Shown here one piece after another: positions 1 through 64,000 of a DNA stretch of 64,000 bases; position 1 is the stretch's first letter, and every line of letters starts with the position of its first letter. Below the pieces are notes generated by a model, which saw only the letters and a program-made list of their open reading frames with translations, was not told the DNA's origin and searched no databases. The translations under genes and the position numbers were made by a program. The DNA is taken from the IMG/VR virus record IMGVR_UViG_3300032038_000010, positions 32,001-96,000 of that record. One strand, given 5' to 3'. This DNA comes from a virus (lineage: Duplodnaviria; Caudoviricetes).

Positions 1-952
1 CTAATTTCTTAAGTTTTCTTCTCTAACTAGTTATATTCTTACGAGATAACTACTTAATGATTTTACCAGTCTGAATAACTCTAATATTTTTCTTTAAGAA
101 AGTCATTCCATGACCTATTTTAGTAATTTTTATTTTGGTAGGTTTTAAAGTTAAATCTAACGCATCAGCTTCTTCATGTAACGCATTGACAATTTGTAAT
201 GCTTCTTCTTTAGTATGGACAATCGCATAGCTATCATCCATATATCTACCATAATATTTACAATGCTCTTTCTATTTAATTCTCTTATCTAATGAAGTAG
301 GATAATAAATAGCGCAGATTTGAGATACTTGGCTACCTAGACCAAGCCCTCTATTTCCGAAGCAATTAATAAAATATTCAGTTAATTCTAATATATCTTT
401 ATCTGGAATGATTTGCTAAAGTTTCTAAAATAATATCTAATGATTAATGCTATTAAAGAAATCGGAGAAATCAAATACAACTACATAAAAATCATTTCCC
501 CATTCTCTATATGCTTTCTCTAAATGTTTATACAATCTCTATAAAGTAAATTGAACACCTTTGTCCTTTAAACTAGCGCCATTATCATATATTAGATATT
601 TCTGAATTACAGGAATAAGGTAATAATCGCATAAACATCTTTGAACAACTCTTTCAGATATATGTACTGCACGAATATGTCTTTTCTTTCCACGCTACAT
701 AATATTAAACTAAACAAAACCTCTGCTTTTATAGGTTTTATTTAATAATCGATTGCGTAATTCAATTAATTCAGTTGGAAAATTTTGCTAATATATTTGA
801 ATACTAGCTTTCCACCTAACACCTTTTCTACATTGAAAAAATGAACTAATTAAATTATCTAATGAAAACAACTAATCTAATGTATGTGGAATATTATCTT
901 TCTTATTCGCTTTCTTTTGTTGTTGTCGTATGATTCTATTAATCTTTTTCAT
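1..952 (-). CDS. DGR reverse transcriptase (3' end runs off the window; 11 in-frame TAG)
   Basis: ATG at 952 reads MKKINRII...CRKGVRWKAS...RGKKRHIRAVHISERVVQRCLCD...FDFSDFFNSINH...GLGLGSQVSQ...YGRYMDDSY. RT motifs including YMDD stay in one frame, broken only by TAG. Adjacent to TR and avd. Confidence 0.95.
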
Positions 953-1257
953 AATATTAAACAAAAAAAATATTCCCAAGGCAGTGGGTGGTAATATCTA
1001 ATTTACTAACTGCTTATATAATAAGATTTGAAAAATTGAATAAATTAGAAAAACTTCAATTCCAAGCGTAGGTAGCAAACACTCATTATATCCTGAGAAT
1101 CAATTTAATAAATTAAAAATAATTTATAGAGTCATCAGTTCCTTCAAATGTTTATTTCAATAATTATATACTAAATTTATAGTACCACAAGACACTATAA
1201 TAAAGTTATATCCTAGATCAGCCTCATTACCAATCTATCTAACAGATAGTATATATA

Positions 1258-1287
1258 ATTTAAATGTTTAAGAATAAACATTTAAAT
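1258..1287 (-). other. Perfect 13-bp hairpin immediately 3' of TR (IMH* side)
   Basis: ATTTAAATGTTTA-agaa-TAAACATTTAAAT on the + strand. Confidence 0.7.
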
Positions 1288-1415
1288 CGCAGGCAACAAA
1301 CCCATTGTTACCGTTGGCCGCGTTATTGTTGTTGGCACTCCCGTTCGAGTTCACATTGCAGAAGTTATTTGAATTGCCCGAATTAACTGAACGCAAGAAC
1401 CAGTTATTAGCGGAA
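1288..1415 (-). repeat. DGR template repeat (TR)
   Basis: 128-bp copy of 2108-2235. It has 19 mismatches, all at coding-strand adenines of this copy, and is rich in AAC/AAT codons (SANNWFLRSVNSGNSNNFCNVNSNGSANNNNAANGNNGFVAC). Confidence 0.97.
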
Positions 1416-1436
1416 GGGCGCATAAAGCGCCCTTCC
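1412..1436 (-). other. Perfect 10-bp GC-rich hairpin at the 5' boundary of TR
   Basis: GGAAGGGCGC-ataaa-GCGCCCTTCC. No 3' U-tract in either orientation, so not a typical terminator. Confidence 0.7.
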
Positions 1437-1620
1437 AAAACTAACAAACAGTATCCTTTTTAAGCGAAACAAAATTAAAACAAGTAAATAAGGAAAACTA
1501 GAATATGAAGACGAAGTATCAGGAGAAAACTGACCAACAATCAACGAAATAAGTCCAACTTCACTTCGAGATCATTGCTAGTTTCCAACTAATAACTCGT
1601 TACTATTTTTGGTTGATAAG

Positions 1621-2043
1621 TTACTTTTTATTCATCTTTCTATGGTCATTCGCTAAATCATGAATGGCATTATCTAAAGATTGAATACATTTGAACAATT
1701 GATTATATAATTGTTCTTTCTAATGCGGAGTCATTTGTTTATGGTCATCATATAACTCTGTATAGACTGACAGTTCAGCATTAAATGCTTGTAGCGTAGT
1801 ATAGGCTTGCATTAAAGCGTCATGGGCTTCTTCATAATCTTTCTAATTAGCCATTTTTCTATAAAAATTATATCCTATAACCTAGTGCTAGTAAACAAAT
1901 TGAGCCATCCCCTAGAACTTACCTAAGAAAGTAAGATTAAAACGCTTTTTCTACCCATATCTAAATAACATGACAACTAAATCTCTGCCGTCTTTTAAAT
2001 ATTCTGTAGAAGCAAGGTCTCTACTAGATACTAGAACTGACAC
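1621..2043 (-). CDS. avd: Avd-like DGR accessory protein, 140 aa (6 in-frame TAG; missed by ORF track)
   Basis: AAAGGAGGTG RBS and GTG start, MSVLVSSRDLASTEYLKDGRDL..., helical composition, ends TAA at 1621. Size and position between target and TR are typical of avd. Confidence 0.8.
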
Positions 2044-2096
2044 CGATTAGTTCACCTCCTTTCTATATCCTTCTATATATCGAAAAATTTTACCCA

Positions 2097-4187
2097 TTAA
2101 GCTGAAGCGCAGGCAACAAACCCATAGCCACCGGCGGCCGCGCGATTGTAGTCGGCACTCCCGCCCGAGCTCACAAGGCAGAAGTAATGTGAACTGCCCG
2201 AATAAACTGAACGCAAGAACCAGTGATTAGCGGAATTCGTTGGCGTACCATCTACGTTTGTCCAATGCATTATTTTACGAGAAGAGGTCTTAAAGTAGGT
2301 GTACTGCGTACCTTCGTTTGCAGGAGCATACTTCTTAGCACCTTGTACTTCAAACTCAGATAACATAAATATCTTCTCACTAGAGTCACTTTGCGTAGCA
2401 GAATTATATGACATACAAGTTTTTCTTGTAGTTGTCTTAATAACTTCCTGCCATGGAGTAGGCATAGCTTTTAAGAAGGTATCATTTAACCAAGTACGAC
2501 GTGCGCATTGTGCCCAGCCACCATTATTAGTGTTACTGGAACCATTCATAGTAGAACCACCATTGTTATCACCTTTAACCATTAGGTCTTGCATCCCGAT
2601 AGTGACAGAAGCTGTCGTTTTACCATCTTTAGGAGTAGCAAGTGTATCATGATCAAAATCTAAAATAACAAATCTCATTTTTTGAGCTACATGAGATGCG
2701 GTACCAGGCCATTCTCCTGCATTATTTCCAGATAATTCATTCATAGCAGCTAAATCCATTACAGTAGCCTCATTAACTGCCCAATAATCTTGTAAATTAA
2801 TTCCATTCTCTCCATAAGATGCTTCAATCATTGCAGCAAGCTGTTCTGGTGTACCTTCAGTAAACTGAACCAATTCCAAAAACGTACATTTAACTGCATT
2901 ATCTTTACTTAAATGAGTAGAGATAACAATATTCTATGTTTTAGTTGTTTTACCCTTAGTAGCAGTTACGGTATAAGTATCTGACTTATGAATAACTAAC
3001 ATAGTAGTACCATCATCACCAATAGTGCCTGTATATTCTTCTTTAGTATTAACACCAACAGCTTTAACACTAGCACCTTTATCAGAAGTAACAGTTAACC
3101 AAGCAGTAAAGTACTGATATGTCATTGAATATGATTGCTGTCCATTCGCAATAGCCGTTCTTGAAGCAGTAGCCGCAGGTGTCATCAATCCATCTACTTC
3201 ACTTACACTAACTGTATAACTATGACCAGGTAGAATAACAGCTTTAGCCTCTCCTGCTGCCGTCATAGAAAGATTCTGTGTATACTGACTATCTGTTTGG
3301 TCTGTAACAGTAATAGTATGCGCTCCAAGCTCAGGAACATCTACTCCTTCAATAGGAGCTACACTCGTTGTGATAGTAACAACTTCGCCTTCTACTGTGG
3401 TAACATTAAACTGTGCAACTCTAGTTACTCCACCTTCAGAATATGAAACAGTAATTGTCTGAGGGTCAGTTGCAACAGAAGCAGCAGTTGTCGGTGAATA
3501 AGTAATATTCTCATTGTCCAACACTTCTGTATTACCACTAGTATATGTAGCAGTAACAACCATACCATCAATATTAATAGGATCATTAGCATTATAAGTT
3601 AGCTGAGTAGGTTTCGTAGTAATCTCAATACTATCAAGAACTCTTGATACTGTAAAGCTCTGTGTAGTAGTCTTAGTTACATCACCTTCAGTATAACTTA
3701 CTGTAAATGACTTATCATCTTCATACAGTGCGGTCCCCGCTACAGGGTCTACCGTAACTGAACTTGTGACGTTTTCAGTGGCGCCGCTATTATACTTTGC
3801 AGTAACAACCATACCAGATAGATTAAGCGTTTCACCTGCTGTATAACTTAATTTAGTAGGTGCTTTTGTAATCTCAATGCTATCAAGTGTTCTAGTAACA
3901 ATAATAGGCTGATTTGCTGGATGCGTTGCCCCAGTTGAATCAGTATAAGAAATATCAATCTTTGTTACAGTTTCATATACTGGAGTTCCTTCTGCAGGGA
4001 CATAAGTACAAGAATTAGTAACATCGTCTGAAGTACCATCAGACCATACTGCAACTATCTTTAATCCTGTTAAGTCAAGAAGCTCTCCAGCTTTATAATT
4101 TGTTTTAGTAGGTCTACTAGCAATTTGTAATGTACGCAGCTTTACAGTTCCGTCACCTGACCCACTAGTTAAAAATACTTTCCCCAT
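2097..4187 (-). CDS. DGR target: tail/adhesion protein with three Big_3-type Ig-like repeats and a C-terminal CLec-like (DUF6273-like) variable domain, 696 aa
   Basis: ORFs 2934-4187 and 2097-2879 join in frame through one TAG at 2934. Repeats of the form SIEIT.PTKL.Y.AGE.L.L.GMVVTA.Y. The C-terminus WFLRS...G.A....A....GFVAC is encoded by the VR. Confidence 0.9.
2108..2235 (-). repeat. DGR variable repeat (VR) at the 3' end of the target gene
   Basis: Matches TR except for 19 A-to-N substitutions. The GGGTTTGTTGCCTGCG end is invariant, followed by IMH divergence. Confidence 0.97.
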
Positions 4188-4204
4188 TCTCTATTTATCT
4201 CCTT

Positions 4205-4783
4205 TTACTCATCTTCCGCAGCTAATACTGCTATTTGTATATTAATATCAATAGCGTGAGAACTAACAGCATAAAAAATAATACCATTATCTATAGTCTC
4301 ACCATAATAAATATCTGAAAAAGCAAGAGTAGCACCTAAGTCCTTAGCTCCTGCTTCAGAATTTAAACCAACTAATACACTCATAGCTGAAGTAATTCCA
4401 TCAATAGCTACTGTTTGCGTAAAATAACTGTCAGCGGCGACCCACCCAGACCCAGATAAGGTAGCCGTATAGACGGCCGCCACAGATGAAGAAACCGCAC
4501 TCAGCATACCATTTGCATCTGCTGTAATAGTAGTTCCATCAGGTTTAACTAAACCTAACTTATCTTTCGTAGCGGCGCCTGGCTTATTTAAAATCTGCGC
4601 GCGCCCCTTCGTAGCGTTCCAATCTGGAGTTGGATTAATTTCATGTCTAGTTATACCACCATCATCGTCGGCCGCATCTATAAATAATCCACTATCATCT
4701 GTTGTTAAGTAGAACTTTCCGTCAGATAATGTGGCTGGTAGTCTCCCGCTCGGACCACGATTCAAAAGTTTATCTTCTGCCAT
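4205..4783 (-). CDS. Tail fibre-associated protein, 192 aa
   Basis: ORF track. ATKDKLGLVKPDGTTI fibre-like motif; C-terminal domain resembles that of 4797-5174. Confidence 0.6.
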   Translation of the reverse strand: MAEDKLLNRGPSGRLPATLSDGKFYLTTDDSGLFIDAADDDGGITRHEINPTPDWNATKGRAQILNKPGAATKDKLGLVKPDGTTITADANGMLSAVSSSVAAVYTATLSGSGWVAADSYFTQTVAIDGITSAMSVLVGLNSEAGAKDLGATLAFSDIYYGETIDNGIIFYAVSSHAIDINIQIAVLAAEDE

Positions 4784-4796
4784 TTCATTACCTCAC

Positions 4797-5174
4797 TTAT
4801 ACTACACTTAACATACCAATTTTAACTTGTAAGTCTATATCAGGTTTTGTGTCTGCATAAACCGTGATAAAGTTTTTTCCAGTTACACCGTAATAAATAT
4901 AAGCAAACTCTGTTGCTAAGTCATCGTTTTTCATAGCACCCTGATCTGCTGACATAATAATATCAGTTTTATCAGTTATACCATCTACTGTAACGGTTTG
5001 AATGAAGCGACCAGAATTATCACTAATCTCAGTCCAGCCAGACGCAGGGAAAGTTACAGTTAATACTGCGTTCATATCTCCTACAGTTTCACTCAAAGCG
5101 CTAATTTGCTTTTGCAAATCTAAAGCAGATTGTACTTGTTGTACTACATAAGCTGCCTCAGGCCATGCACTCAT
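4797..5174 (-). CDS. Tail fibre-associated protein, 125 aa
   Basis: ORF track. Short coiled coil plus a GW...QTV.VDGIT...IYYG.T domain shared with 4205-4783. Confidence 0.6.
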   Translation of the reverse strand: MSAWPEAAYVVQQVQSALDLQKQISALSETVGDMNAVLTVTFPASGWTEISDNSGRFIQTVTVDGITDKTDIIMSADQGAMKNDDLATEFAYIYYGVTGKNFITVYADTKPDIDLQVKIGMLSVV

Positions 5175-5563
5175 TTTAACTCCTCCTTAATAGATGTGTT
5201 ATTTGAAGAGGTTGTAATAGTTGTTTCCTTTCGGCGCAGTTCTGTACCACTTGGCATTTGACGTAATATAGCACTAATAGTAATAGATTTATCTGAATTA
5301 TTTCTAATTCTAGTTGATACTTGATAATATGACTTTGTACTATCGCCCATAACAGCAGAAGTAGCATAGTTTTCAATAATATTCACTACACCATTAGCGT
5401 CTGTATCAATAGTCGTTGAATGATCACCACCAAGTTTAAACTATTCTTCCAGGTCTAACCCACTTGCCATATCAACCAAATTACCATCCGTACCAAAAGG
5501 AATTAAAGAATTGTATGAACTAGAGTTCTTCTCTCTGATTCCTTTAATTCGTTCTATAGCCAT
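5171..5563 (-). CDS. Hypothetical virion protein, 130 aa (1 TAG)
   Basis: AAGGAG RBS and ATG at 5563 (MAIERIKG...). In frame with ORF 5171-5386 through a TAG. Confidence 0.75.
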
Positions 5564-5619
5564 TCTTAATCTCCTTTTTTACTTCAGTAATAACCTAAAT
5601 ATATTAATCAAAAATGCCC

Positions 5620-7854
5620 TTACTCAGACACCACAAACCAATAACCTTTATCATTTAGTATGGCGGCGTCCGCGTCATCTGGCTTTGAACCAGTACTATC
5701 GGCTTTCGCAACCAGCATCGTAAGATGAGGCTTTACACTTGTAGATGATAAATCCTGGATCTTATACCAACCCTTATTACCGATATAATCATAAGCATAA
5801 AGCTCTATCATACCGCCATTCTCTACAGTTGCAACCCAACCTGCTCTATTTGCGGTCGCCGCATCAGTCCCAAAACCACTCGGATACGCAGCCTTTAAAG
5901 CATCAAGCGAGGTATAATGACCAATGATGTGGTTCCCAGAAAGAATAGGACCTAGATTCTCCCAACGGTATAGCTGGGTCCCCGCACTTTCATTTTTCTT
6001 ACCGTCCGCATCCAGTTCATAATAATTAATCAATCCATCTCTATACTCAGGACTAGACCAGAGAATACATAGATTATCACCATATAATTTTGCATTAACT
6101 ACATAATTTAAGTTATCAGAAATAATTGTTTCATCTCCAATAACAGGGTCGCCACTATCTGTGTGACCTATATTATAATTAGCAAATAGATTCTGCTCTT
6201 GAAGAATATCGCCTTTGTTCTTAATACCAATTTTATTAATTGTTTTCAATTTCAAAGGTAATGTAACAGTATCCTTGACACCATTTGTTTTTGTAGAGTA
6301 AGTAACAACGATAAAATTATCATTATTCAAAGATAAATTATCTACAGACTTTAATGTAGTAGCTAATGTATCTTCATCTCCTGTATTATAGATGATTCTA
6401 ATCGTACCATTATCATCTATAACCATCTATTTAACAAACTTGATTTGTGTAGGAATATATTCAATGTTATGTCCATCCGCATCAGTAGTAGGATAAGAAA
6501 TTACATCACCTTCTGGACTAAGCGTAGGAATATCATTTATAACAATGTTCCCCCTACCATCTCTATTGTAGGTATTATATCTAATAACAAGATTTTGTAG
6601 CTGGTCATCAAAATATACATCTTCAATATTCTTAAATGTACTAACTTGTGTTCTCTCATTTATGTCAGTATACTTGGCATAAACGCTACCATCTTTATCT
6701 ATTGAAAAACCTTCAAGTAGACGAATATTAACAGTATCGTCATCTCCTGCGGTATAATCAATAGTAAGAAGATTAGGAGGAAGCGGGTTCTACTTAATAA
6801 CTTGCCAAACTACTGAACCATCAATAACCTTGCTTCCTTCTACGTAATTAGTTAATACTAAATTGCTATCACTTGTCGTACCTGCGGTTCTACTATCTGA
6901 ATTAGTGCTGCCAATGCACATGAGCAATAACCCGCTAGGTAGTGTATTATTCTTAGCAATAGTACCAATAGCATAAGATGTAGAGCGTGCGGCAGCCTGA
7001 TAAGTAACTGGTTCATTAGTATTACTTGGTGTTATATCTTTAATAACTCTATAAGCACCAATGTTAGTAATTTCCTTTTCACCAGCTTCACTATTTTCAT
7101 AGTTAGTTCTAGTTACTTCAAAATACTGAGCTTCTTCGTCATCTTTATTGACAACTAAATTATTTACATCTGCGCCATGCTTACCTCTAGGTACACTAAT
7201 CTTCCAGCTACCAGTAAAAGGTCTATTAACAGTCTGCTCTGCTAATTCTGCGGGCGCGTCATAAGGACTAACCTCTTCTGCGGAAAGATGTAATACATAG
7301 TATGGAATAGTAATACCTAATTGGCATCCATATACATTACCATCTTTATCCTTTAGCGTAGTATACTTATAAGTAATATTATCTTGTGTATCACCTGCTA
7401 CACTATCAATCTCACCAGTGCCAGACGTTGCGCCATCTGTAATCTCTGACTCTTTTACAATATGCAGTTCTGGAGTCTCGCCCTGCGGACCTACAATCTG
7501 TCCAATATATTCTGCGCCCGCGCCAGGAGCAAGAACATAAGCAGTAAATGCTGTTTTATATGCGGCCGGGTCAGGGTTACCTGTGGTCGGGTCCTTATAG
7601 TCAGATAGGACAGGGGCCGCCGCAATGTCTTCAGTATAATTAAATCCTCTTCGGTAAATTATACCATTCTCAGGGTTTTGCTTCTAATGATTATTTATAA
7701 TAGTATCTATAATAATATACTATCCATAACCTACTTCATTATAACTCCCGCCCTAAGAAAAAGCTTTACACATATCTAATACACTGTCGAAATGTTGTAC
7801 TAGATTATATGTGATGCCTGATTTACCACCATAAAATGATGTTACACTAGACAT
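5620..7854 (-). CDS. Tail tip/baseplate-region protein, ~744 aa (several TAG)
   Basis: AAGGAGG RBS and ATG at 7854 (MSSVTSFYGGKSG...GAEYIGQIVGPQG...). In frame with ORF 5620-6426 across TAGs. Confidence 0.75.
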
Positions 7855-7876
7855 CGTTTTTTCCTCCTTTTAACAC

Positions 7877-8170
7877 TCATTCTCCTGTTACATAATTAAC
7901 AATTACACTTTCAGGAGTATCATAAGTAAAACTTAAAGAAGTAATTAAAGTGTATCCACTTGATTCATACATCCCAGTTCTACCCATCTCTATTAATTCA
8001 CCGTTAACACTAAAGCTAAAACCACTTGAATACTTTTTCTTATTATCAAAAGGCATTAAATCTTTTCTATCTATTGAAATACCTATTTTCATTGTCCCTG
8101 TATTAGAGCCAAGGACATTTACCCCAGCTTTAAATGGCCCTTTAAGTTGACAAATTTTTCCTTCGTTCAT
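7877..8170 (-). CDS. Hypothetical tail protein, 97 aa
   Basis: ORF track with GGAGG RBS. Shares KIGI...I.MGR.G.YE with the C-terminus of the upstream gene. Confidence 0.75.
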   Translation of the reverse strand: MNEGKICQLKGPFKAGVNVLGSNTGTMKIGISIDRKDLMPFDNKKKYSSGFSFSVNGELIEMGRTGMYESSGYTLITSLSFTYDTPESVIVNYVTGE

Positions 8171-8184
8171 TTAATCAACCTCCA

Positions 8185-8943
8185 TTAACCATCATAAGCA
8201 TAATCTAATATAAAATCATGGACATTAGTGTTAATAGAACCATTTGGGGCACTAAAACCAACAAAATTAATTAGAATACCATTATTAACTTCATAAACTC
8301 CAGACCGCCCCACTCTAATAGGTTCATGATTAATACAAATTAAAGATCCAGGTTTCGTTTGAATACCTATCTTTATAGCATTTTCTATTGGTAAAATATT
8401 ATTTACAACAGAAACATCACCATAAGTTTCAAGATTAATACTAGTAGCAATATCATCTCTACTTATAGACTATAGATAATCATAATTAGTTCTACTTAAA
8501 ATAAAACCTAAATACTTATATGTATTATTTGGAGTAAATATAATATCATAAGAAAAATATTCTGTATTTACTCCTTCTATATAAGGTTCTGCTGTAATAT
8601 TAGAATTAATTATTTGATAAGTTCCTTTTTTATATTCACCGCCTGTTGTAGAACCATCATCAGCAAAAAGCTCAAGTTTAAAAGCCAATGAACGAGGGTC
8701 ATTTATATCATTGGTTATAATATAATTATTAAATCTAGGATCATTAATTGCTATTCGTTTAATTCTAAATCTTAAATAATAACTTTTATCAGAAGTAAAT
8801 GACCCATTATTTACAGCAATAGCGTAATCTTTAAATTGTCTATTAGCATATCCTGCTGTGGTAATTGCGGCGGCCCTATAATTTACATCAGACAAATAAG
8901 AAACACTTGAACTTTTCCTTATTTGACCTAATTTATACGCCAT
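8185..8943 (-). CDS. Hypothetical tail protein, 252 aa (1 TAG)
   Basis: ORF 8470-8943 reads through TAG to TAA at 8185 (...KIGIQTKPG...IRVGRSGVYE...DFILDYAYDG). Confidence 0.75.
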
Positions 8944-8959
8944 CCTTTTATCTCCTTAA

Positions 8960-10996
8960 TTATAATTTCTGTTGACATTTATAAGCAGATATATTCATCA
9001 AAGAATCTATATCTAAAGGTAATGATATAGACTGAATCATATAATCTCCATTAATTCCTATAACATTATCTTTCACACTAACTCTTGTGTTAGGTTCAAG
9101 ATAATAAATAGGTATAGATGATAATTGAATAGTTTCATTCATATTAGTATATTGATATAAAAGCTATGTAATTCTTTGATAACAACTATTCTGAGTTCCT
9201 CCTACAGTAAATAAATCAAATAATGTTTGATCTACTTGCATATAATCCTGACCTCTTGCAACGCATTCATTTATTTGCTCTTGTTGCTACTAATCAGATA
9301 AATTAATATCAATAAATACTAAATCTGGTATGGATTGTTCAAAAACACAATTAATTTTATCTTCTGAAACAACTACACTGCGGCGGCCTATATTCTAAAT
9401 ACTATATTGACCAACCTAAGAATTATCATCTATTAAATCTAACCAGTAATTAATTTTACTTGGATTTTCTCTTACACTATCATAGAATTTTTGAGTCTTA
9501 AGATTAAATAATTTAGGCCATTCATTTACTAACTAAGTAAAATAATAAGGTTGAGCAGTACCGGTATCTAAAGCCTCAACACCCTAATAATATAGTTCCT
9601 CTCTCCAATCTACAGTAGTTACAGTATAATTAGGTAATTCAATTTCATTAAATTCTTTTTTAATCTAATTATACATATAATATTTAGGAGAAGTTAAATA
9701 CCCAATTACATATATAGTATTCTACTTCCCCTAAGGAGGAAGAACCTAGACCTATTTCATAAAATCTGCGGCCGCCCTAATTATACCATTATCATCTGTA
9801 TAATAACTTACATAATGTGTTTGGCCTATCTATGGTTTTTTATCTATAGCTAAATGGTATCTAACAGGAATCTACGTCTAGCCATCTGCTAATTTGCGGA
9901 CACCCCAAACTAAGAAATCATTTTTAACATTATTATAATTAGGAGTATTACTTGTACTAGATATTAACTTAGTCCCCTAAAAACTATATACAGATTTTCC
10001 GCTAGAGAAGTCCACATTATAATTAGGATCTCTATTAATATGATTTAATATCTCCGTAGTGTAAGTCGTATTTAAATAATTTTTTATCTCTTGAAAATGA
10101 AAATAACCATTCACATCATAAAAATATTCATAATTACCAAGTGTTGAAATAATTTTATCTAATACACTTGTAACTGTCGCCCCAGCATCACAATTTAAAT
10201 CGCCAGGATAAGTAAAATCAGTTAAAATGAATCCGATGTCGGAACCTGGTTCGTATGTGATAATATCTGACTCCTATACGCCGTAAGCACCTGCGGCCGC
10301 CGTAGCCTAATCATAAGTATAATAGAATTGTCTAGTAATTGTGTCATCTACTGTATGCTATAAATAAAATATAGGTTTATTCCCATTATATCTCATGACT
10401 TGTTTTATTTTATCATCTAAGTCTTCGATAATAATTTTAGCTGCATCTTCAGCCCCAAAATGATTAACAAGCTAATATATTATCTTAGATATAACTGGAT
10501 AAGTTATTTCCCCATATTCATTCTCTTCCTAACTGAAAGTGACTGCAGCGGGTATAACTCCTCCCAAATCTCCATTCAATAAACACATTTTATCTTTAAG
10601 AGAAATATTAATAGTTACTCCCGAATTTTGATGACTCAATGAGACCGCCGCAATCACAAATATTCCTAATGGAAACCAAACTATATCACCATATTTAGGA
10701 TTTATTTCATTCTTAAATCCTAATTCAAGTTTAAGTTTCCTATTAATAGATAAATTTTGATCTATATTAGTTAAATCATTTTCTTGCTCTTCTGCGAACA
10801 TACTAAAATTGGATGTACGCCTTAAAGAAGAATTACCATCTAGGTTTAAAGAGCCTGAAGTAGCTTTACCTTGAATCTCTACTATAGGCTCTTCTCCCCA
10901 AGTTAGTATAGTTAAACGCACATATTGTTCTTTAATTCGCAGATTATCTAATTCTTTAAGAAAAACAGAATCTTGTAAAAAATCTGTACTATTCAT
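8960..10996 (-). CDS. Tail tip/hub protein (DUF5048-like), ~678 aa, TAG-rich
   Basis: ORFs 10529-10999 and 8960-9142 are in the same frame, linked by TAG-only interruptions. TGATG overlap with the upstream gene. C-terminal PIYYLEPNTRV motif. Confidence 0.8.
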
Positions 10997-13635
10997 CAAT
11001 ATATGCCTTTCTATGTTTCTATTTGATAATTAACGATTGCATTGACAGGGCAAGCTATTTCATAAGTTTTTGTGTTAGGTAAATATGCGGCGGGCCACCA
11101 TTTACCATTATAAAAGATATGGGCGACGCCATCCTCATAAGCAGATAACTGAGTCACAACTGTAGGCTTAGAACTATTAATCATACCTTGATGATTATTT
11201 AATTTTCTAGCTTCAATACTTACTCCATAAAAATAAGCATCTGTAATAGTTGATGTGTTATCACCTGGGTCTATAAATAACTAATTTGTTTCATCAATTA
11301 TTAATTTCTAATAATTACTGTCTGCTTTTGTCTGAACATAAATAATTGTACCTTGATTAGCTTCAACATCTATATTCTTTAAAGAATTCACTTTTAAATA
11401 ATATTCATCTAAATCTTCATGATATTTTTGATAAATAGTATTCCATAAACTAGACTTGGAATTAAAATTACCGAAAAGTTGGCCCATAACACTTTTATAT
11501 ATTAGGGAATTAGCAATATTACTTGTATCTTTTTCTTCTGACAGTTCAATTACAAAATCTAATAATATTTTTGTATCTTTGAGTGGGGTAATATTCCAAC
11601 TAGATGTAATAGATACATCACTACCTCTTATCTAGTATATATTATTTGGAGGCTCAATTAATATATTCTAACCATTTATATTAATTAAAGTACCAAGTAG
11701 AGTATTTTCATCTACTGTATCTACGCCTTCAACAAATGGACTTAACACTCCATTATTATTATTAATTAAATAAGGCTCTGAATCTATCTCAATACGCATA
11801 TAAGAAATAGAAAAATCATTAATTAATATATCATTAACACTTTCCCCTACATGGTATTTAGATTTAATAGTTTCTATATTACTTTTTATGCCTGATGTTC
11901 CTAGTAAATTAAAATTAGCAGGATAAGCTTGCTCCTAGATAGAACCATCTTCACTATATTTAAATCTATTCAGCTGCCCTAATGTTGTCTATGACCAAGT
12001 AATACTATTCTGCGGCGCCCCTATTTTTTGAATATTATATTTATCAAAATTCTAAATTGTAGGTTCATCGATTTCTATTGCGGTGCAATCGAAAGAATAA
12101 AGCAGCCGCCCCAGTTCTTGCTTAGGAGTAAGTGTGATACCCATTAACTTAATAAGGATATTTCCCTAAGTTAATGATTTAAATAATTTAGGCTTATTAT
12201 CATATAAAAAAGTTTTAACTTTTTCTCTAAATTCTCTCTATAATGTGTAATCATACTCTCCTGAAATAACATTTAAAGTATGGCTTCCATGAGCCTATTT
12301 ATATAGACTCGTTTCGTTATCTAATAATTCATCTTCATTAGTAAATAAATTATTATTATCCATGCAAGCTGTAATTAGACCACTTAAAGGAAAAGAATGA
12401 TAATACATATTACCATTACGTCTTACATATGGATATTTGCTACCTATGGTATCTGTTTTTGATTCTCCTATATTAATTGAAGCGTTAGCAATATTAGTAT
12501 CATATCTAAGTTTTAATTGTAGGGCCTAAGATTTAGACCCGCCCTTTTCTACAAGGAAAGCATCATCAAACTAGCCCATCTATTTACTAGATGTAACTAG
12601 ACTACCTCTGCGCCCCTTCTACCTTAATTGCGCTCCATACTGATAGAATACTCCAGATTTAATAGTAAAATCATCAAATTCCCACCTAATAGTAGAATCT
12701 ATTGTTGTATAATTAGCTACATCCTACCATATTTGAAATTGAGATTCAGAAGAAGTACGTCTAAGTGTAATATTATTCCCTCTAGCAGTAAAAACCGCAT
12801 TAACTACAACTGCCGCATATCCATCTTCCTAGTTGATCTACAATTCTACTGTACCATTTAACGGAGAACTAGCAAATGTAATAACTTGAAATTTATATGA
12901 AATACTATCTTTATACCCGTTTCTTGTCTATATTTCATAAGTAAGAGTATAATGGGCATTATTCTTCATAGTATAACGCAGTTGACATTCCATTTGAGTT
13001 TTACCATTTACAGAAGTGAAAACATTAGCTATTTGTTCTCCTGAATCAGCTAATAATTCGTTCCCCTATTCATTATAAAGTTTTATTCTCCAAGTTTTAA
13101 GAGTCTATTTACCATTTCTTGTATTATTAGGGTCATATACTCCTACGAATATTGGTTCAGCAGAACCATAAGTATTAGTAATAGATGAATCTGCATCCAT
13201 GAAATTCGTTATGTATATCTGCGGAGGTACTATTGGTTTTATCAGTGTAACAGTAGACCATTCAGATACATCAGACGATAAATTTGCGGCGGCCGCATTA
13301 CTAGGCCATGCCCGACCACTAAACCTGAGTTGTACTTTATAAATCATATCTGGATCAAATGGTGATTGAACTAAGTCACTTGGGTCTAATGTAACGTAAT
13401 ATAGAGTCACCCCATCTGACTAAATATGATGTATTGTGGTACATTTAATTTTATTTGGATATTTATTTGTATTTAGAGCATTTCTATTATTTGTTTGATA
13501 CTTAACAGTTAGTTGAACTTGTGCTATACTGCTAAGTGAATTAAATTGCGAGAGCTGGAAATAAATGTTAACCGACTTAGTATACGGAAAAGCATTTTGA
13601 CCCGCCGCAACAATAGGTGGGAATAACATACCCAA
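10996..13635 (-). CDS. Distal tail/baseplate protein, ~879 aa, TAG-rich
   Basis: ORFs 13420-13635 and 13105-13410 continue in frame (...DTIGSKYPYVRRNG...PKLFKSLT*GNILIKLM...) to TGA at 10996. Confidence 0.8.
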
Positions 13636-13659
13636 TCCCTCCTTTTATCTCTTAATTAG

Positions 13660-14031
13660 TTATTTCTTCTACGGGGCGGTAGTAGGTAAATCAACTATTT
13701 CATCTTTAATCCTGTCAATTATGCCATCGCCACCTAAGTTTTTGTATGCTAAATATAATGGGTGATATACTTCTCGTTCATCTAAAGTATAATAACCTTG
13801 TCTCTTAGTGTGTCCATAGTTCTAGAGTAAAGCTATACGTATCAAACCAAGCATAGCCTACTTAAAAGTATGTCTCTATTGTTCTTGCTCTAACTTCATT
13901 TGACGCTATTTCTATCTATATTCATGTGTCTCTTTGTCTCTCCGATTAAGACGTATAGATATAGAAGTACTAATAAAAGCTGAAATAGCTCCAATGCCTA
14001 TCGTTATGAGTTGAGTTAAAACTGGATTCAT
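13660..14031 (-). CDS. Holin-like membrane protein, 123 aa (6 TAG; missed by ORF track)
   Basis: ATG at 14031 after AAAGGAG. N-terminal TM (LITIGIGAISAFIS), charged middle, and a C-terminal Y.AYKNLGGDG motif typical of Firmicutes phage holin-annotated proteins. Confidence 0.6.
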
Positions 14032-14088
14032 TAGAATCTCCTTTCTCTAAAGGGTGTATTTCATTACCTCTAAAAATAAAAGAAAAAA

Positions 14089-14116
14089 GGGCAAGACTGT
14101 TGAATACATCTTGCCC
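14089..14116 (-). terminator. Rho-independent terminator after the large tail fibre gene
   Basis: GGGCAAGA...TCTTGCCC stem followed by a T-run on the minus strand. Confidence 0.6.
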
Positions 14117-14123
14117 AAATTTC

Positions 14124-17100
14124 TTATTTATTTTTTATTAATTTTTTAAGCTATTTTATTTCTGCTTTAAGCTACATAATCTATTGTTCTTGATGTTGAA
14201 TCATTGAAATGTGAAGTGCATGAAGTTCACTATAATCAAAAGTATAATATTCATTTTCCCCATTATTTAAATACTTAGTAACATCAAAATTTATATCTGA
14301 ATCTTTAGCTTTATTTTTTGATATAAATTTAAATTGATTATTCTAAATGTTTAAATTTTTGTTAATATCTTGTTGCACATCTTGTGCAATTAAACCAAAA
14401 TGAATTTTATTATAGTCTTTATCAATTTTAGAGTATTCTTCACAATATTTAAAAGTAACAGGCTGTAACTGTTTATAAAACTAAATAATATTATCATTAG
14501 ATAATTGATGGATATTAGTTTTTAATCTTTGATCAGATGTCTTGCCGCCGCCCGCTCCTTTTCGCTCAAAATTATCTTGAACATAAGTAACTGAAGCAGC
14601 ATTTGCCCCTTGAAAATCAATATTCCCATAAGCAGTCAAAGCAGCAGTTAAATCAGCTGTGGTAGAAGGTAAATCAGATTTTTTAACGTAAGGATTATTA
14701 TAATTTTGTTTTAAGTAATTATTAAGTTCTGGCCTAATGACAAGATCTTCAATATCTATCCTGATATTATCTTTAGTAATTAAAGTATCAGCTTTAATGC
14801 CATTAGCTTTAATGCCATTAGCTTTAATATTACCATCTTCATCCCAATAACAACGAGAATTATTTAAATATATTAAATAAGGATCGTACTACCCTCCAGC
14901 AATAGGTTTCCCAATTCTAATGCTAAAATAACCTGGTGAAGATTCTGAATGGTATCCGCTGTTTGCTCTAAACACACCTCTCGCCCAAACATTACCAGAA
15001 GAAGCTGCATGGAAAGCTGCGTCAACGCCACTTCGAGTATCAGTATAATTTAATAAAATAAAGCCTTTACCATCTCCAAGACTAGATGTACCACTTGTAC
15101 CGATCCAAACATCATTATTACCAGCTTTATAATAACCATTTTGGCCATCAAGTATTACATTATTCTAAATAGATTTTAAATATCTACCTTGATTGGTATC
15201 GTATATAGTCCAACCGCCAATAGTGCCACTCGTCGCAGTAATTTTACCACTGAAATCGCCATCAATAAATTTGGCATTTTTAGCAGTTAAATTACCAATA
15301 GAGCTAACTACAAAATTATCTGGGCCAAAATTTAAAGAGCCATTAGAATTTATAACAGCATTACCACTTACGCTATGTATACTATTGTAATCAATTACCC
15401 ATCCTGCTATATTTCCTTTAGCCGTCCATAACTCACCATTAAAATAACCATCAGTAAAATAACTATTATTAGCAACTAGATTCCCCTAATCATCAACAAA
15501 GAAATTAGAACCTCTACCCGCAGTAAAGCTACCATCTGAATATACTATAAATTTATTATTAACATCAATACGTTTATATTTGAGTCCACTACTATAATCT
15601 TTAACAGGATACCAACTAATAACGCTTCCATTATTATCTTTAATTAACTCTATCCTTGTAGGATATTCACCTTGACCATTGTCATTCTTATAAGAATATA
15701 AAGTAGTTTGCCCATCTTGGCTAGTTAATTTTTTATCACTAATCTTCCATCCGGCGATATCACCACCACCTTTAGCAGTTAAATATCCTTTAGGGGTGAC
15801 ACTAAAATTTCCACTCTTAAATTTAATCTAAGGTCTGTCAAAATCAATTAACATACCCTAAATTCTATCTCCATGAAAATAGCTCCAAGAAGCAATAGTA
15901 CCATTAGTACCGCCACTAGCATCGGTACTAATGTTAATCTGACCATGCCCCGCCGCACCGAAACTAGCAGAACCAGTATTTGCATCTAAGAAAAATGTTT
16001 GAACACCTTTCCCGTATCCAAACATACCAGTCTGTTCATGAGCGGCCGCCCCTGGTTCAGAATACATAGAGGTACCAATTACAACACCAGTAAATCTATT
16101 ATTATTATCTTTCTTGCCTGCACCAACTTGTGGAGCTAAAATATAATTATCTCCGTTAGTATTAGTAACTATTGATGTACCATCCCAACCATTTATATAA
16201 GCCATGCCGTATCTATTTAGGTATAAATAAATAGTTATGATAATAGTATAGTCACGATATTTAACTACTACATAATTATTAATAGATTTACTATCATATT
16301 GTGAAGGAGGCTCAATAGTAACAAACTCTGGATGATTTTCATCTTTTCTTTTAACAGAATTAGTATCTAGTACTCCTGCCCAATAAGGTTTCCATATTAC
16401 TTCTGTAGGATTTACAAATTGTTCTACTCCATCCTTGAATAATCTAAATCTAAATGGTTTCCCATTAAAACTAGTCCTAGTACCGTCAGATTCATACATA
16501 CATTCTCTATATCCACCATCTACTATAGCGAATATAGTTTCATCACCTGTAGTAGCGATATCAATAGGGTATGTAGCGTAATATCTTTTTCTCTCATTGA
16601 CTCCGCCATAAGTAGTAGCTAATTCAACTTGGGCAACAGAAGCAGAATAATTATTACTCTTATAACTTATAGCTCCATTTGCGGCGACCGTGATATTAGG
16701 ACTCACATTTTTAACTACTTCCCCAGTAGGAAGAGTCATAACACTCCAATTAATCTCTTTAGAAGAATCATTCAACTGGTCTGTCGTAACTTTTATCCCA
16801 GCTGACACCCCATCATATAGCGGGGCCGCCCCATCATCATAAAATAATAATTTTAAAGGATAAGAGTCATTTATCTATTTGAAACTAAAATTATCTGAAT
16901 AAGTTGTTTCTCCACTTGTTGAATTATAGTGGACTTCTGTTAGTTTCTTATATCCATATAATCTACCATTACTAAAAAATATATTATCTATATTATTAAT
17001 AGCAGGCTGTATATTTGCTATGTATTTAGTGCCATTACTTCCACTTTGTCCCTATTTGATAAATATAAAATTAGTATTAGCAGAATAAATTTTACCACCA

Positions 17101-18962
17101 AATGTTACTTCAAGTCTAATAGTATTATCTGTTCTATCCGTATCATATATATTTCTAATCCCATAAGTAAAAGTAGCACTATCAGCTAATATAGTTCTTT
17201 CTATGTTACTATTGTTACTTGGATTAGTTATAATCTATTTACTTAAAGCTACATCAGTAGTAAGCATTGTATAATTATCTTCTGGCCATATCCATTTTGG
17301 GGCAAAAGTCTATACAATCTAATTATTTGTCATATCATTTGTAATTAAACTTTTACCCTATGGAGTAATAACGTCAAAAGATAAAGCTATTGGAGTTATT
17401 TTTGGAGCTTTACCATATTCATCATAATTAAATACTTTGGAACCATTTTTAATAACTACTGTGACATTCTACGTCTATCCATTAGTTAAAGTAATATAGC
17501 CAGTACCTACATAATGGCCATTTGAGCTATATGCAGTACATTCATAAGTAACAATATCTAAAACTTCATGTATTCTGACATCTATAATATTATTGTGACT
17601 ATCCAAATTAATCAGTGTGCCATCCTTAGTCCTATAGCCCCAATAATATACAAAATCTAAATATGGAGTTCCACTAACAATAGCTGTAAGTTTAGTGTAG
17701 CCTGTGTTAAAATAAAATTGAGTACCGGCAGTAGATGTAATAAGTAATTTAGTCCCGACATAATAACTAGCATGATAAAAATTAATTTCAGCATTTAATT
17801 GAATATTATCATATATAGCTACGCACTTAAATATATGCTATTTACTTGGAACTAATGTAGGTTTAATCTAATATTTTGCGGCGGCCGCCATCCACGTCCC
17901 TGACCTACTTTCATTCAAGCAGCGCCATCCAGCTCCGCCGTATGAATTATAATATTTAGTACTTTCCGCAGTAATACTTGTATCTTTAATAAACCAATAA
18001 AATTCAACTTTCTCTGTTGATAGATTAATTTTTTTACCTTTAATTTTTAATTCAGCTTCCAAATATCGAGTATCATCATTATCACTTATGATGTAATTCC
18101 CATTTGGAGTTAAAATTTTTAACGAGGCGGTCGAAAGTTCATCATTATTTAAAGGCTCCGCAAAAAATAATCCAAAGTTAGATAAGAAAATATCATCAGG
18201 TTTATGGTATTTAGTATTTGGAAAATCTTTACAAAATGCTGTTATTGCAGAAATATCATATAAATTATTTCCATCTATCTAAAAATATACTACTTGTTCA
18301 GTAGGTAAAGTAAATTTATATGGTTGCCCAATCATATTATTCACATCTAAAACATAAGTACGAGTTATTAGCTTATCTGGGTCAGCAGATTGATGGGCAT
18401 ATTGTGAATCATAATATCTAGCTTGAAGTATTATACCATAATTACCGGTGACTTGTTGCTCTAAAGGTAATGCCGTCTGAACAGTAGCTTTTAAACCAAT
18501 GTATGCGCGCCCGTCCTTATTTAAAGTAATATTCTATTTATCTACTGATAATCCATGTTGCAGAAGATCAATAGTCTGAACCCCGCTATAAGAACAAAAA
18601 TTAACTGCGGCGGTCCCCACTAAAATATTTGACCCTATCTATGTCATTCTATCTGATGGGGTAAGAACATCTAAATATTGAGTTCCCTTTTTAGCAATTT
18701 TACTGATTATTGTAACTACAGTATCAGGATTGGATGGAAGTCTAATAAATACGTTATCTCCAATTCTATATTTTGTATTACTATCTTCTGAATAAGCATT
18801 TAATACACTATTTTGATATTGTACTTGATAATGACCCAAACCACTATCTATAACTTGTAAGATAGAGGCTCTAACAGTTTTATCAAATTGAAGATTTGAA
18901 ACTCTGTTTTTAATTAAAGTATCTACCGCTTGAAGTACGGTATCTTCAATACTTGTTGTCAT
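14124..18962 (-). CDS. Large tail fibre/spike protein with C-terminal S74-type intramolecular chaperone, ~1612 aa, TAG-rich
   Basis: ORFs 18639-18962, 17868-18062 and 15858-16808 share one frame to TAA at 14124. IAGW/IGGW fibre repeats, then SDQRLKTNI...HFGLIAQDV...YSELHAL and a terminal coiled coil. Confidence 0.8.
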
Positions 18963-18988
18963 TTTATTCTCCTTTTAACTCAAAATAT

Positions 18989-19016
18989 ATAGGAGGGGCG
19001 GCCCGCCCCCTCCTAT
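18989..19016 (-). terminator. Hairpin/terminator after the tape measure gene
   Basis: ATAGGAGGGG...CCCCTCCTAT inverted repeat. Confidence 0.55.
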
Positions 19017-22000
19017 TAATAAGTTCTCCTATTCTGACTAGCTAATTGTGAAGCACGATTAACTAAATTATTAAGAGCATTTTTAATTTCAAGAGCATCC
19101 GAAACATTAGGGAAATCAGCATTGATGACTACTGAAGTCTCATTGTTTGTATTGTTATCCATTGTAGGTATCTTACCAGAATTAATTCTATTTACACTAT
19201 CTTGCGCGAGTCCTAAAGAATTGATTATAGCATTACTAATCTTTAATGCAGCTAAAGTATTTTTAGTATCTTCTTGGTTAAGAATTAATTCTTTCTGGTG
19301 GAGCATAGCAAGACGACCTTCTCTTCCAGGCCAGCTACCAGTGTAACCGCCAGTTGCGAAAGATGAAGTATAGTATCGACGCAAATCTTTATCATGCCAA
19401 TCTCTATACAAATCACCATTACGAGCATGCTGATTAATATAGTCTTGCACAGCTTTAGCGTTATTAGCACCAACTTTCTGCGCTAATAATCCACTTCTAA
19501 CAGGATCATTACCCCATCCAGAGTCTTTCTTCATCCAGATGGCTGCCGCAATACCTGCAACATCATTAGAATTAAGATTAGTATTATTACTGCTTCCCGC
19601 TTTATTTGCATTACCATTATTGTTGCTATTGCTCTTGTTAGCATTATTGGTCTTATTAGAATTATTAGGTTTTTTGCTTTGATCAGGAGAAAGAGTTCCT
19701 CCACTTCCATCTTTATTTTCTTTCGCCCTCTAGAAATCGCGGGCAGCCTGCGCGGCTTGTTGTGCAGCTAGCTTAGCAGCATCATACTATTTAGCTAATT
19801 TTTGGATTTCCAACCAAAGATTACGGACTGTAGTAATCTCATTATCAAATTGAGTAACTAACGCACCATTTTCATCTAATAAAGTAACAGTAGCATCATA
19901 TACAGGGTCAATACCTGAAGTTTTTAATTCCTAGAAATTAAGTTTACCTTTGTCTTCGACTTCTTGTAAGCTATCCTGGTATTCACCATTTTTAACTTTG
20001 AGTTCTTCTATAGCAGGTTTGATTACTGTATCTTTTAAATTATTTACATCTTCTGTAATATTTCCTACAGTAGTATCCCACATACTGCTAATGCCTTGGT
20101 CTTCAAGTAATGTCTTACGAGCTTCATCAGTTAAGTTTTTATTAAAGTTACCGACAAAAACATTATTAACAAAAGAGTCAAGTAAAGTAGGAACCTTACC
20201 ATCATCGCCCATAAGAGCATTAATAGAGTTCCATACACTTTTATCTGCGGGACTATCACCTAGACCAAGGAAGTTACGAGTTTGCTCGCCAAGAGTCTTA
20301 AGCAATGTTGCATATTCAGTACCAGTCGTATTCAATAGCTCAGATTGCATTGCTTGATGATCAACACCTAGTTTGGTTAAGATACCATCTTCACCTAAAT
20401 AAGCCTCTTGTAACTCGGCAAGTTTTTCTTGTAATAATTCTTGGTCATCATAATAAGTTTCAGTTAACTCTTGCGCTTTGTCAAAGAACTCTTCAATTTT
20501 TGAATATGCTTCATCTGTTGTATCATTAAGGTCTTCATCTTCCATTTGACGAAGTTCTTCAATTAAATCTCTTAGTTCTTGGGCTTTATTTTGTGAAGCA
20601 TCTTCATCAGCAACATACTGATAAGTATAATTACCTTGGCTATCACGGCGTAATCTCATTTGAGTTTTAGCCTGTTGAGCATCTTCAAGAGCCATCTGAG
20701 CTTTCATAATCTCAAATTTCTTATTAGCAATATCTACATCGATTTGACGTAAGTTTGTAATAGACTCAAGATTACTAATCTCGCTATTCATGAACTTAAG
20801 CATATCTTTTTGCTGCTTAGGTGCCAAATCATTCATTGCTGAATTAACATCAGCTTGGAATCTAGCAATATCAGTAGCTCTAGTTAAGTCATCTAGATAA
20901 CGATCATCATTCCACTGTGCGCGGTCCCACTCATCTGCGGCGCTCTGCCATGCTCCGCGGCCGCCACCCGCAAGCTTATCTTTAGCGTCTTGAATAATAT
21001 ACTGGACAGCGTTGTTATATTTATCTAATAAGTTTTCTACAGAATTTTCTACAGCATCGTTTAATCCATCAACTGAATCCATCCAATTATCACGGAACTT
21101 TTTCCAATCTTCTGACTGTTCAGCCATAGACTTAGATGGATCATATACGGAATCCATTTTAGATTTCCACATATCGGCTTCTTGGCGATACATATCAATC
21201 TCATTAAGATAATTTGCTTGGCGCTTATTAAAGAATTGTTCTTGAGCCTTGAGGTTTTGCGGGTACAAAGTTTTTATAAGATTCATATCATGCTCAAGAA
21301 CCTTATCTACTTGTTCATATATCTTGATTTGTTCTTCAAAAGCATCCTGTGCTTTATCAATTTCATCAAGATAATTTTCCCAAGTATCTTTCTTTAACTC
21401 TTCAACGTCTTCAAGATTTTGCATTATCTCTTTTTGATAATTCTTCAAATCTTCAAGGCCTTGCGCCATATTATCGCCATAGCGGTTTGCCTAGCCAGCT
21501 TCCATCTTCTTTAGTTCAGCTATTGTATCATTGATATGGCCAGTCAATTCTTGGATTTCACCAGTGCCGCCTTGATTGTAATATGTGTAAAAATCATCAA
21601 TATTAGTTTGAGACTGACCTAAGAAATCATCTTCTTTGACTTGTCTGATAACTTTTTCACGGAACTTATTCCAGTCGCGTTCAGCTTCAGCGGTATCAAT
21701 TACAATGTCAATATGAACTTTGAAAGATTTAATAGAATTTTCAATTTGCTGATCTATTAATTCTTGTTCTTCGTCTTTAAGATCTTCGACTTGGTCCTCA
21801 AGATCTTCCATTGACTAACGAAGTTTATCATATGCATCAATTTTATCTTTGACGTCATTATAGTTATCTGTTTCATTCTAAATCTTCTCTTCTAACGCCT
21901 TCATCTGCTTATCAAGTTTTTCTTTATAAGCCTTGTCAGTAGAAGCGTTATATTTATCTTTTAACAGATTAAATTGTCTAACTAAATCATTAACGATTGC

Positions 22001-25000
22001 TTGTTTTTTACCAAGCAAATCTGTGTAATTAGTAATATGATGCGTTTTGTTAATGGAAACACCCATCGCTCGAAGGGCTTTCGCGCGTTGTGCTAAGTCT
22101 TTTTGCTGTAGTTGCTTTTTCTTTTCTAGTAATGGTAATTCTTTTTTAACAGCTTTTAATTCTTGGTCGATAGCGGCATTTTGCTCACGTAAGTTATCAA
22201 CTAAATCAGTACCTACTAATTTTTCTTCTTGCTCAGAGATGCGCTTTACATCACGTTCAATATCTTTAATATGATTTTCTTGTTCAGCGATAAGGATATT
22301 AATGTCGTGATAAATATCAAGCTCATCCTATAAAGGCTTCTTTGCGTCTTTCTTGCTATCATCGACGTTATCTTTTCCGCCACCTTTTCTGCCACCGCCG
22401 CCTTTTCTGCCACCACCGCCAGACTTTTTACCTGGAGACTTAGAACCACCTTTATTAGATTTAGAATAATTATTATTAACACCGGATGCTTTTTTGGTTA
22501 AACCTTTAATCTTAGGAGTGCCGCCTTCACCATAAGCACCAATATCCATTGCCCAGGCTGAATACTAACCTGTATAAGTATCCTAACCATCTGGTACTGT
22601 CCATGTGGTTTCTTCCCAAGATGTAGAGCCATCAGGATTTATTTTCTCATCAGTTTTTTGATGATAAGTTTTATATTTAGGGATTTTAACTACAGTTGGT
22701 TCCTGTTCAGTGGCATATGTAGCTTCAAATCCCATGGAATCAACTAATGCATTAACTTGATCAACAGTCATGCCAGTTGAAGAAATTAATTCATTTAATC
22801 CATCAATAAAGCTACCTGAATCAAGATAAGTACCGACTGTTATGTCAGGAAGTTCAGCCATTAAATTATTATAAGCTATTTTAACTGCATCAGTGTTTTC
22901 AATAAAATCGCTATTGTCAAGAATAATCTTAGCCATAATGTCTTGAGACATTGACATTCTTAAACGATCAATAGCATCTGCATCTCCATTTGCGGCCAAC
23001 TCCAAGTCTTCCATATTAGATTTAATGAAGTCAGTAGAAACAAAATCTTCACTTACATCTAATAATTTAGAAACAGCCTATCTAGTACCCGCTAAAGCTT
23101 CGCTATATTCTTCGCTTGTCTCAGAACTATCTTCAAGTATAGATGACCAATCCTACCAATTTTCTGCTAATTTATCAATACCATCATTCATTTTCATAAT
23201 GGACTTAGCAGCAACTTTTGCGGTATCTACTCCATCATCTAATGCTTCATCAGCGCCTTCAGCATTATCGGTTACATCTCTAAGACTATTAGCAAAATCT
23301 TTAAGTTTATCAGGGTCTAAATCTTCTAAATCAGCGGCTTGATCTAATTCGATAGCTACTTTAGTGAAAGCCTCACCAGAAATTTCACCATCTTTATATG
23401 CCTATTTTAAATCCTCAATATTATTATAAGACTCAGCAATAGCTAAATCGATGCCTCGCATTTCTGCTTGATTCTATTCGAGTCTTTGATTTAATTGATC
23501 TGTAGTATCACCATAGCTAGCAACTGCGGCCGCCACATCATTTAAAACTCCTGTGGTAGTCTTACCCTTCTCAATTAATTCATCTTGCCATTTATTTAAT
23601 TGAGATTCTTCGTATCCTAAGGCACGTAAGGCATCAATCTGTTTCTGAACATTTTCTCTATTATAATAATTCTCACCATCACTACCAACATAATTTTGAG
23701 ATTTAGATAATTCATCAAAATCATAGTTTGAAACTTTTCGAATCTGTTCATTTTCATTACTTAATTCTTTAGAACGATTTTGGAATTTACTAACTTGTTC
23801 ATCGTGAACCAAATCATAAAACTTCTCAGCGTCGCTTGTGAGTTTAAATGTGCCATCAAGCATTTGAGTAAAATAAGTTTTACCCACATCACTTAATTTT
23901 TCATAATCCTCGGCTGCAATGGTGCTACCTTGTTCTAGATTACCGATTGATTTATATAAGTCAGCATAGCTCTGCTGTAAAGATGCTAATGAATCTTGAT
24001 TATCTGCCATAGAATCAATTAACTGTTGAATTTTTTCATCAGTTAAATCAGTTTCTATGCCAGCCTCTTTCATTGTATCTTTAAAATCATTAACTGTAGT
24101 AGTATTCCAATCAATACCTTTTAAAGTTTCAGTGAATGGAACTATTTCATCAGTCTATAAATTATCTAATATAGTAGATAATTGACCAACTGCGACAGTC
24201 CCTCCGCCTTCTAGTACTGACTCAAAAGCATCAGCAACAGACTCTTGTCCAGATAAAGTAGCATCATCTAAATTATCTTTGATTTTGTCAAAAGCGTTTT
24301 TAGCAGTGTAACTTAAATCATCGCCGATTGTTTCGGCTTCTTTGTCATAAGTATCTGCGGCTTTATTTAAAGCGTCAATCATGCCTTGTTCAGTTGTATA
24401 ACCGAACTCATCATAATGGTCTTTAATCTGTTGACGTAAATCACTATCTTTGTTATCTAAATCTGAAACAAATTGGTCTTTTTCTTCTTTAGTTAAATCA
24501 GCTAATGAACCACCATTACCTCCTGCAAAAGATAATAAAGCATCGCCTGCTTCACCGCCTGCGGTTTTAACATCATTGAGAGCAGCAGTAAACTCCTCCA
24601 TGGACTATCCTGCTTCTTCAAGAGCCTTCTTCTCAGCAAGGGCGGCCGCAGCTACATCATCAGAAATTTCAACTTCTTGACGTTGTAAATTAAGATATTT
24701 ACCTGTGCCGCTATTTGTATCTTTAGCCCAGGTATATCTCATCATATGTGCATATTGCTATTGTAATTTTTTATCTGAGCCATTATAAACACTATCATCA
24801 GATTTAAATAAACCTTTTTTCTTGTATTTATCAACTGTATTATCTACCCTGGCATTAATCATAGCTTGTAATGCAGCTTTACTTGCATCACCAGTTACTG
24901 AATTATAATCTTCATTAGTAGCAAATTGACTGTCATATAATGCTTTCTGCTCGACCTTATTAGCTTCGGTATTATTATCAATAGCAATAGACGCAGATTC

Positions 25001-28000
25001 GATTGCATTCTTGTTATCGTAAATAGCCTCAACTAAATCCTGGGTATTATTAGAAAAGCCATTATCCGCAAGAGTATCCTAAATTGCTTGTTTTTCTGCC
25101 TCAGTAAGATCTTCATACTGTTTATCAAGGATGTCTTTATTAGCATCAAATACTGCAAGGGCGGCCTGCCCTACAGCATTGCCTTCCCACTTAGTTATAC
25201 CAGCATCATCGGCAATAGTGCGCCCTAAATCTGTAGTATTACTTTCATTTTCTGCTTTGCGGACTCTTACTGTTGCCGCGTATTGTGACATCTTCGCAGC
25301 ATCTAATTGATTTTCTGCTTGCTTCGTTAAAGCATCAATTCCCTCTTGAGTAATATTTAACTGCCCAGTAGCAGAATCTCTTTCAACATACTTAGCCAGT
25401 TCAGGATAAGTATCGAGTAACTGCAATACCTACTCATTACATTGTTTAATTGCATCTCGCCACTCTTGAGTGCCAATGGTAAGATCATCAATAGCATCAG
25501 CAGCCTTCTGATAATTCTCAAGTGAAGATTTTAATTCATCATAAGCTTGCTGCGCTTCTTGAACAGCTTTAGTTTGTTGCTTTTGTTCTTTTTTAGCTTC
25601 TTCTAATGCTCGCGCATCTTCAGTATATTTATCATATAGTAATTTAATAGCGACGCTTAATCCGATAATTGCGGCGGCAGCTATGGCAACTGGTGCAACA
25701 AGAGCTCCTATTGCGCCTCCTAAAGTAGTAATACTGCCTCCTGCGGCGCCCGCACCTTTTGCAACCCAAGGGAGAGTGTTGGCAAAACTAATTAAAGGAC
25801 CAGACGCACTAGATAACCCATTAGAAACTAATTTAATACCTTCGAATAATGACTTACCGCCATTAACAAACATTGGTATAGTCATCGCTAGACTAGTGGA
25901 AATAGATAAAATTTTATCAGATAACTCAATATTATCATCTTTTAGTGTATTAACTATACCTTTAACACCTTGTAATGCAAATAATAATTGAGTAACTCCT
26001 TGAAAAGCTTCAGTAAATCCTTTTGCAAAAGATTGATCTTTTAAAGCAGTCATTAAACGTTGGAAAGCACCTGCTGTCTTATCAACCTCTGGCTGACTAT
26101 TACGCATTTCTACTTCCAATTCTAACAAATCATTAGTGACATTATCAAGTTTAATGCCGCATCTATCTAATAATTTAATTAATTGATTAAAATTAGCTGC
26201 TGCAACATCTGGATCAGTAGCATTTTGTAAATTAGTTTTAAACTTTTCAAAATTAGCTCGATCTACTGTTGACATTGTCTCTAGAACTTTTTGATCAACA
26301 GAATCTAATGATGCTGCAATAGTATGAGCTGATCCTACTATATCTTCTGCTTTACTTGCTTTTTTTATTGAACTACTTAATTTATCATACTATAATTGCA
26401 AATCCGTTAAAGCATCAGTTACCTTTTGTATATTTTCTGGCCCATTTTTAGCCATTTTATATACATCTGATAATGCTCCCTGCCCTGCATTTTTATTAAT
26501 AATAGTACCATTTTTACTATTAGTAGCAAATGCAGACATTCGATCTTTTCCTTTATATACATTATAATAAGCAATAGCATTATCTACAGTCTCTTTCCAT
26601 CCATTAGACAAATTAAGAACTGCCGCTTTTTGCTATATTAAATTATTTAATTCTTCTGCTTGTGCTGTTGACATAACATCTCTATACGCCATAGCACTAT
26701 TTTTCATAGTATATAATACATTAATATTTTCTTTTAAATTAACAAGGTTGCTTTTCTCTAACTCACTAGCGTTACCAGGCAGTCCAGTAGTATTAACTTT
26801 GGACAGCATTTGTAGAAATTCAGCTTCTGCTTTTGCTTTATCTAATTGATTTGTATAAACTCGCAAATTAGATATAGCAGTAACAATGCCTTCAGTAATT
26901 TGCTTACCAAAAACATTTGCCCCTAAAGCACCTAACCCTGCTAATGTACCTTGAGCACCGCCCATGCCATCAATAAATCTAGCTAAAACAGTAGCTGCGT
27001 CTGTTCCTAAATCTACTATTGCTTTTAAATCATCTTCGCTGATAGCCGAATCTTTTACATCATCCATGGCAGCTTGAAGTTGTTTATATTTAGCAGATAA
27101 ACTTTCAAGCTTAATACTATTTTGTTCTTCAATAGTGCCTTGTGCAGTCATAGATGTATTCAATGCCTGAGTATACATATCCCAGTTATCGAATAATGCA
27201 ATTAAGTTATTATATTGACGTTTGCCAGCCATAGCTTCAGCCATAGCAATACGCTGAGCTTTAGTCCAAGTATTCCATTTGGCGGCAACATCATTAATAA
27301 CATCGCCCATATCACGAAGGTTACCAGTTTCATCGAGGATTTGAATACCTGCTGCTTCCATTTGGCCTGAAACATCACCAAGAACAACTCCGTCTTCATC
27401 TGTTCCGCCCATCTTTAAATCGCCCATACGAGCATAAATGGTTTTTAATGCAGTACCAACAGATTCTGGAGCTTGACGAGTTACAGATACAATAGTAGCT
27501 AACTGCGCATTGAGGGAATCAAGAGGCACACCCATCATATTCGCAGTAGCAGCAACTTTTGACATACCTGTTGAAATTTCTTCCAAATCAGATGCAGTAG
27601 TTGCAGCAACAGCAGCTAAACTATCAAAAGCGCCTTCAACTTGATCTACACCAAGCTGATAACCATTCATTACTGCGGTAATTTCTTCTGATACTTGATC
27701 CGCAGCCTGTCCAGTAATATTTGCTACTTTAAGAGTAGTTTCTGCCAATGTTTTTGCTTGGTTTTCATTTAAGCCTTGCTGATAATAAATCAAAGCCGCG
27801 TCTGTATATGCGGTTGTAGTCTGCCCAATCGCTTTCGCAGATCTATTCGCATACTCAGCAAAACTAGCCATATCTTGGGCAGATTTTCCAGTAATAATTC
27901 TAATATCATTTAATGAGGTATCAAGAGCTTTAACATAAGTAAAAGCATTTGATACCTGACTTATAAAAGTGTTAACAATACTAGAAGAAATTGTCCAACG

Positions 28001-28438
28001 AGCACTATTTGCTAATGTTGTTCTAATCTTATCTAATGTAGCACTAGTTTGAATTAATTTTGTATTTGTGCTTAAAGCTGATGCAGTAATATTATTAAAA
28101 GCATTTTGTCCAGTTGCACCTAATTTACTAAAATCTTGCGCAATTTTATTTATCCCAATACGAGACAATTCTTGATTAAATTTACTAATATTAATAGTAC
28201 CTAAATCAGCGTTAAAAGCTTTCATTAAAGCTTTTTCAACTTCATTTGCAGTTGTTTTAATTTTCTTTAATTCACTCGCTGCATCGGTCCCAAGCTTAAA
28301 TTCAACATTTTTACTACTTAAAGATTGAATTTCAGATAAAGACTTTTTAAGCTTATCTAAATTAGAATTATCAATTTTAAAATCAACACCAAAAGTGATG
28401 TTACCACCACTCATTCCGCCACTTCCATATTTTGGCAT
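19016..28438 (-). CDS. Tape measure protein, ~3140 aa (about 19 TAG)
   Basis: Twelve ORF-track fragments share one frame. N-terminal TP901-type TMP domain (APESVGTALKTIYARM), helical repeats, C-terminal FATGGYTG...AMLHQKELILN. Confidence 0.92.
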
Positions 28439-28512
28439 AATGTTGACCTCCTTTTCTCTCTTATATAATTAATATATTAACATTTATACTCACCTCTTTC
28501 TGAGTATAAAAA

Positions 28513-28552
28513 AATCACCCTTTACTATCTGTATTTGATAGAAAGGGTGATT
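28513..28552 (-). terminator. Hairpin plus T-run upstream of the tape measure gene
   Basis: AATCACCCTTT...AAAGGGTGATT stem, followed by T7 on the minus strand. Confidence 0.55.
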
Positions 28553-28580
28553 AATTTAATTTGTTTTGGCCTTACTTATA

Positions 28581-29147
28581 TTAATTTGCGGCGGCCGCCT
28601 TGGTGACATTATTCATGCCAGTCGCATCTGCAACATGAGCGAGCTCCCGCACTTGAGCAAACTGATCTGGACTAATATTATTTACAATATCAGCGGCCGC
28701 CTGTGCGTTCTTAGGAAGGTCAGTAATAACTCTCTGAAGAACTGCACCCGCAGTGTTACGATATGTAAGAATATCAGCCTTAGTCTGATTAAGATAATCA
28801 ACCAAATGCTTGTATTCATCTTGATCCATATTCGCAATAACTTGATCAATCACACCTGCGCATTGAAGCTGGTCATAAAGTTTATAAGGATCTGACTTTT
28901 GATTATCAGTAAATGAAATATTTGAATAAAGATAAACAATATTCAGATTGAAAAATACGTCTAATTTAATATCGTTATAGACGCCATCTTCTTCAGCCTC
29001 TTGAAGTGCTACTTGAACAAGATCAATCTTATCTTCAACTGGAAGATATTTAAGCACTTCTACTGTGTTACCTTCAAAATCAAATGTATTTACTGAAGTA
29101 TCAATTTTACAAGCAGACTTAATTCTTGTATATGCGATTTTTGCCAT
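28581..29147 (-). CDS. Probable tail assembly chaperone, ~188 aa
   Basis: ORF track; likely ATG at 29147 after AAAGGAG. Sits directly before the TMP gene. Confidence 0.6.
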   Translation of the reverse strand: MAKIAYTRIKSACKIDTSVNTFDFEGNTVEVLKYLPVEDKIDLVQVALQEAEEDGVYNDIKLDVFFNLNIVYLYSNISFTDNQKSDPYKLYDQLQCAGVIDQVIANMDQDEYKHLVDYLNQTKADILTYRNTAGAVLQRVITDLPKNAQAAADIVNNISPDQFAQVRELAHVADATGMNNVTKAAAAN

Positions 29148-29184
29148 AATAAAATCTCCTTTTAACTCCAATTTCTATATTTAT

Positions 29185-29213
29185 ATTATACTAAAGTTTT
29201 TCACTTTTGTCAA
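29185..29213 (-). promoter_or_regulatory. sigmaA-type promoter
   Basis: TTGACA-17 nt-TATAAT on the minus strand. Confidence 0.75.
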
Positions 29214-30301
29214 CCTCTTAAATAAACAGGAACTTCCAATTCACCTTTTATCTTTTCTATTCCTGCGTTTTTAAGAGCTTCCTCTACAGAATCTCCTACT
29301 CCTTTAAAATTACGAGTAGCAGCAACTTCATGAAGCTTCTGCTTTAAAGCTTGAACTTTATTTTCATCAAAATCTATATCCATAACCATCCTAGCTAATT
29401 CTTCAACTTGATTAATACTAAGAGCAGAAGCCTTACCTGATTTAATAGCATACTCCATATTAGTTTCTACAACAGAAATATCACCTTTTAATAAACCAGA
29501 CTCATTATCAACATTAGCAACCTCTCCCATATATATATCAATATTGCCTTCCATGTCCTTATCAAAAGGCTCTTCAGGGCGCAAAAACACCCAAGCAGAA
29601 TAAGCCTCATTAATATCACCTTCTGCTGATACTGACATTACTGCCCATTTAGGCGGTGCGCTAGGATTAATCCACATAACCAATCTTGGTCTTGCTTTTG
29701 AATAATTAAAACGAGCAATAACTTCTTTATAAGTCGCATTTAATCCTGCTGTATTTGCTCTAAATTTTTCTAAATCTAATCGTTTACCAGCTGCTTCAAA
29801 TTGTTTAGCTTGTTTGCCTGTCATTGAAAGACGAGCAACTAACTTTTGACTACTAGATTCATCAAAAGACATAATATCTGTCTCTTCAAGTTCAAATAAT
29901 ATAGGATCTCCTTTCCCTTTCCGATAAACATATATCATTTGAGAATGTTGTCCTATATATTCATTAATTAATTTTTGAAAACTAAAAGTAGCAGTATATA
30001 CTTCTCTTGGAATAGCACCTTTTAAAAATAAATTATTTCGTTCTTTATTTTTCTTATATTCTTCTACTAATTCTGGCGTTTGCGGGTCTGTATGTCTGAT
30101 TGCTTTCTGTCTTTGAGCAATAGATTCAAACATATTAATTTCTTGTTTATCTTTTGTAATAATATCAAGATAATTGCGTGCAGCTACTCTTAATTCATCT
30201 AATCTAGGTTTTCGCGACTCTCTAATAACTTGATCTGTTATATCTACTATAACTTGTGCAGTTTGTGAAATAACAGCTTCATTTATATTAATTTCTGCCA
30301 T
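29210..30301 (-). CDS. Hypothetical protein, 363 aa
   Basis: ORF track; TAG-free; no motif I can confidently name. Confidence 0.8.
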   Translation of the reverse strand: MAEININEAVISQTAQVIVDITDQVIRESRKPRLDELRVAARNYLDIITKDKQEINMFESIAQRQKAIRHTDPQTPELVEEYKKNKERNNLFLKGAIPREVYTATFSFQKLINEYIGQHSQMIYVYRKGKGDPILFELEETDIMSFDESSSQKLVARLSMTGKQAKQFEAAGKRLDLEKFRANTAGLNATYKEVIARFNYSKARPRLVMWINPSAPPKWAVMSVSAEGDINEAYSAWVFLRPEEPFDKDMEGNIDIYMGEVANVDNESGLLKGDISVVETNMEYAIKSGKASALSINQVEELARMVMDIDFDENKVQALKQKLHEVAATRNFKGVGDSVEEALKNAGIEKIKGELEVPVYLRG

Positions 30302-30379
30302 TTATGCCACACCTCATTCCTTGGCGGCGACCTAGTCTCACCGATCGGTTTAACGGGCTCCCGCATATATTAAAAAAAA

Positions 30380-30407
30380 ATAGGGGGTGGCTTTCGCCAC
30401 CCCCTAT
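30380..30407 (-). terminator. Rho-independent terminator after the tail tube gene
   Basis: 12-bp stem ATAGGGGGTGGC-GAAA-GCCACCCCCTAT followed by a long T-run on the minus strand. Confidence 0.9.
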
Positions 30408-30459
30408 GTATAAATTAATTCCTTATCAAGGTTTTTCTTCTGTATCGCCAGTACCGCCG

Positions 30460-32623
30460 TCAAGGAGTACTAGGGCCTGTCGTGCTACCGCCATCATTAG
30501 CTGTTGTAGAGTCGTTAGGGAAAATATCCTCGTGCTCTTTAGCATCAGTATGAGGCATTACAGGCTTGCTAGCGCTGGCCTGCTTAGAAGCATTAGCGAT
30601 CTGAAGTACGCAAAGAACCTTCTTAGTCTTATCGAAATAAGTGTATCCAGGGAAAGCATCCATCGTGAAGGTGAATGTAGAAGGATCACCAGTTCCTGCC
30701 ATAGTAATTGTAAAGTTAGACTGAATCTTAACATTAGGGAATGTAAGGTTAGCAGGAAGATCCTTACCAGTTGCCTGCTCCCTGAAAAGAGTATCAGCTT
30801 CAACGTAGTAATATCCAGCAAAAGTATCAGGCGTAATATCAGCTTCATATACGCTCTTGCCTGGGAGATCAATGTAATAATCTACCATTACATTCTTGTT
30901 AGCAGCAGATGCAATCGTAATAGTCTTGTCAGCAACAGTAGCTTCCTTAAATACTTCTCCAGTAAGAGAACCATCATCTTCAACACCCATTACGAAAACA
31001 GGAGCGTCCTTAGAGCAAACTGCTGCTTCACCAAAATCAGCAATGGCATCTGTAAGATCAATAACACCGCTAGCATTAGCAGATGCCATAGTTGTCATAT
31101 GGAAGTGAACCTTATCTTCGCCGCCTTCTGCACTCTTAAATAATCCAGCACCAGAAAGAATACTGAAACCGATCGGGCTAAGAAGAGCATCTTCAACAGT
31201 AAAAGTACATTTTTAAAAATATATATTATCTCTAATATAATTAGACTATATCTTTGTATATAAATACAATCCCCACAGTCTCTCTATGAGAGCACTTAGT
31301 CGTTGAAATTTTTAATTATAATCTGCCAGAAATCTGAAGTGGTCAAAAACTTTTCTAATTCATTAAAAAATTGATATGGAATAACTAAAAATGGAATCTT
31401 ATTTTCTTCACAAAATTTTCGTTTAATATAATCATGTTTTTGCTGAAATACTAAACGTTCTTCAGTTCTCCATCCAGTACCAGTAGCAGAATAATGTTGC
31501 GCTCCGTTATTTTCAATTAATCCAATTAATTCTCCTTCGTTATTAAATAAAGCAAAATCAAAAGGTAACGGTCTTTTGTCACAACAATCTTCAAATTTAC
31601 ACTCTCGCTTAAATGGAATATTATATTTTGTTAAAATCTTGTCCATTAATTCATTGGCTTTAGAATTAATACAACCGCAAGAAACTGTATTGCCATTAAA
31701 TAAATTTTTACCTAATACAGTAACAATATTTCCACAGTCACATTGACATTTATAATAATAACTATTATTTTTTAATTCATAGTCAATGATTGTTAATTTT
31801 CCATATTTTTCTCCAATATGCGATTTTGCGTTTTGCTCATTCTTTTCTTTATTATGTTTGTCTTTCAAACAACCACAGCTTTTTGAAGAACCATTTTTTA
31901 AACTAGAACCAAAAACACTCTTTATCTTACCGCAAGAACATTTACAAATATAATATCTTGGCTTGCTAGGATCTTTTTTCAACACTGTCCATTCTCCGAA
32001 CTGTTGTCCTACTAAAGTATTTTTACATTCTGGAGAACACGCTGTTGAAGTTCCATTAATTAGAGATGTTCCTCGTACTGGTCTAATAGTACCGCACACA
32101 TCACATTTACAAAGAAAATATTTTATTCTGTGTTCATTAGTATGGTCAAATTTTAAAACTTCCCAATGACCAAACTTCATTCCTGGTTTAATCTCACTTG
32201 GAGTCATAATATTCTCAGTCTCCTTTTTCAAGTGCTAAATAATTAACTTATCTGCGGATTGTCCAATCTTTAAACTTTTTACTATACCTTAATGATTAGT
32301 TAAGCCCTCATTCGTATCACTACAATGAGTTAGTATTTAAAGCTCTAAGGAGTTTCCCGCAATTCAAGGATTTTATAGACCCCTACTTATACAAAACTGT
32401 ATCGGAGGATGCTAAGGGTCTTGTCACCTTCCCACGCGATCAAACGTGAGTTGCCTCTACCACCCTGGGCATATACTGACGTCGCAGCCTGCTCAAGTGT
32501 GGAGGTTGTAGCTGTATCGATATATAATACAGGCTGACCGATATGGAAGGTTTCAGTTCCAATCTTAGTCTCCTGCTTTGCACGGAAGACTAGGTTCGCA
32601 CATTCGCGGATTCCGAACTTCAT
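30460..32623 (-). CDS. Major tail (tube) protein, spliced: exon 1 32415-32623, exon 2 30460-31207, 318 aa
   Basis: Joining gives ...LIAWEGDKTL|TFTVEDALLSP... in frame (957 nt). Highly expressed codon usage; position between neck genes and TMP. Confidence 0.85.
31208..32414 (-). mobile_element. Group I intron in the tail tube gene
   Basis: 5' exon ends in U and the intron ends in G. Core elements present in order: P (AATTGCGGGAA), Q (AATCCGCAG), R (CAACGACTA), S (AAGATATAGTC). Confidence 0.88.
31296..32231 (-). CDS. Intron-encoded homing endonuclease: three CxCxCG...SCGC repeats plus a Vsr/EDxHD-like nuclease domain, 311 aa
   Basis: ORF track; LPFDFA...LIENNGAQHY...HDYIKRKFC...LVIPY. The stop overlaps the intron R element. 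Confidence 0.75.
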   Translation of the reverse strand: MKKETENIMTPSEIKPGMKFGHWEVLKFDHTNEHRIKYFLCKCDVCGTIRPVRGTSLINGTSTACSPECKNTLVGQQFGEWTVLKKDPSKPRYYICKCSCGKIKSVFGSSLKNGSSKSCGCLKDKHNKEKNEQNAKSHIGEKYGKLTIIDYELKNNSYYYKCQCDCGNIVTVLGKNLFNGNTVSCGCINSKANELMDKILTKYNIPFKRECKFEDCCDKRPLPFDFALFNNEGELIGLIENNGAQHYSATGTGWRTEERLVFQQKHDYIKRKFCEENKIPFLVIPYQFFNELEKFLTTSDFWQIIIKNFND

Positions 32624-32655
32624 ATATTTATCCTCCTAAATTATGAATCATCTGA

Positions 32656-33393
32656 CTAATTTAAATCAGACATCCAATTTTTAACTTCTTTTAAATCTTG
32701 TGCTCCAGCCATTTTAGCTTGAATATAAATATCAGAAGCCTGTTTCAAGTTAAAACGCTCGAACTCATCAAATAATTGATAAACACTATAATTTGCAAGA
32801 GAGTTCAAATCTTTATTCTCTCCTACTGCTAAAATTGAAATGTATCTGCTAATGATTGTTACCTTTTGCCCATTATTTTTTATTTCACGCAATTTCTGAT
32901 GCCGCTTACGAAACTTTTCAGCTAGCTTCTAGGCGGCCGCATTTGCCGGATCATACTATTCTGTGGCAGATTGACCAAATATACGGTCAAGGCAGAACAT
33001 TTCTTTTATTAGTTGTTGAAATTCATTATAATTATTAGCATCTATCGAAAATACTTCTTTATCATGTATTAACGCAATAGCTTGTGGAAGTATTTGTATA
33101 GTATAGTCAGGAAATAATAGTGCAAGGACCATTTTCATACAATTAACATTTTGTTGTGATTGAGGGTTCTTGTCCCTAACTATCGTCATTAATATATCAA
33201 AATTTGAAGCGTTTTCTAAACCACTTTTGTCCTCGTCAATTAATCTATCTTTTGTAAAAGTTAGAACTTGACAACCTGTAAAAAAATACTCTTCTCCTAT
33301 ATATCCAATTTCCTTAACTGATGGTTGATGTAAAGTAACTCTCCCTTGCGGAAAAGGCACATCATTATGGGCAAGCAAACCTAACTCATTCAT
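32656..33393 (-). CDS. Hypothetical neck/tail-assembly protein, 245 aa (2 TAG)
   Basis: ORFs 32956-33393 and 32656-32892 join in frame through TAGs. Confidence 0.75.
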
Positions 33394-34010
33394 TTATTTA
33401 ATTGTTCCTTATCCTCAGAAAAATGGACTCCTCTATAGGAAAGAGTATACATTGATATATCTTGATTTAAAACAGCTTCATTACATCCGAGTAGTTTATA
33501 TTCTCCTACTCCAGATAATTTGATATTTTGATTAGATTTATATAATTGTTTATTTTTATTTGAGATACTATTTAATATGCCATCTATATACCCACAAATT
33601 TGAAGCGGGCGTACCTTATAATCATCAAGACACCAAGCATCCATATAACAAATTATATCGAAGTTAATAGTGTAGTCCAAAAACTCTGGATTTGCAGATG
33701 GGGCAAAATTATCAAAAGAAAGAAGCATATATGCTTTAATAGCTTCATGCTCCCCTCTTTCAATCTTTGGATTTAATCTAATATATCCATCTTTAATCAT
33801 CTTACCAAGAGAATAATCATCAATTAATTCTTTATAATCTTCATTCTCTTCATCTAAGCAGTCTGGATTATGCACAAGCAATAGACGCTTTAATTTATCA
33901 CTATATGGTTTAGTTTCAATAAACAATAACTTCAAAATTTGTTCGGTGTCAGTGCTACAAGAGAGAAAAGATGAAAATAATGGCTTAACAGTAGTTAAAT
34001 CCTTTCTCAT
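33390..34010 (-). CDS. Putative tail terminator/neck protein, 206 aa
   Basis: ORF track; assigned from position in the head-tail module. Confidence 0.55.
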   Translation of the reverse strand: MRKDLTTVKPLFSSFLSCSTDTEQILKLLFIETKPYSDKLKRLLLVHNPDCLDEENEDYKELIDDYSLGKMIKDGYIRLNPKIERGEHEAIKAYMLLSFDNFAPSANPEFLDYTINFDIICYMDAWCLDDYKVRPLQICGYIDGILNSISNKNKQLYKSNQNIKLSGVGEYKLLGCNEAVLNQDISMYTLSYRGVHFSEDKEQLNK

Positions 34011-34030
34011 AATTAGCTCCTTTTATCTCC

Positions 34031-35080
34031 TTAAACAGTAACAATAGAAACATGAATTGAATTGTCACCATTTATAATGTCAAAACCTTTACGATAAGTC
34101 TTTGTATAAATTACTTCAAGATTTAAATTATTTCCATCAATAGTATAAGAAACTAATTCATCAATAGGAACAGAACCACCTGACTTTAAAGTCCATGCGG
34201 CGGCCGGCGCTCCGACTACACTATAGGTCGCAGTGTCATACGGCGCGAGTGTATCTGGCCCTTCGAGACGAATCTCAGGGGCGGCCGCTTCTTCTTCATC
34301 CTTTTGCTTAATAACATCATCAGTATTAGTATAAGTTTCTTTTAATGCAACTCTAATAATACCAGTTTCTTTATTACTTGAACTAGCTCCATAATTATCA
34401 TTATATGCCTGGACTTCCCAAGGCTTACCATTAACATACACTCTATCAAATCTCTTGAAGAATTGAGTAGTAGTTGCGTCTTTTGTAATATAAAGGAGTT
34501 TAGTATAATTCATATTATTCCAAACTACACCCTTCTTTACATTCCAAAGAATTGATTTTTCATCTGGTCCTGTCGTCCATCCAAAATACTTATGTTCATT
34601 TCCATCGGCATCTACAATAGTAATCTCTTCATCTGCTTGCCGAATCTCTCCTCTAAAATAAGCAGTTTCTTCTGAATATTGCATATATACAATCCAATGT
34701 GTATCTGGAACCCACTCTTCTTTATTACCATGAATCCAAGTAAAAACAGTTCCATTATGAAAATCAGTTTCTAATAAATCTTGATTATCTTTTACTGGAT
34801 CAATACTTACACTATTCTCCTTGAATGGAATAGAAATAATTTTATCTTCATAATCAACTTTTAACTTATCATGATTAATTAAACACCTAAAATAACTGTT
34901 AGTCTGCGCATCTATAGGCTCAGCTGCGTTATACTTTTGAACGACCGCCGCTTGATAACTATAATATAATGGTTTCTTCATACTACGTAATTTATCTTCT
35001 CTCATACGAGTAAATTGATCGGACGAAACATCATCTCCATAGTAACCTATGCGCTTCTTCATTAAATCAAGACTATTCAT
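34031..35080 (-). CDS. Putative head closure protein, ~349 aa
   Basis: ORF track; likely ATG at 35080; position in the neck module. Confidence 0.55.
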   Translation of the reverse strand: MNSLDLMKKRIGYYGDDVSSDQFTRMREDKLRSMKKPLYYSYQAAVVQKYNAAEPIDAQTNSYFRCLINHDKLKVDYEDKIISIPFKENSVSIDPVKDNQDLLETDFHNGTVFTWIHGNKEEWVPDTHWIVYMQYSEETAYFRGEIRQADEEITIVDADGNEHKYFGWTTGPDEKSILWNVKKGVVWNNMNYTKLLYITKDATTTQFFKRFDRVYVNGKPWEVQAYNDNYGASSSNKETGIIRVALKETYTNTDDVIKQKDEEEAAAPEIRLEGPDTLAPYDTATYSVVGAPAAAWTLKSGGSVPIDELVSYTIDGNNLNLEVIYTKTYRKGFDIINGDNSIHVSIVTV

Positions 35081-35393
35081 TTTTAACACATTCTTCCAAT
35101 GAGCTTAACAATGAAAGACACTCAAAGATTGTTCTCCGATAATTCATAAAATCTTCTTTTTCTGTCAAAGTAAACAATCCTTCAAGCTTGCTCAAAAGAG
35201 AAAAGAAAAGAGGTTGTTGTCCGACAAACAACCTCTGTATTCCAGACAATTCTTCCATTAATGTATTTAATGGCTTCGTCCAATCTGTGCCTTCTTCTCT
35301 CATAGGAAGTAATTTATATGTTTGATTAACAAGTCTTTTAAAACTATTTTCAATAGCAGAATCGTCTATATCTATATTATACTTAATAATCAT
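35073..35393 (-). CDS. Hypothetical protein, 106 aa
   Basis: ORF track; AAAGGAG RBS; overlapping start and stop with neighbours. Confidence 0.75.
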   Translation of the reverse strand: MIIKYNIDIDDSAIENSFKRLVNQTYKLLPMREEGTDWTKPLNTLMEELSGIQRLFVGQQPLFFSLLSKLEGLFTLTEKEDFMNYRRTIFECLSLLSSLEECVKNE

Positions 35394-35980
35394 TGGGGCG
35401 CATCTCCTTTCGTGGTTAGCATAACCGCAGGAGTCTACATAATCTTTCCAAATGTAGAATGATACACTCCATTAACATCTTTTATTCTGCGTTTATACAA
35501 TCTCTGTAAATGAAACCCTTCTCGTTCATAATCCTTTTTAAGCTGGAGTAGTTTCTGCATGTGGTTGGCCTGAGATGTAAATTTAAAGTCAGCTCCAGAA
35601 TACTTCATACGCACATTTTCAACAGAAGCAAGCTGTTGCCCAATCCAATTGACAATCATATATACAGCTAAAATGTTCTCTTCCTCTTCGGTAAGTTTAT
35701 GAGTAAAATAATACTCTATTTTAGGGGTATCCTCTTTCGGCTACTCTTCTTTAGTTGTATCATCTGCTGTTTTAGTTGTATCGTCTTCTGACTGTTTTTC
35801 TTCCTTGATATAATCTAAAGGGACACGAGGAAATTCAAATTTTTGAATTGCTACTCGCAATAGCTCAAACAACATTGCTTTAGTTTCATCCTCAGTCAAC
35901 TACATATACATATCGTCTGTAATCTGGTTTAAAAATAAATCATAAACTTGAGTAAAGGGCGTATAATCTTCATTCCCCAT
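35390..35980 (-). CDS. Putative head-tail adaptor, 196 aa (3 TAG)
   Basis: ATG at 35980 (MGNEDYTPFTQVYDLFLNQITDDMYM*LT...FKFTSQANHM...). Reads to TGA at 35390 with an ATGA overlap. Confidence 0.7.
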
Positions 35981-35998
35981 ATTACACCCCTGTTCTTA

Positions 35999-36586
35999 TT
36001 AAGATTCTTTCTTTATAATCACGCGGCGGCCTTGCTTAGTAGCGTCTCCGACTCCAGCTTCACCCACCGTAACAGCGGCCGCACGTCTTTTAGGAGCTTC
36101 CGCCTTCTTCTCTTCGCCGTCAAATTTAGCATTATTAATCTTAATAGCAGAAGCCACATCAAATCCAATCTGATTATTAATAGCATCCATCTTGTTGGTA
36201 TCTGTCAAAGGAAGTGAAACTGCCATATCTTTAATCATATCAATTACACCCTGTGGGGCAAAATCAAGACAATCCTTGAACTGATCAAGACTACCTTCAG
36301 TCAAAAGATACTTAACTTCAGCTTCACCATAAAAATATTCTGGCATAGTTTCTTTTGTAATATCTGGAAGTAATGCTTTAATCGCTTCTTCATCCTTAAG
36401 AACAAGACAGTTACGCAATTCATACTCGCCGCCACGCTCAAAAGAAAGCTTTTCAAGTTCTTCAAATGTTACTTCCTTTGTTTCTCTCGGTTGGAATTGT
36501 CTCTTAACACCAAGATCAGCAATTTCATAGCCAACGCTTCCACTAGAACGATTAATTACCTTAATAAGTTTATTTTTATCAATCAT
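35999..36586 (-). CDS. Hypothetical protein downstream of the capsid gene, 195 aa
   Basis: ORF track; AAAGGAG RBS. Confidence 0.8.
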   Translation of the reverse strand: MIDKNKLIKVINRSSGSVGYEIADLGVKRQFQPRETKEVTFEELEKLSFERGGEYELRNCLVLKDEEAIKALLPDITKETMPEYFYGEAEVKYLLTEGSLDQFKDCLDFAPQGVIDMIKDMAVSLPLTDTNKMDAINNQIGFDVASAIKINNAKFDGEEKKAEAPKRRAAAVTVGEAGVGDATKQGRRVIIKKES

Positions 36587-36672
36587 TTGTAGTTATCTCC
36601 TTTTATCTCCAATATATAACAAAAATAAGGGGAAGATATTATATACCTTCCCCTATAAAATTATATCTTAAA

Positions 36673-37707
36673 TCACTTGTTCTCAACAGTGAGAGCAGAG
36701 TTCTGATATACGCAGATACCAGGATTAACAAGATATACTGCAACACCAAGCTTCTGATAAGTCTGGATTTCTCTAGACCAATCTTCCTGACTCTCAACTT
36801 CACGAACCTGTGCCTAACCTTCAAAAGCAACCTTAACAGGTTTCTCTGAACCCGTAGGGATAATATAAGCATAAGAAGGATCGATTACTTTCTTTGCATT
36901 TGTTTCATCTTCAAAGGACTGAGGAAGTACAACTACACCATGTCCCTTGTAAGTTGTAAAGTAACCATTGTCCCAAATCTGCTGCTTCATATTATCAGAA
37001 GCCCAAGTTGCATCAGGCTTCATCTGGGCTGCAAATTCAAAAGTACAATAAATAGTAGACTTGCCATAAGCATCTGCGGTCTGAAGAAGTCTATCCATCT
37101 CCTTCTCGTCGAAAGAAGTCTGAAGTGTCTTGTTTACAGTCTTAATGTCAGCAACCATAGATACAAGACCTTTGGCAATTTCACGATAAACTGCTTCATC
37201 AAGACCTTCAAGAACAATGTCATAAACATCGCTCATCTGGATACGTCCATCAAGGAACTCTTCAAAACCAATCTGGGCAGCTCCGCCGTATGCAGCTGTA
37301 GGAACTTCGAATGAATATCCATCAAGCTTGAATACTTCGTAACGGCCAGCAAGACCTACTCTTGTAACGAACTGCTTAGCTCTCTTGCGGGATGCTTCGC
37401 TAATCTTTACATTAAATACAGGCTTATCACCCTGTGCATAAGTCTTAACATCTGCAAACTGACCATATTCCTGAAGAACCTTCTGAGGAAGAACCTCATT
37501 GATACCAGTTTCAATCAGTTCGAAAACAAGATTTTTATTCTCACGATACTTAGAATAAGTACCTGCAAGTTCATTCATTTCCTTACGGAATGTTTCATTT
37601 AAGGCTTCGAAAGTAAGATTCTTTCCTTCAAAAGCGAAAGTGCTAGAAGGATTCATAGAAGCCTTTGCAGTAGCCTTAGCTAATGCAATAAGATTCGCTC
37701 TATCCAT
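36673..37707 (-). CDS. Major capsid protein, 344 aa (1 TAG, 47 codons before the stop)
   Basis: ORF 36814-37707 reads through TAG (KPVKVAFEG*AQVREV...YQKLGVAV) to TGA at 36673. Strong codon bias; position after protease and decoration genes; followed by a terminator-like hairpin. Confidence 0.85.
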
Positions 37708-37724
37708 TATTTCAATCCTCCTAA

Positions 37725-38240
37725 TTATACTCTCATTAGCTTAACGCCAGGCTGACCATCGGGCATTGTGTACACCTTAACAACCTGGAACTGCGGTCCA
37801 TCTGCCTGACCCTTTGCAAGATAACCTGTTGCAGGATCAACACCAACCATATCACCAACTTCAAGTGCAATACCATCAACTTTAGCAGAATCAGATGTAT
37901 TAGCACCAAATGTATTTGTAGTAAAAGTATCACCAGGCTCAGTTCTTAAGAGTCTTGGATAAATCTTTCCATCTGTAAAATCCTCAGCCTTAAGAGCAAA
38001 ATCCTTGTGATGTTGCTTACGCTCATCATAAAGTTTCTCTTCACTATAAACAAGCATCCAATCTCCCTTACCAGTGAGATCCATCTTGCCTGCTGCCATG
38101 TCATACTTTAAGAACATACCTTGCTCAACGATTTTGATGTTTTCATCAACAGGAAGCTGAGCATATACATGACCATTTTTCTGAGCTGAGAGATGATTAG
38201 GCTCTACCTGGCCGAATCCTGTACGACTAATCTGTGCCAT
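37725..38240 (-). CDS. Capsid decoration/structural protein, 171 aa
   Basis: ORF track; lies between scaffold and MCP; highly expressed codon usage. Confidence 0.6.
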   Translation of the reverse strand: MAQISRTGFGQVEPNHLSAQKNGHVYAQLPVDENIKIVEQGMFLKYDMAAGKMDLTGKGDWMLVYSEEKLYDERKQHHKDFALKAEDFTDGKIYPRLLRTEPGDTFTTNTFGANTSDSAKVDGIALEVGDMVGVDPATGYLAKGQADGPQFQVVKVYTMPDGQPGVKLMRV

Positions 38241-38258
38241 AATTTATTCTCTCCTTAA

Positions 38259-39689
38259 TTAAATATTGTTCTGAATCTCTTCAACTGCTTTAATCCAGTC
38301 TGGAGTTGAATCAGAATCTGCATTTTCTAAATTAAAAGTTACAGAAGGATTTTCTTCTGTCTTATGATTATCATTTTCAGAAGTAGATGTTGAATCAAAA
38401 TTGACCTTTTTTCTATAGCAAATTACTGCTAATTTAGATTCAATTTCATCAAGAGAATACTTTCTCTTATTTTCAATTACATCTTTCTTATCTTCATCAG
38501 AAAGCATATAGAATTTAGCAATAAGTTCATCTTTCTTCTGATCATCAACAGAGTTCTTAAACTCTACAAGAGTTTCGTTCTCTGCTTTAAGAGCAGCAAA
38601 CTTATTAGTTAATTCTGATACTTGAGCTGCAAGTTTAGCATATTCTTCATCTGTATGTAAAGAGTTTTTAGATGCAGGCTTCTTCTCATCTTCCTTCTCT
38701 TCTTCAGAATTAGAATCGCTGTTATCATCATCAGAATTATCATCTGTGTTATCATCCTTCTTGTCATCTTCCTTATTAGCAAACTCTTCATTTGCCTCAG
38801 AAGCAACAGTAGATTCTACAGATGCTCCTTCTGTATCTTCTTGATTTTCTGTCATATTCGTTTGAACATTACTGTCCTGTGTTGCAGAAAAATTTTCATT
38901 ATCTGTAGTCTGTGCGGCCGCCCCTTCAGTAGGAGCACCAGTAGTAACATCTACAGTTGTATTAGTTTCAGTATTCACTGTATTTCCTCCTTGTAACGCA
39001 AACTCTAATTGTTTAACCATTGAATATAGAGTTTTCGTAAAATTATCATTTATGGAAAAAGTATTACTTACTTCTGGTGCAGTTACGCTTGATCCCTCGA
39101 AGCAAGGCTCTACATCATCACCTAAAATACATAACTTTGAAACTATTGCGTCATTTATAATAAAAAATTCCATACCAGATTTACTATCTTCTGCCCAATA
39201 TCCATCTAAAGAACTATTATCAAGTTCCATGGACTGCGGTTTCCCATCATCATCAAAAACCTTTTGAGCTTCAGGATACTGGCCTGTCCATAAATAACCA
39301 GTAGTCATCAAATAAGTTCTAGTGACTTGATTTCCAAAATCATCAGTCTCATTAAAATCTTTGAACCAAACTTCCGCATCAGTAGGCACAAATCCATATG
39401 GCTTAGTATCAGAACCAAGATGTAAACCTTCATCATCTAATGTTACTCTGTCGCCATGTCCCATGAAATCCTCTTTATTATCATTGTAATATCCAACAAT
39501 AGGATTTCCACGAAGTGTTAATGCCATCTTTTCTGCGGCGTCCTTATTAATAAAACTGCCGTTACGATTTTTTCCTAAATAGAAAACTTTAATCTCACAT
39601 TTAGAAATAAATGGAGAAACATCCAAAGGAGTTAAGTTTACAAATTGGACATTATCCATCGTAGCGACAGATGCGTGTGGTAAACTCAT
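38259..39689 (-). CDS. Prohead protease/scaffold fusion, 476 aa
   Basis: N-terminal HK97-type protease motifs (DFMGHG, QSMEL, LCILGDDVEPCFEG) and an acidic/coiled-coil C-terminal half. Confidence 0.75.
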   Translation of the reverse strand: MSLPHASVATMDNVQFVNLTPLDVSPFISKCEIKVFYLGKNRNGSFINKDAAEKMALTLRGNPIVGYYNDNKEDFMGHGDRVTLDDEGLHLGSDTKPYGFVPTDAEVWFKDFNETDDFGNQVTRTYLMTTGYLWTGQYPEAQKVFDDDGKPQSMELDNSSLDGYWAEDSKSGMEFFIINDAIVSKLCILGDDVEPCFEGSSVTAPEVSNTFSINDNFTKTLYSMVKQLEFALQGGNTVNTETNTTVDVTTGAPTEGAAAQTTDNENFSATQDSNVQTNMTENQEDTEGASVESTVASEANEEFANKEDDKKDDNTDDNSDDDNSDSNSEEEKEDEKKPASKNSLHTDEEYAKLAAQVSELTNKFAALKAENETLVEFKNSVDDQKKDELIAKFYMLSDEDKKDVIENKRKYSLDEIESKLAVICYRKKVNFDSTSTSENDNHKTEENPSVTFNLENADSDSTPDWIKAVEEIQNNI

Positions 39690-39700
39690 CTGAATCTCCT

Positions 39701-41323
39701 TTACATTGACTAGCGGTTGGCTAGGGTTTTGTCTGACTTCTCGTTATCCTCTTTCTCTGGGCGACCTACATTACCATCAGACCCAGATTGGTTAGACGAT
39801 GAACCGCCGCCCGCAATCTTTGAAATAGTATCACCATTCATAACATTACTTGTAAGAGGTGGAATAAATACTGTAACTAAATTCAATATATTATTTTCCC
39901 AATAAGCATTAGCTAATATAGAACTTTGGCTTTGTCCAAGAGCAATCTGAGGAAGCATTTTAGAATAACCCATCTGTGCCTGCTCTTTATATAACTTGGC
40001 CATCTCTTTATAGTTATAAATAGTGGTTTTTAATATCTGCGCTTTGAAATAATATTTCTTTGGTGATTTATTATAAGGCTCAATAATTAAGTTAAGAAAA
40101 TCTTCAAACTGTAAAAGCAAATTATAAACAGAAGCTTCATCATTTAAAATTGAATTTTGTAATGCAGTATTACCATCGCTATTAAATTGCAGCTGCGATA
40201 CACCTGCTTCATTATATACGCTTCTTTCTACTCTTGTTAAATCATCAGTTTGAGTAGTATTGCTTTTGTCTGACATATCAGCTACATCTACATCAGCAAA
40301 AGTAGTTAATACATCAAGACCAATAGCTCGACTAAGCATTTTAACTGCATTATTATGCAGCTCTTGTGCTTCGTCTACATCAAAAATCAAGTCACCATTT
40401 TTATCCAATGGCATCTTTTGAATAATGATTTTTAATAACTTTTGAGCCATGCGCTTTCTATCCAAATCCTGCGCTTCATCCAAATCAATAATAGCAGGAA
40501 TGACAGATATAAAAGGCGGAAAGTTTTCACCATTTAAACTGAATTTAATAGTTTTAGTTGGATCAAGTAAATACCAACCAGAAGTATCTCCTTTAAATTC
40601 AGCAACTAATTTACCTTGTTTGTACGCCTTATATCCCTTATTGAAATCTTCAGGGAATAATTTTAATATTCTTGTCCTTAAAGTCGCATCTGAATATTGG
40701 TCATCAAAGAACTTCATATTAAACTCTACAGCAGGGCGTCCAGCAACATTATAGCGACTTCTACAATATCCAATAGGTAATTCTTGAACAGATAATTTAT
40801 CATTATCAAGGATATATCCATAATAACATCCATTACGAATTACTTTAAGCGCGACTTCCCCAAAAAATTTCTTAGGCCCAAAATCATCTGTATATTTAAG
40901 GCAAGAGAAAAGGCTGTTAACAATCTTATCTCTCTGCGCTTTTGGCAGCTCTTTGCTATCTTGTAAAATACCAAGTCCGCCATTAATATACGGAGTAATT
41001 AACCAATCATAATTATAAAGATAAGCCATATATCTACAAAGTCTTGAATAAATACCGCTCGTTTTATAAAAGAAATTAGATATTTCTCTCATAGCTTTAA
41101 GATCACCATGGCTTATTGCTTTTAGAACGTATGTTTTATCTCCATATTTTGGATTGACACGCTTTAATTCACCTACATTTACTGTAGCATCGTCTAATGT
41201 TTTAATTCCCACTCTAATTTTAGAAAAATCAGTTGGGACACCAGCGTAATTAGTTGGTATATTATTATCTGCAAGGCGCATATTAAAACCTTTTTTCTTA
41301 ATCTCTTCAATACGATTAATCAA
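39701..41323 (-). CDS. Portal protein, 540 aa (1 TAG, three codons before TAA)
   Basis: Size and position before the protease gene; C-terminal GRPEKEDNEKSDKTLANR*SM. Confidence 0.8.
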
Positions 41324-41354
41324 AATAACACCTCACATATCTATTATATAATAT

Positions 41355-41383
41355 AGTATAACATAAATTTTGTTGAAGGTCAA
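41355..41383 (-). promoter_or_regulatory. sigmaA-type promoter upstream of the portal gene
   Basis: TTGACC-17 nt-TATACT with an extended TG. Confidence 0.6.
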
Positions 41384-41404
41384 CTAGAAGTAATTACAAG
41401 AGCA

Positions 41405-41761
41405 TTAATAACCTGCTCTTTTTAATATATAACTTAAATCTATTCTTCCCTCATCAGTATACGGAATTGCAATTAGAGTATATCCATGAGCTTTACAGTA
41501 TTCGCGTTTTTTCATATCATTATATTGCTGTTTACGTAATCCATCCCAACCACCAAATTTTGACTTTGGCTCATAATGTTGTATACCTTGATATTCAATT
41601 AAAAAATCAATGTCTCCGTCATCATCAAACACACAAAAATCAAAACGTAGCGGATGCCCAGTAGCAGATACTAAGTCAGGGAAGATATACTCTTCTTGAA
41701 AATCCAATCCCGCATCTTGTAGAATTTCAAAAATTTTAATTTCTCCTCGACTAGCTTTCAT
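41405..41761 (-). CDS. Stand-alone Vsr/DUF559-like nuclease, 118 aa
   Basis: SRGEIKI...LRFDFC...LIEYQGIQHY...ND..KREYC...LIAIPY. Confidence 0.75.
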   Translation of the reverse strand: MKASRGEIKIFEILQDAGLDFQEEYIFPDLVSATGHPLRFDFCVFDDDGDIDFLIEYQGIQHYEPKSKFGGWDGLRKQQYNDMKKREYCKAHGYTLIAIPYTDEGRIDLSYILKRAGY

Positions 41762-41886
41762 TGTAATTCCTCCTTACTGATAATATATCAAAATAATATT
41801 GTTTTCATTATCCTCTTTTGTCCCTTGAATTTTTTAAAAAAATATAATATAATTTATATAGGAAAATAAGAAAGAGGTGCTTAGAA

Positions 41887-42672
41887 ATGAAACGCTATGT
41901 ATTTTCAGATATACATGGTTCAAAAGACTTATGGAACCAAATAAAATCTTATGTAAATAAGGACGATTGGCTTTATTGTCTTGGAGATGTGATTGATCGC
42001 GGTCCCGCTGGAGTTGAAATTTTTCTAGATCTATACAAGAGACCAAATACAATCATACTGCGCGGTAACCACGAAGATATGGCGGCCGCAGCTGTCCCGC
42101 CACTTTTAGCTGGCACTGCGCAGATGGATGGTAAGTGGCTTAATGAACATACTAAGCATGGCGAAATAGAAAATACTTATGTATTAGATTGGTATAATAA
42201 TGGCGGTATTCTGACTTGGAGAGCTTTACAAAAATATTCAAAAGAAGAAATCCAAAAAATAAGAGATATATGGGCAACACTCCCAACTAGTTTTATAGTT
42301 TATGATGACCAGAATCATTGGTATTACTATCTAGATCATTGTGGCTTCACACCGAGCTCCCGCGCATATAGATTACCATATTGGGATCGTTTACACTTTG
42401 ATGATGAATGGGATGATTGGGCAGATGGAAAAAATGTAAGAATAATTCATGGTCACACTCCAGTGCAATCTTTTGAGTCTACCTTTTGCCCCAACGGATT
42501 TGTAAGATATACAACACTTCATCCAGAAGATGAGCGAATGATAAATTATATTCCGCAAATAGCTGTCTACTGCGGAGGTCATAAAGTTGATATTGATTTA
42601 GCTGCTATTGATAGCGGTCGCACAATGCTCTTAGATTTAGATAAATTTGAACCTATATATTTTACGACTTGA
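41887..42672 (+). CDS. Calcineurin-like metallophosphoesterase (Ser/Thr phosphatase/NinI-like)
   Basis: SDIHG, GDVIDRG, RGNHE and HGHTP motifs. Confidence 0.9.
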   Translation: MKRYVFSDIHGSKDLWNQIKSYVNKDDWLYCLGDVIDRGPAGVEIFLDLYKRPNTIILRGNHEDMAAAAVPPLLAGTAQMDGKWLNEHTKHGEIENTYVLDWYNNGGILTWRALQKYSKEEIQKIRDIWATLPTSFIVYDDQNHWYYYLDHCGFTPSSRAYRLPYWDRLHFDDEWDDWADGKNVRIIHGHTPVQSFESTFCPNGFVRYTTLHPEDERMINYIPQIAVYCGGHKVDIDLAAIDSGRTMLLDLDKFEPIYFTT

Positions 42673-42697
42673 CAAAGTAAAATTTTTTAGATATAAT
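42669..42697 (+). promoter_or_regulatory. sigmaA-type promoter
   Basis: TTGACA-17 nt-TATAAT. Confidence 0.8.
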
Positions 42698-42743
42698 ATA
42701 TATGAAAAGAAAAACAAAAAGCCACAAATATTTAATAGAACGT

Positions 42744-42772
42744 GTGAGAGAGACGCTTCGCGTCTCTCTCAC
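42744..42772 (+). terminator. Rho-independent terminator
   Basis: Perfect 13-bp stem GTGAGAGAGACGC-ttc-GCGTCTCTCTCAC with a T-rich tail. Confidence 0.8.
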
Positions 42773-42829
42773 TTTACTTTTTTATTATTTTTTGATATAA
42801 TATTTTTATAAAGAAAGAGGTGATATGTT

Positions 42830-43123
42830 ATGAATAATTTTACTATTAGCAAATTTTATTGTACGAAATGTGGACATGAGGGTATTTCAATTCCAAGAAA
42901 AAATCAAAAGGTTAGAGAACCTGGACATTTAAAGAAACTTTTTTGTATTTATTGTAATAAAGAAGTAAATCATGCGGAGTGCCGCGGATTTGGTAAATAC
43001 AATTATGAAGATTTCTTAATTGAATTTAAAGGTGGAAATTTTGATGAAGAAGGCAATAGGAAAATGCCTTGGAAACAATTCGTAGCGAACTATTATAAAC
43101 AAGAAGGTGATTTAAATGGGTAA
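42830..43123 (+). CDS. Small zinc-ribbon protein (CxxC...CxxC), 97 aa
   Basis: FYCTKCG...GHLKKLFCIYC. Confidence 0.75.
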   Translation: MNNFTISKFYCTKCGHEGISIPRKNQKVREPGHLKKLFCIYCNKEVNHAECRGFGKYNYEDFLIEFKGGNFDEEGNRKMPWKQFVANYYKQEGDLNG

Positions 43124-43601
43124 ACTTATTCTTATGTGCGGCGTACCTGGTTCTGGGAAGACTACTTTCTGTAAAAATCATCTAACTGAAAATGATGTTC
43201 ATATTTCTCGTGATGAAGTAAGATTTTCTTTGCTTAAAGATGGTGAAGATTATTTTGCACATGAAGATACAGTTTATAAAGAATTTTGGAGACGAATTAA
43301 TGAAGCTCTTGCTTCAGGTAAGAACGTTTTCGCAGATCAAACTAATCTTTCTCCAAAAGCAAGAAAATATTTACTTAATAATGTAAATGGATATGATGAA
43401 GTAGATTGTCTTTGGTTTAATTGTTCCGTTCAATTTTGCTTAAATAATAATGAAAAAAGAAAAGGTATTGGTCGAACATATGTTCCTCGTGGCGTAATTC
43501 GACGAATGGCAGCACAATTTATTCCGCCTACTCATGAAGAAGGATTTACTCATGTTTGGATGTATTATCCAGAAAAACATTTAATAGGAGGTGAAAACTA
43601 A
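43116..43601 (+). CDS. P-loop kinase (polynucleotide kinase/AAA_33-like)
   Basis: CGVPGSGKTT Walker A; ISRD and DQTN motifs. Confidence 0.85.
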   Translation: MGKLILMCGVPGSGKTTFCKNHLTENDVHISRDEVRFSLLKDGEDYFAHEDTVYKEFWRRINEALASGKNVFADQTNLSPKARKYLLNNVNGYDEVDCLWFNCSVQFCLNNNEKRKGIGRTYVPRGVIRRMAAQFIPPTHEEGFTHVWMYYPEKHLIGGEN

Positions 43602-44152
43602 TGGGAAAGATATGGTTGACATCAGACTTGCATTTTTCACATAATCAAGATTTTCTTTGGCAGCCACGCGGTTTTGAAAATATTTATGAACATAATGAAA
43701 CTATTATTAAAAATTTTAATGAAGTAGTTGGTTGGGATGATGACCTTTATATTCTGGGAGATTGTTTTCTTAATAATAATGAAGAAGGAATGAAGTGTAT
43801 GCGGCAGCTGCCTGGTAGACTTCATATTATCTGGGGTAATCATGATACATTAACTAGACAAACATTACTTTCAAATGAGCCTCGTGTAATTATACATGGA
43901 TATGCTGATATAATTAAATATAATAATTATCATTTTTATCTTAGCCATTATCCAACAATAACAACCAATTTTGATGATGATAAAAAATTTAAAGCAAGAT
44001 TATTTTCATTATCAGGACATACACATAGTAAAGCTATATGGCAACCCGCATGTGAATCTAGTTATAATGTAGCTCTTGACGCTCATAATAACTATCCTGT
44101 TGATATAGAAACTATAATTAATGATTTGAAGGAGAAACATAATAATGGATAA
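43601..44152 (+). CDS. Calcineurin-like phosphoesterase
   Basis: SDLHFSH, LGD, GNHD, SHYP and GHTH motifs. Confidence 0.9.
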   Translation: MGKIWLTSDLHFSHNQDFLWQPRGFENIYEHNETIIKNFNEVVGWDDDLYILGDCFLNNNEEGMKCMRQLPGRLHIIWGNHDTLTRQTLLSNEPRVIIHGYADIIKYNNYHFYLSHYPTITTNFDDDKKFKARLFSLSGHTHSKAIWQPACESSYNVALDAHNNYPVDIETIINDLKEKHNNG

Positions 44153-44405
44153 AACAAATATCCCTGTAGTAATATTTGCTATTATAGGCATAATTGCACT
44201 ATTTATTTTTCTTCCATTTCTTTGCTTTGCTGGAGGATGGATTACTGGATGGCTTATTAAATTAATTTTCGGCAATACTTTTTGTAATGGTCTTGCTCTG
44301 ATTGGAATTCATATTGCTCCTTCTCAGATTCCTCTTTTATGCGGTATTATTGGAGTAATTGGAAGCTTTTTCAAAAATACTATTAATACAAATAAAAAGG
44401 ATTAA
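44145..44405 (+). CDS. Small membrane protein, 86 aa
   Basis: Mostly hydrophobic ORF with RBS. Confidence 0.7.
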   Translation: MDKTNIPVVIFAIIGIIALFIFLPFLCFAGGWITGWLIKLIFGNTFCNGLALIGIHIAPSQIPLLCGIIGVIGSFFKNTINTNKKD

Positions 44406-44407
44406 TT

Positions 44408-44842
44408 ATGAAATCAGGCATTAAATTAGTATATTCTGATTATAATGAAGAAACAGGCATTTCAATAGTCAGAATACAGACTCCATATGGAGTATTTAAA
44501 GGTAAAGCAAGGCTCAATCCGAAAGATGCTAATATTGCTTCTCATTATGAAGGATGTAAATATGCAGAAATGCGGGCTTATATTAAATATTTTAAATTTA
44601 TGATTAAAATAAAGCGAACTGCTTATGACGAATTACAGAAACTTTATAATCAATTAAAATACAGTACACCCGCAGTCGCCCAAAATGATATTGTTCTTAA
44701 TCTAATTAATGATTATATGACCGATTTAAATAATACTATCCAATCTTATAAAAAAGCTATTACAAAATATACAAACAATATTACAAAATCTATTAACGAA
44801 CGAGAAACAATTCTCAACCGTATTAAAAAAGGTCAAAAATAA
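44408..44842 (+). CDS. Hypothetical protein, 144 aa
   Basis: ORF track. Confidence 0.75.
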   Translation: MKSGIKLVYSDYNEETGISIVRIQTPYGVFKGKARLNPKDANIASHYEGCKYAEMRAYIKYFKFMIKIKRTAYDELQKLYNQLKYSTPAVAQNDIVLNLINDYMTDLNNTIQSYKKAITKYTNNITKSINERETILNRIKKGQK

Positions 44843-44984
44843 GTAATCATTTGCATTTAAAAATTATTACATATAGAGTAATAGGCTTAGGTAAGATATT
44901 TACTATAGTATTTTACCTAAAATTTTATATATGGATTTCTCCTCTTCCATATATTGATACTAGAAAAGGAGCATGATAATATAG

Positions 44985-46220
44985 ATGCAACACTATTTTT
45001 ATGATACTTGTGCATTATTAAATCATAGCAAAATGATTTTTGAACAATCAAAAGAAAAATTTTATATTAGTAATTTAACATTAAAAGAACTTGAAAATAT
45101 TAAAACTTCTTTTAATAAAGATGCTGAAATAAAATATAAAGCAAGAAGAGTGGCACAAGAATTAATTACTTATGAAGATAAATATGAAGTAATTAATTAT
45201 AAGCAAAGCTATGATGAACAATTAAAACAATACGATGTATTATCTGATAATATGGACAGTAGAATTATTTTAACTGCATTGGCAACAAAGGATTGTATCT
45301 TTGTAACTGATGATCTCTATTGTTCTCAAATTGCAAAATCCTTAAATATTCCTGTTAAATTTCTTTTTACAGAAAATGACAATTATAAAGGGTATACAAT
45401 TATTACTCCAAAGGATGAAGATGAAATGGCGTATACTTATAAGACCATTTTTGATAATCCATCTGAATTTAATTTAAAAAATCATGAATACCTTTTAATT
45501 AGAACAGATGAAGGTATCGTTGATAAATATATTTTAATTGACAATGAATTAGAAAGATTAACAGATTTTATTTCATTTGATAGCACCCAGTTTGGTAAGG
45601 TTAAAGCAAGAGACGCTTATCAAGCTATTGCTATGGATAGTTTAAGAAGAAATAAAATTACTGCATTGCGGGGACCCGCAGGGAGTGGTAAATCATATCT
45701 AGCTATGTCCTATCTTTTTAGTCAACTAGAACATGGAAAAATTGATAGAATTGTTATTTTTTGTAACACAGTCGCAACTAATGGCTCTGCAAAATTAGGA
45801 TATTACCCAGGAACAAAAGATGAAAAGCTGTTAGATTCACAGATTGGAAATTTTTTAACTAGTAAAGTGGGAGACCGCATCCAAGTTGAGAAATATATGG
45901 GTGAAGGACAAATTATTCTACTTCCAATGTCTGATATTCGTGGTTTTGATACTACTGGTATGAACGCTGGTATTTATATTACAGAAGCACAAAATATGGA
46001 TATTGAATTAATGAAGCTTGCTTTACAAAGAATTGGAGAAGATTCAATTTGTATTCTTGATGGTGATGATACTGCTCAGGTTGATTTAGGTATATATGCT
46101 GGATCAAATAATGGCTTGAGAAGAGTATCTCAAGTATTTAGAGGAGAAAATATATATGGAGAAGTAACACTTCCAAATATATATAGAAGCAAAATTGCAA
46201 AGATTGCACAGAAAATGTAA
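44985..46220 (+). CDS. phoH: PIN-PhoH fusion protein
   Basis: N-terminal PIN motifs (YDTCALL, ELE, DSRI, VTDD); GPAGSGKS Walker A; LGYYPG, IRG, TEAQN and GDDTAQVD. Confidence 0.88.
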   Translation: MQHYFYDTCALLNHSKMIFEQSKEKFYISNLTLKELENIKTSFNKDAEIKYKARRVAQELITYEDKYEVINYKQSYDEQLKQYDVLSDNMDSRIILTALATKDCIFVTDDLYCSQIAKSLNIPVKFLFTENDNYKGYTIITPKDEDEMAYTYKTIFDNPSEFNLKNHEYLLIRTDEGIVDKYILIDNELERLTDFISFDSTQFGKVKARDAYQAIAMDSLRRNKITALRGPAGSGKSYLAMSYLFSQLEHGKIDRIVIFCNTVATNGSAKLGYYPGTKDEKLLDSQIGNFLTSKVGDRIQVEKYMGEGQIILLPMSDIRGFDTTGMNAGIYITEAQNMDIELMKLALQRIGEDSICILDGDDTAQVDLGIYAGSNNGLRRVSQVFRGENIYGEVTLPNIYRSKIAKIAQKM

Positions 46221-46227
46221 TCTTAAT

Positions 46228-46259
46228 ATTAGCTCTAGGTGTAAAAGCCTAGAGCTAAT
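46228..46259 (+). terminator. Rho-independent terminator
   Basis: ATTAGCTCTAGG...CCTAGAGCTAAT followed by Ts. Confidence 0.7.
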
Positions 46260-46284
46260 TTTTATACAAAAGGAGAACTAGTAT

Positions 46285-46719
46285 ATGTTATTATTCAGAA
46301 AGAAACAATATTACCAAAAACGTGCAAATAAAATGCGTAATACTCTTGAAAAATGGGATATTGAAAAAGAAACTCTTAAACAACAGGAAGAAATAAATCA
46401 TGAATACCAAGAAATTAAACAGATAAATGCAAAAAAGAAAATGGCTACATCTAAAGTTATTTTATTCTTATTTATAGGAATGTGTTTATTTGGTATGTTT
46501 TTAACGGGATGGGCTACAATTCAATCTGTAACTATAGCGGCCGCCCTTGGTGTTATGCCAGACTTCGCCCCTATTGTTGCATTTATTGGATCCGTAGTAG
46601 CTCCAATTATTCCAATCTTTAGATATTATCAAAAATCAGAAAATGAAAATACTAAAGGTGGAATTGTTTATGATTCAGTCATTTCTAATAATGAAGATGA
46701 CAGTAATGGAGTCGGTTAA
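46285..46719 (+). CDS. Holin-like two-TM protein, 144 aa
   Basis: Two TM segments and a YY.KS..EN.KGGI.YD tail; directly before the endolysin. Confidence 0.6.
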   Translation: MLLFRKKQYYQKRANKMRNTLEKWDIEKETLKQQEEINHEYQEIKQINAKKKMATSKVILFLFIGMCLFGMFLTGWATIQSVTIAAALGVMPDFAPIVAFIGSVVAPIIPIFRYYQKSENENTKGGIVYDSVISNNEDDSNGVG

Positions 46720-46771
46720 GAAATGGAATCTCACCTAATATGATTTTCAAAAGGAGGAGAAAAATAAAACA

Positions 46772-47593
46772 ATGGCAATCAATATAATTAAAAAAACTGG
46801 AACTCATGGTATGTATCATAAAGCAAGACAAATTAAATATCTTGTAATTCACTATACCGCTGGAGTAACATCAAAAGTAGGCGCAGCTAGGAATACTGCA
46901 TCTTGGTTTTCAAATCCTAACGCGGGAGGAACTGCAGATTTCATTGTAGATGATGGTGAAATTGTGCAATATAACCCAGATCCTTTAAACTATGCTTGCT
47001 GGGCTGTTGGCGGCAGTAAGTACAATAATAAGGGTGGGAAGCTATATAAAGTAGCTACGAACATGAATTGTATTTCTATTGAAATTTGTAGCTCTAACAA
47101 AACAGGCAAAGCGACTACTCCGAATGATAAAAACTGGTATTTTACTGATGCCGCAATTAATAATGCTATAAAGTTATCAAAATATTTGATGCAGAAATAT
47201 AATATTCCAGCGAGCAGAGTAATTCGCCACTATGATGTTACTGGTAAGCTTTGTCCTGGCATTTATGGGTGGAATGCAAATTCTGGCTCTGAAGCCACTT
47301 GGAATAATTTTAAATCAAGACTTGGCGGCGGTGCCTCTGTAACGCCCCCTACTCCAGCTCAACCATCTGCTCAACCGGCTGCCGCAAATACTGTACCAAG
47401 TGGTTCATTTACTGTAGAAGTATTAGTAAATGATTTAAATATTAGAAAAACTCCTAACGGAGAAAAAACTGGTAAAGTAACGGGCAAAGGTAAGTTTACT
47501 ATTGTTCAAACTCAAAACGGATGGGGACTGTTAAAATCTTATGCAAAAAATAAAAATGGTTGGATTAATTTGAAATATACAAAAAGGGTATAA
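46772..47593 (+). CDS. Endolysin: N-acetylmuramoyl-L-alanine amidase (Amidase_2) plus an SH3-like binding domain
   Basis: VIHYT, SIEIC and IRHYDVTGKLCP motifs; Pro/Ala linker; LNIRK...WG.L...GWI.L.YT. Confidence 0.9.
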   Translation: MAINIIKKTGTHGMYHKARQIKYLVIHYTAGVTSKVGAARNTASWFSNPNAGGTADFIVDDGEIVQYNPDPLNYACWAVGGSKYNNKGGKLYKVATNMNCISIEICSSNKTGKATTPNDKNWYFTDAAINNAIKLSKYLMQKYNIPASRVIRHYDVTGKLCPGIYGWNANSGSEATWNNFKSRLGGGASVTPPTPAQPSAQPAAANTVPSGSFTVEVLVNDLNIRKTPNGEKTGKVTGKGKFTIVQTQNGWGLLKSYAKNKNGWINLKYTKRV

Positions 47594-47601
47594 ATAATAA
47601 T

Positions 47602-47629
47602 ATGGGCTTATGCTTCTGCATAAGCCCAT
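47602..47629. terminator. Terminator-like hairpin after the endolysin
   Basis: ATGGGCTTATGC-ttct-GCATAAGCCCAT. Confidence 0.7.
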
Positions 47630-47760
47630 TTATATCCATTTTGCCCAACCTACCCCACAGGAATAGTTTATTATATTAATAGACTATTCCATTTTTTTTG
47701 TTTCTATTTTTAACAAAATTTTTATTTGGAAACATATAGAACTCTATAATCTAAAAAATT

Positions 47761-47789
47761 TTGACAAATACAAAAAAATCTGATATAAT
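47761..47789 (+). promoter_or_regulatory. sigmaA-type promoter for gyrB
   Basis: TTGACA-17 nt-TATAAT with TG extension. Confidence 0.8.
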
Positions 47790-47823
47790 ATATTTATAAA
47801 AATAATATAGAAAGGAATATTTT

Positions 47824-50795
47824 ATGGCTACTGATAAAACTCTATATACAGATAAATCGATCGAATCACTCAGCCCCTTAGAGTTCACCAGACTCAGACC
47901 TCAGGTGTATGCAGGTGACTGCTCATATAGCACACAGCTCCTGGTCGAAATTGTTTCTAACGCTATTGATGAGTTCCGACTTGGTCATGGTTCTAAAATT
48001 GAAGTTAATATAAATAAAGATATTGTTTATGTTCGAGATTATGGACAAGGTTTTCTTGTCAACTCAATGAGAGACGATGGTAAGACTGTCCTTGAAGCTG
48101 CGTTTAGTATATTAAATACATCTGGTAAATATCGTGATGATGGAACTTATGAAGGAACTTCTCTTGGTTCTTTTGGTATTGGTTCTAAAATTACGACTTT
48201 TCTTTCTCATCATACTGAAGTTGAAACTTGGAGAGATGGACAGACTGAATCAATAGGCTTTACAGAAGGCGTTTTTAATGGCGATCGCAAGGTCGGCCCT
48301 TCAAAAGAACCGAATGGAACATATGTTCGGTGGCAGCCTTCAGAAGAGTTCTTCACGCATACTGAAGTTGAAATTGATAAAGTAAAGACACTTTTTAATA
48401 CATTAGTTTGCCTTTGTCCTGGTTTAACAATTGAATTAGATTATAATGGAAAGAAAACTACTTATGTATCACAGCATGGTCTCAATGACCTTGTAGATGA
48501 GGCTGTGAAAGATAAGGAACTTATTTCAAATCGTTTTAATATGAATTTTGCAGAAGGCAAAAATAAGATGGATATGGTTCTTACATATACATCTAATTAT
48601 TCTTCTACCATTATTCCTTATGTTAATACAGGCCTTACTGAATCTGGCCAGCATATTACACAGGTCAAAACAACACTAACTCGTGTATTTAATAAATTCT
48701 TTAAAGAAAAGAAATGGCTTAAAAATAAAGATGAAAACTTAACAGGCGATGATATTCAAGAAGGAATGTATATTGTATTTAATATTACAGCTCCTAACGT
48801 TGGATATGACGCACAGGTTAAGTCAAGAATTACTAAAATTGATATGGCTCCATTTACTGGGATGTTATCTGAAAATCTTGAATATTGGCTTAATAACAAT
48901 GAAAAAGAAATTAAGCAGATATTTGATAAAGCAGCATCCGCAAAGAAAGCAAGAGAAGCTGCAAAGAAAGCAAGAGAAAGAGTTCGTGAACAAGGTAAGA
49001 AGAAAGAAAAAGCACTCAAGTTCGATTCTAAACTTGCAGATTGCTGGTCTAAAGACCGCTCTAAATGTGAAATTTATGTTACCGAAGGTGATAGCGCTAG
49101 TGGTAATTTGAAAACTGCTCGTAACAATGAATTTCAAGCAGTATTACCTGTCCGTGGTAAAATTCTTAACGTAAGGAAAGCTTCACTTGAGAAAATTCAA
49201 AAAAACGCAGAGATTATGACAATGATTGAAGCTTTTGGTCTTAAAGTTGATTTAAAGACAATGAAATTGACATATGACCCAGCTGATTTGAGATACGACA
49301 AGATCATTATTGAATCGGACGCAGATGTAGATGGTGAACCAAGTGTTAGTGCCAATGAAAAACTTTACGCTTAATCAGGCGGGTAATGCTTTTGGGCAAA
49401 ACATATTTATGTGATCCATACGGATTTCATATAAATATGAAAGAGAAAAAGCATTGCTAACGGGGCATCCTAAACTATTAAGCATGGAAATCCCGTGGGA
49501 AACTTATATTTATCCATTTCTCTTTCAATTAAATATAAAAATGGGGGAGAAATACAATGATTGGTATTTATAAAATTATTGATAAAGATGACCCAACAAA
49601 ATTTTATGTTGGTCAATCAAATGATATTGAAAGGCGTATTAAAGAACATATCCAAAAATCATATAAACAATCACGAATCCCATTTGATGATTATATTAAT
49701 CAGAGAGGGAAAGAAAACTTCACTTTTGAAGTTTTAGAAGAATGTTCATTAAATGAATTAAATGAAAAAGAAAGATATTGGATACAAAAATTAAATGCAA
49801 CATCTTCTGGTAACAAATTTAATGGTGGTACTACTAATGTAATTGGAGAAAATAATCCAAGAGCAAAATTAACTGAAGAAGATGTAAAAATTATCCGTAC
49901 TGCTTATAAAAATCATTTAAAACAAAAAGATGTATACGAACAATTTAAAGATAAAATTTCATTTGGATATTTTCAAAATGTGTGGCAGGGAAAATCTTGG
50001 TCACATATAATGCCTGAAGTTTTTACAAAAGAAAATAAAAAATATTATATATACCAAAATAGTAATGGCTCTCAAGGAGCAAGCGCACAATTTACTGACG
50101 ATGAAGTTATAACAATTCGTCAAAGATATGTAAATGAAAGCGCAAAACAAATTTACGAAGATTATAAAGATCGAGTAAAATATCAAACTTTTCAAGCTTT
50201 ATTATGGGGAAGAAGTTATAAAAATCTTCCAATCTATAAAAAGAAAGAAAAGAAATGGATAAATATTTGAACCTGTATCGACTATCTCCTTTGCCTTCTG
50301 GGCGGGAGAGTAGGGCTGCTATTGATACGCAGTTCGAAATGGTTTCCTCTCTATCATGAGAGTAAAAGATAGTCAGTGCTAATGGAAACATTAGATAACA
50401 CGGCCCATATCAAGAACCTATTTTATACCTTTATCTGGACTTTCTGTCCTCAACTAATCCTGGATGGTCATGTCTACGCAGGCGTGCCGCCGCTTTACAA
50501 GATTACAGAAACAAAAGATAAGTATGTATATCTTAAAGATGATGCCGCACTTATTGAATACAGAAATAATCATAAAGGTAAAAAGTACCAGGTTAATCGC
50601 CTCAAGGGACTAGGGGAGATGTCCGCAGACGAGACCTCTATCCTCGTAGAGGCCGATCAGAGAATTATTAGACAGGTTACAGTGGCAGACATTGATATTG
50701 CTAATAAACTGTTTGATGATTTAATGGGAACGGCAATTCTTCCTCGTAAAAAATATATTCAAGAACATTCAAAAGAAGCGACGTATAATGTTTAA
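47824..50795 (+). CDS. gyrB: DNA gyrase/type IIA topoisomerase subunit B, spliced: exon 1 47824-49335, exon 2 50403-50795, 634 aa
   Basis: GHKL motifs (EIVSNAIDE, DYGQG), EGDSA and PVRGKILN. Splicing restores DADVDG|AHI. Exon 2 has PPLY and RLKGLGEM. Confidence 0.92.
49336..50402 (+). mobile_element. Group I intron in gyrB
   Basis: Exon ends GGT (U) and the intron ends in G. R-like TATCGACTA at ~50276, S-like AAGATAGTC at ~50366, Q-like AAATCCCGTGGG at ~49488. Confidence 0.85.
49557..50270 (+). CDS. Intron-encoded GIY-YIG homing endonuclease, 237 aa
   Basis: GIYKI...FYVGQS.DI.RR...E plus two HTH-like repeats (AKLTEEDV..IR and AQFTDDEV..IR). Confidence 0.88.
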   Translation: MIGIYKIIDKDDPTKFYVGQSNDIERRIKEHIQKSYKQSRIPFDDYINQRGKENFTFEVLEECSLNELNEKERYWIQKLNATSSGNKFNGGTTNVIGENNPRAKLTEEDVKIIRTAYKNHLKQKDVYEQFKDKISFGYFQNVWQGKSWSHIMPEVFTKENKKYYIYQNSNGSQGASAQFTDDEVITIRQRYVNESAKQIYEDYKDRVKYQTFQALLWGRSYKNLPIYKKKEKKWINI

Positions 50796-50883
50796 AATAT
50801 TTTATGCATTTTTAGTCAAAATTGACAAAAATAGTCTACTTAATTTTAAAGTATATTAATAGACAAAGGAAGGAGAGTCAATT

Positions 50884-51783
50884 ATGACTAAAGAAGAATT
50901 TTGTCAACAATATGGATATAGTTTACAAACTTTAAAAACTAGTTTTAATAGAACTAAAGAATCCTTATCGCATAAAGGATACATATTAACAAGGGAGGGA
51001 AGTTGGCCAAATGCCAATTATACTGTAGTTGAAGATAAAAGTTTAATTCCTCCTAAAAAAATTACATTAAGTACACGATTAATTGGACAAAGATTTGGAC
51101 ATTTAACTGTATTAAAAGATACTGGGAAAAGATTTTATCGAAGTATTGTATGGGATTGTGTATGTGATTGCGGAAGACATCATGAAGCAACATCTAATAA
51201 TTTAAGTGGTGGGCATGTTAAAAGTTGTGCTAATATGGATTGTCCTTATAGCAAAACCTATGATGATTTAACTAATCAAAAATTTGGTTTATTAACAGCT
51301 TTATATCCGACAAGTATGAAAGATGGATCTCATATGTACTGGATGTGCAAGTGTGATTGTGGTAATTTAAAAGAAGTATCTTCTAGCTCATTAAAATCTC
51401 ATACAGTACAATCTTGCGGATGTTTAAAACAATCTGTAGGAGAATTAAATATTAAAAAAATTTTAGAACAAAATAATATTAATTTTTGTGAACAATATAC
51501 TTTTGCAGATTTAAAAAATAAAAAACCTTTACGATTTGATTTTGCTATTTTTAAAGACAATCAATTATTTAGACTAGTTGAATTTGATGGTATTCAACAT
51601 TATGAAGAACAAGCATATTTTTCTCATTCACTCGCAGAAATTCAACAAAATGATAAAATAAAGAATGAATATTGTCAACAGCATAATATAATTTTAGTAC
51701 GTATTCCATATTGGGAACGAGACAATATAACTTTAGATATGATAATGGGAGATAAATATATATATGGATCAACAACAAATTGA
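50884..51783 (+). CDS. Free-standing homing endonuclease (CxCxCG repeats plus Vsr/EDxHD-like domain), 299 aa
   Basis: WDCVCDCG, WMCKCDCG...SCGC and LRFDFA...VEFDGIQHY...ND.IK..YC...RIPY. Overlaps the gyrA start by 20 nt. Confidence 0.78.
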   Translation: MTKEEFCQQYGYSLQTLKTSFNRTKESLSHKGYILTREGSWPNANYTVVEDKSLIPPKKITLSTRLIGQRFGHLTVLKDTGKRFYRSIVWDCVCDCGRHHEATSNNLSGGHVKSCANMDCPYSKTYDDLTNQKFGLLTALYPTSMKDGSHMYWMCKCDCGNLKEVSSSSLKSHTVQSCGCLKQSVGELNIKKILEQNNINFCEQYTFADLKNKKPLRFDFAIFKDNQLFRLVEFDGIQHYEEQAYFSHSLAEIQQNDKIKNEYCQQHNIILVRIPYWERDNITLDMIMGDKYIYGSTTN

Positions 51784-54106
51784 ATTAAATCACGAATTGG
51801 GTGCTAACTTTATTGAATATGCTGCAGCCTGTAATACAGATAGAGCTATTCCAGACGCAAAATGCGGTTTGAAGCCAGTGGCACGCCGTATACTCTACGG
51901 AGCTCTTGAGGGTGGAAGAGTTTCATCCAAGCCTTATGTTAAGAGTGCTAGAATTGTTGGTGATGTAATGGGACAGTTACATCCGCATGGAGATTCTAGT
52001 ATTTATGGAGCATTAGTAAGACTAGCTCAAGATTGGGTAATGCGCTACCCTCTTATTGATTTTCACGGTAATGTTGGTAGTATTGGCGGAGACGGTCCTG
52101 CCGCATCTCGATATACAGAAGCAAGATTGTCAAAACTTAGCGAAGATGGATTGCTAATTGGATTAAAGAAGAAGAATGTTAATTTCGTACCAAATTATGA
52201 TGAAACTATGGAAGAGCCTGAAACTCTTCCAGCTATCTTCCCTAATCTTCTTTGCAATCCAAACAGCGGGATCGGCGTTGCTATAGCTTGTAACTGGGCG
52301 CCGCACAATCTTCGAGAAGTAGCTCAAGCTATTGAAGATTATATGGATGGGAAAACACCAGTTCTTCCTGGCCCTGATTTCCCAACGGGCGGTCAAATTA
52401 TAAATAAGAATGATATTCCTAATATCATGGCAACAGGTCATGGTAGTGTTAAAATTAGAGCAAGATATAAAGTAGAAAAAAATCAAATTATTTTCTATGA
52501 AATTCCGTATGGAACTACTATTGAAGGATTGATTGCAGAAGTCGGTGCAGCTTGCGATAATAAAGAACTTGAAGGTATTACTGACATCCATGATGAAAGT
52601 AATAAAAAAGGAATTAGAGTTGTTGTAACTTGTGATAAAGGAGTGTCACCAGACGCAATAGTACAGAAAATTTATCAAAAAACTAATTTTCAGACTTCAT
52701 TCTCATATAATCAAGTTGCTCTTGTCGATAAGACTCCTGTTGAGCTAAATCTGAAAGATTGCATTAAGATTTATATTCAGCATAATATTGATTGCTTAAT
52801 TAAAGAAAGCAATTTTGATTTAGAAAAAGCAAAAGCAAGACTAGAAGTAGTTGAAGGACTAATTAAAGCACTCGAAGATATTGATAATATTATCGCATTA
52901 ATTAAAAAATCAGAAAGTGCGGCCTCCGCTAAGACTATACTAATGGTTCAGTATAATTTTACTGAAAATCAGGCTAAAGCTATCCTTGCGATGAGATTAA
53001 GCTCTCTTGCTAAACTGGAAAAGGTTGAGCTGCAAGAAGAAAAGAAATCTCTTATTAGCCAAATTGAAGATTTAAATGACATTCTCATTAATAAAGAACG
53101 TCAGATTAATATTATCAGAGCTAGACTTGATACGCTAGTAAAAAAATATGGCGATGACCGTAGAACAGAACTCGCTCAAATTGATATTAAGCCAGAAGAT
53201 AAAGAAGTAGAAACTGTTATTCCTGAAGATGTAGTTGTTGTTGTAACTAAATCTGGTGATGTAAAAAGAATAGCAAAAAATAGCTTTAAGACTCAAAGAA
53301 AAAATGGTAAAGGTGTAAAAACTTTAGATGATGTTATTCTTACAACAATTTCTACTAATACTATTGATACACTAATGATTTTTACTAATAAAGGTAAAAT
53401 GTTTAGACTATTAGTAGATAATATACCAGCAGGAACAAATGCTTCAAAAGGACAAAATCTTGCTACAATTATTAAGATGGACTCTGATGAGAGTATTTCT
53501 GCGGTAACCTCTTTGCATCATCAAACTAATGCAGAATATGCAATCTTCTTTACAAAGAATGGTTTGATTAAGAAATCTGCTTTAACTGAGTATAAAAACA
53601 TCAAGAAAAGCACTGGTATTCAAGCTATTAAACTTAAAGATGGCGATGAATTAGTTAATGTAACCTTTTTAAAAGATGAACCTGTGATTGTTATTACTAA
53701 GAATGGCTTTGCAATCAAGTTTGATACTAAAGATATTGCTGCAACAGGTAGAGTCACAAGTGGAGTAAAAGCAATTAAATTAAGTGAAGATGATTCAGTT
53801 TTAATTGGATTGCCAATTAGTCCTAAAAAGAAATATTTAGCAATAGTATCAGCAAACGGAGTTGGAAAGAAAACAGATATTAATGAATTTCCACTTCAAG
53901 GCCGAGGCGGTAAAGGACTATTTGCTTATAAATCAGATAAACATATTGCAGGCGCCGCATTAGTCGATGATACTGATAGCGTCTTGATTCGCGGCGTCCC
54001 TAATTCAATATGTATCGCAGCTTCAGATTTGCCTCTTGTGAGTCGAATTGGAATTGGTAATATCCTTATTAAGAATACGAATGTTACTGGTGTAATTAAA
54101 TTATAA
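51764..54106 (+). CDS. gyrA: DNA gyrase subunit A
   Basis: GLKPVARR, HPHGDSSIY and catalytic AASRYTE motifs; beta-pinwheel CTD with a GyrA-box-like QRKNGKG. Confidence 0.92.
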   Translation: MDQQQIELNHELGANFIEYAAACNTDRAIPDAKCGLKPVARRILYGALEGGRVSSKPYVKSARIVGDVMGQLHPHGDSSIYGALVRLAQDWVMRYPLIDFHGNVGSIGGDGPAASRYTEARLSKLSEDGLLIGLKKKNVNFVPNYDETMEEPETLPAIFPNLLCNPNSGIGVAIACNWAPHNLREVAQAIEDYMDGKTPVLPGPDFPTGGQIINKNDIPNIMATGHGSVKIRARYKVEKNQIIFYEIPYGTTIEGLIAEVGAACDNKELEGITDIHDESNKKGIRVVVTCDKGVSPDAIVQKIYQKTNFQTSFSYNQVALVDKTPVELNLKDCIKIYIQHNIDCLIKESNFDLEKAKARLEVVEGLIKALEDIDNIIALIKKSESAASAKTILMVQYNFTENQAKAILAMRLSSLAKLEKVELQEEKKSLISQIEDLNDILINKERQINIIRARLDTLVKKYGDDRRTELAQIDIKPEDKEVETVIPEDVVVVVTKSGDVKRIAKNSFKTQRKNGKGVKTLDDVILTTISTNTIDTLMIFTNKGKMFRLLVDNIPAGTNASKGQNLATIIKMDSDESISAVTSLHHQTNAEYAIFFTKNGLIKKSALTEYKNIKKSTGIQAIKLKDGDELVNVTFLKDEPVIVITKNGFAIKFDTKDIAATGRVTSGVKAIKLSEDDSVLIGLPISPKKKYLAIVSANGVGKKTDINEFPLQGRGGKGLFAYKSDKHIAGAALVDDTDSVLIRGVPNSICIAASDLPLVSRIGIGNILIKNTNVTGVIKL

Positions 54107-54108
54107 TT

Positions 54109-54136
54109 AATGGTGCAGTCTTAAGACTGCACCATT
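54109..54136 (+). terminator. Rho-independent terminator after gyrA
   Basis: AATGGTGCAGTC-ttaa-GACTGCACCATT followed by Ts. Confidence 0.8.
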
Positions 54137-54185
54137 TTATTTTTATCAAAAATTATTATATAATATATATATAGAAATAAGAGAG

Positions 54186-54773
54186 GTGATAAATATGATT
54201 GATTGTTTATATCAACCATTTAAACATTGGGCAAATAATAAAGCTATTTGGATTTATAGTGATACTCATTTTGAAGATTCTGATTGCCATTTAATGGATT
54301 CAAATTGGATTACTCCAACTGAGCAAATCAAAATTTTAAATAGCCAAGCAGGTCGTAAAGATACTTTAATTTTACTTGGAGATATTGGAAATCCTGAATG
54401 GCTAAATAAACTTCATGCAAGCTATAAAATATTAATTACGGGCAATCATGATAAAGGAACATCAATATATAAATCTTATTTTGATGAAATATATAACGGG
54501 CCACTTTTAATAGCAGATAAAATTTTACTTAGCCATGAACCTATTAATGGATTAGATTGGTGCCTTAATATACATGGGCATGATCATGGCTCTAATGGCG
54601 GCCGCGTTAATTTAAATCATTATTGTGTTTGTTCAAATACTGTTCAATATAAAGCATTAAATTTAAATAGTTTTATTAAAAATGGAGGATTGGCACATAT
54701 TCCTTCAATTCATCGTTTAACAATTAATTATGCAACAGAACATAGTTTACATAAAGAGGTAGATAATGGATAA
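54186..54773 (+). CDS. Calcineurin-like phosphoesterase
   Basis: SDTHF, LGD, GNHD, SHEP and HGHDH motifs. Confidence 0.88.
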   Translation: MINMIDCLYQPFKHWANNKAIWIYSDTHFEDSDCHLMDSNWITPTEQIKILNSQAGRKDTLILLGDIGNPEWLNKLHASYKILITGNHDKGTSIYKSYFDEIYNGPLLIADKILLSHEPINGLDWCLNIHGHDHGSNGGRVNLNHYCVCSNTVQYKALNLNSFIKNGGLAHIPSIHRLTINYATEHSLHKEVDNG

Positions 54774-56691
54774 ATTAGAAATGGGAGCTTTGGTTAATAA
54801 ACTTAATAAATATACTGAAGCTTATGATGCAGGAACACCTCTTATTTCTGATAAAGAATGGGATGAATTATATTTTCAATTAGTGGAAGCAGAAAAAGAG
54901 ACTGGAATTATCTTACCTAATTCACCAACTCAGTCCATTCATTTTCAGACTGTTACTAAACTAAATAAAGTAAAACATAATCATCCAATGCTTTCATTAG
55001 ATAAAACAAAAGATGCTAATACAATTCAATCGTTCCTTGGAGAAAAAGATTGGATTGCTATGTGTAAAATGGATGGATTAACTTGTTCTTTAAAATATGA
55101 AGATGGAAAATTAGTTAGCGCGGAGACAAGAGGAAATGGAGAAATAGGAGAAGATATACTCCATAATGCACTTTGTGTAAAATCTATTCCTCATAGTATT
55201 CCATTTAAAGATGAACTAATTGTAGATGGAGAAATAATTTGCACTTATAATAATTTTAAACTATTTTCTGAACAGTATAAAAATCCAAGAAATTTTGCAT
55301 CGGGCAGTATAAGATTGCTTGATTCAAAGGAATGTTTTAAACGTAATCTTGATTTTATTGCTTGGGATGCTATTACTAATTTTGCAAGTACATTATCTAT
55401 CAAATTACTTATATTGCAATCTTATGGTTTTACTGTTGTACCAAGAATTATCAAAGATGATTCAATTACAATAGAAGACGCTATTAATGAACTTCAAGAA
55501 AGAGCAAATGAGTCATCATATCCAATTGATGGCATTGTATTTAAATATGATTTAGTAACAGATTATAATGCGGCAGGCCGCACAGACCATCATTTTAAGG
55601 GTGGAATGGCATATAAATTTTATGATGAAACTTATTCCACTAATTTAAAATATATTGATTGGACAATGGGGAAAACAGGTATTCTTTCTCCTGTTGCTGT
55701 ATTTAATCCAGTAGATATTGATGGTACTACTGTAGAAAGAGCTTCTTTACATAATATTAGTATTATGCAAGAAACAATGGGTATTCCTTATGAGGGAGAA
55801 GCTCTTGAAATCTTTAAAAGTAATCAAATCATTCCGCAGGTATATTCTGCTGAAAAGAAAAATGATATTATACCTTTAGAGATACCTAAGATTTGTCCTA
55901 TATGCGGTCAGCCTACTGAAATTAAAGAAGATGGTATTGCTAAAATATTATATTGCTCAAATCCTAATTGTGAAGGTAAACTATTAAATCAATTAGACCA
56001 TTTTTGTGGTAAAAAAGGATTAGATATTAAAGGATTATCAAAAGCAACACTATCTAAACTAATTGATTGGAATTGGGTGTCTTATTTTAAAGATATTTAT
56101 AGATTAAATGAACATAAAAAAGAATGGATACAGAAACCTGGATTTGGTGATAAATCTGTTCAAAATATTTTAAATGCAATAGAAGAAAGTAGAAAACCAG
56201 AATTATGGCGAGTGATTGCGGCCGCCTCTATTCCAAATATAGGTGGAGTTGCATCTAAAGAATTAGCTAGTTATTTTAAAACTTATGCTAATTTTAGAAA
56301 AGCAGTTGAAGATAATTTTGATTTTACTCAACTAGAAGATTTTGGAGAAGTCGCAAATTATGATATTTTGAATTTTAATTATACAAATATTGATGATGTA
56401 GTATCTTATGCTTTTGAAATTCAAGACGCGGCGGCCGCCCCTCAGGAGATGTCGCTAGACAAGGTTCAGTTTTGTATCACTGGTAAATTACAGCATTTTA
56501 AAAATAGGGACGAATTAAAAGCAAAGATTGAGTCTCTTGGCGGTAAAGTAACTGGATCAGTATCAAGCAAAACTAATTATCTTATTAATAATGATATTAA
56601 TTCAACTAGTGGTAAAAATAAGACAGCTAAATCTCTTAATGTTCCAATCATTAGTGAAGATGACTTCCTGCAAATGGTATCTTCTAATTGA
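54766..56691 (+). CDS. ligA: NAD-dependent DNA ligase
   Basis: H..PMLSL, KMDG, TRGNG..GE, NPRN.ASG, Zn finger, HhH and BRCT. Confidence 0.95.
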   Translation: MDKLEMGALVNKLNKYTEAYDAGTPLISDKEWDELYFQLVEAEKETGIILPNSPTQSIHFQTVTKLNKVKHNHPMLSLDKTKDANTIQSFLGEKDWIAMCKMDGLTCSLKYEDGKLVSAETRGNGEIGEDILHNALCVKSIPHSIPFKDELIVDGEIICTYNNFKLFSEQYKNPRNFASGSIRLLDSKECFKRNLDFIAWDAITNFASTLSIKLLILQSYGFTVVPRIIKDDSITIEDAINELQERANESSYPIDGIVFKYDLVTDYNAAGRTDHHFKGGMAYKFYDETYSTNLKYIDWTMGKTGILSPVAVFNPVDIDGTTVERASLHNISIMQETMGIPYEGEALEIFKSNQIIPQVYSAEKKNDIIPLEIPKICPICGQPTEIKEDGIAKILYCSNPNCEGKLLNQLDHFCGKKGLDIKGLSKATLSKLIDWNWVSYFKDIYRLNEHKKEWIQKPGFGDKSVQNILNAIEESRKPELWRVIAAASIPNIGGVASKELASYFKTYANFRKAVEDNFDFTQLEDFGEVANYDILNFNYTNIDDVVSYAFEIQDAAAAPQEMSLDKVQFCITGKLQHFKNRDELKAKIESLGGKVTGSVSSKTNYLINNDINSTSGKNKTAKSLNVPIISEDDFLQMVSSN

Positions 56692-56727
56692 AAGTTATGA
56701 AAAATTTTGATATAATATATTTAAGAA

Positions 56728-56910
56728 ATGAATAAGAGAGAACAAAAAAAAATCGCTAATCGAGTAGCGAAACTCGAAAGGAATATATCATTGGGCAAAA
56801 ATGTTAAAGAAGCTCAAGCTGAAATTGAAAATATAATGACTACCCTTTCGATAGAAGATTTTATTTACATTGATAATTATATTCAAGAAATATTTTCATT
56901 GACAAAGTGA
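56728..56910 (+). CDS. Hypothetical protein, 60 aa
   Basis: ORF track; starts just after a sigmaA-like -10 box, so possibly leaderless. Confidence 0.6.
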   Translation: MNKREQKKIANRVAKLERNISLGKNVKEAQAEIENIMTTLSIEDFIYIDNYIQEIFSLTK

Positions 56911-56927
56911 AAAATTTTTGATATAAT
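56899..56927 (+). promoter_or_regulatory. sigmaA-type promoter
   Basis: TTGACA-17 nt-TATAAT with TG. Confidence 0.8.
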
Positions 56928-57015
56928 ATATATATAATAAAGGAAGAAAATTATTAAACTACTACTTCCAATATTAAAAACTACTAATAATAATTTTTTT
57001 AAGGAGAAAACAACT

Positions 57016-57294
57016 ATGGCACTTAAGGAAAATTCACGCAAGGTTTATGATTATGTTTCTGCACATGATGGCGAGGACTTTACAGCAAAGGATATTGCTG
57101 CAGCACTCGGACTTGATGCTCGTCAGGTAAATGGTATCGTTACTTCAGCTTTCCAGCGTAAGGGACTTATGGAGAGAGTTGAGGCAGAAGTTGAGAACGC
57201 AGACGGTACGCATGATAAGGTTAAGCTCGTTAAGCTGACAGACGCTGGCCGCGAGTTCGATCCAGATGCTGATCCTGAGAAGAAGGCAGAGTAA
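57016..57294 (+). CDS. Small winged-helix DNA-binding protein, 92 aa
   Basis: TAKDIAAALGL..RQVNG...RKGL.ER...LTDAG. Strong codon bias; own promoter and terminator. Confidence 0.75.
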   Translation: MALKENSRKVYDYVSAHDGEDFTAKDIAAALGLDARQVNGIVTSAFQRKGLMERVEAEVENADGTHDKVKLVKLTDAGREFDPDADPEKKAE

Positions 57295-57361
57295 TATATA
57301 ACATACATAGTATGCCAATAGGGTTGGGTTATATGACCCAGCCCTATTATTTTATAAAATT

Positions 57362-58294
57362 ATGATAATTGTTTTAACAATATTGATTATAATATTAATC
57401 ATATTGTTATTGAAAATGTGGCAAGATTTAAAACAAACAAAAGCATTTAAAGCAAAATAGATTGCTGATGCGACCGCCGCGCAAGAACAATATGATAATC
57501 TTATAAAGTCAATTAATGATTTAAACCTTGAAAAGGTTAAATTATATAGTGAAATTGAAACTCAAAAGAAAAATATAAATTCAATATATGAATCTGAAAC
57601 CGCTCGTATTCAATCTGAGATTGAACGATATAAAGATAAAGCTACTTACGCTGCTGAAGAATATGTTAATTCATTAAAACAATCATATGTGAAAGCAAAG
57701 TAGCAGCATGACGCACAATTATTACAGTTAGAAGAGGATAAAAAAGAATCCGAATTAGCTTTAGATAAAATACGTCAATCTTTAAGCGCGGGGGTCCAAG
57801 CTAAATTAAGATAGCAAGAAAAACGCACTCAATTAGATTTTTATAAATTAAACATTACAAATACTGAACTACAAGATATACAATTACTAGAAAATGTAAA
57901 ATTAAATTTACATAATCCGATAATTTTAAGTAAACTTATCTGGAGTACATATTTTCAAAAACAAACTAATGAACTATGTAATAGAGTAGTTGGTGTAGAT
58001 AAAAAATGTGGTATTTATAAAATCACAAATATCAATACTGAACAAGTATATATTGGACAAAGTGTTGACATTGGTTCTCGTTGGAAACAACATATTAAGT
58101 GCGGTCTGGGAATAGACGCTCCCGCAACCAATAAGTTATATAACTCTATGCAAAAAGATGGAGTTTGGAATTTTTCTTTTGAAGTTCTCGAAGAATGTCC
58201 GAAAGATCAACTAAATGAAAAAGAAGCTGAATGGATTAATATGTATCAAAGTGATAAATTCGGATATAATAGTACAAAAGGTAATAAAAGTTAA
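57362..58294 (+). CDS. N-terminal TM, coiled coil and C-terminal GIY-YIG nuclease, 310 aa (3 TAG; missed by ORF track)
   Basis: MIIVLTILIIILIILLL...; TAG at 57458, 57701 and 57812 in frame; CGIYKITN...YIGQSVDI..RW.QH...LNEKE..WI. Confidence 0.82.
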
Positions 58295-58305
58295 GGAGTT
58301 TAAAT

Positions 58306-58932
58306 ATGGTAGAAATTCCTACGATTGCAGATACGCTGCAGAAGGTAAAAAATAGTAAGTAGGCTTATAAAACATATGAAAATGCTATAAACAGTCTATC
58401 ATATTGGAAGCGACATTTAATTCTTGGAGTAATCGAGGATGATACTGGAGAATCTATTGAAAGTATGATTAAATTCTGGAACGCTCAAGATGATGAAGCT
58501 AATGTTCCAGTAGATAAAAGACAACCTATTTTACTCTTTGTTGATTCACCTGGTGGAGATTTATCTGCTGCTTTTACAATTATTGATTCTATTGCTTTTT
58601 CAAAAACACCTGTATATACTATTAACATAGGCTGCGCATATAGTGGTGGTTTCTTTGTATATATTGCAGGTCATAAACGGTTTACCTATCCGCACGCATC
58701 TTTCCTTTACCACGAAGGAAGTACAGAAATTGGTGGAGACGCAGGTAAATTTCAAAACTTTTCTGATTTCTATAAAGAACAGTTAACTGAATTAAAAAAC
58801 ATAACCTTGAAATATACAAAGATTTCAGAAGAACTTTATAATGAGAAACGTCGAGATGATTGGTGGATTACTGCTGATGAATCTATTGAATTAGGCGTTA
58901 GTGATGAAGTTTTAGACCATTTTATATATTGA
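58306..58932 (+). CDS. clpP: ClpP-like protease, 208 aa (1 TAG)
   Basis: AAGGAG RBS and ATG at 58306; TAG at 58360; DSPGG, AYSGG, YHE and DDWW motifs. Confidence 0.85.
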
Positions 58933-58941
58933 GGTTTATTA

Positions 58942-59613
58942 ATGAAATTTGAAAATACAGAAGTAATGAATTTTAAAGGGGCTTTCAGAGGATTGCGTAA
59001 TCCTCTTGAGTCCTGGTCTAAATCAGATAGCTCATTTGATAATGGGATGACCATAATCGGAGAAAAAGACTTGAATCTGGCGCAACGCATGATTAAAGCT
59101 GGATCAAGTGATTCTAAATTTCTTCGACAGATTTTTGTGTCTGTAGACATCACGGGCCCGTTATACTGGCTCAAGTAGCTAGACACTTACAAAGTAGCGA
59201 CTGTTGCTAATAGCACCTCAACGATGCACAAATTAGCGTCCACTCCTATTACAAAAGAATGTTTTGAAATGGGAGATTATAACAATCTTAAAGTATATGA
59301 TAATGAACCATATAAAATTAATGATTATACTGATGATTGTTGGGATGAAATAATTAATATTTGCGAAACACTTCGTCAAAGATACAATGAAACAAAAGAC
59401 CAAAGGTACTGGAAAGAATTAATTCGTATCTTACCAGAGTCTTGGCAACAGACTAGAACTTGGACAAATAATTATGCGGGCCTCCGCAATATTTACTTTC
59501 AAAGAAAAAATCATCGTTTAACTGAATGGTCAAATGATTTTTGCTCTTGGATTAAAACTCTTCCCTATGCAGCAGAATTAATTACATACCAGCCAGAGAA
59601 ATCTACTGATTGA
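58942..59613 (+). CDS. ThyX-like (flavin-dependent thymidylate synthase family) protein, 223 aa (1 TAG)
   Basis: Two ORF-track fragments join via TAG at 59176: KFLRQI...PLYWLK*LDTYKV..NSTSTMHKL...LPES..Q.R...NY..LRNIY.QR..H.L.EW. Confidence 0.75.
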
Positions 59614-59695
59614 TTTTTTAAAAAACTTTTGCTATAATATTTATAGAAAGTTAAGAAAGAACAGCTATTATTATTTTCTATTAAGGAGAAAACTA

Positions 59696-60625
59696 ATGAG
59701 AAAGAACACAAATCAGGAACAGATTGAAGGAAGAATTTATCAGCATAATCTTCAGGAAAAGATTACTGGAGAAACCAGTAAGCATCCTGGAACACCATTT
59801 ATTGCTGGTACAATTGATGTAGCAACAGATGAACGGGGACTCAATATTCTCACAGTTCATTATACATATGTAACTGAATCTACAAAGAATGGTAATAAGA
59901 ACGCTTCTTATGCAAATCTCAAGAGGATCATTGATAATGGTAAGACTATTACTAATGATGGCATTGAGAACGCATGGAAGGTAAGACTCACGCCTGCAAT
60001 CGCACTGAATGATTTCTACCCACAGGGGCAGGATGATCTCGTATCTCAGCCTCGAAATGAGGGCGGTTTTGTATCTATTATTTCAGAGCTTCATCCAGAG
60101 GGAATCGAGAGAAATAAGTTTACAGCGGATGTCCTTATTAATAAGGTAGACCATGTTGATGCAGATGAAGAGAAGGGTATCACAGAAGATTTCGTTCGTA
60201 TGAACTGTGCGGTATTTAATTTCCGTAATGATATTCTTCCATTTACTTTCGTAGCAAAGAATAAGGATGCTATGAAGTATTTTGAAGGACTTGAACTTCC
60301 TTGCTATACTAAGGTATGGGGCAAGATTGTAAGCTCTACTCAGACTGTTAGACATAAGACTGAATCTGCTTTTGGCGGAGACGCAGTTGATACAACAGAG
60401 AAAAGAGTTCGTGAGTGGGTTGTAACAGGCGCTCAGAAGGAGCCTTATGAGTTCGGAGAAGAGAATGTTATGACCGCTGATGAAGTTAAGGAAGCGCTTG
60501 CAAATCGTAATGTAATGCTTGCTGAAAACAAGAAGAGAAGCGAAGAGTATTACGCAAAGAACGGAGCTACTTCAACATCTTCCAAGACAGATGCGGCAGT
60601 CCCCGCAGGTGGATTTAATTTCTAA
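59696..60625 (+). CDS. Putative single-stranded DNA-binding protein, 309 aa
   Basis: Beta-rich with a flexible tail ending in F; strong codon bias; precedes the Sak4-like ATPase. Confidence 0.55.
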   Translation: MRKNTNQEQIEGRIYQHNLQEKITGETSKHPGTPFIAGTIDVATDERGLNILTVHYTYVTESTKNGNKNASYANLKRIIDNGKTITNDGIENAWKVRLTPAIALNDFYPQGQDDLVSQPRNEGGFVSIISELHPEGIERNKFTADVLINKVDHVDADEEKGITEDFVRMNCAVFNFRNDILPFTFVAKNKDAMKYFEGLELPCYTKVWGKIVSSTQTVRHKTESAFGGDAVDTTEKRVREWVVTGAQKEPYEFGEENVMTADEVKEALANRNVMLAENKKRSEEYYAKNGATSTSSKTDAAVPAGGFNF

Positions 60626-60701
60626 TTAATCACTATTTTATGTAGAGGGGATTATTGATAAAATAATCCTCTCATATTTTTCTATGAAAGGATGACTAAT
60701 A

Positions 60702-61736
60702 ATGGCAGATATTAATATTTTTAACATTCAGCCGCATCAGGTTAGTCGTGATATGAGAGGATATTCCGTATTCTTCTACGGCGAACCAAAGAGTGGCAAG
60801 ACTACCACCGCATCAAAGTTTCCAAAGAGTCTTTTGCTTGCATTTGAAAAAGGTTATAATGCGCTACCTGGAGTTATGGCACAGCCTATCAATAGCTGGG
60901 CAGAGTTTAAAAAGGTTCTTCGCCAGCTGAAAGAATCTCAGGCGCATGAGATGTTTGAAACAATCATTATTGATACATCTGATATTGCGTATGACTATTG
61001 CACAAAATATATCTGTGATAATGCGCCTCGTTCAGATGGTGGATTTGGTGTTGACTCTATCTCAGATATTCCTTATGGTAAAGGATATGGAATGATTTCA
61101 AAAGAATTTGATTCATGTCTTCGTTCTATTGTAATGATGGATTATGGTCTTGTTATCATTTCTCATGCAACCGATAAGACTTTCACTGATGAACAGGGTC
61201 AGCAGTATAATAAGATTGTTCCTACTCTTGACAAAAGAGCAAATAATATTGTATCTCGTATGTGCGATATTATTGGATATTCACGTATTGTAACCGATAA
61301 AGAAGGCGTTGAATCTACAAAACTTTTTATTCGCGGTACTTCACGTTTTGAAGCTGGATCAAGATTTAAGTATACTCCAGATTATATTGATTTTAATTAT
61401 AAGTCTCTTGTCAATGCTATTGGTGATGCTATCGACAAACAGGCTAAAGAAGATGGAGAAGAGTATTTTACTGATACTCGTAGCAATCTTTATGAAGATA
61501 CTACTAAGAATCTTGATTTCGATGAACTTATGGCTACATTCAATAGCCTAGTTAAATCTATTACGGATAAGGCTTCTGATGAAGAAATGCAATCTTTTTG
61601 GGCGCCTCGTATTCAATCTATTACAGATAAATATCTTGGTAGAGGAAATAAGGTTAATAATATGTCAAGAGAGCAGGTTGAAGCTCTTTCACTTATCAAT
61701 GATGACTTGTCTGAATTAATTAATTCAAAAAAGTAA
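60702..61736 (+). CDS. Sak4-like/AAA_24 ATPase (recombination)
   Basis: YGEPKSGKTT, LLLAFEKG, IIIDT, YGKGY and ISH motifs. Confidence 0.8.
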   Translation: MADINIFNIQPHQVSRDMRGYSVFFYGEPKSGKTTTASKFPKSLLLAFEKGYNALPGVMAQPINSWAEFKKVLRQLKESQAHEMFETIIIDTSDIAYDYCTKYICDNAPRSDGGFGVDSISDIPYGKGYGMISKEFDSCLRSIVMMDYGLVIISHATDKTFTDEQGQQYNKIVPTLDKRANNIVSRMCDIIGYSRIVTDKEGVESTKLFIRGTSRFEAGSRFKYTPDYIDFNYKSLVNAIGDAIDKQAKEDGEEYFTDTRSNLYEDTTKNLDFDELMATFNSLVKSITDKASDEEMQSFWAPRIQSITDKYLGRGNKVNNMSREQVEALSLINDDLSELINSKK

Positions 61737-61848
61737 ATTCTTTAATATATACTAGATTTTTTTAAGAGGAAGATAGATAATATCTTCCTCTTTACTTTTT
61801 TATAAAAATATGATATAATAAATATAAGAATGAGGTGATATATTTATT

Positions 61849-62373
61849 ATGACAAAACATATTGTAATATGTCCATTCTGTAAACAATCTTTCGATGCAC
61901 AACCCGAAGGAGAAAATAAAGAATGGATTAAAATCAAACGCCGTTATGCTCATATGTCGTGTTATATTGATCATGAACAAAGCATGACTCAAGAGGAAAA
62001 AGATTTAAGAGATTTAGTAACATATATACAACAATTATTAGGTGATGATTATGTATATATGAAGGTAAAGAAACAAATAGAAGAATATCATAATAAATTT
62101 CAATATTCATATACAGGAATGTTGTCGTCTTTAAAATGGTATTATGAAGTTCAAAACAATAAAACAGATAAAGCTAATGGTGGCATAGGAATAATTCCAT
62201 ATATTTACAACGATGCTAAAAAATATTATTATAATATTTATTTAGCACAGCAGAAAAATGCCACTATAACAAACTACCAAGTGCCAGTGAAAGAAATTTC
62301 AATCCAGTCCCCTCGGATGTATGAGCGGCCGCCGCACTTATGGTTTGAAAATGATGAGGAGGATGAAGATTAA
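61849..62373 (+). CDS. Hypothetical Zn-binding replication protein, 174 aa
   Basis: CxxC...HxxC and GIGIIPY; directly before the helicase. Confidence 0.65.
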   Translation: MTKHIVICPFCKQSFDAQPEGENKEWIKIKRRYAHMSCYIDHEQSMTQEEKDLRDLVTYIQQLLGDDYVYMKVKKQIEEYHNKFQYSYTGMLSSLKWYYEVQNNKTDKANGGIGIIPYIYNDAKKYYYNIYLAQQKNATITNYQVPVKEISIQSPRMYERPPHLWFENDEEDED

Positions 62374-63917
62374 TGGCACAACCAAGATATGTTGATATTC
62401 CAGCTATTGTACAAGTCATTGGAAGCGTTTATCAAAACCCAAATCTATTAGATAATGAAGCGTATCATATTACAGAAGATGATTTTACTGAAAAATTTCA
62501 TAAAGTAATTTTCGGTTCTATTTATAATCTTCATATGCTAGGCGCACAAAAAATTAATATCAATACAATAGAAGATTATCTTGGACAAAGACCAACAAAA
62601 TTAGCTATCTATAAAACTAATAAAGGGCCAGAATATCTGGAAAATCTTCAAGAATCAACTCAGGTCGAGTCTTTTGATTATTATTACAAAAGAATGAAAA
62701 AAATGACTTTACTCCGTATGTATAATGAGCGAGTCGGAATGGATTTATCATGGTTGTATGATATTAATAATATTCTTGACATAAAGAAAAAACAAAAGCA
62801 AGAAGATTGGTTAGATAATACTCCTATTGAAGATATAGCTAATCAAGTTAATGATAAAATTGAACAAATCAAATCAAAGTATGTTGATAATGCAGATGAC
62901 AGCTTTTCCGAAGCAGGAGAAGGTATTGAAGATTTAATCGTCCGTTTACAAAAATATCCTGAAGTTGGTTATCCTCTTTATGGTGCTTTAAATAACTCTA
63001 TACATCGCGGCGCCCGCCTCGGTAAGTTATATCTTCGCAGCGCGGCTACAGGAGTTGGTAAAACTAGAGCCATGGTGGCAGATTGTTGCACTATTGGATG
63101 TGCAGAATTATATGATTCTACCACGGGTTCATGGATAGCAAATGGAACTAAAGAGCCAGTTGTATTTGTAACTACTGAGCAGCAGCTAGATGAAATCCAG
63201 ACTATGATGTTAGCTTTTATAGCTAATGTCAATGAAGATCATATTCTTGACAACTCGTATGGAACAGATGAGTTAGAGAGAGTCATGCACGCCGCACAAA
63301 TCCTCAAAGAGTCTGACATTCATATCAAAAGATTACCAGACTTCAGTTTGCAAGATATTGAAAACACAATTAAATTTAGTGTACGAGAATATCATGTAAG
63401 ATATTTCTTCCATGATTATATTCATACTTCAATTAAAATTCTTAGTGAGATTAGTTCAAAAGCTAGAGTTCAAGGATTGCGTGAAGATAATATTTTGTTT
63501 ATGATTGCGGTCCGCCTAAAAGATTTAGCAGTTGAGAATGGTATCTTTATTGAAACGGCTACTCAGTTGAATGGTGATTATCGAACAGCTCAAACTTACG
63601 ACCAAAATCTTCTGCGTGGAGCAAAAAGTATTGCAGATAAAATTGACGTAGGTGAAATAATGCTTGATGTATCTCAAGAAGATAAAGAAGCATTAAAGAA
63701 ATTAATTGAACAAAATGGTTTTCCGATTCCAGATACTAAAATATCAATTTATAAAAATCGTAGAGGAAAGTATAAAGATATATTAGTTTGGTGTTCAAGT
63801 GATAAGGGCTGTTGTAAAATCAATCCTACTTTTGTAACTAATTATCAATATGAATTACTAGATATTCCAGCATTAAAAATTACTGTTACTCCGAGAGAAG
63901 AGGAGTCCGCATTTTGA
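62373..63917 (+). CDS. DnaB-like replicative helicase
   Basis: SAATGVGKTR Walker A; FHDYIH, ATQLN, LRGAKSIADKID and KNRRG motifs. Confidence 0.88.
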   Translation: MAQPRYVDIPAIVQVIGSVYQNPNLLDNEAYHITEDDFTEKFHKVIFGSIYNLHMLGAQKININTIEDYLGQRPTKLAIYKTNKGPEYLENLQESTQVESFDYYYKRMKKMTLLRMYNERVGMDLSWLYDINNILDIKKKQKQEDWLDNTPIEDIANQVNDKIEQIKSKYVDNADDSFSEAGEGIEDLIVRLQKYPEVGYPLYGALNNSIHRGARLGKLYLRSAATGVGKTRAMVADCCTIGCAELYDSTTGSWIANGTKEPVVFVTTEQQLDEIQTMMLAFIANVNEDHILDNSYGTDELERVMHAAQILKESDIHIKRLPDFSLQDIENTIKFSVREYHVRYFFHDYIHTSIKILSEISSKARVQGLREDNILFMIAVRLKDLAVENGIFIETATQLNGDYRTAQTYDQNLLRGAKSIADKIDVGEIMLDVSQEDKEALKKLIEQNGFPIPDTKISIYKNRRGKYKDILVWCSSDKGCCKINPTFVTNYQYELLDIPALKITVTPREEESAF

Positions 63918-64000
63918 AATATGATAAAGATGAAATAAAAAATTCATTAACAATAGAGCAAGTAGAACAATTAGTAGCAGAACTTGGCGGCGAACCTCGC
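63914..64000 (+). CDS. Probable DNA primase, N-terminus only
   Basis: AGGAG RBS; TTG overlapping the helicase stop; MKYDKDEIKNSLTIEQVEQLVAELGGEPR. Call rests on synteny only. Confidence 0.5.
   Translation, partial: MKYDKDEIKNSLTIEQVEQLVAELGGEPR

What the first reader, a model, noticed from the sequence alone, without database searches (positions are those of the whole stretch)
1..59613. Recoded TAG often sits at Glu-consensus positions: possible TAG=Glu or mixed Glu/Gln phage code
Seen: in-frame TAG at RT GFV*F (710) and IM*RGKKR (695), RT INH*IL and ITS*RRKLK, tail SLT*GN (12166), YFT*LVNEW (9533), GYG*YII (7720), adaptor DDMYM*LT (35900), portal ANR*SM (39710), ThyX-like WLK*LDTYK (59176). 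From recalled family consensus (ERGK, HEIL, TEGN, YTEL, YGEY, MELT, NRES, WKE.DTY) these are usually Glu. A few others (ELYY*G at 9584, AFS*GG at 7753) look like Gln sites. Established: TAG-recoding gut phages are assigned code 15 (Gln). Many Firmicutes make Gln-tRNA indirectly, with a non-discriminating GluRS followed by GatCAB amidation. Inference: a phage CUA-anticodon tRNA charged with Glu and not, or only partly, amidated would give TAG=Glu or Glx, a code I do not know from bacteria or phages. The alternative is TAG=Gln with tolerated E-to-Q changes via GAG-to-TAG mutation.
Basis: partly seen in the sequence, partly recalled or inferred. Interest (0 to 1): 0.9.

Follow-up and report, generated by a model that had tools for sequence, protein, structure and literature searches.

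The report
Gut phage reads TAG as glutamate
This 137-kb human-gut phage uses the stop codon TAG about 200 times inside its virion genes, and comparison with relatives plus its own mutated glutamate tRNA indicate TAG means glutamate, not the glutamine that literature and databases assume for such phages.

Summary
The window lies in a complete 136.9-kb phage distantly related to phAss-1, with 137 in-frame TAGs in window genes, mostly late genes.

- **Named sites:** all ten exist. The "Glu" sites are Glu in relatives (35902: 8/8; 39712: 5/5; RT IM*RGKKR: 138/148 homologs). The two "Gln-like" sites are just variable columns.
- **Decoding:** Codetta-style tests call TAG as Glu. E beats Q by 26.7 lnL against a standard-code relative, and 57/57 sense-codon controls decode correctly. 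All 9 invariant TAG columns are Glu.
- **Control:** the same method gives Gln for phAss-1, as published, and Glu for relatives G001, G004 and G005.
- **Strain level:** in a sister lineage, TAG exchanges with GAA/GAG like a synonym (42%) and almost never with CAA/CAG (1.6%).
- **Decoder:** a CUA tRNA 8.7 kb upstream of the window (genome 23216-23289), missed by ARAGORN and Rfam, is the positional and sequence ortholog of a relative's tRNA-Glu(CUC). It keeps the Glu determinants and lacks the U1-A72 and G73 of tRNA-Gln.

Mixed Glu/Gln insertion is not excluded without proteomics. I found no publication of TAG=Glu in phages or bacteria. Earlier AI notes of this scan reported it on other DNA.

The parts
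2..1078 (-). Reverse transcriptase gene (first 359 codons; the gene runs past the window start). It has 12 in-frame TAGs, 11 of them inside the conserved RT. NOTE: the key part of the system, the CUA suppressor tRNA, lies outside the window at genome 23216-23289 (+) = L001:7216-7289, 8.7 kb before the window start, so it cannot be listed as a part.
   Evidence: 150 full-length homologs at E<=5e-50. TAG columns are dominated by E (X128 E138/148; X123 E74/148; X269 E56 D41). Profile decoding gives TAG=E, with CAA=Q, GAA=E and AAA=K as correct controls. For the tRNA outside the window: cloverleaf with loop CUCUAAA, same slot as tRNA-Glu(CUC) of L085 and 58/74 identical to it, and Glu determinants kept.
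5620..7854 (-). 744-aa late protein with 5 in-frame TAGs
   Evidence: TAG at 7722 aligns with E, E and TAG in relatives.
8960..10999 (-). 679-aa tail protein (phrog_32343 / DUF5048) with 21 in-frame TAGs
   Evidence: Relatives have E at 9535 (5/5) and at 10474 (6/6).
10996..13635 (-). 879-aa tail protein (phrog_30026) with 22 in-frame TAGs
   Evidence: Relatives have E at 12168 (6/7), 12240 (5/5) and 12726 (5/5).
13660..14118 (-). 152-aa small late protein (weak holin-like match) with 7 in-frame TAGs
14124..18962 (-). 1612-aa tail fibre protein with 23 in-frame TAGs
19016..28438 (-). 3140-aa tape-measure-type protein with 20 in-frame TAGs
   Evidence: The homolog in L081 carries PF10145 PhageMin_Tail.
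35390..35980 (-). 196-aa head-tail adaptor-like protein (phrog_3853) with 3 TAGs, including 35902
   Evidence: Position 35902 is E in 8/8 relatives, including the standard-code Enterococcus phage VRE9_2.
39701..41323 (-). Portal protein with a TAG at 39712, three codons before the stop
   Evidence: phrog_2739 portal. The position is E in 5/5 relatives.
57362..58294 (+). 310-aa protein with 3 TAGs, including 57812
   Evidence: Position 57812 is E in 4/4 relatives.
58942..59613 (+).
   Evidence: The position is E in G001, G002, G003 and G005, and TAG in G004.

Best explanation
In this phage TAG is a sense codon for glutamate. The phage carries its own amber-suppressor tRNA (genome 23216-23289, 8.7 kb upstream of the window), which is a tRNA-Glu(CUC) whose anticodon changed from CUC to CUA by a C36-to-A mutation.

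Inferred steps: a host glutamyl-tRNA synthetase charges this tRNA with Glu, because it keeps the Glu-specific core (U11-A24, U13.G22, 4-nt variable loop). The Glu is not converted to Gln, because the tRNA lacks the U1-A72 pair that the amidotransferase needs and the G73/G36/U38 that GlnRS needs.

GAG/GAA-to-TAG changes are then synonymous. They have accumulated mainly in late (virion and tail) genes, while early genes stay almost TAG-free, as in other recoded phages where late-gene translation depends on the phage suppressor.

Shown: TAG is in frame in essential genes, TAG sits at Glu columns, TAG exchanges with Glu codons, and the CUA tRNA is a tRNA-Glu ortholog. Inferred: who charges the tRNA, that no amidation occurs, and the regulatory role of the early/late partition.
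For: (1) RT gene against 150 homologs: E is the top residue at 7 of 11 TAG columns, and one column is 93% E. Profile decoding gives TAG=E, with the next best K at -4.5 and Q below -9.5 lnL, while CAA decodes correctly as Q.

(2) Genome-wide codon comparison with 9 relatives: GAA/GAG 102 against CAA/CAG 21 at our TAG positions. E beats Q in 8/9 relatives, by 26.7 lnL against standard-code G002, and 57/57 sense codons decode correctly.

(3) Invariant columns across at least 3 lineages: TAG columns are 9/9 E. True Gln codons give 87 Q and 10 E; true Glu codons give 208 E of 226.

(4) Internal control using only standard-code references: ours is E (Q -13.7), G001 is E (Q -82.6), G004 and G005 are E, but phAss-1 is Q (E -35.8), which matches PMC10607447.

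(5) Strain-level test in sister lineage L081-L084: TAG pairs with Glu codons 42%, TAG 44% and Gln codons 1.6%. True Gln codons pair with Gln 89% and TAG 0.5%.

(6) The CUA tRNA occupies the slot of tRNA-Glu(CUC) in the closest relative and is 78% identical to it. U11-A24 and U13.G22 are invariant across 8 Glu-family tRNAs including this one, 14/21 pairs covary, and the 1-72 pair shows a compensatory C-G versus U-A change. The identity rules are from PMC9976931.

(7) G001, the relative with the strongest Glu signal, has a different CUA tRNA whose best matches among a Clostridia genome's tRNAs are its two tRNA-Glu.

(8) The phage has no GluRS/GlnRS or release-factor gene, so host enzymes must act.
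Against: - There is no protein-level evidence. Everything here is comparative inference.
- TAG columns are less conserved than ordinary Glu columns: 33% E in G002 against 55% for GAA/GAG codons. Many TAGs therefore sit at variable sites.
- With small gene-matched matrices the signal weakens, and for G006 it flips to Q. Enterococcus phage VRE9_2 alone is uninformative.
- The CAG share falls more (0.37 to 0.22) than the GAG share (0.25 to 0.23) in TAG-rich genes, and the amino-acid budget against G002 fits E or Q about equally.
- The tRNA has A36 where GluRS normally reads C36. It has a non-canonical T loop and no GG in its D loop, and tRNA finders reject it, so its function and charging are unproven.
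- Amber suppressors are prone to glutaminylation by GlnRS in E. coli (stated in 10.1101/2021.08.26.457843). In a host with GlnRS, some Gln insertion is therefore possible.
Confidence: 0.85

Rival explanations
1. TAG is read as glutamine (ordinary code 15). The TAG codons arose from GAG by G-to-T mutation at sites where Glu-to-Gln is tolerated.
For: Code 15 is the only amber reassignment reported for phages. The relative phAss-1 is Gln, both as published and by my own test. The CAG share is lower in TAG-rich genes. About 7-10% of TAG positions align with Q in relatives.
Against: Under TAG=Gln, CAG-to-TAG would be a synonymous transition and should dominate. Instead 0 of 9 invariant TAG columns are Q, where about 6 would be expected from true Gln codons. 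The Q frequency at TAG columns (7%) equals the background for Glu codons (6%), not the 40% seen for Gln codons. TAG sits at a 93%-conserved RT Glu and at an 8/8 Glu in the adaptor. In the sister lineage TAG pairs with Gln codons only 1.6% of the time. The CUA tRNA lacks every Gln-specific determinant except G10.
Confidence: 0.04
2. TAG is decoded ambiguously as a Glu/Gln mixture, because part of the Glu-tRNA(CUA) is amidated or part of the tRNA is charged by a host GlnRS. The phage tolerates this by placing TAG mostly at less constrained sites.
For: TAG columns are less conserved than ordinary Glu columns. The maximum-likelihood E fraction in E/Q mixture fits ranges from 0.58 to 1.0 with wide intervals. 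The amino-acid budget test is ambiguous. GlnRS is known to glutaminylate amber suppressors.
Against: The tRNA has C1-G72, A73 and A38, so it lacks the U1-A72 needed by the amidotransferase and the G73/U38 used by GlnRS. TAG does occur at invariant Glu sites (9/9). There is no excess of Q over background at TAG columns.
Confidence: 0.09
3. The host itself reads TAG as Glu, and the phage simply follows its host's code rather than switching code during infection.
For: Earlier AI notes of this scan (e1-3784972, e1-3747887, e1-3786220; not checked here) describe an uncultured gut Clostridia lineage with a chromosomal Glu-type CUA tRNA and in-frame TAG at Glu sites. Hosts predicted for this phage group are Clostridia.
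Against: TAG density is about 1 per 1000 codons in the early regions (genome 0-20 kb and 70-110 kb) against 12-21 in the tail region. The phage also carries its own suppressor. That is the pattern of phages that infect standard-code hosts. The host of this phage is not identified.
Confidence: 0.12

Closest known systems
TAG-to-Gln ('code 15') recoded gut phages: crAss-like, Lak, Garnet/Topaz and the phAss-1 group (Borges et al. 10.1101/2021.08.26.457843; Babkin et al. PMC10607447)
   Same: In-frame TAG is concentrated in late and structural genes, and early genes are nearly TAG-free. The phage encodes a CUA suppressor tRNA and has no synthetase of its own. TAA and TGA are kept as stops. Head and tail genes are homologous to phAss-1 at about 33-43% identity.
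   Different: The amino acid differs: TAG columns are Glu here and Gln in phAss-1 by the same test. The suppressor has a tRNA-Glu body and not a Gln-type one. Borges et al. state that only TAG-to-Gln and TGA-to-Trp were seen in phages whose code differs from the host's.
Nuclear codes with TAG=Glu: NCBI table 30 (peritrich ciliates) and table 31 (Blastocrithidia)
   Same: TAG is read as glutamate.
   Different: Those are eukaryotic nuclear codes that reassign TAA as well (and TGA to Trp in table 31). Here TAA ends 104 and TGA 53 of 157 predicted genes. No NCBI table has TAG=Glu alone.
Classical amber suppressors made by a one-base anticodon change, for example E. coli supE = tRNA-Gln CUG-to-CUA (own knowledge)
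   Same: A single anticodon mutation at position 36 turns a sense tRNA into a UAG reader. The relationship to an orthologous tRNA is still visible.
   Different: The parent here is tRNA-Glu(CUC), it is carried by a phage, and it serves about 200 codons as part of the normal code rather than rescuing a mutation.
Indirect Gln-tRNA pathway: non-discriminating GluRS plus GatCAB (PMC9976931)
   Same: It explains how a GluRS can tolerate variation at anticodon position 36, and why the 1-72 pair decides whether Glu is kept or amidated.
   Different: That this pathway exists in the unknown host is inferred and not shown. The tRNA here lacks the U1-A72 amidation signal, so it should leave the pathway still carrying Glu.

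Membership tests
Stop-codon-recoded phage with its own suppressor tRNA (Borges-type) | Many in-frame TAGs inside conserved, otherwise intact genes | tested here: met
   137 in window genes and 213 genome-wide; ORFs fuse when TAG is read as sense.
Stop-codon-recoded phage with its own suppressor tRNA (Borges-type) | Recoded codon enriched in late/structural genes and rare in early genes | tested here: met
   TAG per 1000 codons is 12-21 at genome 30-50 kb against about 1 at 0-20 kb and 70-110 kb.
Stop-codon-recoded phage with its own suppressor tRNA (Borges-type) | Phage-encoded tRNA with anticodon CUA | tested here: met
   Genome 23216-23289; cloverleaf with loop CUCUAAA. Standard tRNA finders missed it.
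NCBI genetic code 15 (TAG=Gln) | TAG aligns with Gln in standard-code homologs | tested here: not met
   E beats Q by 13.7-26.7 lnL. Invariant TAG columns are 9/9 E and 0 Q. phAss-1 does give Q by the same test.
Bacterial tRNA-Glu (GluRS identity set, PMC9976931) | U11-A24, U13-G22(:A46) and absence of nucleotide 47 (4-nt variable loop) | tested here: met
   UA and UG pairs are present in 8/8 Glu-family tRNAs including the CUA tRNA; the variable loop is AGAA.
Bacterial tRNA-Glu (GluRS identity set, PMC9976931) | Anticodon-loop determinants U/C34, U35, C36, A37 | tested here: not met
   C34, U35 and A37 are present, but position 36 is A and not C. Whether the host GluRS tolerates A36 is unknown.
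Bacterial tRNA-Glu (GluRS identity set, PMC9976931) | Orthology to a bona fide tRNA-Glu gene | tested here: met
   Same slot after tRNA-Tyr as tRNA-Glu(CUC) of L085/L086. It is 58/74 identical, against 54/83 for the neighbouring tRNA-Tyr pair.
Bacterial tRNA-Glu (GluRS identity set, PMC9976931) | Canonical T loop (UUCRANY) and D-loop GG for the tRNA elbow | tested here: not met
   The T loop is GGCAGCA and the D loop is ACGUUAGCUA. Several other tRNAs of this phage also have odd T loops.
tRNA-Gln / substrate of GlnRS or of the GatCAB amidotransferase (PMC9976931) | U1-A72, G73, G36, U38 (and G2-C71, G3-C70) | tested here: not met
   The CUA tRNA has C1-G72, G2.U71, C3-G70, A73, A36 and A38. 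The phage's own tRNA-Gln(CUG) has U1-A72 and G73.
NCBI tables 30/31 (TAG=Glu in eukaryotic nuclei) | TAA reassigned together with TAG | tested here: not met
   TAA is the commonest stop codon (104 of 157 genes). Table contents were checked.

The most novel reading that the evidence does not exclude
A clade of abundant human-gut phages of Clostridia uses a genetic code not listed by NCBI and not reported for any phage or bacterium: TAG=Glu with TAA and TGA as stops. The clade includes this genome, G001, G004, G005 and the L081 lineage, which is seen in more than 100 metagenome samples. The code arose by anticodon mutation of Glu tRNAs, on at least two different tRNA scaffolds. It sits beside sister phages that read TAG as Gln (phAss-1) or as stop (G002/G003). 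The meaning of a reassigned stop codon would therefore be evolutionarily labile within one phage group. Public protein databases currently mistranslate all these proteins with Q at every TAG.
Probability: 0.8. Interest if true: 0.88.

Novelty: new variant of a known kind. Interest (0 to 1): 0.85.

Why it matters
Stop-codon recoding in phages is known, but only as TAG=Gln and TGA=Trp (or Gly when the host uses that code). A TAG=Glu phage code would matter in several ways:

- **A new natural genetic code.** It would be new for the bacterial and phage world.
- **A simple origin.** It shows a one-mutation route from tRNA-Glu(CUC) to CUA, which makes GAG-to-TAG changes synonymous.
- **Lability.** The amino-acid meaning of a recoded stop would differ between related phages (Glu, Gln or stop within one group).
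- **A testable charging question.** It raises whether a GluRS charges an A36 tRNA, and whether the 1-72 pair decides between Glu and Gln.
- **Annotation errors.** Gene callers and databases apply table 15, so proteins of this clade are deposited with Q at every TAG. I saw this directly for P0154 and P0228, which translate from their DNA only with TAG=Q. It puts the wrong residue at conserved acidic positions and misleads structure prediction, profile building and Codetta-like screens that use such proteins as references.

Tried and rejected
1. **tRNA finders.** ARAGORN (default, -i, -ps, -ps90), Rfam at E<=0.1-1 over the whole genome, and my first scan anchored on a UUC T loop all found no CUA tRNA. 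blastn with relatives' CUA tRNAs gave only an 11-nt hit. For a while I wrongly concluded that the phage has no suppressor. The lead from note e1-5757069 and a structure-only scan then recovered it.
2. **The search for related loci.** Queries with TAG-rich proteins found nothing in IMG/VR. A TAG-free neighbouring gene worked.
3. **Pattern scan.** A search for a Glu-type D arm plus a CUA loop gave 0 hits in IMG/VR and 9 hits in bacterial genomes, none of which is a tRNA.
4. **Protein-level column counts.** Counts from the 5.8-billion-protein database looked at first like strong Gln evidence, because P0154 has Q at all 21 sites. These proteins were called with TAG=Q, so only codon-level comparisons were used.
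5. These tests do not discriminate between E and Q.
6. **Gene-matched substitution matrices.** They are too sparse and gave noisy results, including Q for G006.
7. **Typing L087's CUA tRNA.** Comparison with a Clostridia tRNA set was ambiguous.
8. **Sequence look-up in earlier findings.** It returned nothing.

Full report
**What the sequence is.** The window is bases 32001-96000 of a 136,945-bp phage genome whose first ~180 bp recur at the end, so it is complete. Its head and tail genes resemble large siphoviruses of Firmicutes and the gut 'phAss-1' group. NCBI files that group under 'Caudoviricetes code 15 clade', and it has been described as TAG=Gln with Gln-type suppressor tRNAs (PMC10607447). 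Hosts predicted for the group are Clostridia.

**The observation.**
- Reading TAG as sense fuses fragmented ORFs into long genes on the minus strand. Examples are 3140 aa with 20 TAGs, 1612 aa with 23, 879 aa with 22 and 679 aa with 21. The reverse transcriptase has 12 TAGs in the window.
- My gene set has 137 in-frame TAGs in the window and 213 genome-wide. TAA (104 genes) and TGA (53) are the stops.
- TAG density is 12-21 per 1000 codons in the tail region and about 1 in the early and replication regions.
- The two 'Gln-like' sites are just variable columns.

**Decoding test 1, the RT family.** A full-library phmmer search with X at each TAG returned 150 homologs at 34-48% identity.
- At the 11 TAG columns, E is the top residue in 7. 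These include IM*RGKKR (E in 138/148) and GFV*F (E in 74/148). Q is never the top residue.
- A profile built from the homologs alone decodes TAG as E, with K at -4.5, D at -8.1 and Q below -9.5 lnL.
- The same profile correctly decodes CAA=Q, GAA=E, AAA=K and GAT=D.

**Decoding test 2, relatives at codon level.** I fetched nine related genomes or contigs. G002 and G003 are standard-code relatives with 66% portal identity, G001, G004, G005 and G006 are recoded, phAss-1 is recoded, and Enterococcus phage VRE9_2 uses the standard code.
- At our TAG positions these relatives carry GAA 76 and GAG 26 against CAA 18 and CAG 3.
- With substitution matrices estimated from the same alignments, E is the best reading in 8 of 9 relatives. 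Against G002, Q is at -26.7 lnL with n=80.
- All 57 sense codons with enough data decode correctly when subsampled to 80 sites.
- Among positions aligned to at least 3 independent lineages, the invariant TAG columns are 9/9 Glu. For true Gln codons the invariant columns are 87 Q and 10 E, and for true Glu codons 208 of 226 are E.
- If TAG behaved like a Gln codon, the chance of 9/9 E would be about (10/109)^9, or roughly 5e-10.

**Internal control.**
- Decoding each relative's TAG against our sense codons gives E for G001 (Q -38.2, n=97) and E for G004 and G005. It gives Q for phAss-1 (E -14.8).
- Using only standard-code references (G002 and VRE9_2), ours is E (Q -13.7) and G001 is E (Q -82.6). 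G004 and G005 are E, G006 is weakly Q (n=14), and phAss-1 is Q (E -35.8).
- The method therefore distinguishes Q from E in recoded phages and reproduces the published assignment for phAss-1. It also shows two meanings of TAG, plus standard-code members, within one phage group.

**A database pitfall.** A search of the 5.8-billion-protein set with the 679-aa tail protein found P0154 (95% identical) with Q at all 21 TAG positions. Its DNA shows these are TAG codons that were translated with table 15, and the same holds for P0228 ('translates with_TAG=Q'). Protein-level Q counts are thus inflated by hidden TAGs. This makes the Glu result from the RT set conservative, and it shows that public databases already mistranslate this clade.

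**Decoding test 3, strain-level exchange.** I obtained DNA for four strains of the lineage represented by P0228, which is 62% identical to ours and has contigs up to 137 kb in many samples.
- TAG aligns with TAG 44%, with Glu codons 42%, with Gln codons 1.6% and with others 12% (n=123).
- True Gln codons align with Gln 89%, with Glu 5% and with TAG 0.5%.
- Glu codons align with Glu 79%, with TAG 9% and with Gln 3.4%.
- TAG plus Glu together are as conserved (86-88%) as any amino acid. This is what synonymy predicts and what TAG=Gln cannot explain.
- Between that lineage and ours, our TAGs meet E 22, D 10 and Q 7. Their TAGs meet our E 10, D 6 and Q 1.

**The decoder.**
- Standard tools found 18-19 tRNAs at genome 17.5-25.8 kb, including Gln(CUG), Gln(UUG) and Glu(UUC), but no CUA tRNA.
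- An earlier first-reader note on this genome (e1-5757069) pointed to genome 23216-23289. The sequence folds into a cloverleaf with anticodon loop CUCUAAA.
- It was missed because its T loop is GGCAGCA. A structure-only scan recovers it as the only candidate in that region.
- Among 141 phage tRNAs its best matches are Glu tRNAs.
- It shares several features with the Glu tRNAs of this phage group: the U8-C9-G10-U11-C12-U13-A14 and UAGGAU D-arm strands, a 4-nt variable loop, C1-G72/G2.U71/C3-G70 and A73. The phage's two Gln tRNAs have U1-A72 or A1-U72, G73 and a different D arm.
- The gene order in our genome is His-Tyr-CUA-Pro-Gln-Gln-Arg-Gly-Cys. In the closest relative (L085/L086, 80% identical flanking gene) it is His-Tyr-Glu(CUC)-Ser-Pro-Gln-Gln-Arg-Gly-Cys.
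- The two same-slot tRNAs are 58/74 identical, more than the neighbouring tRNA-Tyr genes (54/83). They differ in the anticodon loop: UUCUCAC in L085 against CUCUAAA in ours.
- In an alignment of eight Glu-family tRNAs, 14 of 21 pairs show compensatory changes. U11-A24 and U13.G22 are invariant, and the 1-72 pair is C-G in ours against U-A in the L085 ortholog.

According to the identity review PMC9976931, U11-A24, U13-G22:A46 and the missing nucleotide 47 are major GluRS determinants. U1-A72 is required by the amidotransferases that make Gln-tRNA. G73, U1-A72, G36 and U38 are GlnRS determinants. The CUA tRNA has the first set and none of the others except G10.

G001 carries a different CUA tRNA whose best matches in a Clostridia genome's tRNA set are its tRNA-Glu(UUC) and tRNA-Glu(CUC). 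The phage encodes no GluRS/GlnRS or release factor.

**Mechanism.**
- Shown: TAG is a sense codon at Glu positions, and the phage carries a tRNA-Glu(CUC) derivative with anticodon CUA.
- Inferred: a host GluRS charges it with Glu. This is plausible especially for a non-discriminating GluRS, which already accepts both C36 and G36.
- Inferred: the tRNA escapes amidation and GlnRS because it lacks their determinants.
- Inferred: placing TAG in late genes ties their translation to expression of the suppressor, as proposed for other recoded phages.

**Weak points.**
- There is no proteomics.
- TAG columns are less conserved than average Glu columns, so many TAGs are probably recent and at tolerant sites.
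- Composition tests are indecisive, and the CAG share drops more than the GAG share in TAG-rich genes.
- The tRNA has A36 and an aberrant T loop, so its activity is unproven.
- Partial Gln insertion cannot be excluded, and the host and its Gln pathway are unknown.

**Comparison with what is known.** Full-text searches found no report of TAG=Glu in phages or bacteria.
- Borges et al. state they saw only TAG-to-Gln and TGA-to-Trp.
- A survey of suppressor isotypes lists Gln, Trp, Ile and Tyr, but not Glu (PMC10879173).
- TAG=Glu exists in NCBI tables 30 and 31, but together with TAA=Glu and in eukaryotic nuclei.
- This scan's earlier AI notes report TAG=Glu in other phages and in a gut Clostridia lineage, and other first readers flagged it on this genome. 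Those notes are not independent evidence and I did not check them, apart from the tRNA lead.

**Verdict.** It is a new variant of a known kind of system and is of high interest.

Noticed in passing
L001:7216-7289 (genome 23216-23289, 8.7 kb before the window start): The CUA suppressor tRNA, which belongs to the finding but lies outside the window. It is a tRNA-Glu(CUC) ortholog with anticodon loop CUCUAAA, C1-G72, A73, a 4-nt variable loop and T loop GGCAGCA. ARAGORN and Rfam do not detect it.
   Followed up: yes
L001:7651-7723, L001:5013-5087, L001:8505-8576 (genome 23651-23723, 21013-21087, 24505-24576): Several other tRNAs of this phage also have non-canonical T loops and score poorly: Pro(UGG) with GGCAGGA, Glu(UUC) with AUCGUUC, and Gln(UUG). 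ARAGORN's default run misses five of them. This may be a phage-specific tRNA elbow architecture, or it may be decay.
   Followed up: partly
L085:6757-6831 and L086:2442-2516; G002 137753-137830; G003 2102-2179: Relatives carry tRNAs with 8-nt anticodon loops. L085/L086 has a tRNA-Val-like body with loop UUACUAGU (containing CUA) in the slot where our phage has Val(UAC). G002 and G003 have loops AUUGUGGA and AUUAUGGA. These could be further suppressors or quadruplet decoders.
   Followed up: no
W01 = phAss-1 OQ749652.1: 62442-62532, 62536-62610, 105744-105820 (minus strand): phAss-1's three CUA tRNAs are unrelated to one another. One is 91 nt with a long variable arm (type II shape) and one has a U1/C72 mismatch. 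The published typing as Gln may not hold for all three.
   Followed up: partly
P0154 / L080:621-2657 and P0228 / L081:10001-12109: Proteins of this clade in public collections were called with table 15 and carry Q at every TAG. Under TAG=Glu each of them is mistranslated at up to 21 positions.
   Followed up: yes
G002 (L025-L031) and G003 (L032-L037): Relatives with 66% portal identity use the standard code (no aligned in-frame TAG) and carry tRNA-Glu(CUC) plus tRNA-Glu(UUC). Recoding has therefore been gained or lost among close relatives.
   Followed up: partly
genome 25860-27359 (L001:9860-11359), just downstream of the tRNA cluster: A TAG-free 499-aa DUF2828/DUF7788 protein is conserved next to the tRNA array in thousands of related contigs (7946 hits at E<=1e-20).
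   Followed up: no
window 2-1078 (-): The reverse transcriptase is among the most TAG-dense genes of the phage, with 12 TAGs in 359 codons. Its expression would depend fully on the suppressor.
   Followed up: partly
window 13660-14118 (-): A small 152-aa protein with a weak holin-like match has 7 TAGs. This fits the idea that lysis genes are gated by recoding.
   Followed up: no

Follow-up and report, generated by a model that had tools for sequence, protein, structure and literature searches.

The octamer GCGGCCGC is a genuine iterated word and a property of the phage itself, and its core GCGG/CCGC is over-used, on both strands alike, by the whole phage clade. Exact copies number 21 in the window (the 64-kb stretch of DNA analysed, to which all positions refer), from 2134 to 62332, against an expectation of 0.07 from dinucleotide shuffles and 0.038 from base composition. 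In the whole record of this AT-rich phage (136,945 bp) there are 36 copies (control count 0), a density of about one per 3.8 kb (0.26 per kb).

The iterated octamer and its word family

A sequence-only reading had located all 21 copies correctly, while its figure of near 0.16 for G and C each was inexact (C 0.179, G 0.155 in the window). With one mismatch allowed, 55 matches occur in the window versus 1.85 expected, and among these the variants it had listed are recovered at 4473, 4668, 7562, 7613, 8867, 16822, 34200 and 36023; the one-off variants GCNGCCGC are themselves 30-100 times above composition. The extension GCGGC-GGCCGC exists at four of the 21 sites (13286, 17878, 28588 and 56428), and calling it frequent was generous. 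As claimed, copies lie on both arms (15 on the minus-strand arm, six on the plus-strand arm), and 18 encode Ala-Ala-Ala, two Gly-Gly-Arg and one Arg-Pro-Pro.

On the minus-strand arm, in frame 0 and as AAA unless stated otherwise, copies occupy 2134..2141 (CGC GCG GCC GCC GGT, R-AAA-G) in ORF 2097-4187(-); 9768..9775 (AGG GCG GCC GCA) and 10293..10300 in the tail-like ORF 8960-10996(-), where orthologous residues in relatives are AKV, ARS, K-- and RAA, DAL, EVQ, respectively; 13289..13296 (AAAA, extending to GCGGCGGCCGC) in ORF 10996-13629(-), with GGS, QKL and KY+TAG in relatives; and 16042..16049 and 17881..17888 (the latter AAAA, inside GCGGCGGCCGCC) in the 1612-aa ORF 14124-18962(-), the former matched in relatives by gaps or substitutions (--N, S--, IPN). 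The 3140-aa ORF 19016-28438(-) carries three copies, at 20957..20964 (frame 1, GGC GGC CGC, GGR), 23526..23533 (SGN and SDL in relatives) and 24642..24649 (AAAA). Two lie in ORF 28581-29147(-), at 28591..28598 (AAAA, inside GCGGCGGCCGCC, with the stop two codons later) and at 28693..28700, where three relatives keep AAA via other codons. The arm also holds 32933..32940 (followed by an in-frame TAG) in ORF 32641-33393(-), 34281..34288 (AGT, QST, ATH in relatives) in ORF 34031-35080(-), 36075..36082 in ORF 35999-36586(-) and 38914..38921 (TPE, a gap and -EM in relatives) in ORF 38259-39689(-), a conserved virion-module gene adjoining the portal gene. On the plus-strand arm, the metallophosphoesterase ORF 41887-42672(+) contains 42082..42089 (frame 0, AAAA), the sole window site matched by a copy at the orthologous position in a compared relative (G001). 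This site is followed by 46537..46544 (frame 0, AAA) in ORF 46285-46719(+), 54598..54605 (frame 1, GGC GGC CGC, GGR) in ORF 54195-54773(+), 56218..56225 (AAA) and 56431..56438 (AAAA, inside GCGGCGGCCGCC), both in frame 0 of the NAD-dependent DNA ligase gene 54730-56691(+), and 62325..62332 (frame 2, GAG CGG CCG CCG, E-RPP) in ORF 61849-62373(+).

The word belongs to a nested set, alike on both strands, with GCGG/CCGC and then GCSGC beneath and the octamer as its top tier. GCGG/CCGC ranks first or second among the over-represented 4-mers in nine of nine clade genomes, and the CCGC core is also common to relatives without the octamer. GCSGC, the most over-represented all-G/C pentamer, occurs at 2.4 per kb in this phage, and eight of the nine genomes have it at 1.2-2.5 per kb. 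Random pairing of pentamers predicts a 1:2:1 ratio of GCGGCCGC, direct pairs and the reverse order GCCGCGGC, whereas this record holds 36 of the head-to-head GCGG/CCGC composite, 25 direct pairs and two of the reverse order; a model of the octamer as plain pentamer pairs thus fails in this genome and was rejected. The corresponding counts in eight relatives are 67, 92 and 7. With pentamer pairing confined to one orientation (36 vs 2), the octamer has a specificity of its own. Spaced half-sites are also enriched as GCGG-N3-CCGC (25 vs 4.5 expected) and GCGG-N4-CCGC (13 vs 2.1), while the opposite spaced orientation, CCGC-N-GCGG, is not, and such an orientation rule is what would be expected of a dimeric site. 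At three intergenic sites outside the window, the octamer is the midpoint of a longer palindrome (17-28 bp) that lies immediately upstream of a -10-like box.

A property of the DNA rather than of the proteins

As had been proposed, the excess is a DNA-level property and not a product of protein selection: it is found in all frames, is at least as strong between genes as within them, is strand-symmetric and runs against the codon and tRNA preference of the phage. It persists under amino-acid-preserving shuffles, which yield 0.55 window sites (codons pooled genome-wide) or 0.90 (pooled per gene) against the 21 observed, and about 0.9 (genome-wide pool) or 2.5 (within-gene pool) against the 32 coding copies of the whole record. 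Even with most of the signal already taken up by a first-order codon-pair model, GCG-GCC-GCN triplets number 23 genome-wide versus 11.6 expected; the half-word excess over the proper null is modest, about 2.2-fold. The 36 sites of the record are distributed over frame 0 (23), frame 1 (7), frame 2 (2) and intergenic DNA (4), and observed/expected ratios are higher in intergenic than in genic DNA for both GCSGC (11.4 vs 7.2) and CCGC (4.0 vs 3.0). GCCGCA occurs 76 times on the plus and 73 times on the minus strand (71 sense, 61 antisense), and the orientation of flanking bases at the sites has no bias by arm. This strand symmetry argues against an RNA-level or polar signal. Many other palindromes are avoided by the phage, in line with the earlier expectation (ACATGT 1, GATATC 3, CCCGGG 0).

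Use of the word comes at a cost to the proteins, Ala-Ala-Ala being the most over-represented homotripeptide in the phage. GCG GCC GCN writes 23 of the 57 Ala-Ala-Ala tripeptides, with GCG making up only 14% and GCC only 10% of the Ala codons, and at identical codon composition GCG GCC occurs 35 times against six for GCC GCG. The word also opposes the A/T-ending codons and the tRNA set of the phage itself, in which the tRNA-Ala anticodon is TGC. It is thus very improbable that the octamers are a by-product of coding or translation, such as alanine runs or a codon-pair preference: although Ala-Ala-Ala is what most window sites encode (18 of 21), the shuffles, the sites in frames 1 and 2 and between genes, and the 35 to 6 order effect all speak against it. 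An assembly or adapter artefact is equally improbable. GCGGCCGC is a common linker sequence, but this source is excluded by the in-frame position of all window sites inside called ORFs and by the presence of the word, at other positions, in many independently assembled relatives.

Turnover of the sites and the forces that may maintain them

The members of the clade are gut and rumen phages with genomes of about 130-140 kb and a recoded TAG, and Phass-1 is a distant relative. In this phage TAG specifies glutamate. In three comparisons with relatives, 1 of 21, 2 of 20 and 0 of 18 sites fall at orthologous positions, and the residues aligned to them are often unrelated (for instance INK, TPE, GGS). 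Where Ala-Ala-Ala is conserved, the count on alignments places site sharing near the rate predicted from codon choice alone. Site flanks have a somewhat lower identity than their genes have on average (46.1% vs 49.7%, p = 0.01), and the spacing of sites (coefficient of variation 0.79 vs 0.95 for random placement) is not significantly regular (p = 0.11). Such turnover would point to a pressure on copy number and not on position; a mutational or conversion drive would account equally well for sites that are not conserved in position. No gene tracks NotI density by presence or absence across the nine genomes.

The explanation tentatively preferred here is that a word resembling the cyanobacterial highly iterated palindromes (HIP) is kept by copy-number selection as putative sites for a phage-specific dimeric DNA-acting protein. 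Pressure on the double-stranded DNA would preserve the number of copies and not their positions, and the copies would be recognition sites of a putative protein reading GCGG half-sites as an inverted dimer, with possible roles in genome organisation, replication or topology, packaging, or the marking of the phage's own DNA.

Less probable, though the strongest of the competitors, is a drive by biased short-patch repair or gene conversion, in which a sequence-directed mismatch nuclease of phage or host would resolve near-cognate heteroduplex or deamination mismatches toward GCGG/CCGC. The words would then accumulate stepwise with no benefit of their own, much as CCWGG is enriched by VSP repair in E. 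coli. The turnover of sites and the excess of GCNGCCGC are as such a drive would have it, and the strongest depletion relative to codon usage is that of the transition variant, GCA-GCC-GC (3 seen vs 23 with GCG); however, the degenerate position favours both G and C and the T variant is depleted too, which T:G-specific repair does not predict. Moreover, at many sites the octamer stands in place of unrelated residues, where several substitutions would be required, and known VSP effects lie far below the 35-fold excess found here. The phage does encode several homing-type nucleases and the NAD-dependent ligase, as well as a 118-aa stand-alone nuclease domain (41405..41761, minus strand) adjoining the portal gene. 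A search of about 183 related loci gave a match in 178, and in these the nuclease adjoins the portal gene. It is strongly conserved, with 71-83% identity across 27 aligned orthologues compared to 60-74% for the portal. Its description as Vsr-like was fair as to the predicted fold, of Vsr/EDxHD homing-endonuclease type, while the ORF fails Pfam Vsr, for which the phage has no match. The suggested link to the motif is not supported: in Enterococcus phage EF1, too, a copy of the nuclease (51% identical) adjoins the portal gene, yet the CCGC observed/expected ratio of EF1 is 1.06. For the 92-aa ORF, also put forward as a candidate, no family was matched significantly.

The trait belongs to the phage and not to the cellular DNA binned with the clade. 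Five MAGs (1.1-2.3 Mb), candidate hosts from co-binning, hold just 0-13 NotI sites each, clustered on few contigs, and the NotI-bearing contigs that were checked are phage contigs of this clade; no NotI sites were found on cellular contigs of the clade-carrying MAGs. On those cellular contigs observed/expected ratios are 0.3-2.7 for CCGC (1.1-1.6 on six 20-kb samples) and 0.7-3.5 for GCSGC on six 20-kb samples, the latter being baseline. The sequence-only reading had missed this absence, as well as the nested family above which the octamer stands and the clade-wide spread of the trait.

A host GCSGC- or NotI-type methylase, with methyl-directed repair driving or selecting the word after the scheme proposed by Elhai, is improbable: a process acting throughout the host should have left its trace in the chromosome too, and the cellular contigs carry none. 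Every alternate iterated palindrome in cyanobacteria does co-occur with a cognate methylase (PMC4390886), and the GCSGC density of this phage is at about the upper end of the HIP range of 1-2 per kb, or a little beyond it. A phage-encoded methylase, earlier proposed as a driver, is not borne out either: neither a C5 nor an N4/N6 methylase was found in the record (PF00145, PF01555, PF02086 and PF02384 without a match), and PF00145 and PF01555 are absent from three complete relatives.

There is a slighter chance still that the word is a Chi-like signal, its GCGG core protecting linear or rolling-circle phage DNA from a host exonuclease. The probable hosts are Bacillota, whose AddAB Chi sequences (AGCGG in B. 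subtilis, GAAGCGG in S. aureus) the core resembles, and the octamer is present about once per 3.8 kb; but T or G, not A, is preferred in the flank, enrichment is lacking on the candidate host contigs, and polarity is absent, GCGG versus CCGC tracking base-composition skew only and being nearly equal on both arms of this genome. Precedent exists in the reported enrichment of Chi sites in phages relying on host RecBCD/AddAB (Bobay et al. 2013, PMC3784561).

Comparison with known iterated words

Like phage Chi sites, the word is short, GC-rich and spaced at kilobase distances in phage DNA, whereas Chi has polarity and is found on the host chromosome as well, and the phage word shows strand symmetry, is a palindrome at its top tier and is missing from candidate host contigs. 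Dcm/Vsr (VSP) repair is likewise a sequence-specific process able to raise the count of its own site, and the phage has its nuclease of Vsr-like predicted fold beside the portal gene. The phage effect is, however, larger by one to two orders of magnitude, no methylase is present, the ORF fails Pfam Vsr, and EF1 has a close homologue without any enrichment.

Cyanothece PCC 7822 uses the same five-base word, GC[G/C]GC, as an alternate iterated palindrome, together with two GCsGC-specific methylases (Elhai 2015, PMC4390886). The phages differ in having no detectable methylase, in pairing their pentamers in one orientation only and in sharing the still shorter CCGC core with relatives that lack the octamer.

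HIP1 (GCGATCGC, extended GGCGATCGCC) is the highly iterated palindrome of cyanobacteria, with a function given as unknown (PMC4390886; PMC5861425). The phage octamer is centred on GGCC and not GATC, is present at 0.26 per kb compared to 0.3-2.7 per kb, has no orphan methylase of the GATC/CGATCG type, is a word of the phage and not of co-binned cellular DNA, and, as far as the available divergence shows, does not keep its sites at orthologous positions. The likeness that the sequence-only reading had drawn is nevertheless sound: both are GC-rich 8-bp palindromes of the form GCG-NN-CGC with G and C preferred in the flanks, both reach observed/expected ratios in the hundreds, and both occur in all frames and between genes and alter coding sequence. 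By this analogy the word would be the phage equivalent, in kind, of what the highly iterated palindromes are in cyanobacteria.

Excess of the palindrome and its independence from coding

The 8-bp palindrome GCGGCCGC, a NotI site in which the half-words GCGG and CCGC stand head to head, occurs 21 times in the window, each copy where the sequence-only reading had placed it, as against 0.07 copies expected from dinucleotide-preserving shuffles and 0.038 from base composition. The one-mismatch variants listed in that reading are likewise present, and with at most one mismatch allowed the window holds 55 matches where 1.85 are expected. The whole 136,945-bp IMG/VR record, of which the window covers bases 32001-96000 and which is estimated to be 89% complete, carries 36 copies and no copy of the control word (the pattern read backwards). 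The observed/expected ratio reaches 319 genome-wide and 556 in the window, where the GC content ranges from 0.29 to 0.37. A maximal-order Markov expectation is uninformative for GCGGCCGC, because its sub-words derive mostly from the octamer itself. As the next commonest 8-bp palindromes reach only 3 copies each in the genome, GCGGCCGC is, like the HIP words, a GC-rich palindrome and an extreme outlier among words of equal length.

Genome-wide, 23 copies encode Ala-Ala-Ala (GCG GCC GCN), seven are read as xGC GGC CGC and two as CGG CCG, while four lie between genes. GCG and GCC are the rarest alanine codons (14% and 10%, respectively), yet GCG-GCC is found in 23 of the 57 Ala-Ala-Ala tripeptides, and codon order matters at equal codon composition (GCG GCC 35 versus GCC GCG 6; GCC GCA 49 versus GCA GCC 12). 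The phage's own tRNAs read A/T-ending codons. The loss of enrichment under amino-acid-preserving shuffles, which the sequence-only reading had named as evidence against itself, is not seen: the 21 sites of the window compare with 0.55 (genome-wide codon pool) or 0.90 (within-gene pool), and the 32 coding sites of the whole record with about 0.9 or 2.5, respectively. Even under a codon-pair Markov model, 23 GCG-GCC-GCN triplets are observed against 11.6 expected, and the intergenic observed/expected ratio is at least as high as the genic one. A coding effect as the cause of the excess is thus ruled out by reading frames, codon order, shuffles and intergenic copies, and the earlier proposal of a DNA-level process rather than protein selection is borne out by the same evidence. 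Indeed, the proteins are shaped by the DNA word, Ala-Ala-Ala being the most over-represented homotripeptide (57 versus 11.4 expected), as it is in relatives.

The preference extends beyond and below the octamer. Among 45 copies of CGGCCG, 36 carry both the left G and the right C, and GCGGCCGC itself tends to be preceded by G or T and followed by C or A. Of the 36 sites, 33 have a 5' G or a 3' C next to the octamer, but few have both; W-GCGGCCGC-C, an asymmetric arrangement, is the most frequent, and no strand or arm bias is seen. Shorter words also exceed the amino-acid-preserving null (GCCGC 332 versus 147, CCGCA 326 versus 143, GCCGCA 149 versus 52) and are used equally in sense and antisense, and GCSGC is the top all-G/C pentamer of this genome (2.4 per kb). 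Random pairing of overlapping GCSGC pentamers, which would give NotI, direct and reverse-order (GCCGCGGC) composites at 1:2:1, is rejected by the observed 36, 25 and 2, and by the sums over eight relatives (67, 92 and 7), though GCSGC itself is enriched clade-wide. The head-to-head rule tolerates a spacer, with GCGG-N3-CCGC found 25 times against 4.5 expected and GCGG-N4-CCGC 13 times against 2.1, and no enrichment of CCGC-N-GCGG is found in this genome. The arrangement thus resembles GCGG half-sites paired as an inverted dimer.

Two side observations concern other words. The longer words GCGGCACTCC, GCGGCGCCC and GACCGCCGC, built on the same pentamer, have 7 copies each against 0.1-0.4 expected and recur in unrelated genes on both strands (window 2153, 22515 and 42976, and elsewhere in the genome). 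Strongly avoided genome-wide are ACATGT (1 copy, observed/expected 0.02), GATATC (3), GAATTC (5), CCCGGG (0) and CCSGG (8 versus about 43); this avoidance of many other palindromes and words fits restriction avoidance and sharpens the contrast with the excess of GCGGCCGC.

The phage, its genetic code and the nuclease beside the portal gene

The genes are laid out in two arms, on the minus strand to about 41.3 kb and on the plus strand thereafter, and those of the window include portal, GyrA, a split GyrB, NAD-dependent ligase, DnaB, PhoH, Clp protease, two GIY-YIG nucleases and an amidase. In portal sequence the phage shares 40% identity with Phage Phass-1, a TAG-recoded phage of 135,976 bp whose predicted host belongs to the Clostridia (PMC10607447), and 29% with Enterococcus phages of about 140 kb, which rules out a crAss-like identity. 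Several hundred relatives at 60-74% portal identity are found in rumen and gut data, and none above 74%, as needed for polarising gains and losses of sites, among viral, genome and metagenome contigs. The GenBank annotation of Phass-1 is uninformative on function, nearly every gene being 'hypothetical'.

The structural genes of the minus arm are open only with TAG as a sense codon, which raises ORF coverage of genome 40-48 kb from 0.19 to 0.97; minus-strand ORFs at window 8960-10996, 10996-13629, 14124-18962 and 19016-28438 contain 20-23 in-frame TAG each. When TAG was translated neutrally as X and all nine fully analysed genomes (G000-G008) were compared with each other, 3,676 in-frame TAG positions aligned with E (31%), D (8%), Q (7%) and K (6%), a profile like that of Glu codons (E 41%, D 11%, Q 7%, K 6%) and unlike that of Gln codons (Q 38%, E 10%, K 9%). 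A tRNA with anticodon CTA in the relative G004 (G004:C1:3032-3104) resembles the clade tRNA-Glu in its 5' half; no such tRNA is among the 13 of the present record. TAG therefore probably encodes glutamate here, judging from these alignments, rather than glutamine, as has been assumed for 'code 15' phages and Phass-1.

On the plus strand gyrB is divided into a piece with the GyrB and Toprim domains (window 47824-49374) and one with the GyrB C-terminal domain (window 50382-50795), separated by a GIY-YIG endonuclease ORF (window 49557-50270); a second GIY-YIG ORF lies at window 57362-58294. The arrangement at 47824-50795 suggests either an intron or a gene that has been split, and an Rfam scan of the window and of the sequence L001 gave no matches and no group I intron in gyrB. 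Three intergenic copies of GCGGCCGC, all outside the window, form the centres of 17-28-bp palindromes at genome 127059, 129100 and 136061 (window coordinates 95059, 97100 and 104061). The palindrome arms differ among copies but are complementary within each, and the copies lie directly upstream of -10-like boxes. Near them, at genome 125.4 and 130.9 kb, TTGACA-N17-TATAAT promoters are followed immediately by GC-rich hairpins, and the region has the look of an early-gene or host-takeover region. Elsewhere outside the window, an intergenic repeat, GCGGCAGCCGCGG(T/G)GTGAA followed by further GC-rich sequence, is present in three copies (genome 1252, 23478 and 28219), the first of which has no Rfam match, and a 15-nt tandem repeat, CAACACGGGNNACTN, of at least 9 units lies within an ORF (genome 11127-11345) and encodes a pentapeptide-type repeat.

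The stand-alone 118-aa nuclease domain adjoining the portal gene (window 41405-41761, minus strand) had been put forward as one candidate, Vsr-like driver of the word. The name may stand for the predicted fold, which looks Vsr/EDxHD-like: the best compact matches of the model (pLDDT 90) are to the catalytic domain of I-Bth0305I (TM 0.58/0.69) and to Vsr 1cw0 (TM 0.53/0.42), though the resemblance is weak, all being at Foldseek E > 1e-3. A genome-wide search with the Vsr profile PF03852 found nothing at E <= 0.1, and PDB sequence searches with the ORF and its profile gave nothing significant. Among PHROG families, HNH and homing-endonuclease ones are matched by the ORF over their C-terminal part; it also has a sub-threshold match to DUF2726, and its homologues in related phages are annotated as 'VSR homing endonuclease'. 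A role as driver is not supported, since Enterococcus phage EF1 carries, as does VRE9, a 51%-identical copy at the same position and has CCGC at an observed/expected ratio of 1.06; presence of the gene is therefore insufficient for the enrichment. Its strong conservation across the clade (71-83% identity, versus 60-74% for the portal) and its kept position in EF1 and VRE9 hint at a packaging-linked or other essential role rather than a decaying homing endonuclease.

Distribution in the clade and in co-binned cellular DNA

By over-representation, CCGC/GCGG ranks first or second among the 4-mers of each of the nine long genomes (z = 20-40), including G008, which has no NotI site, and the top pentamer of the distant relative Phass-1 is GCCGC. 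The core is extended differently by sub-lineage, as GCSGC and NotI in some and as TTCCGCA/GCGGAA or GCGGCA in others, the preferred words named for the clade being GCSGC, TTCCGCAA and GCGGCA. NotI counts fall from 36 in this genome to 19 (G001), 18 (G002), 9 (G004), 8 (G005), 6 (G006), 5 (G007), 2 (G003 and G010) and 0 (G008 and G009), G009 and G010 entering these counts only. The sites themselves turn over: GCGGCCGC is found at orthologous positions in only 1/21, 2/20 and 0/18 comparisons, the aligned residues being often unrelated or in indels. At conserved Ala-Ala-Ala positions the frequency of shared sites is about that expected from codon choice alone, and site flanks are slightly less conserved than the remainder of the gene. 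Spacing of the sites shows no significant regularity, and among the nine genomes no gene tracks NotI density by its presence or absence.

Contigs of the clade are binned in MAGs of Bacilli, Erysipelotrichaceae, Acholeplasmatales, Anaeroplasmatales and Clostridia. In five of these, 1.1-2.3 Mb in size, there are only 0-13 NotI sites, clustered on few contigs. Six of these site-bearing contigs, from three MAGs, each encode 11-53 proteins of the phage clade, two cellular control contigs encode none, and no NotI sites were found on cellular contigs sampled from all five MAGs. Six 20-kb cellular samples are at baseline, with observed/expected ratios of 1.1-1.6 for CCGC and 0.7-3.5 for GCSGC. The trait therefore belongs to the phage and is not a property of a cellular chromosome merely mirrored by phages, membership of a bin not being proof of host. 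Because the sampled cellular contigs lack the trait, a host-wide methyl-directed process, as proposed by Elhai for cyanobacterial iterated palindromes (PMC4390886), is disfavoured as its driver.

Candidate causes and comparison with HIP1

The sequence-only reading had suggested searching the rest of the genome for a C5/N4 methyltransferase; none was found. Profiles for C5, N4/N6, Dam-type and N6_Mtase methylases (PF00145, PF01555, PF02086 and PF02384) are without a match in the record, as are PF00145 and PF01555 in the complete relatives G001, G004 and G006, so that no word-modifying methylase was detected in the phage genomes searched. A thymidylate-synthase homologue, which would hint at base replacement, is absent from the record.

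A polar Chi-like signal or an RNA signal is disfavoured because the word is strand-symmetric and used equally in sense and antisense, and strand or orientation polarity along the genome is not seen. Two readings remain, a copy-number pressure specific to the double-stranded DNA of the phage or a phage-specific conversion drive. We tentatively prefer, at somewhat less than even confidence, to regard GCGGCCGC as putative sites for a dimeric DNA-acting protein, because of the orientation rule, the spacer tolerance and the existence, outside the window, of palindromic copies close to promoters. Such a candidate protein would read GCGG half-sites as an inverted pair, and the copy number of sites in the double-stranded phage DNA would be under pressure. 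A repair drive ranks below these protein sites and is judged unlikely. More doubtful still is a methylation-free, phage-autonomous drive in which a clade-encoded factor would turn near-cognate sequences into GCGG|CCGC, either through sequence-directed short-patch repair or through gene conversion. One candidate factor would be the strongly conserved nuclease of Vsr/EDxHD-like fold by the portal, with a specificity changed from that of the Enterococcus-phage homologue, and the phage would keep rewriting its own genes, giving the Ala-Ala-Ala excess. Such a drive, if true, would provide a mechanism for the origin of iterated palindromes, unsolved for HIP1.

In practice, the word misleads gene callers and codon models in these phages, and it provides a simple marker of the clade. 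The saturation of some genomes with a single short palindrome has lacked an explanation ever since HIP1 was described, three decades ago. To our knowledge, every case so far concerns a cellular chromosome with a cognate methylase, whereas the present word is carried by phages of about 135 kb without a detectable one. This, together with its absence from co-binned cellular DNA, narrows the cause to what the phage carries or needs, a search space of only about 150 phage genes. Compared with the density of the HIP class, about 1000-2000 per Mb (Elhai 2015, PMC4390886), the octamer falls below the range at 263 per Mb, while GCSGC lies just above it at 2,420 per Mb.
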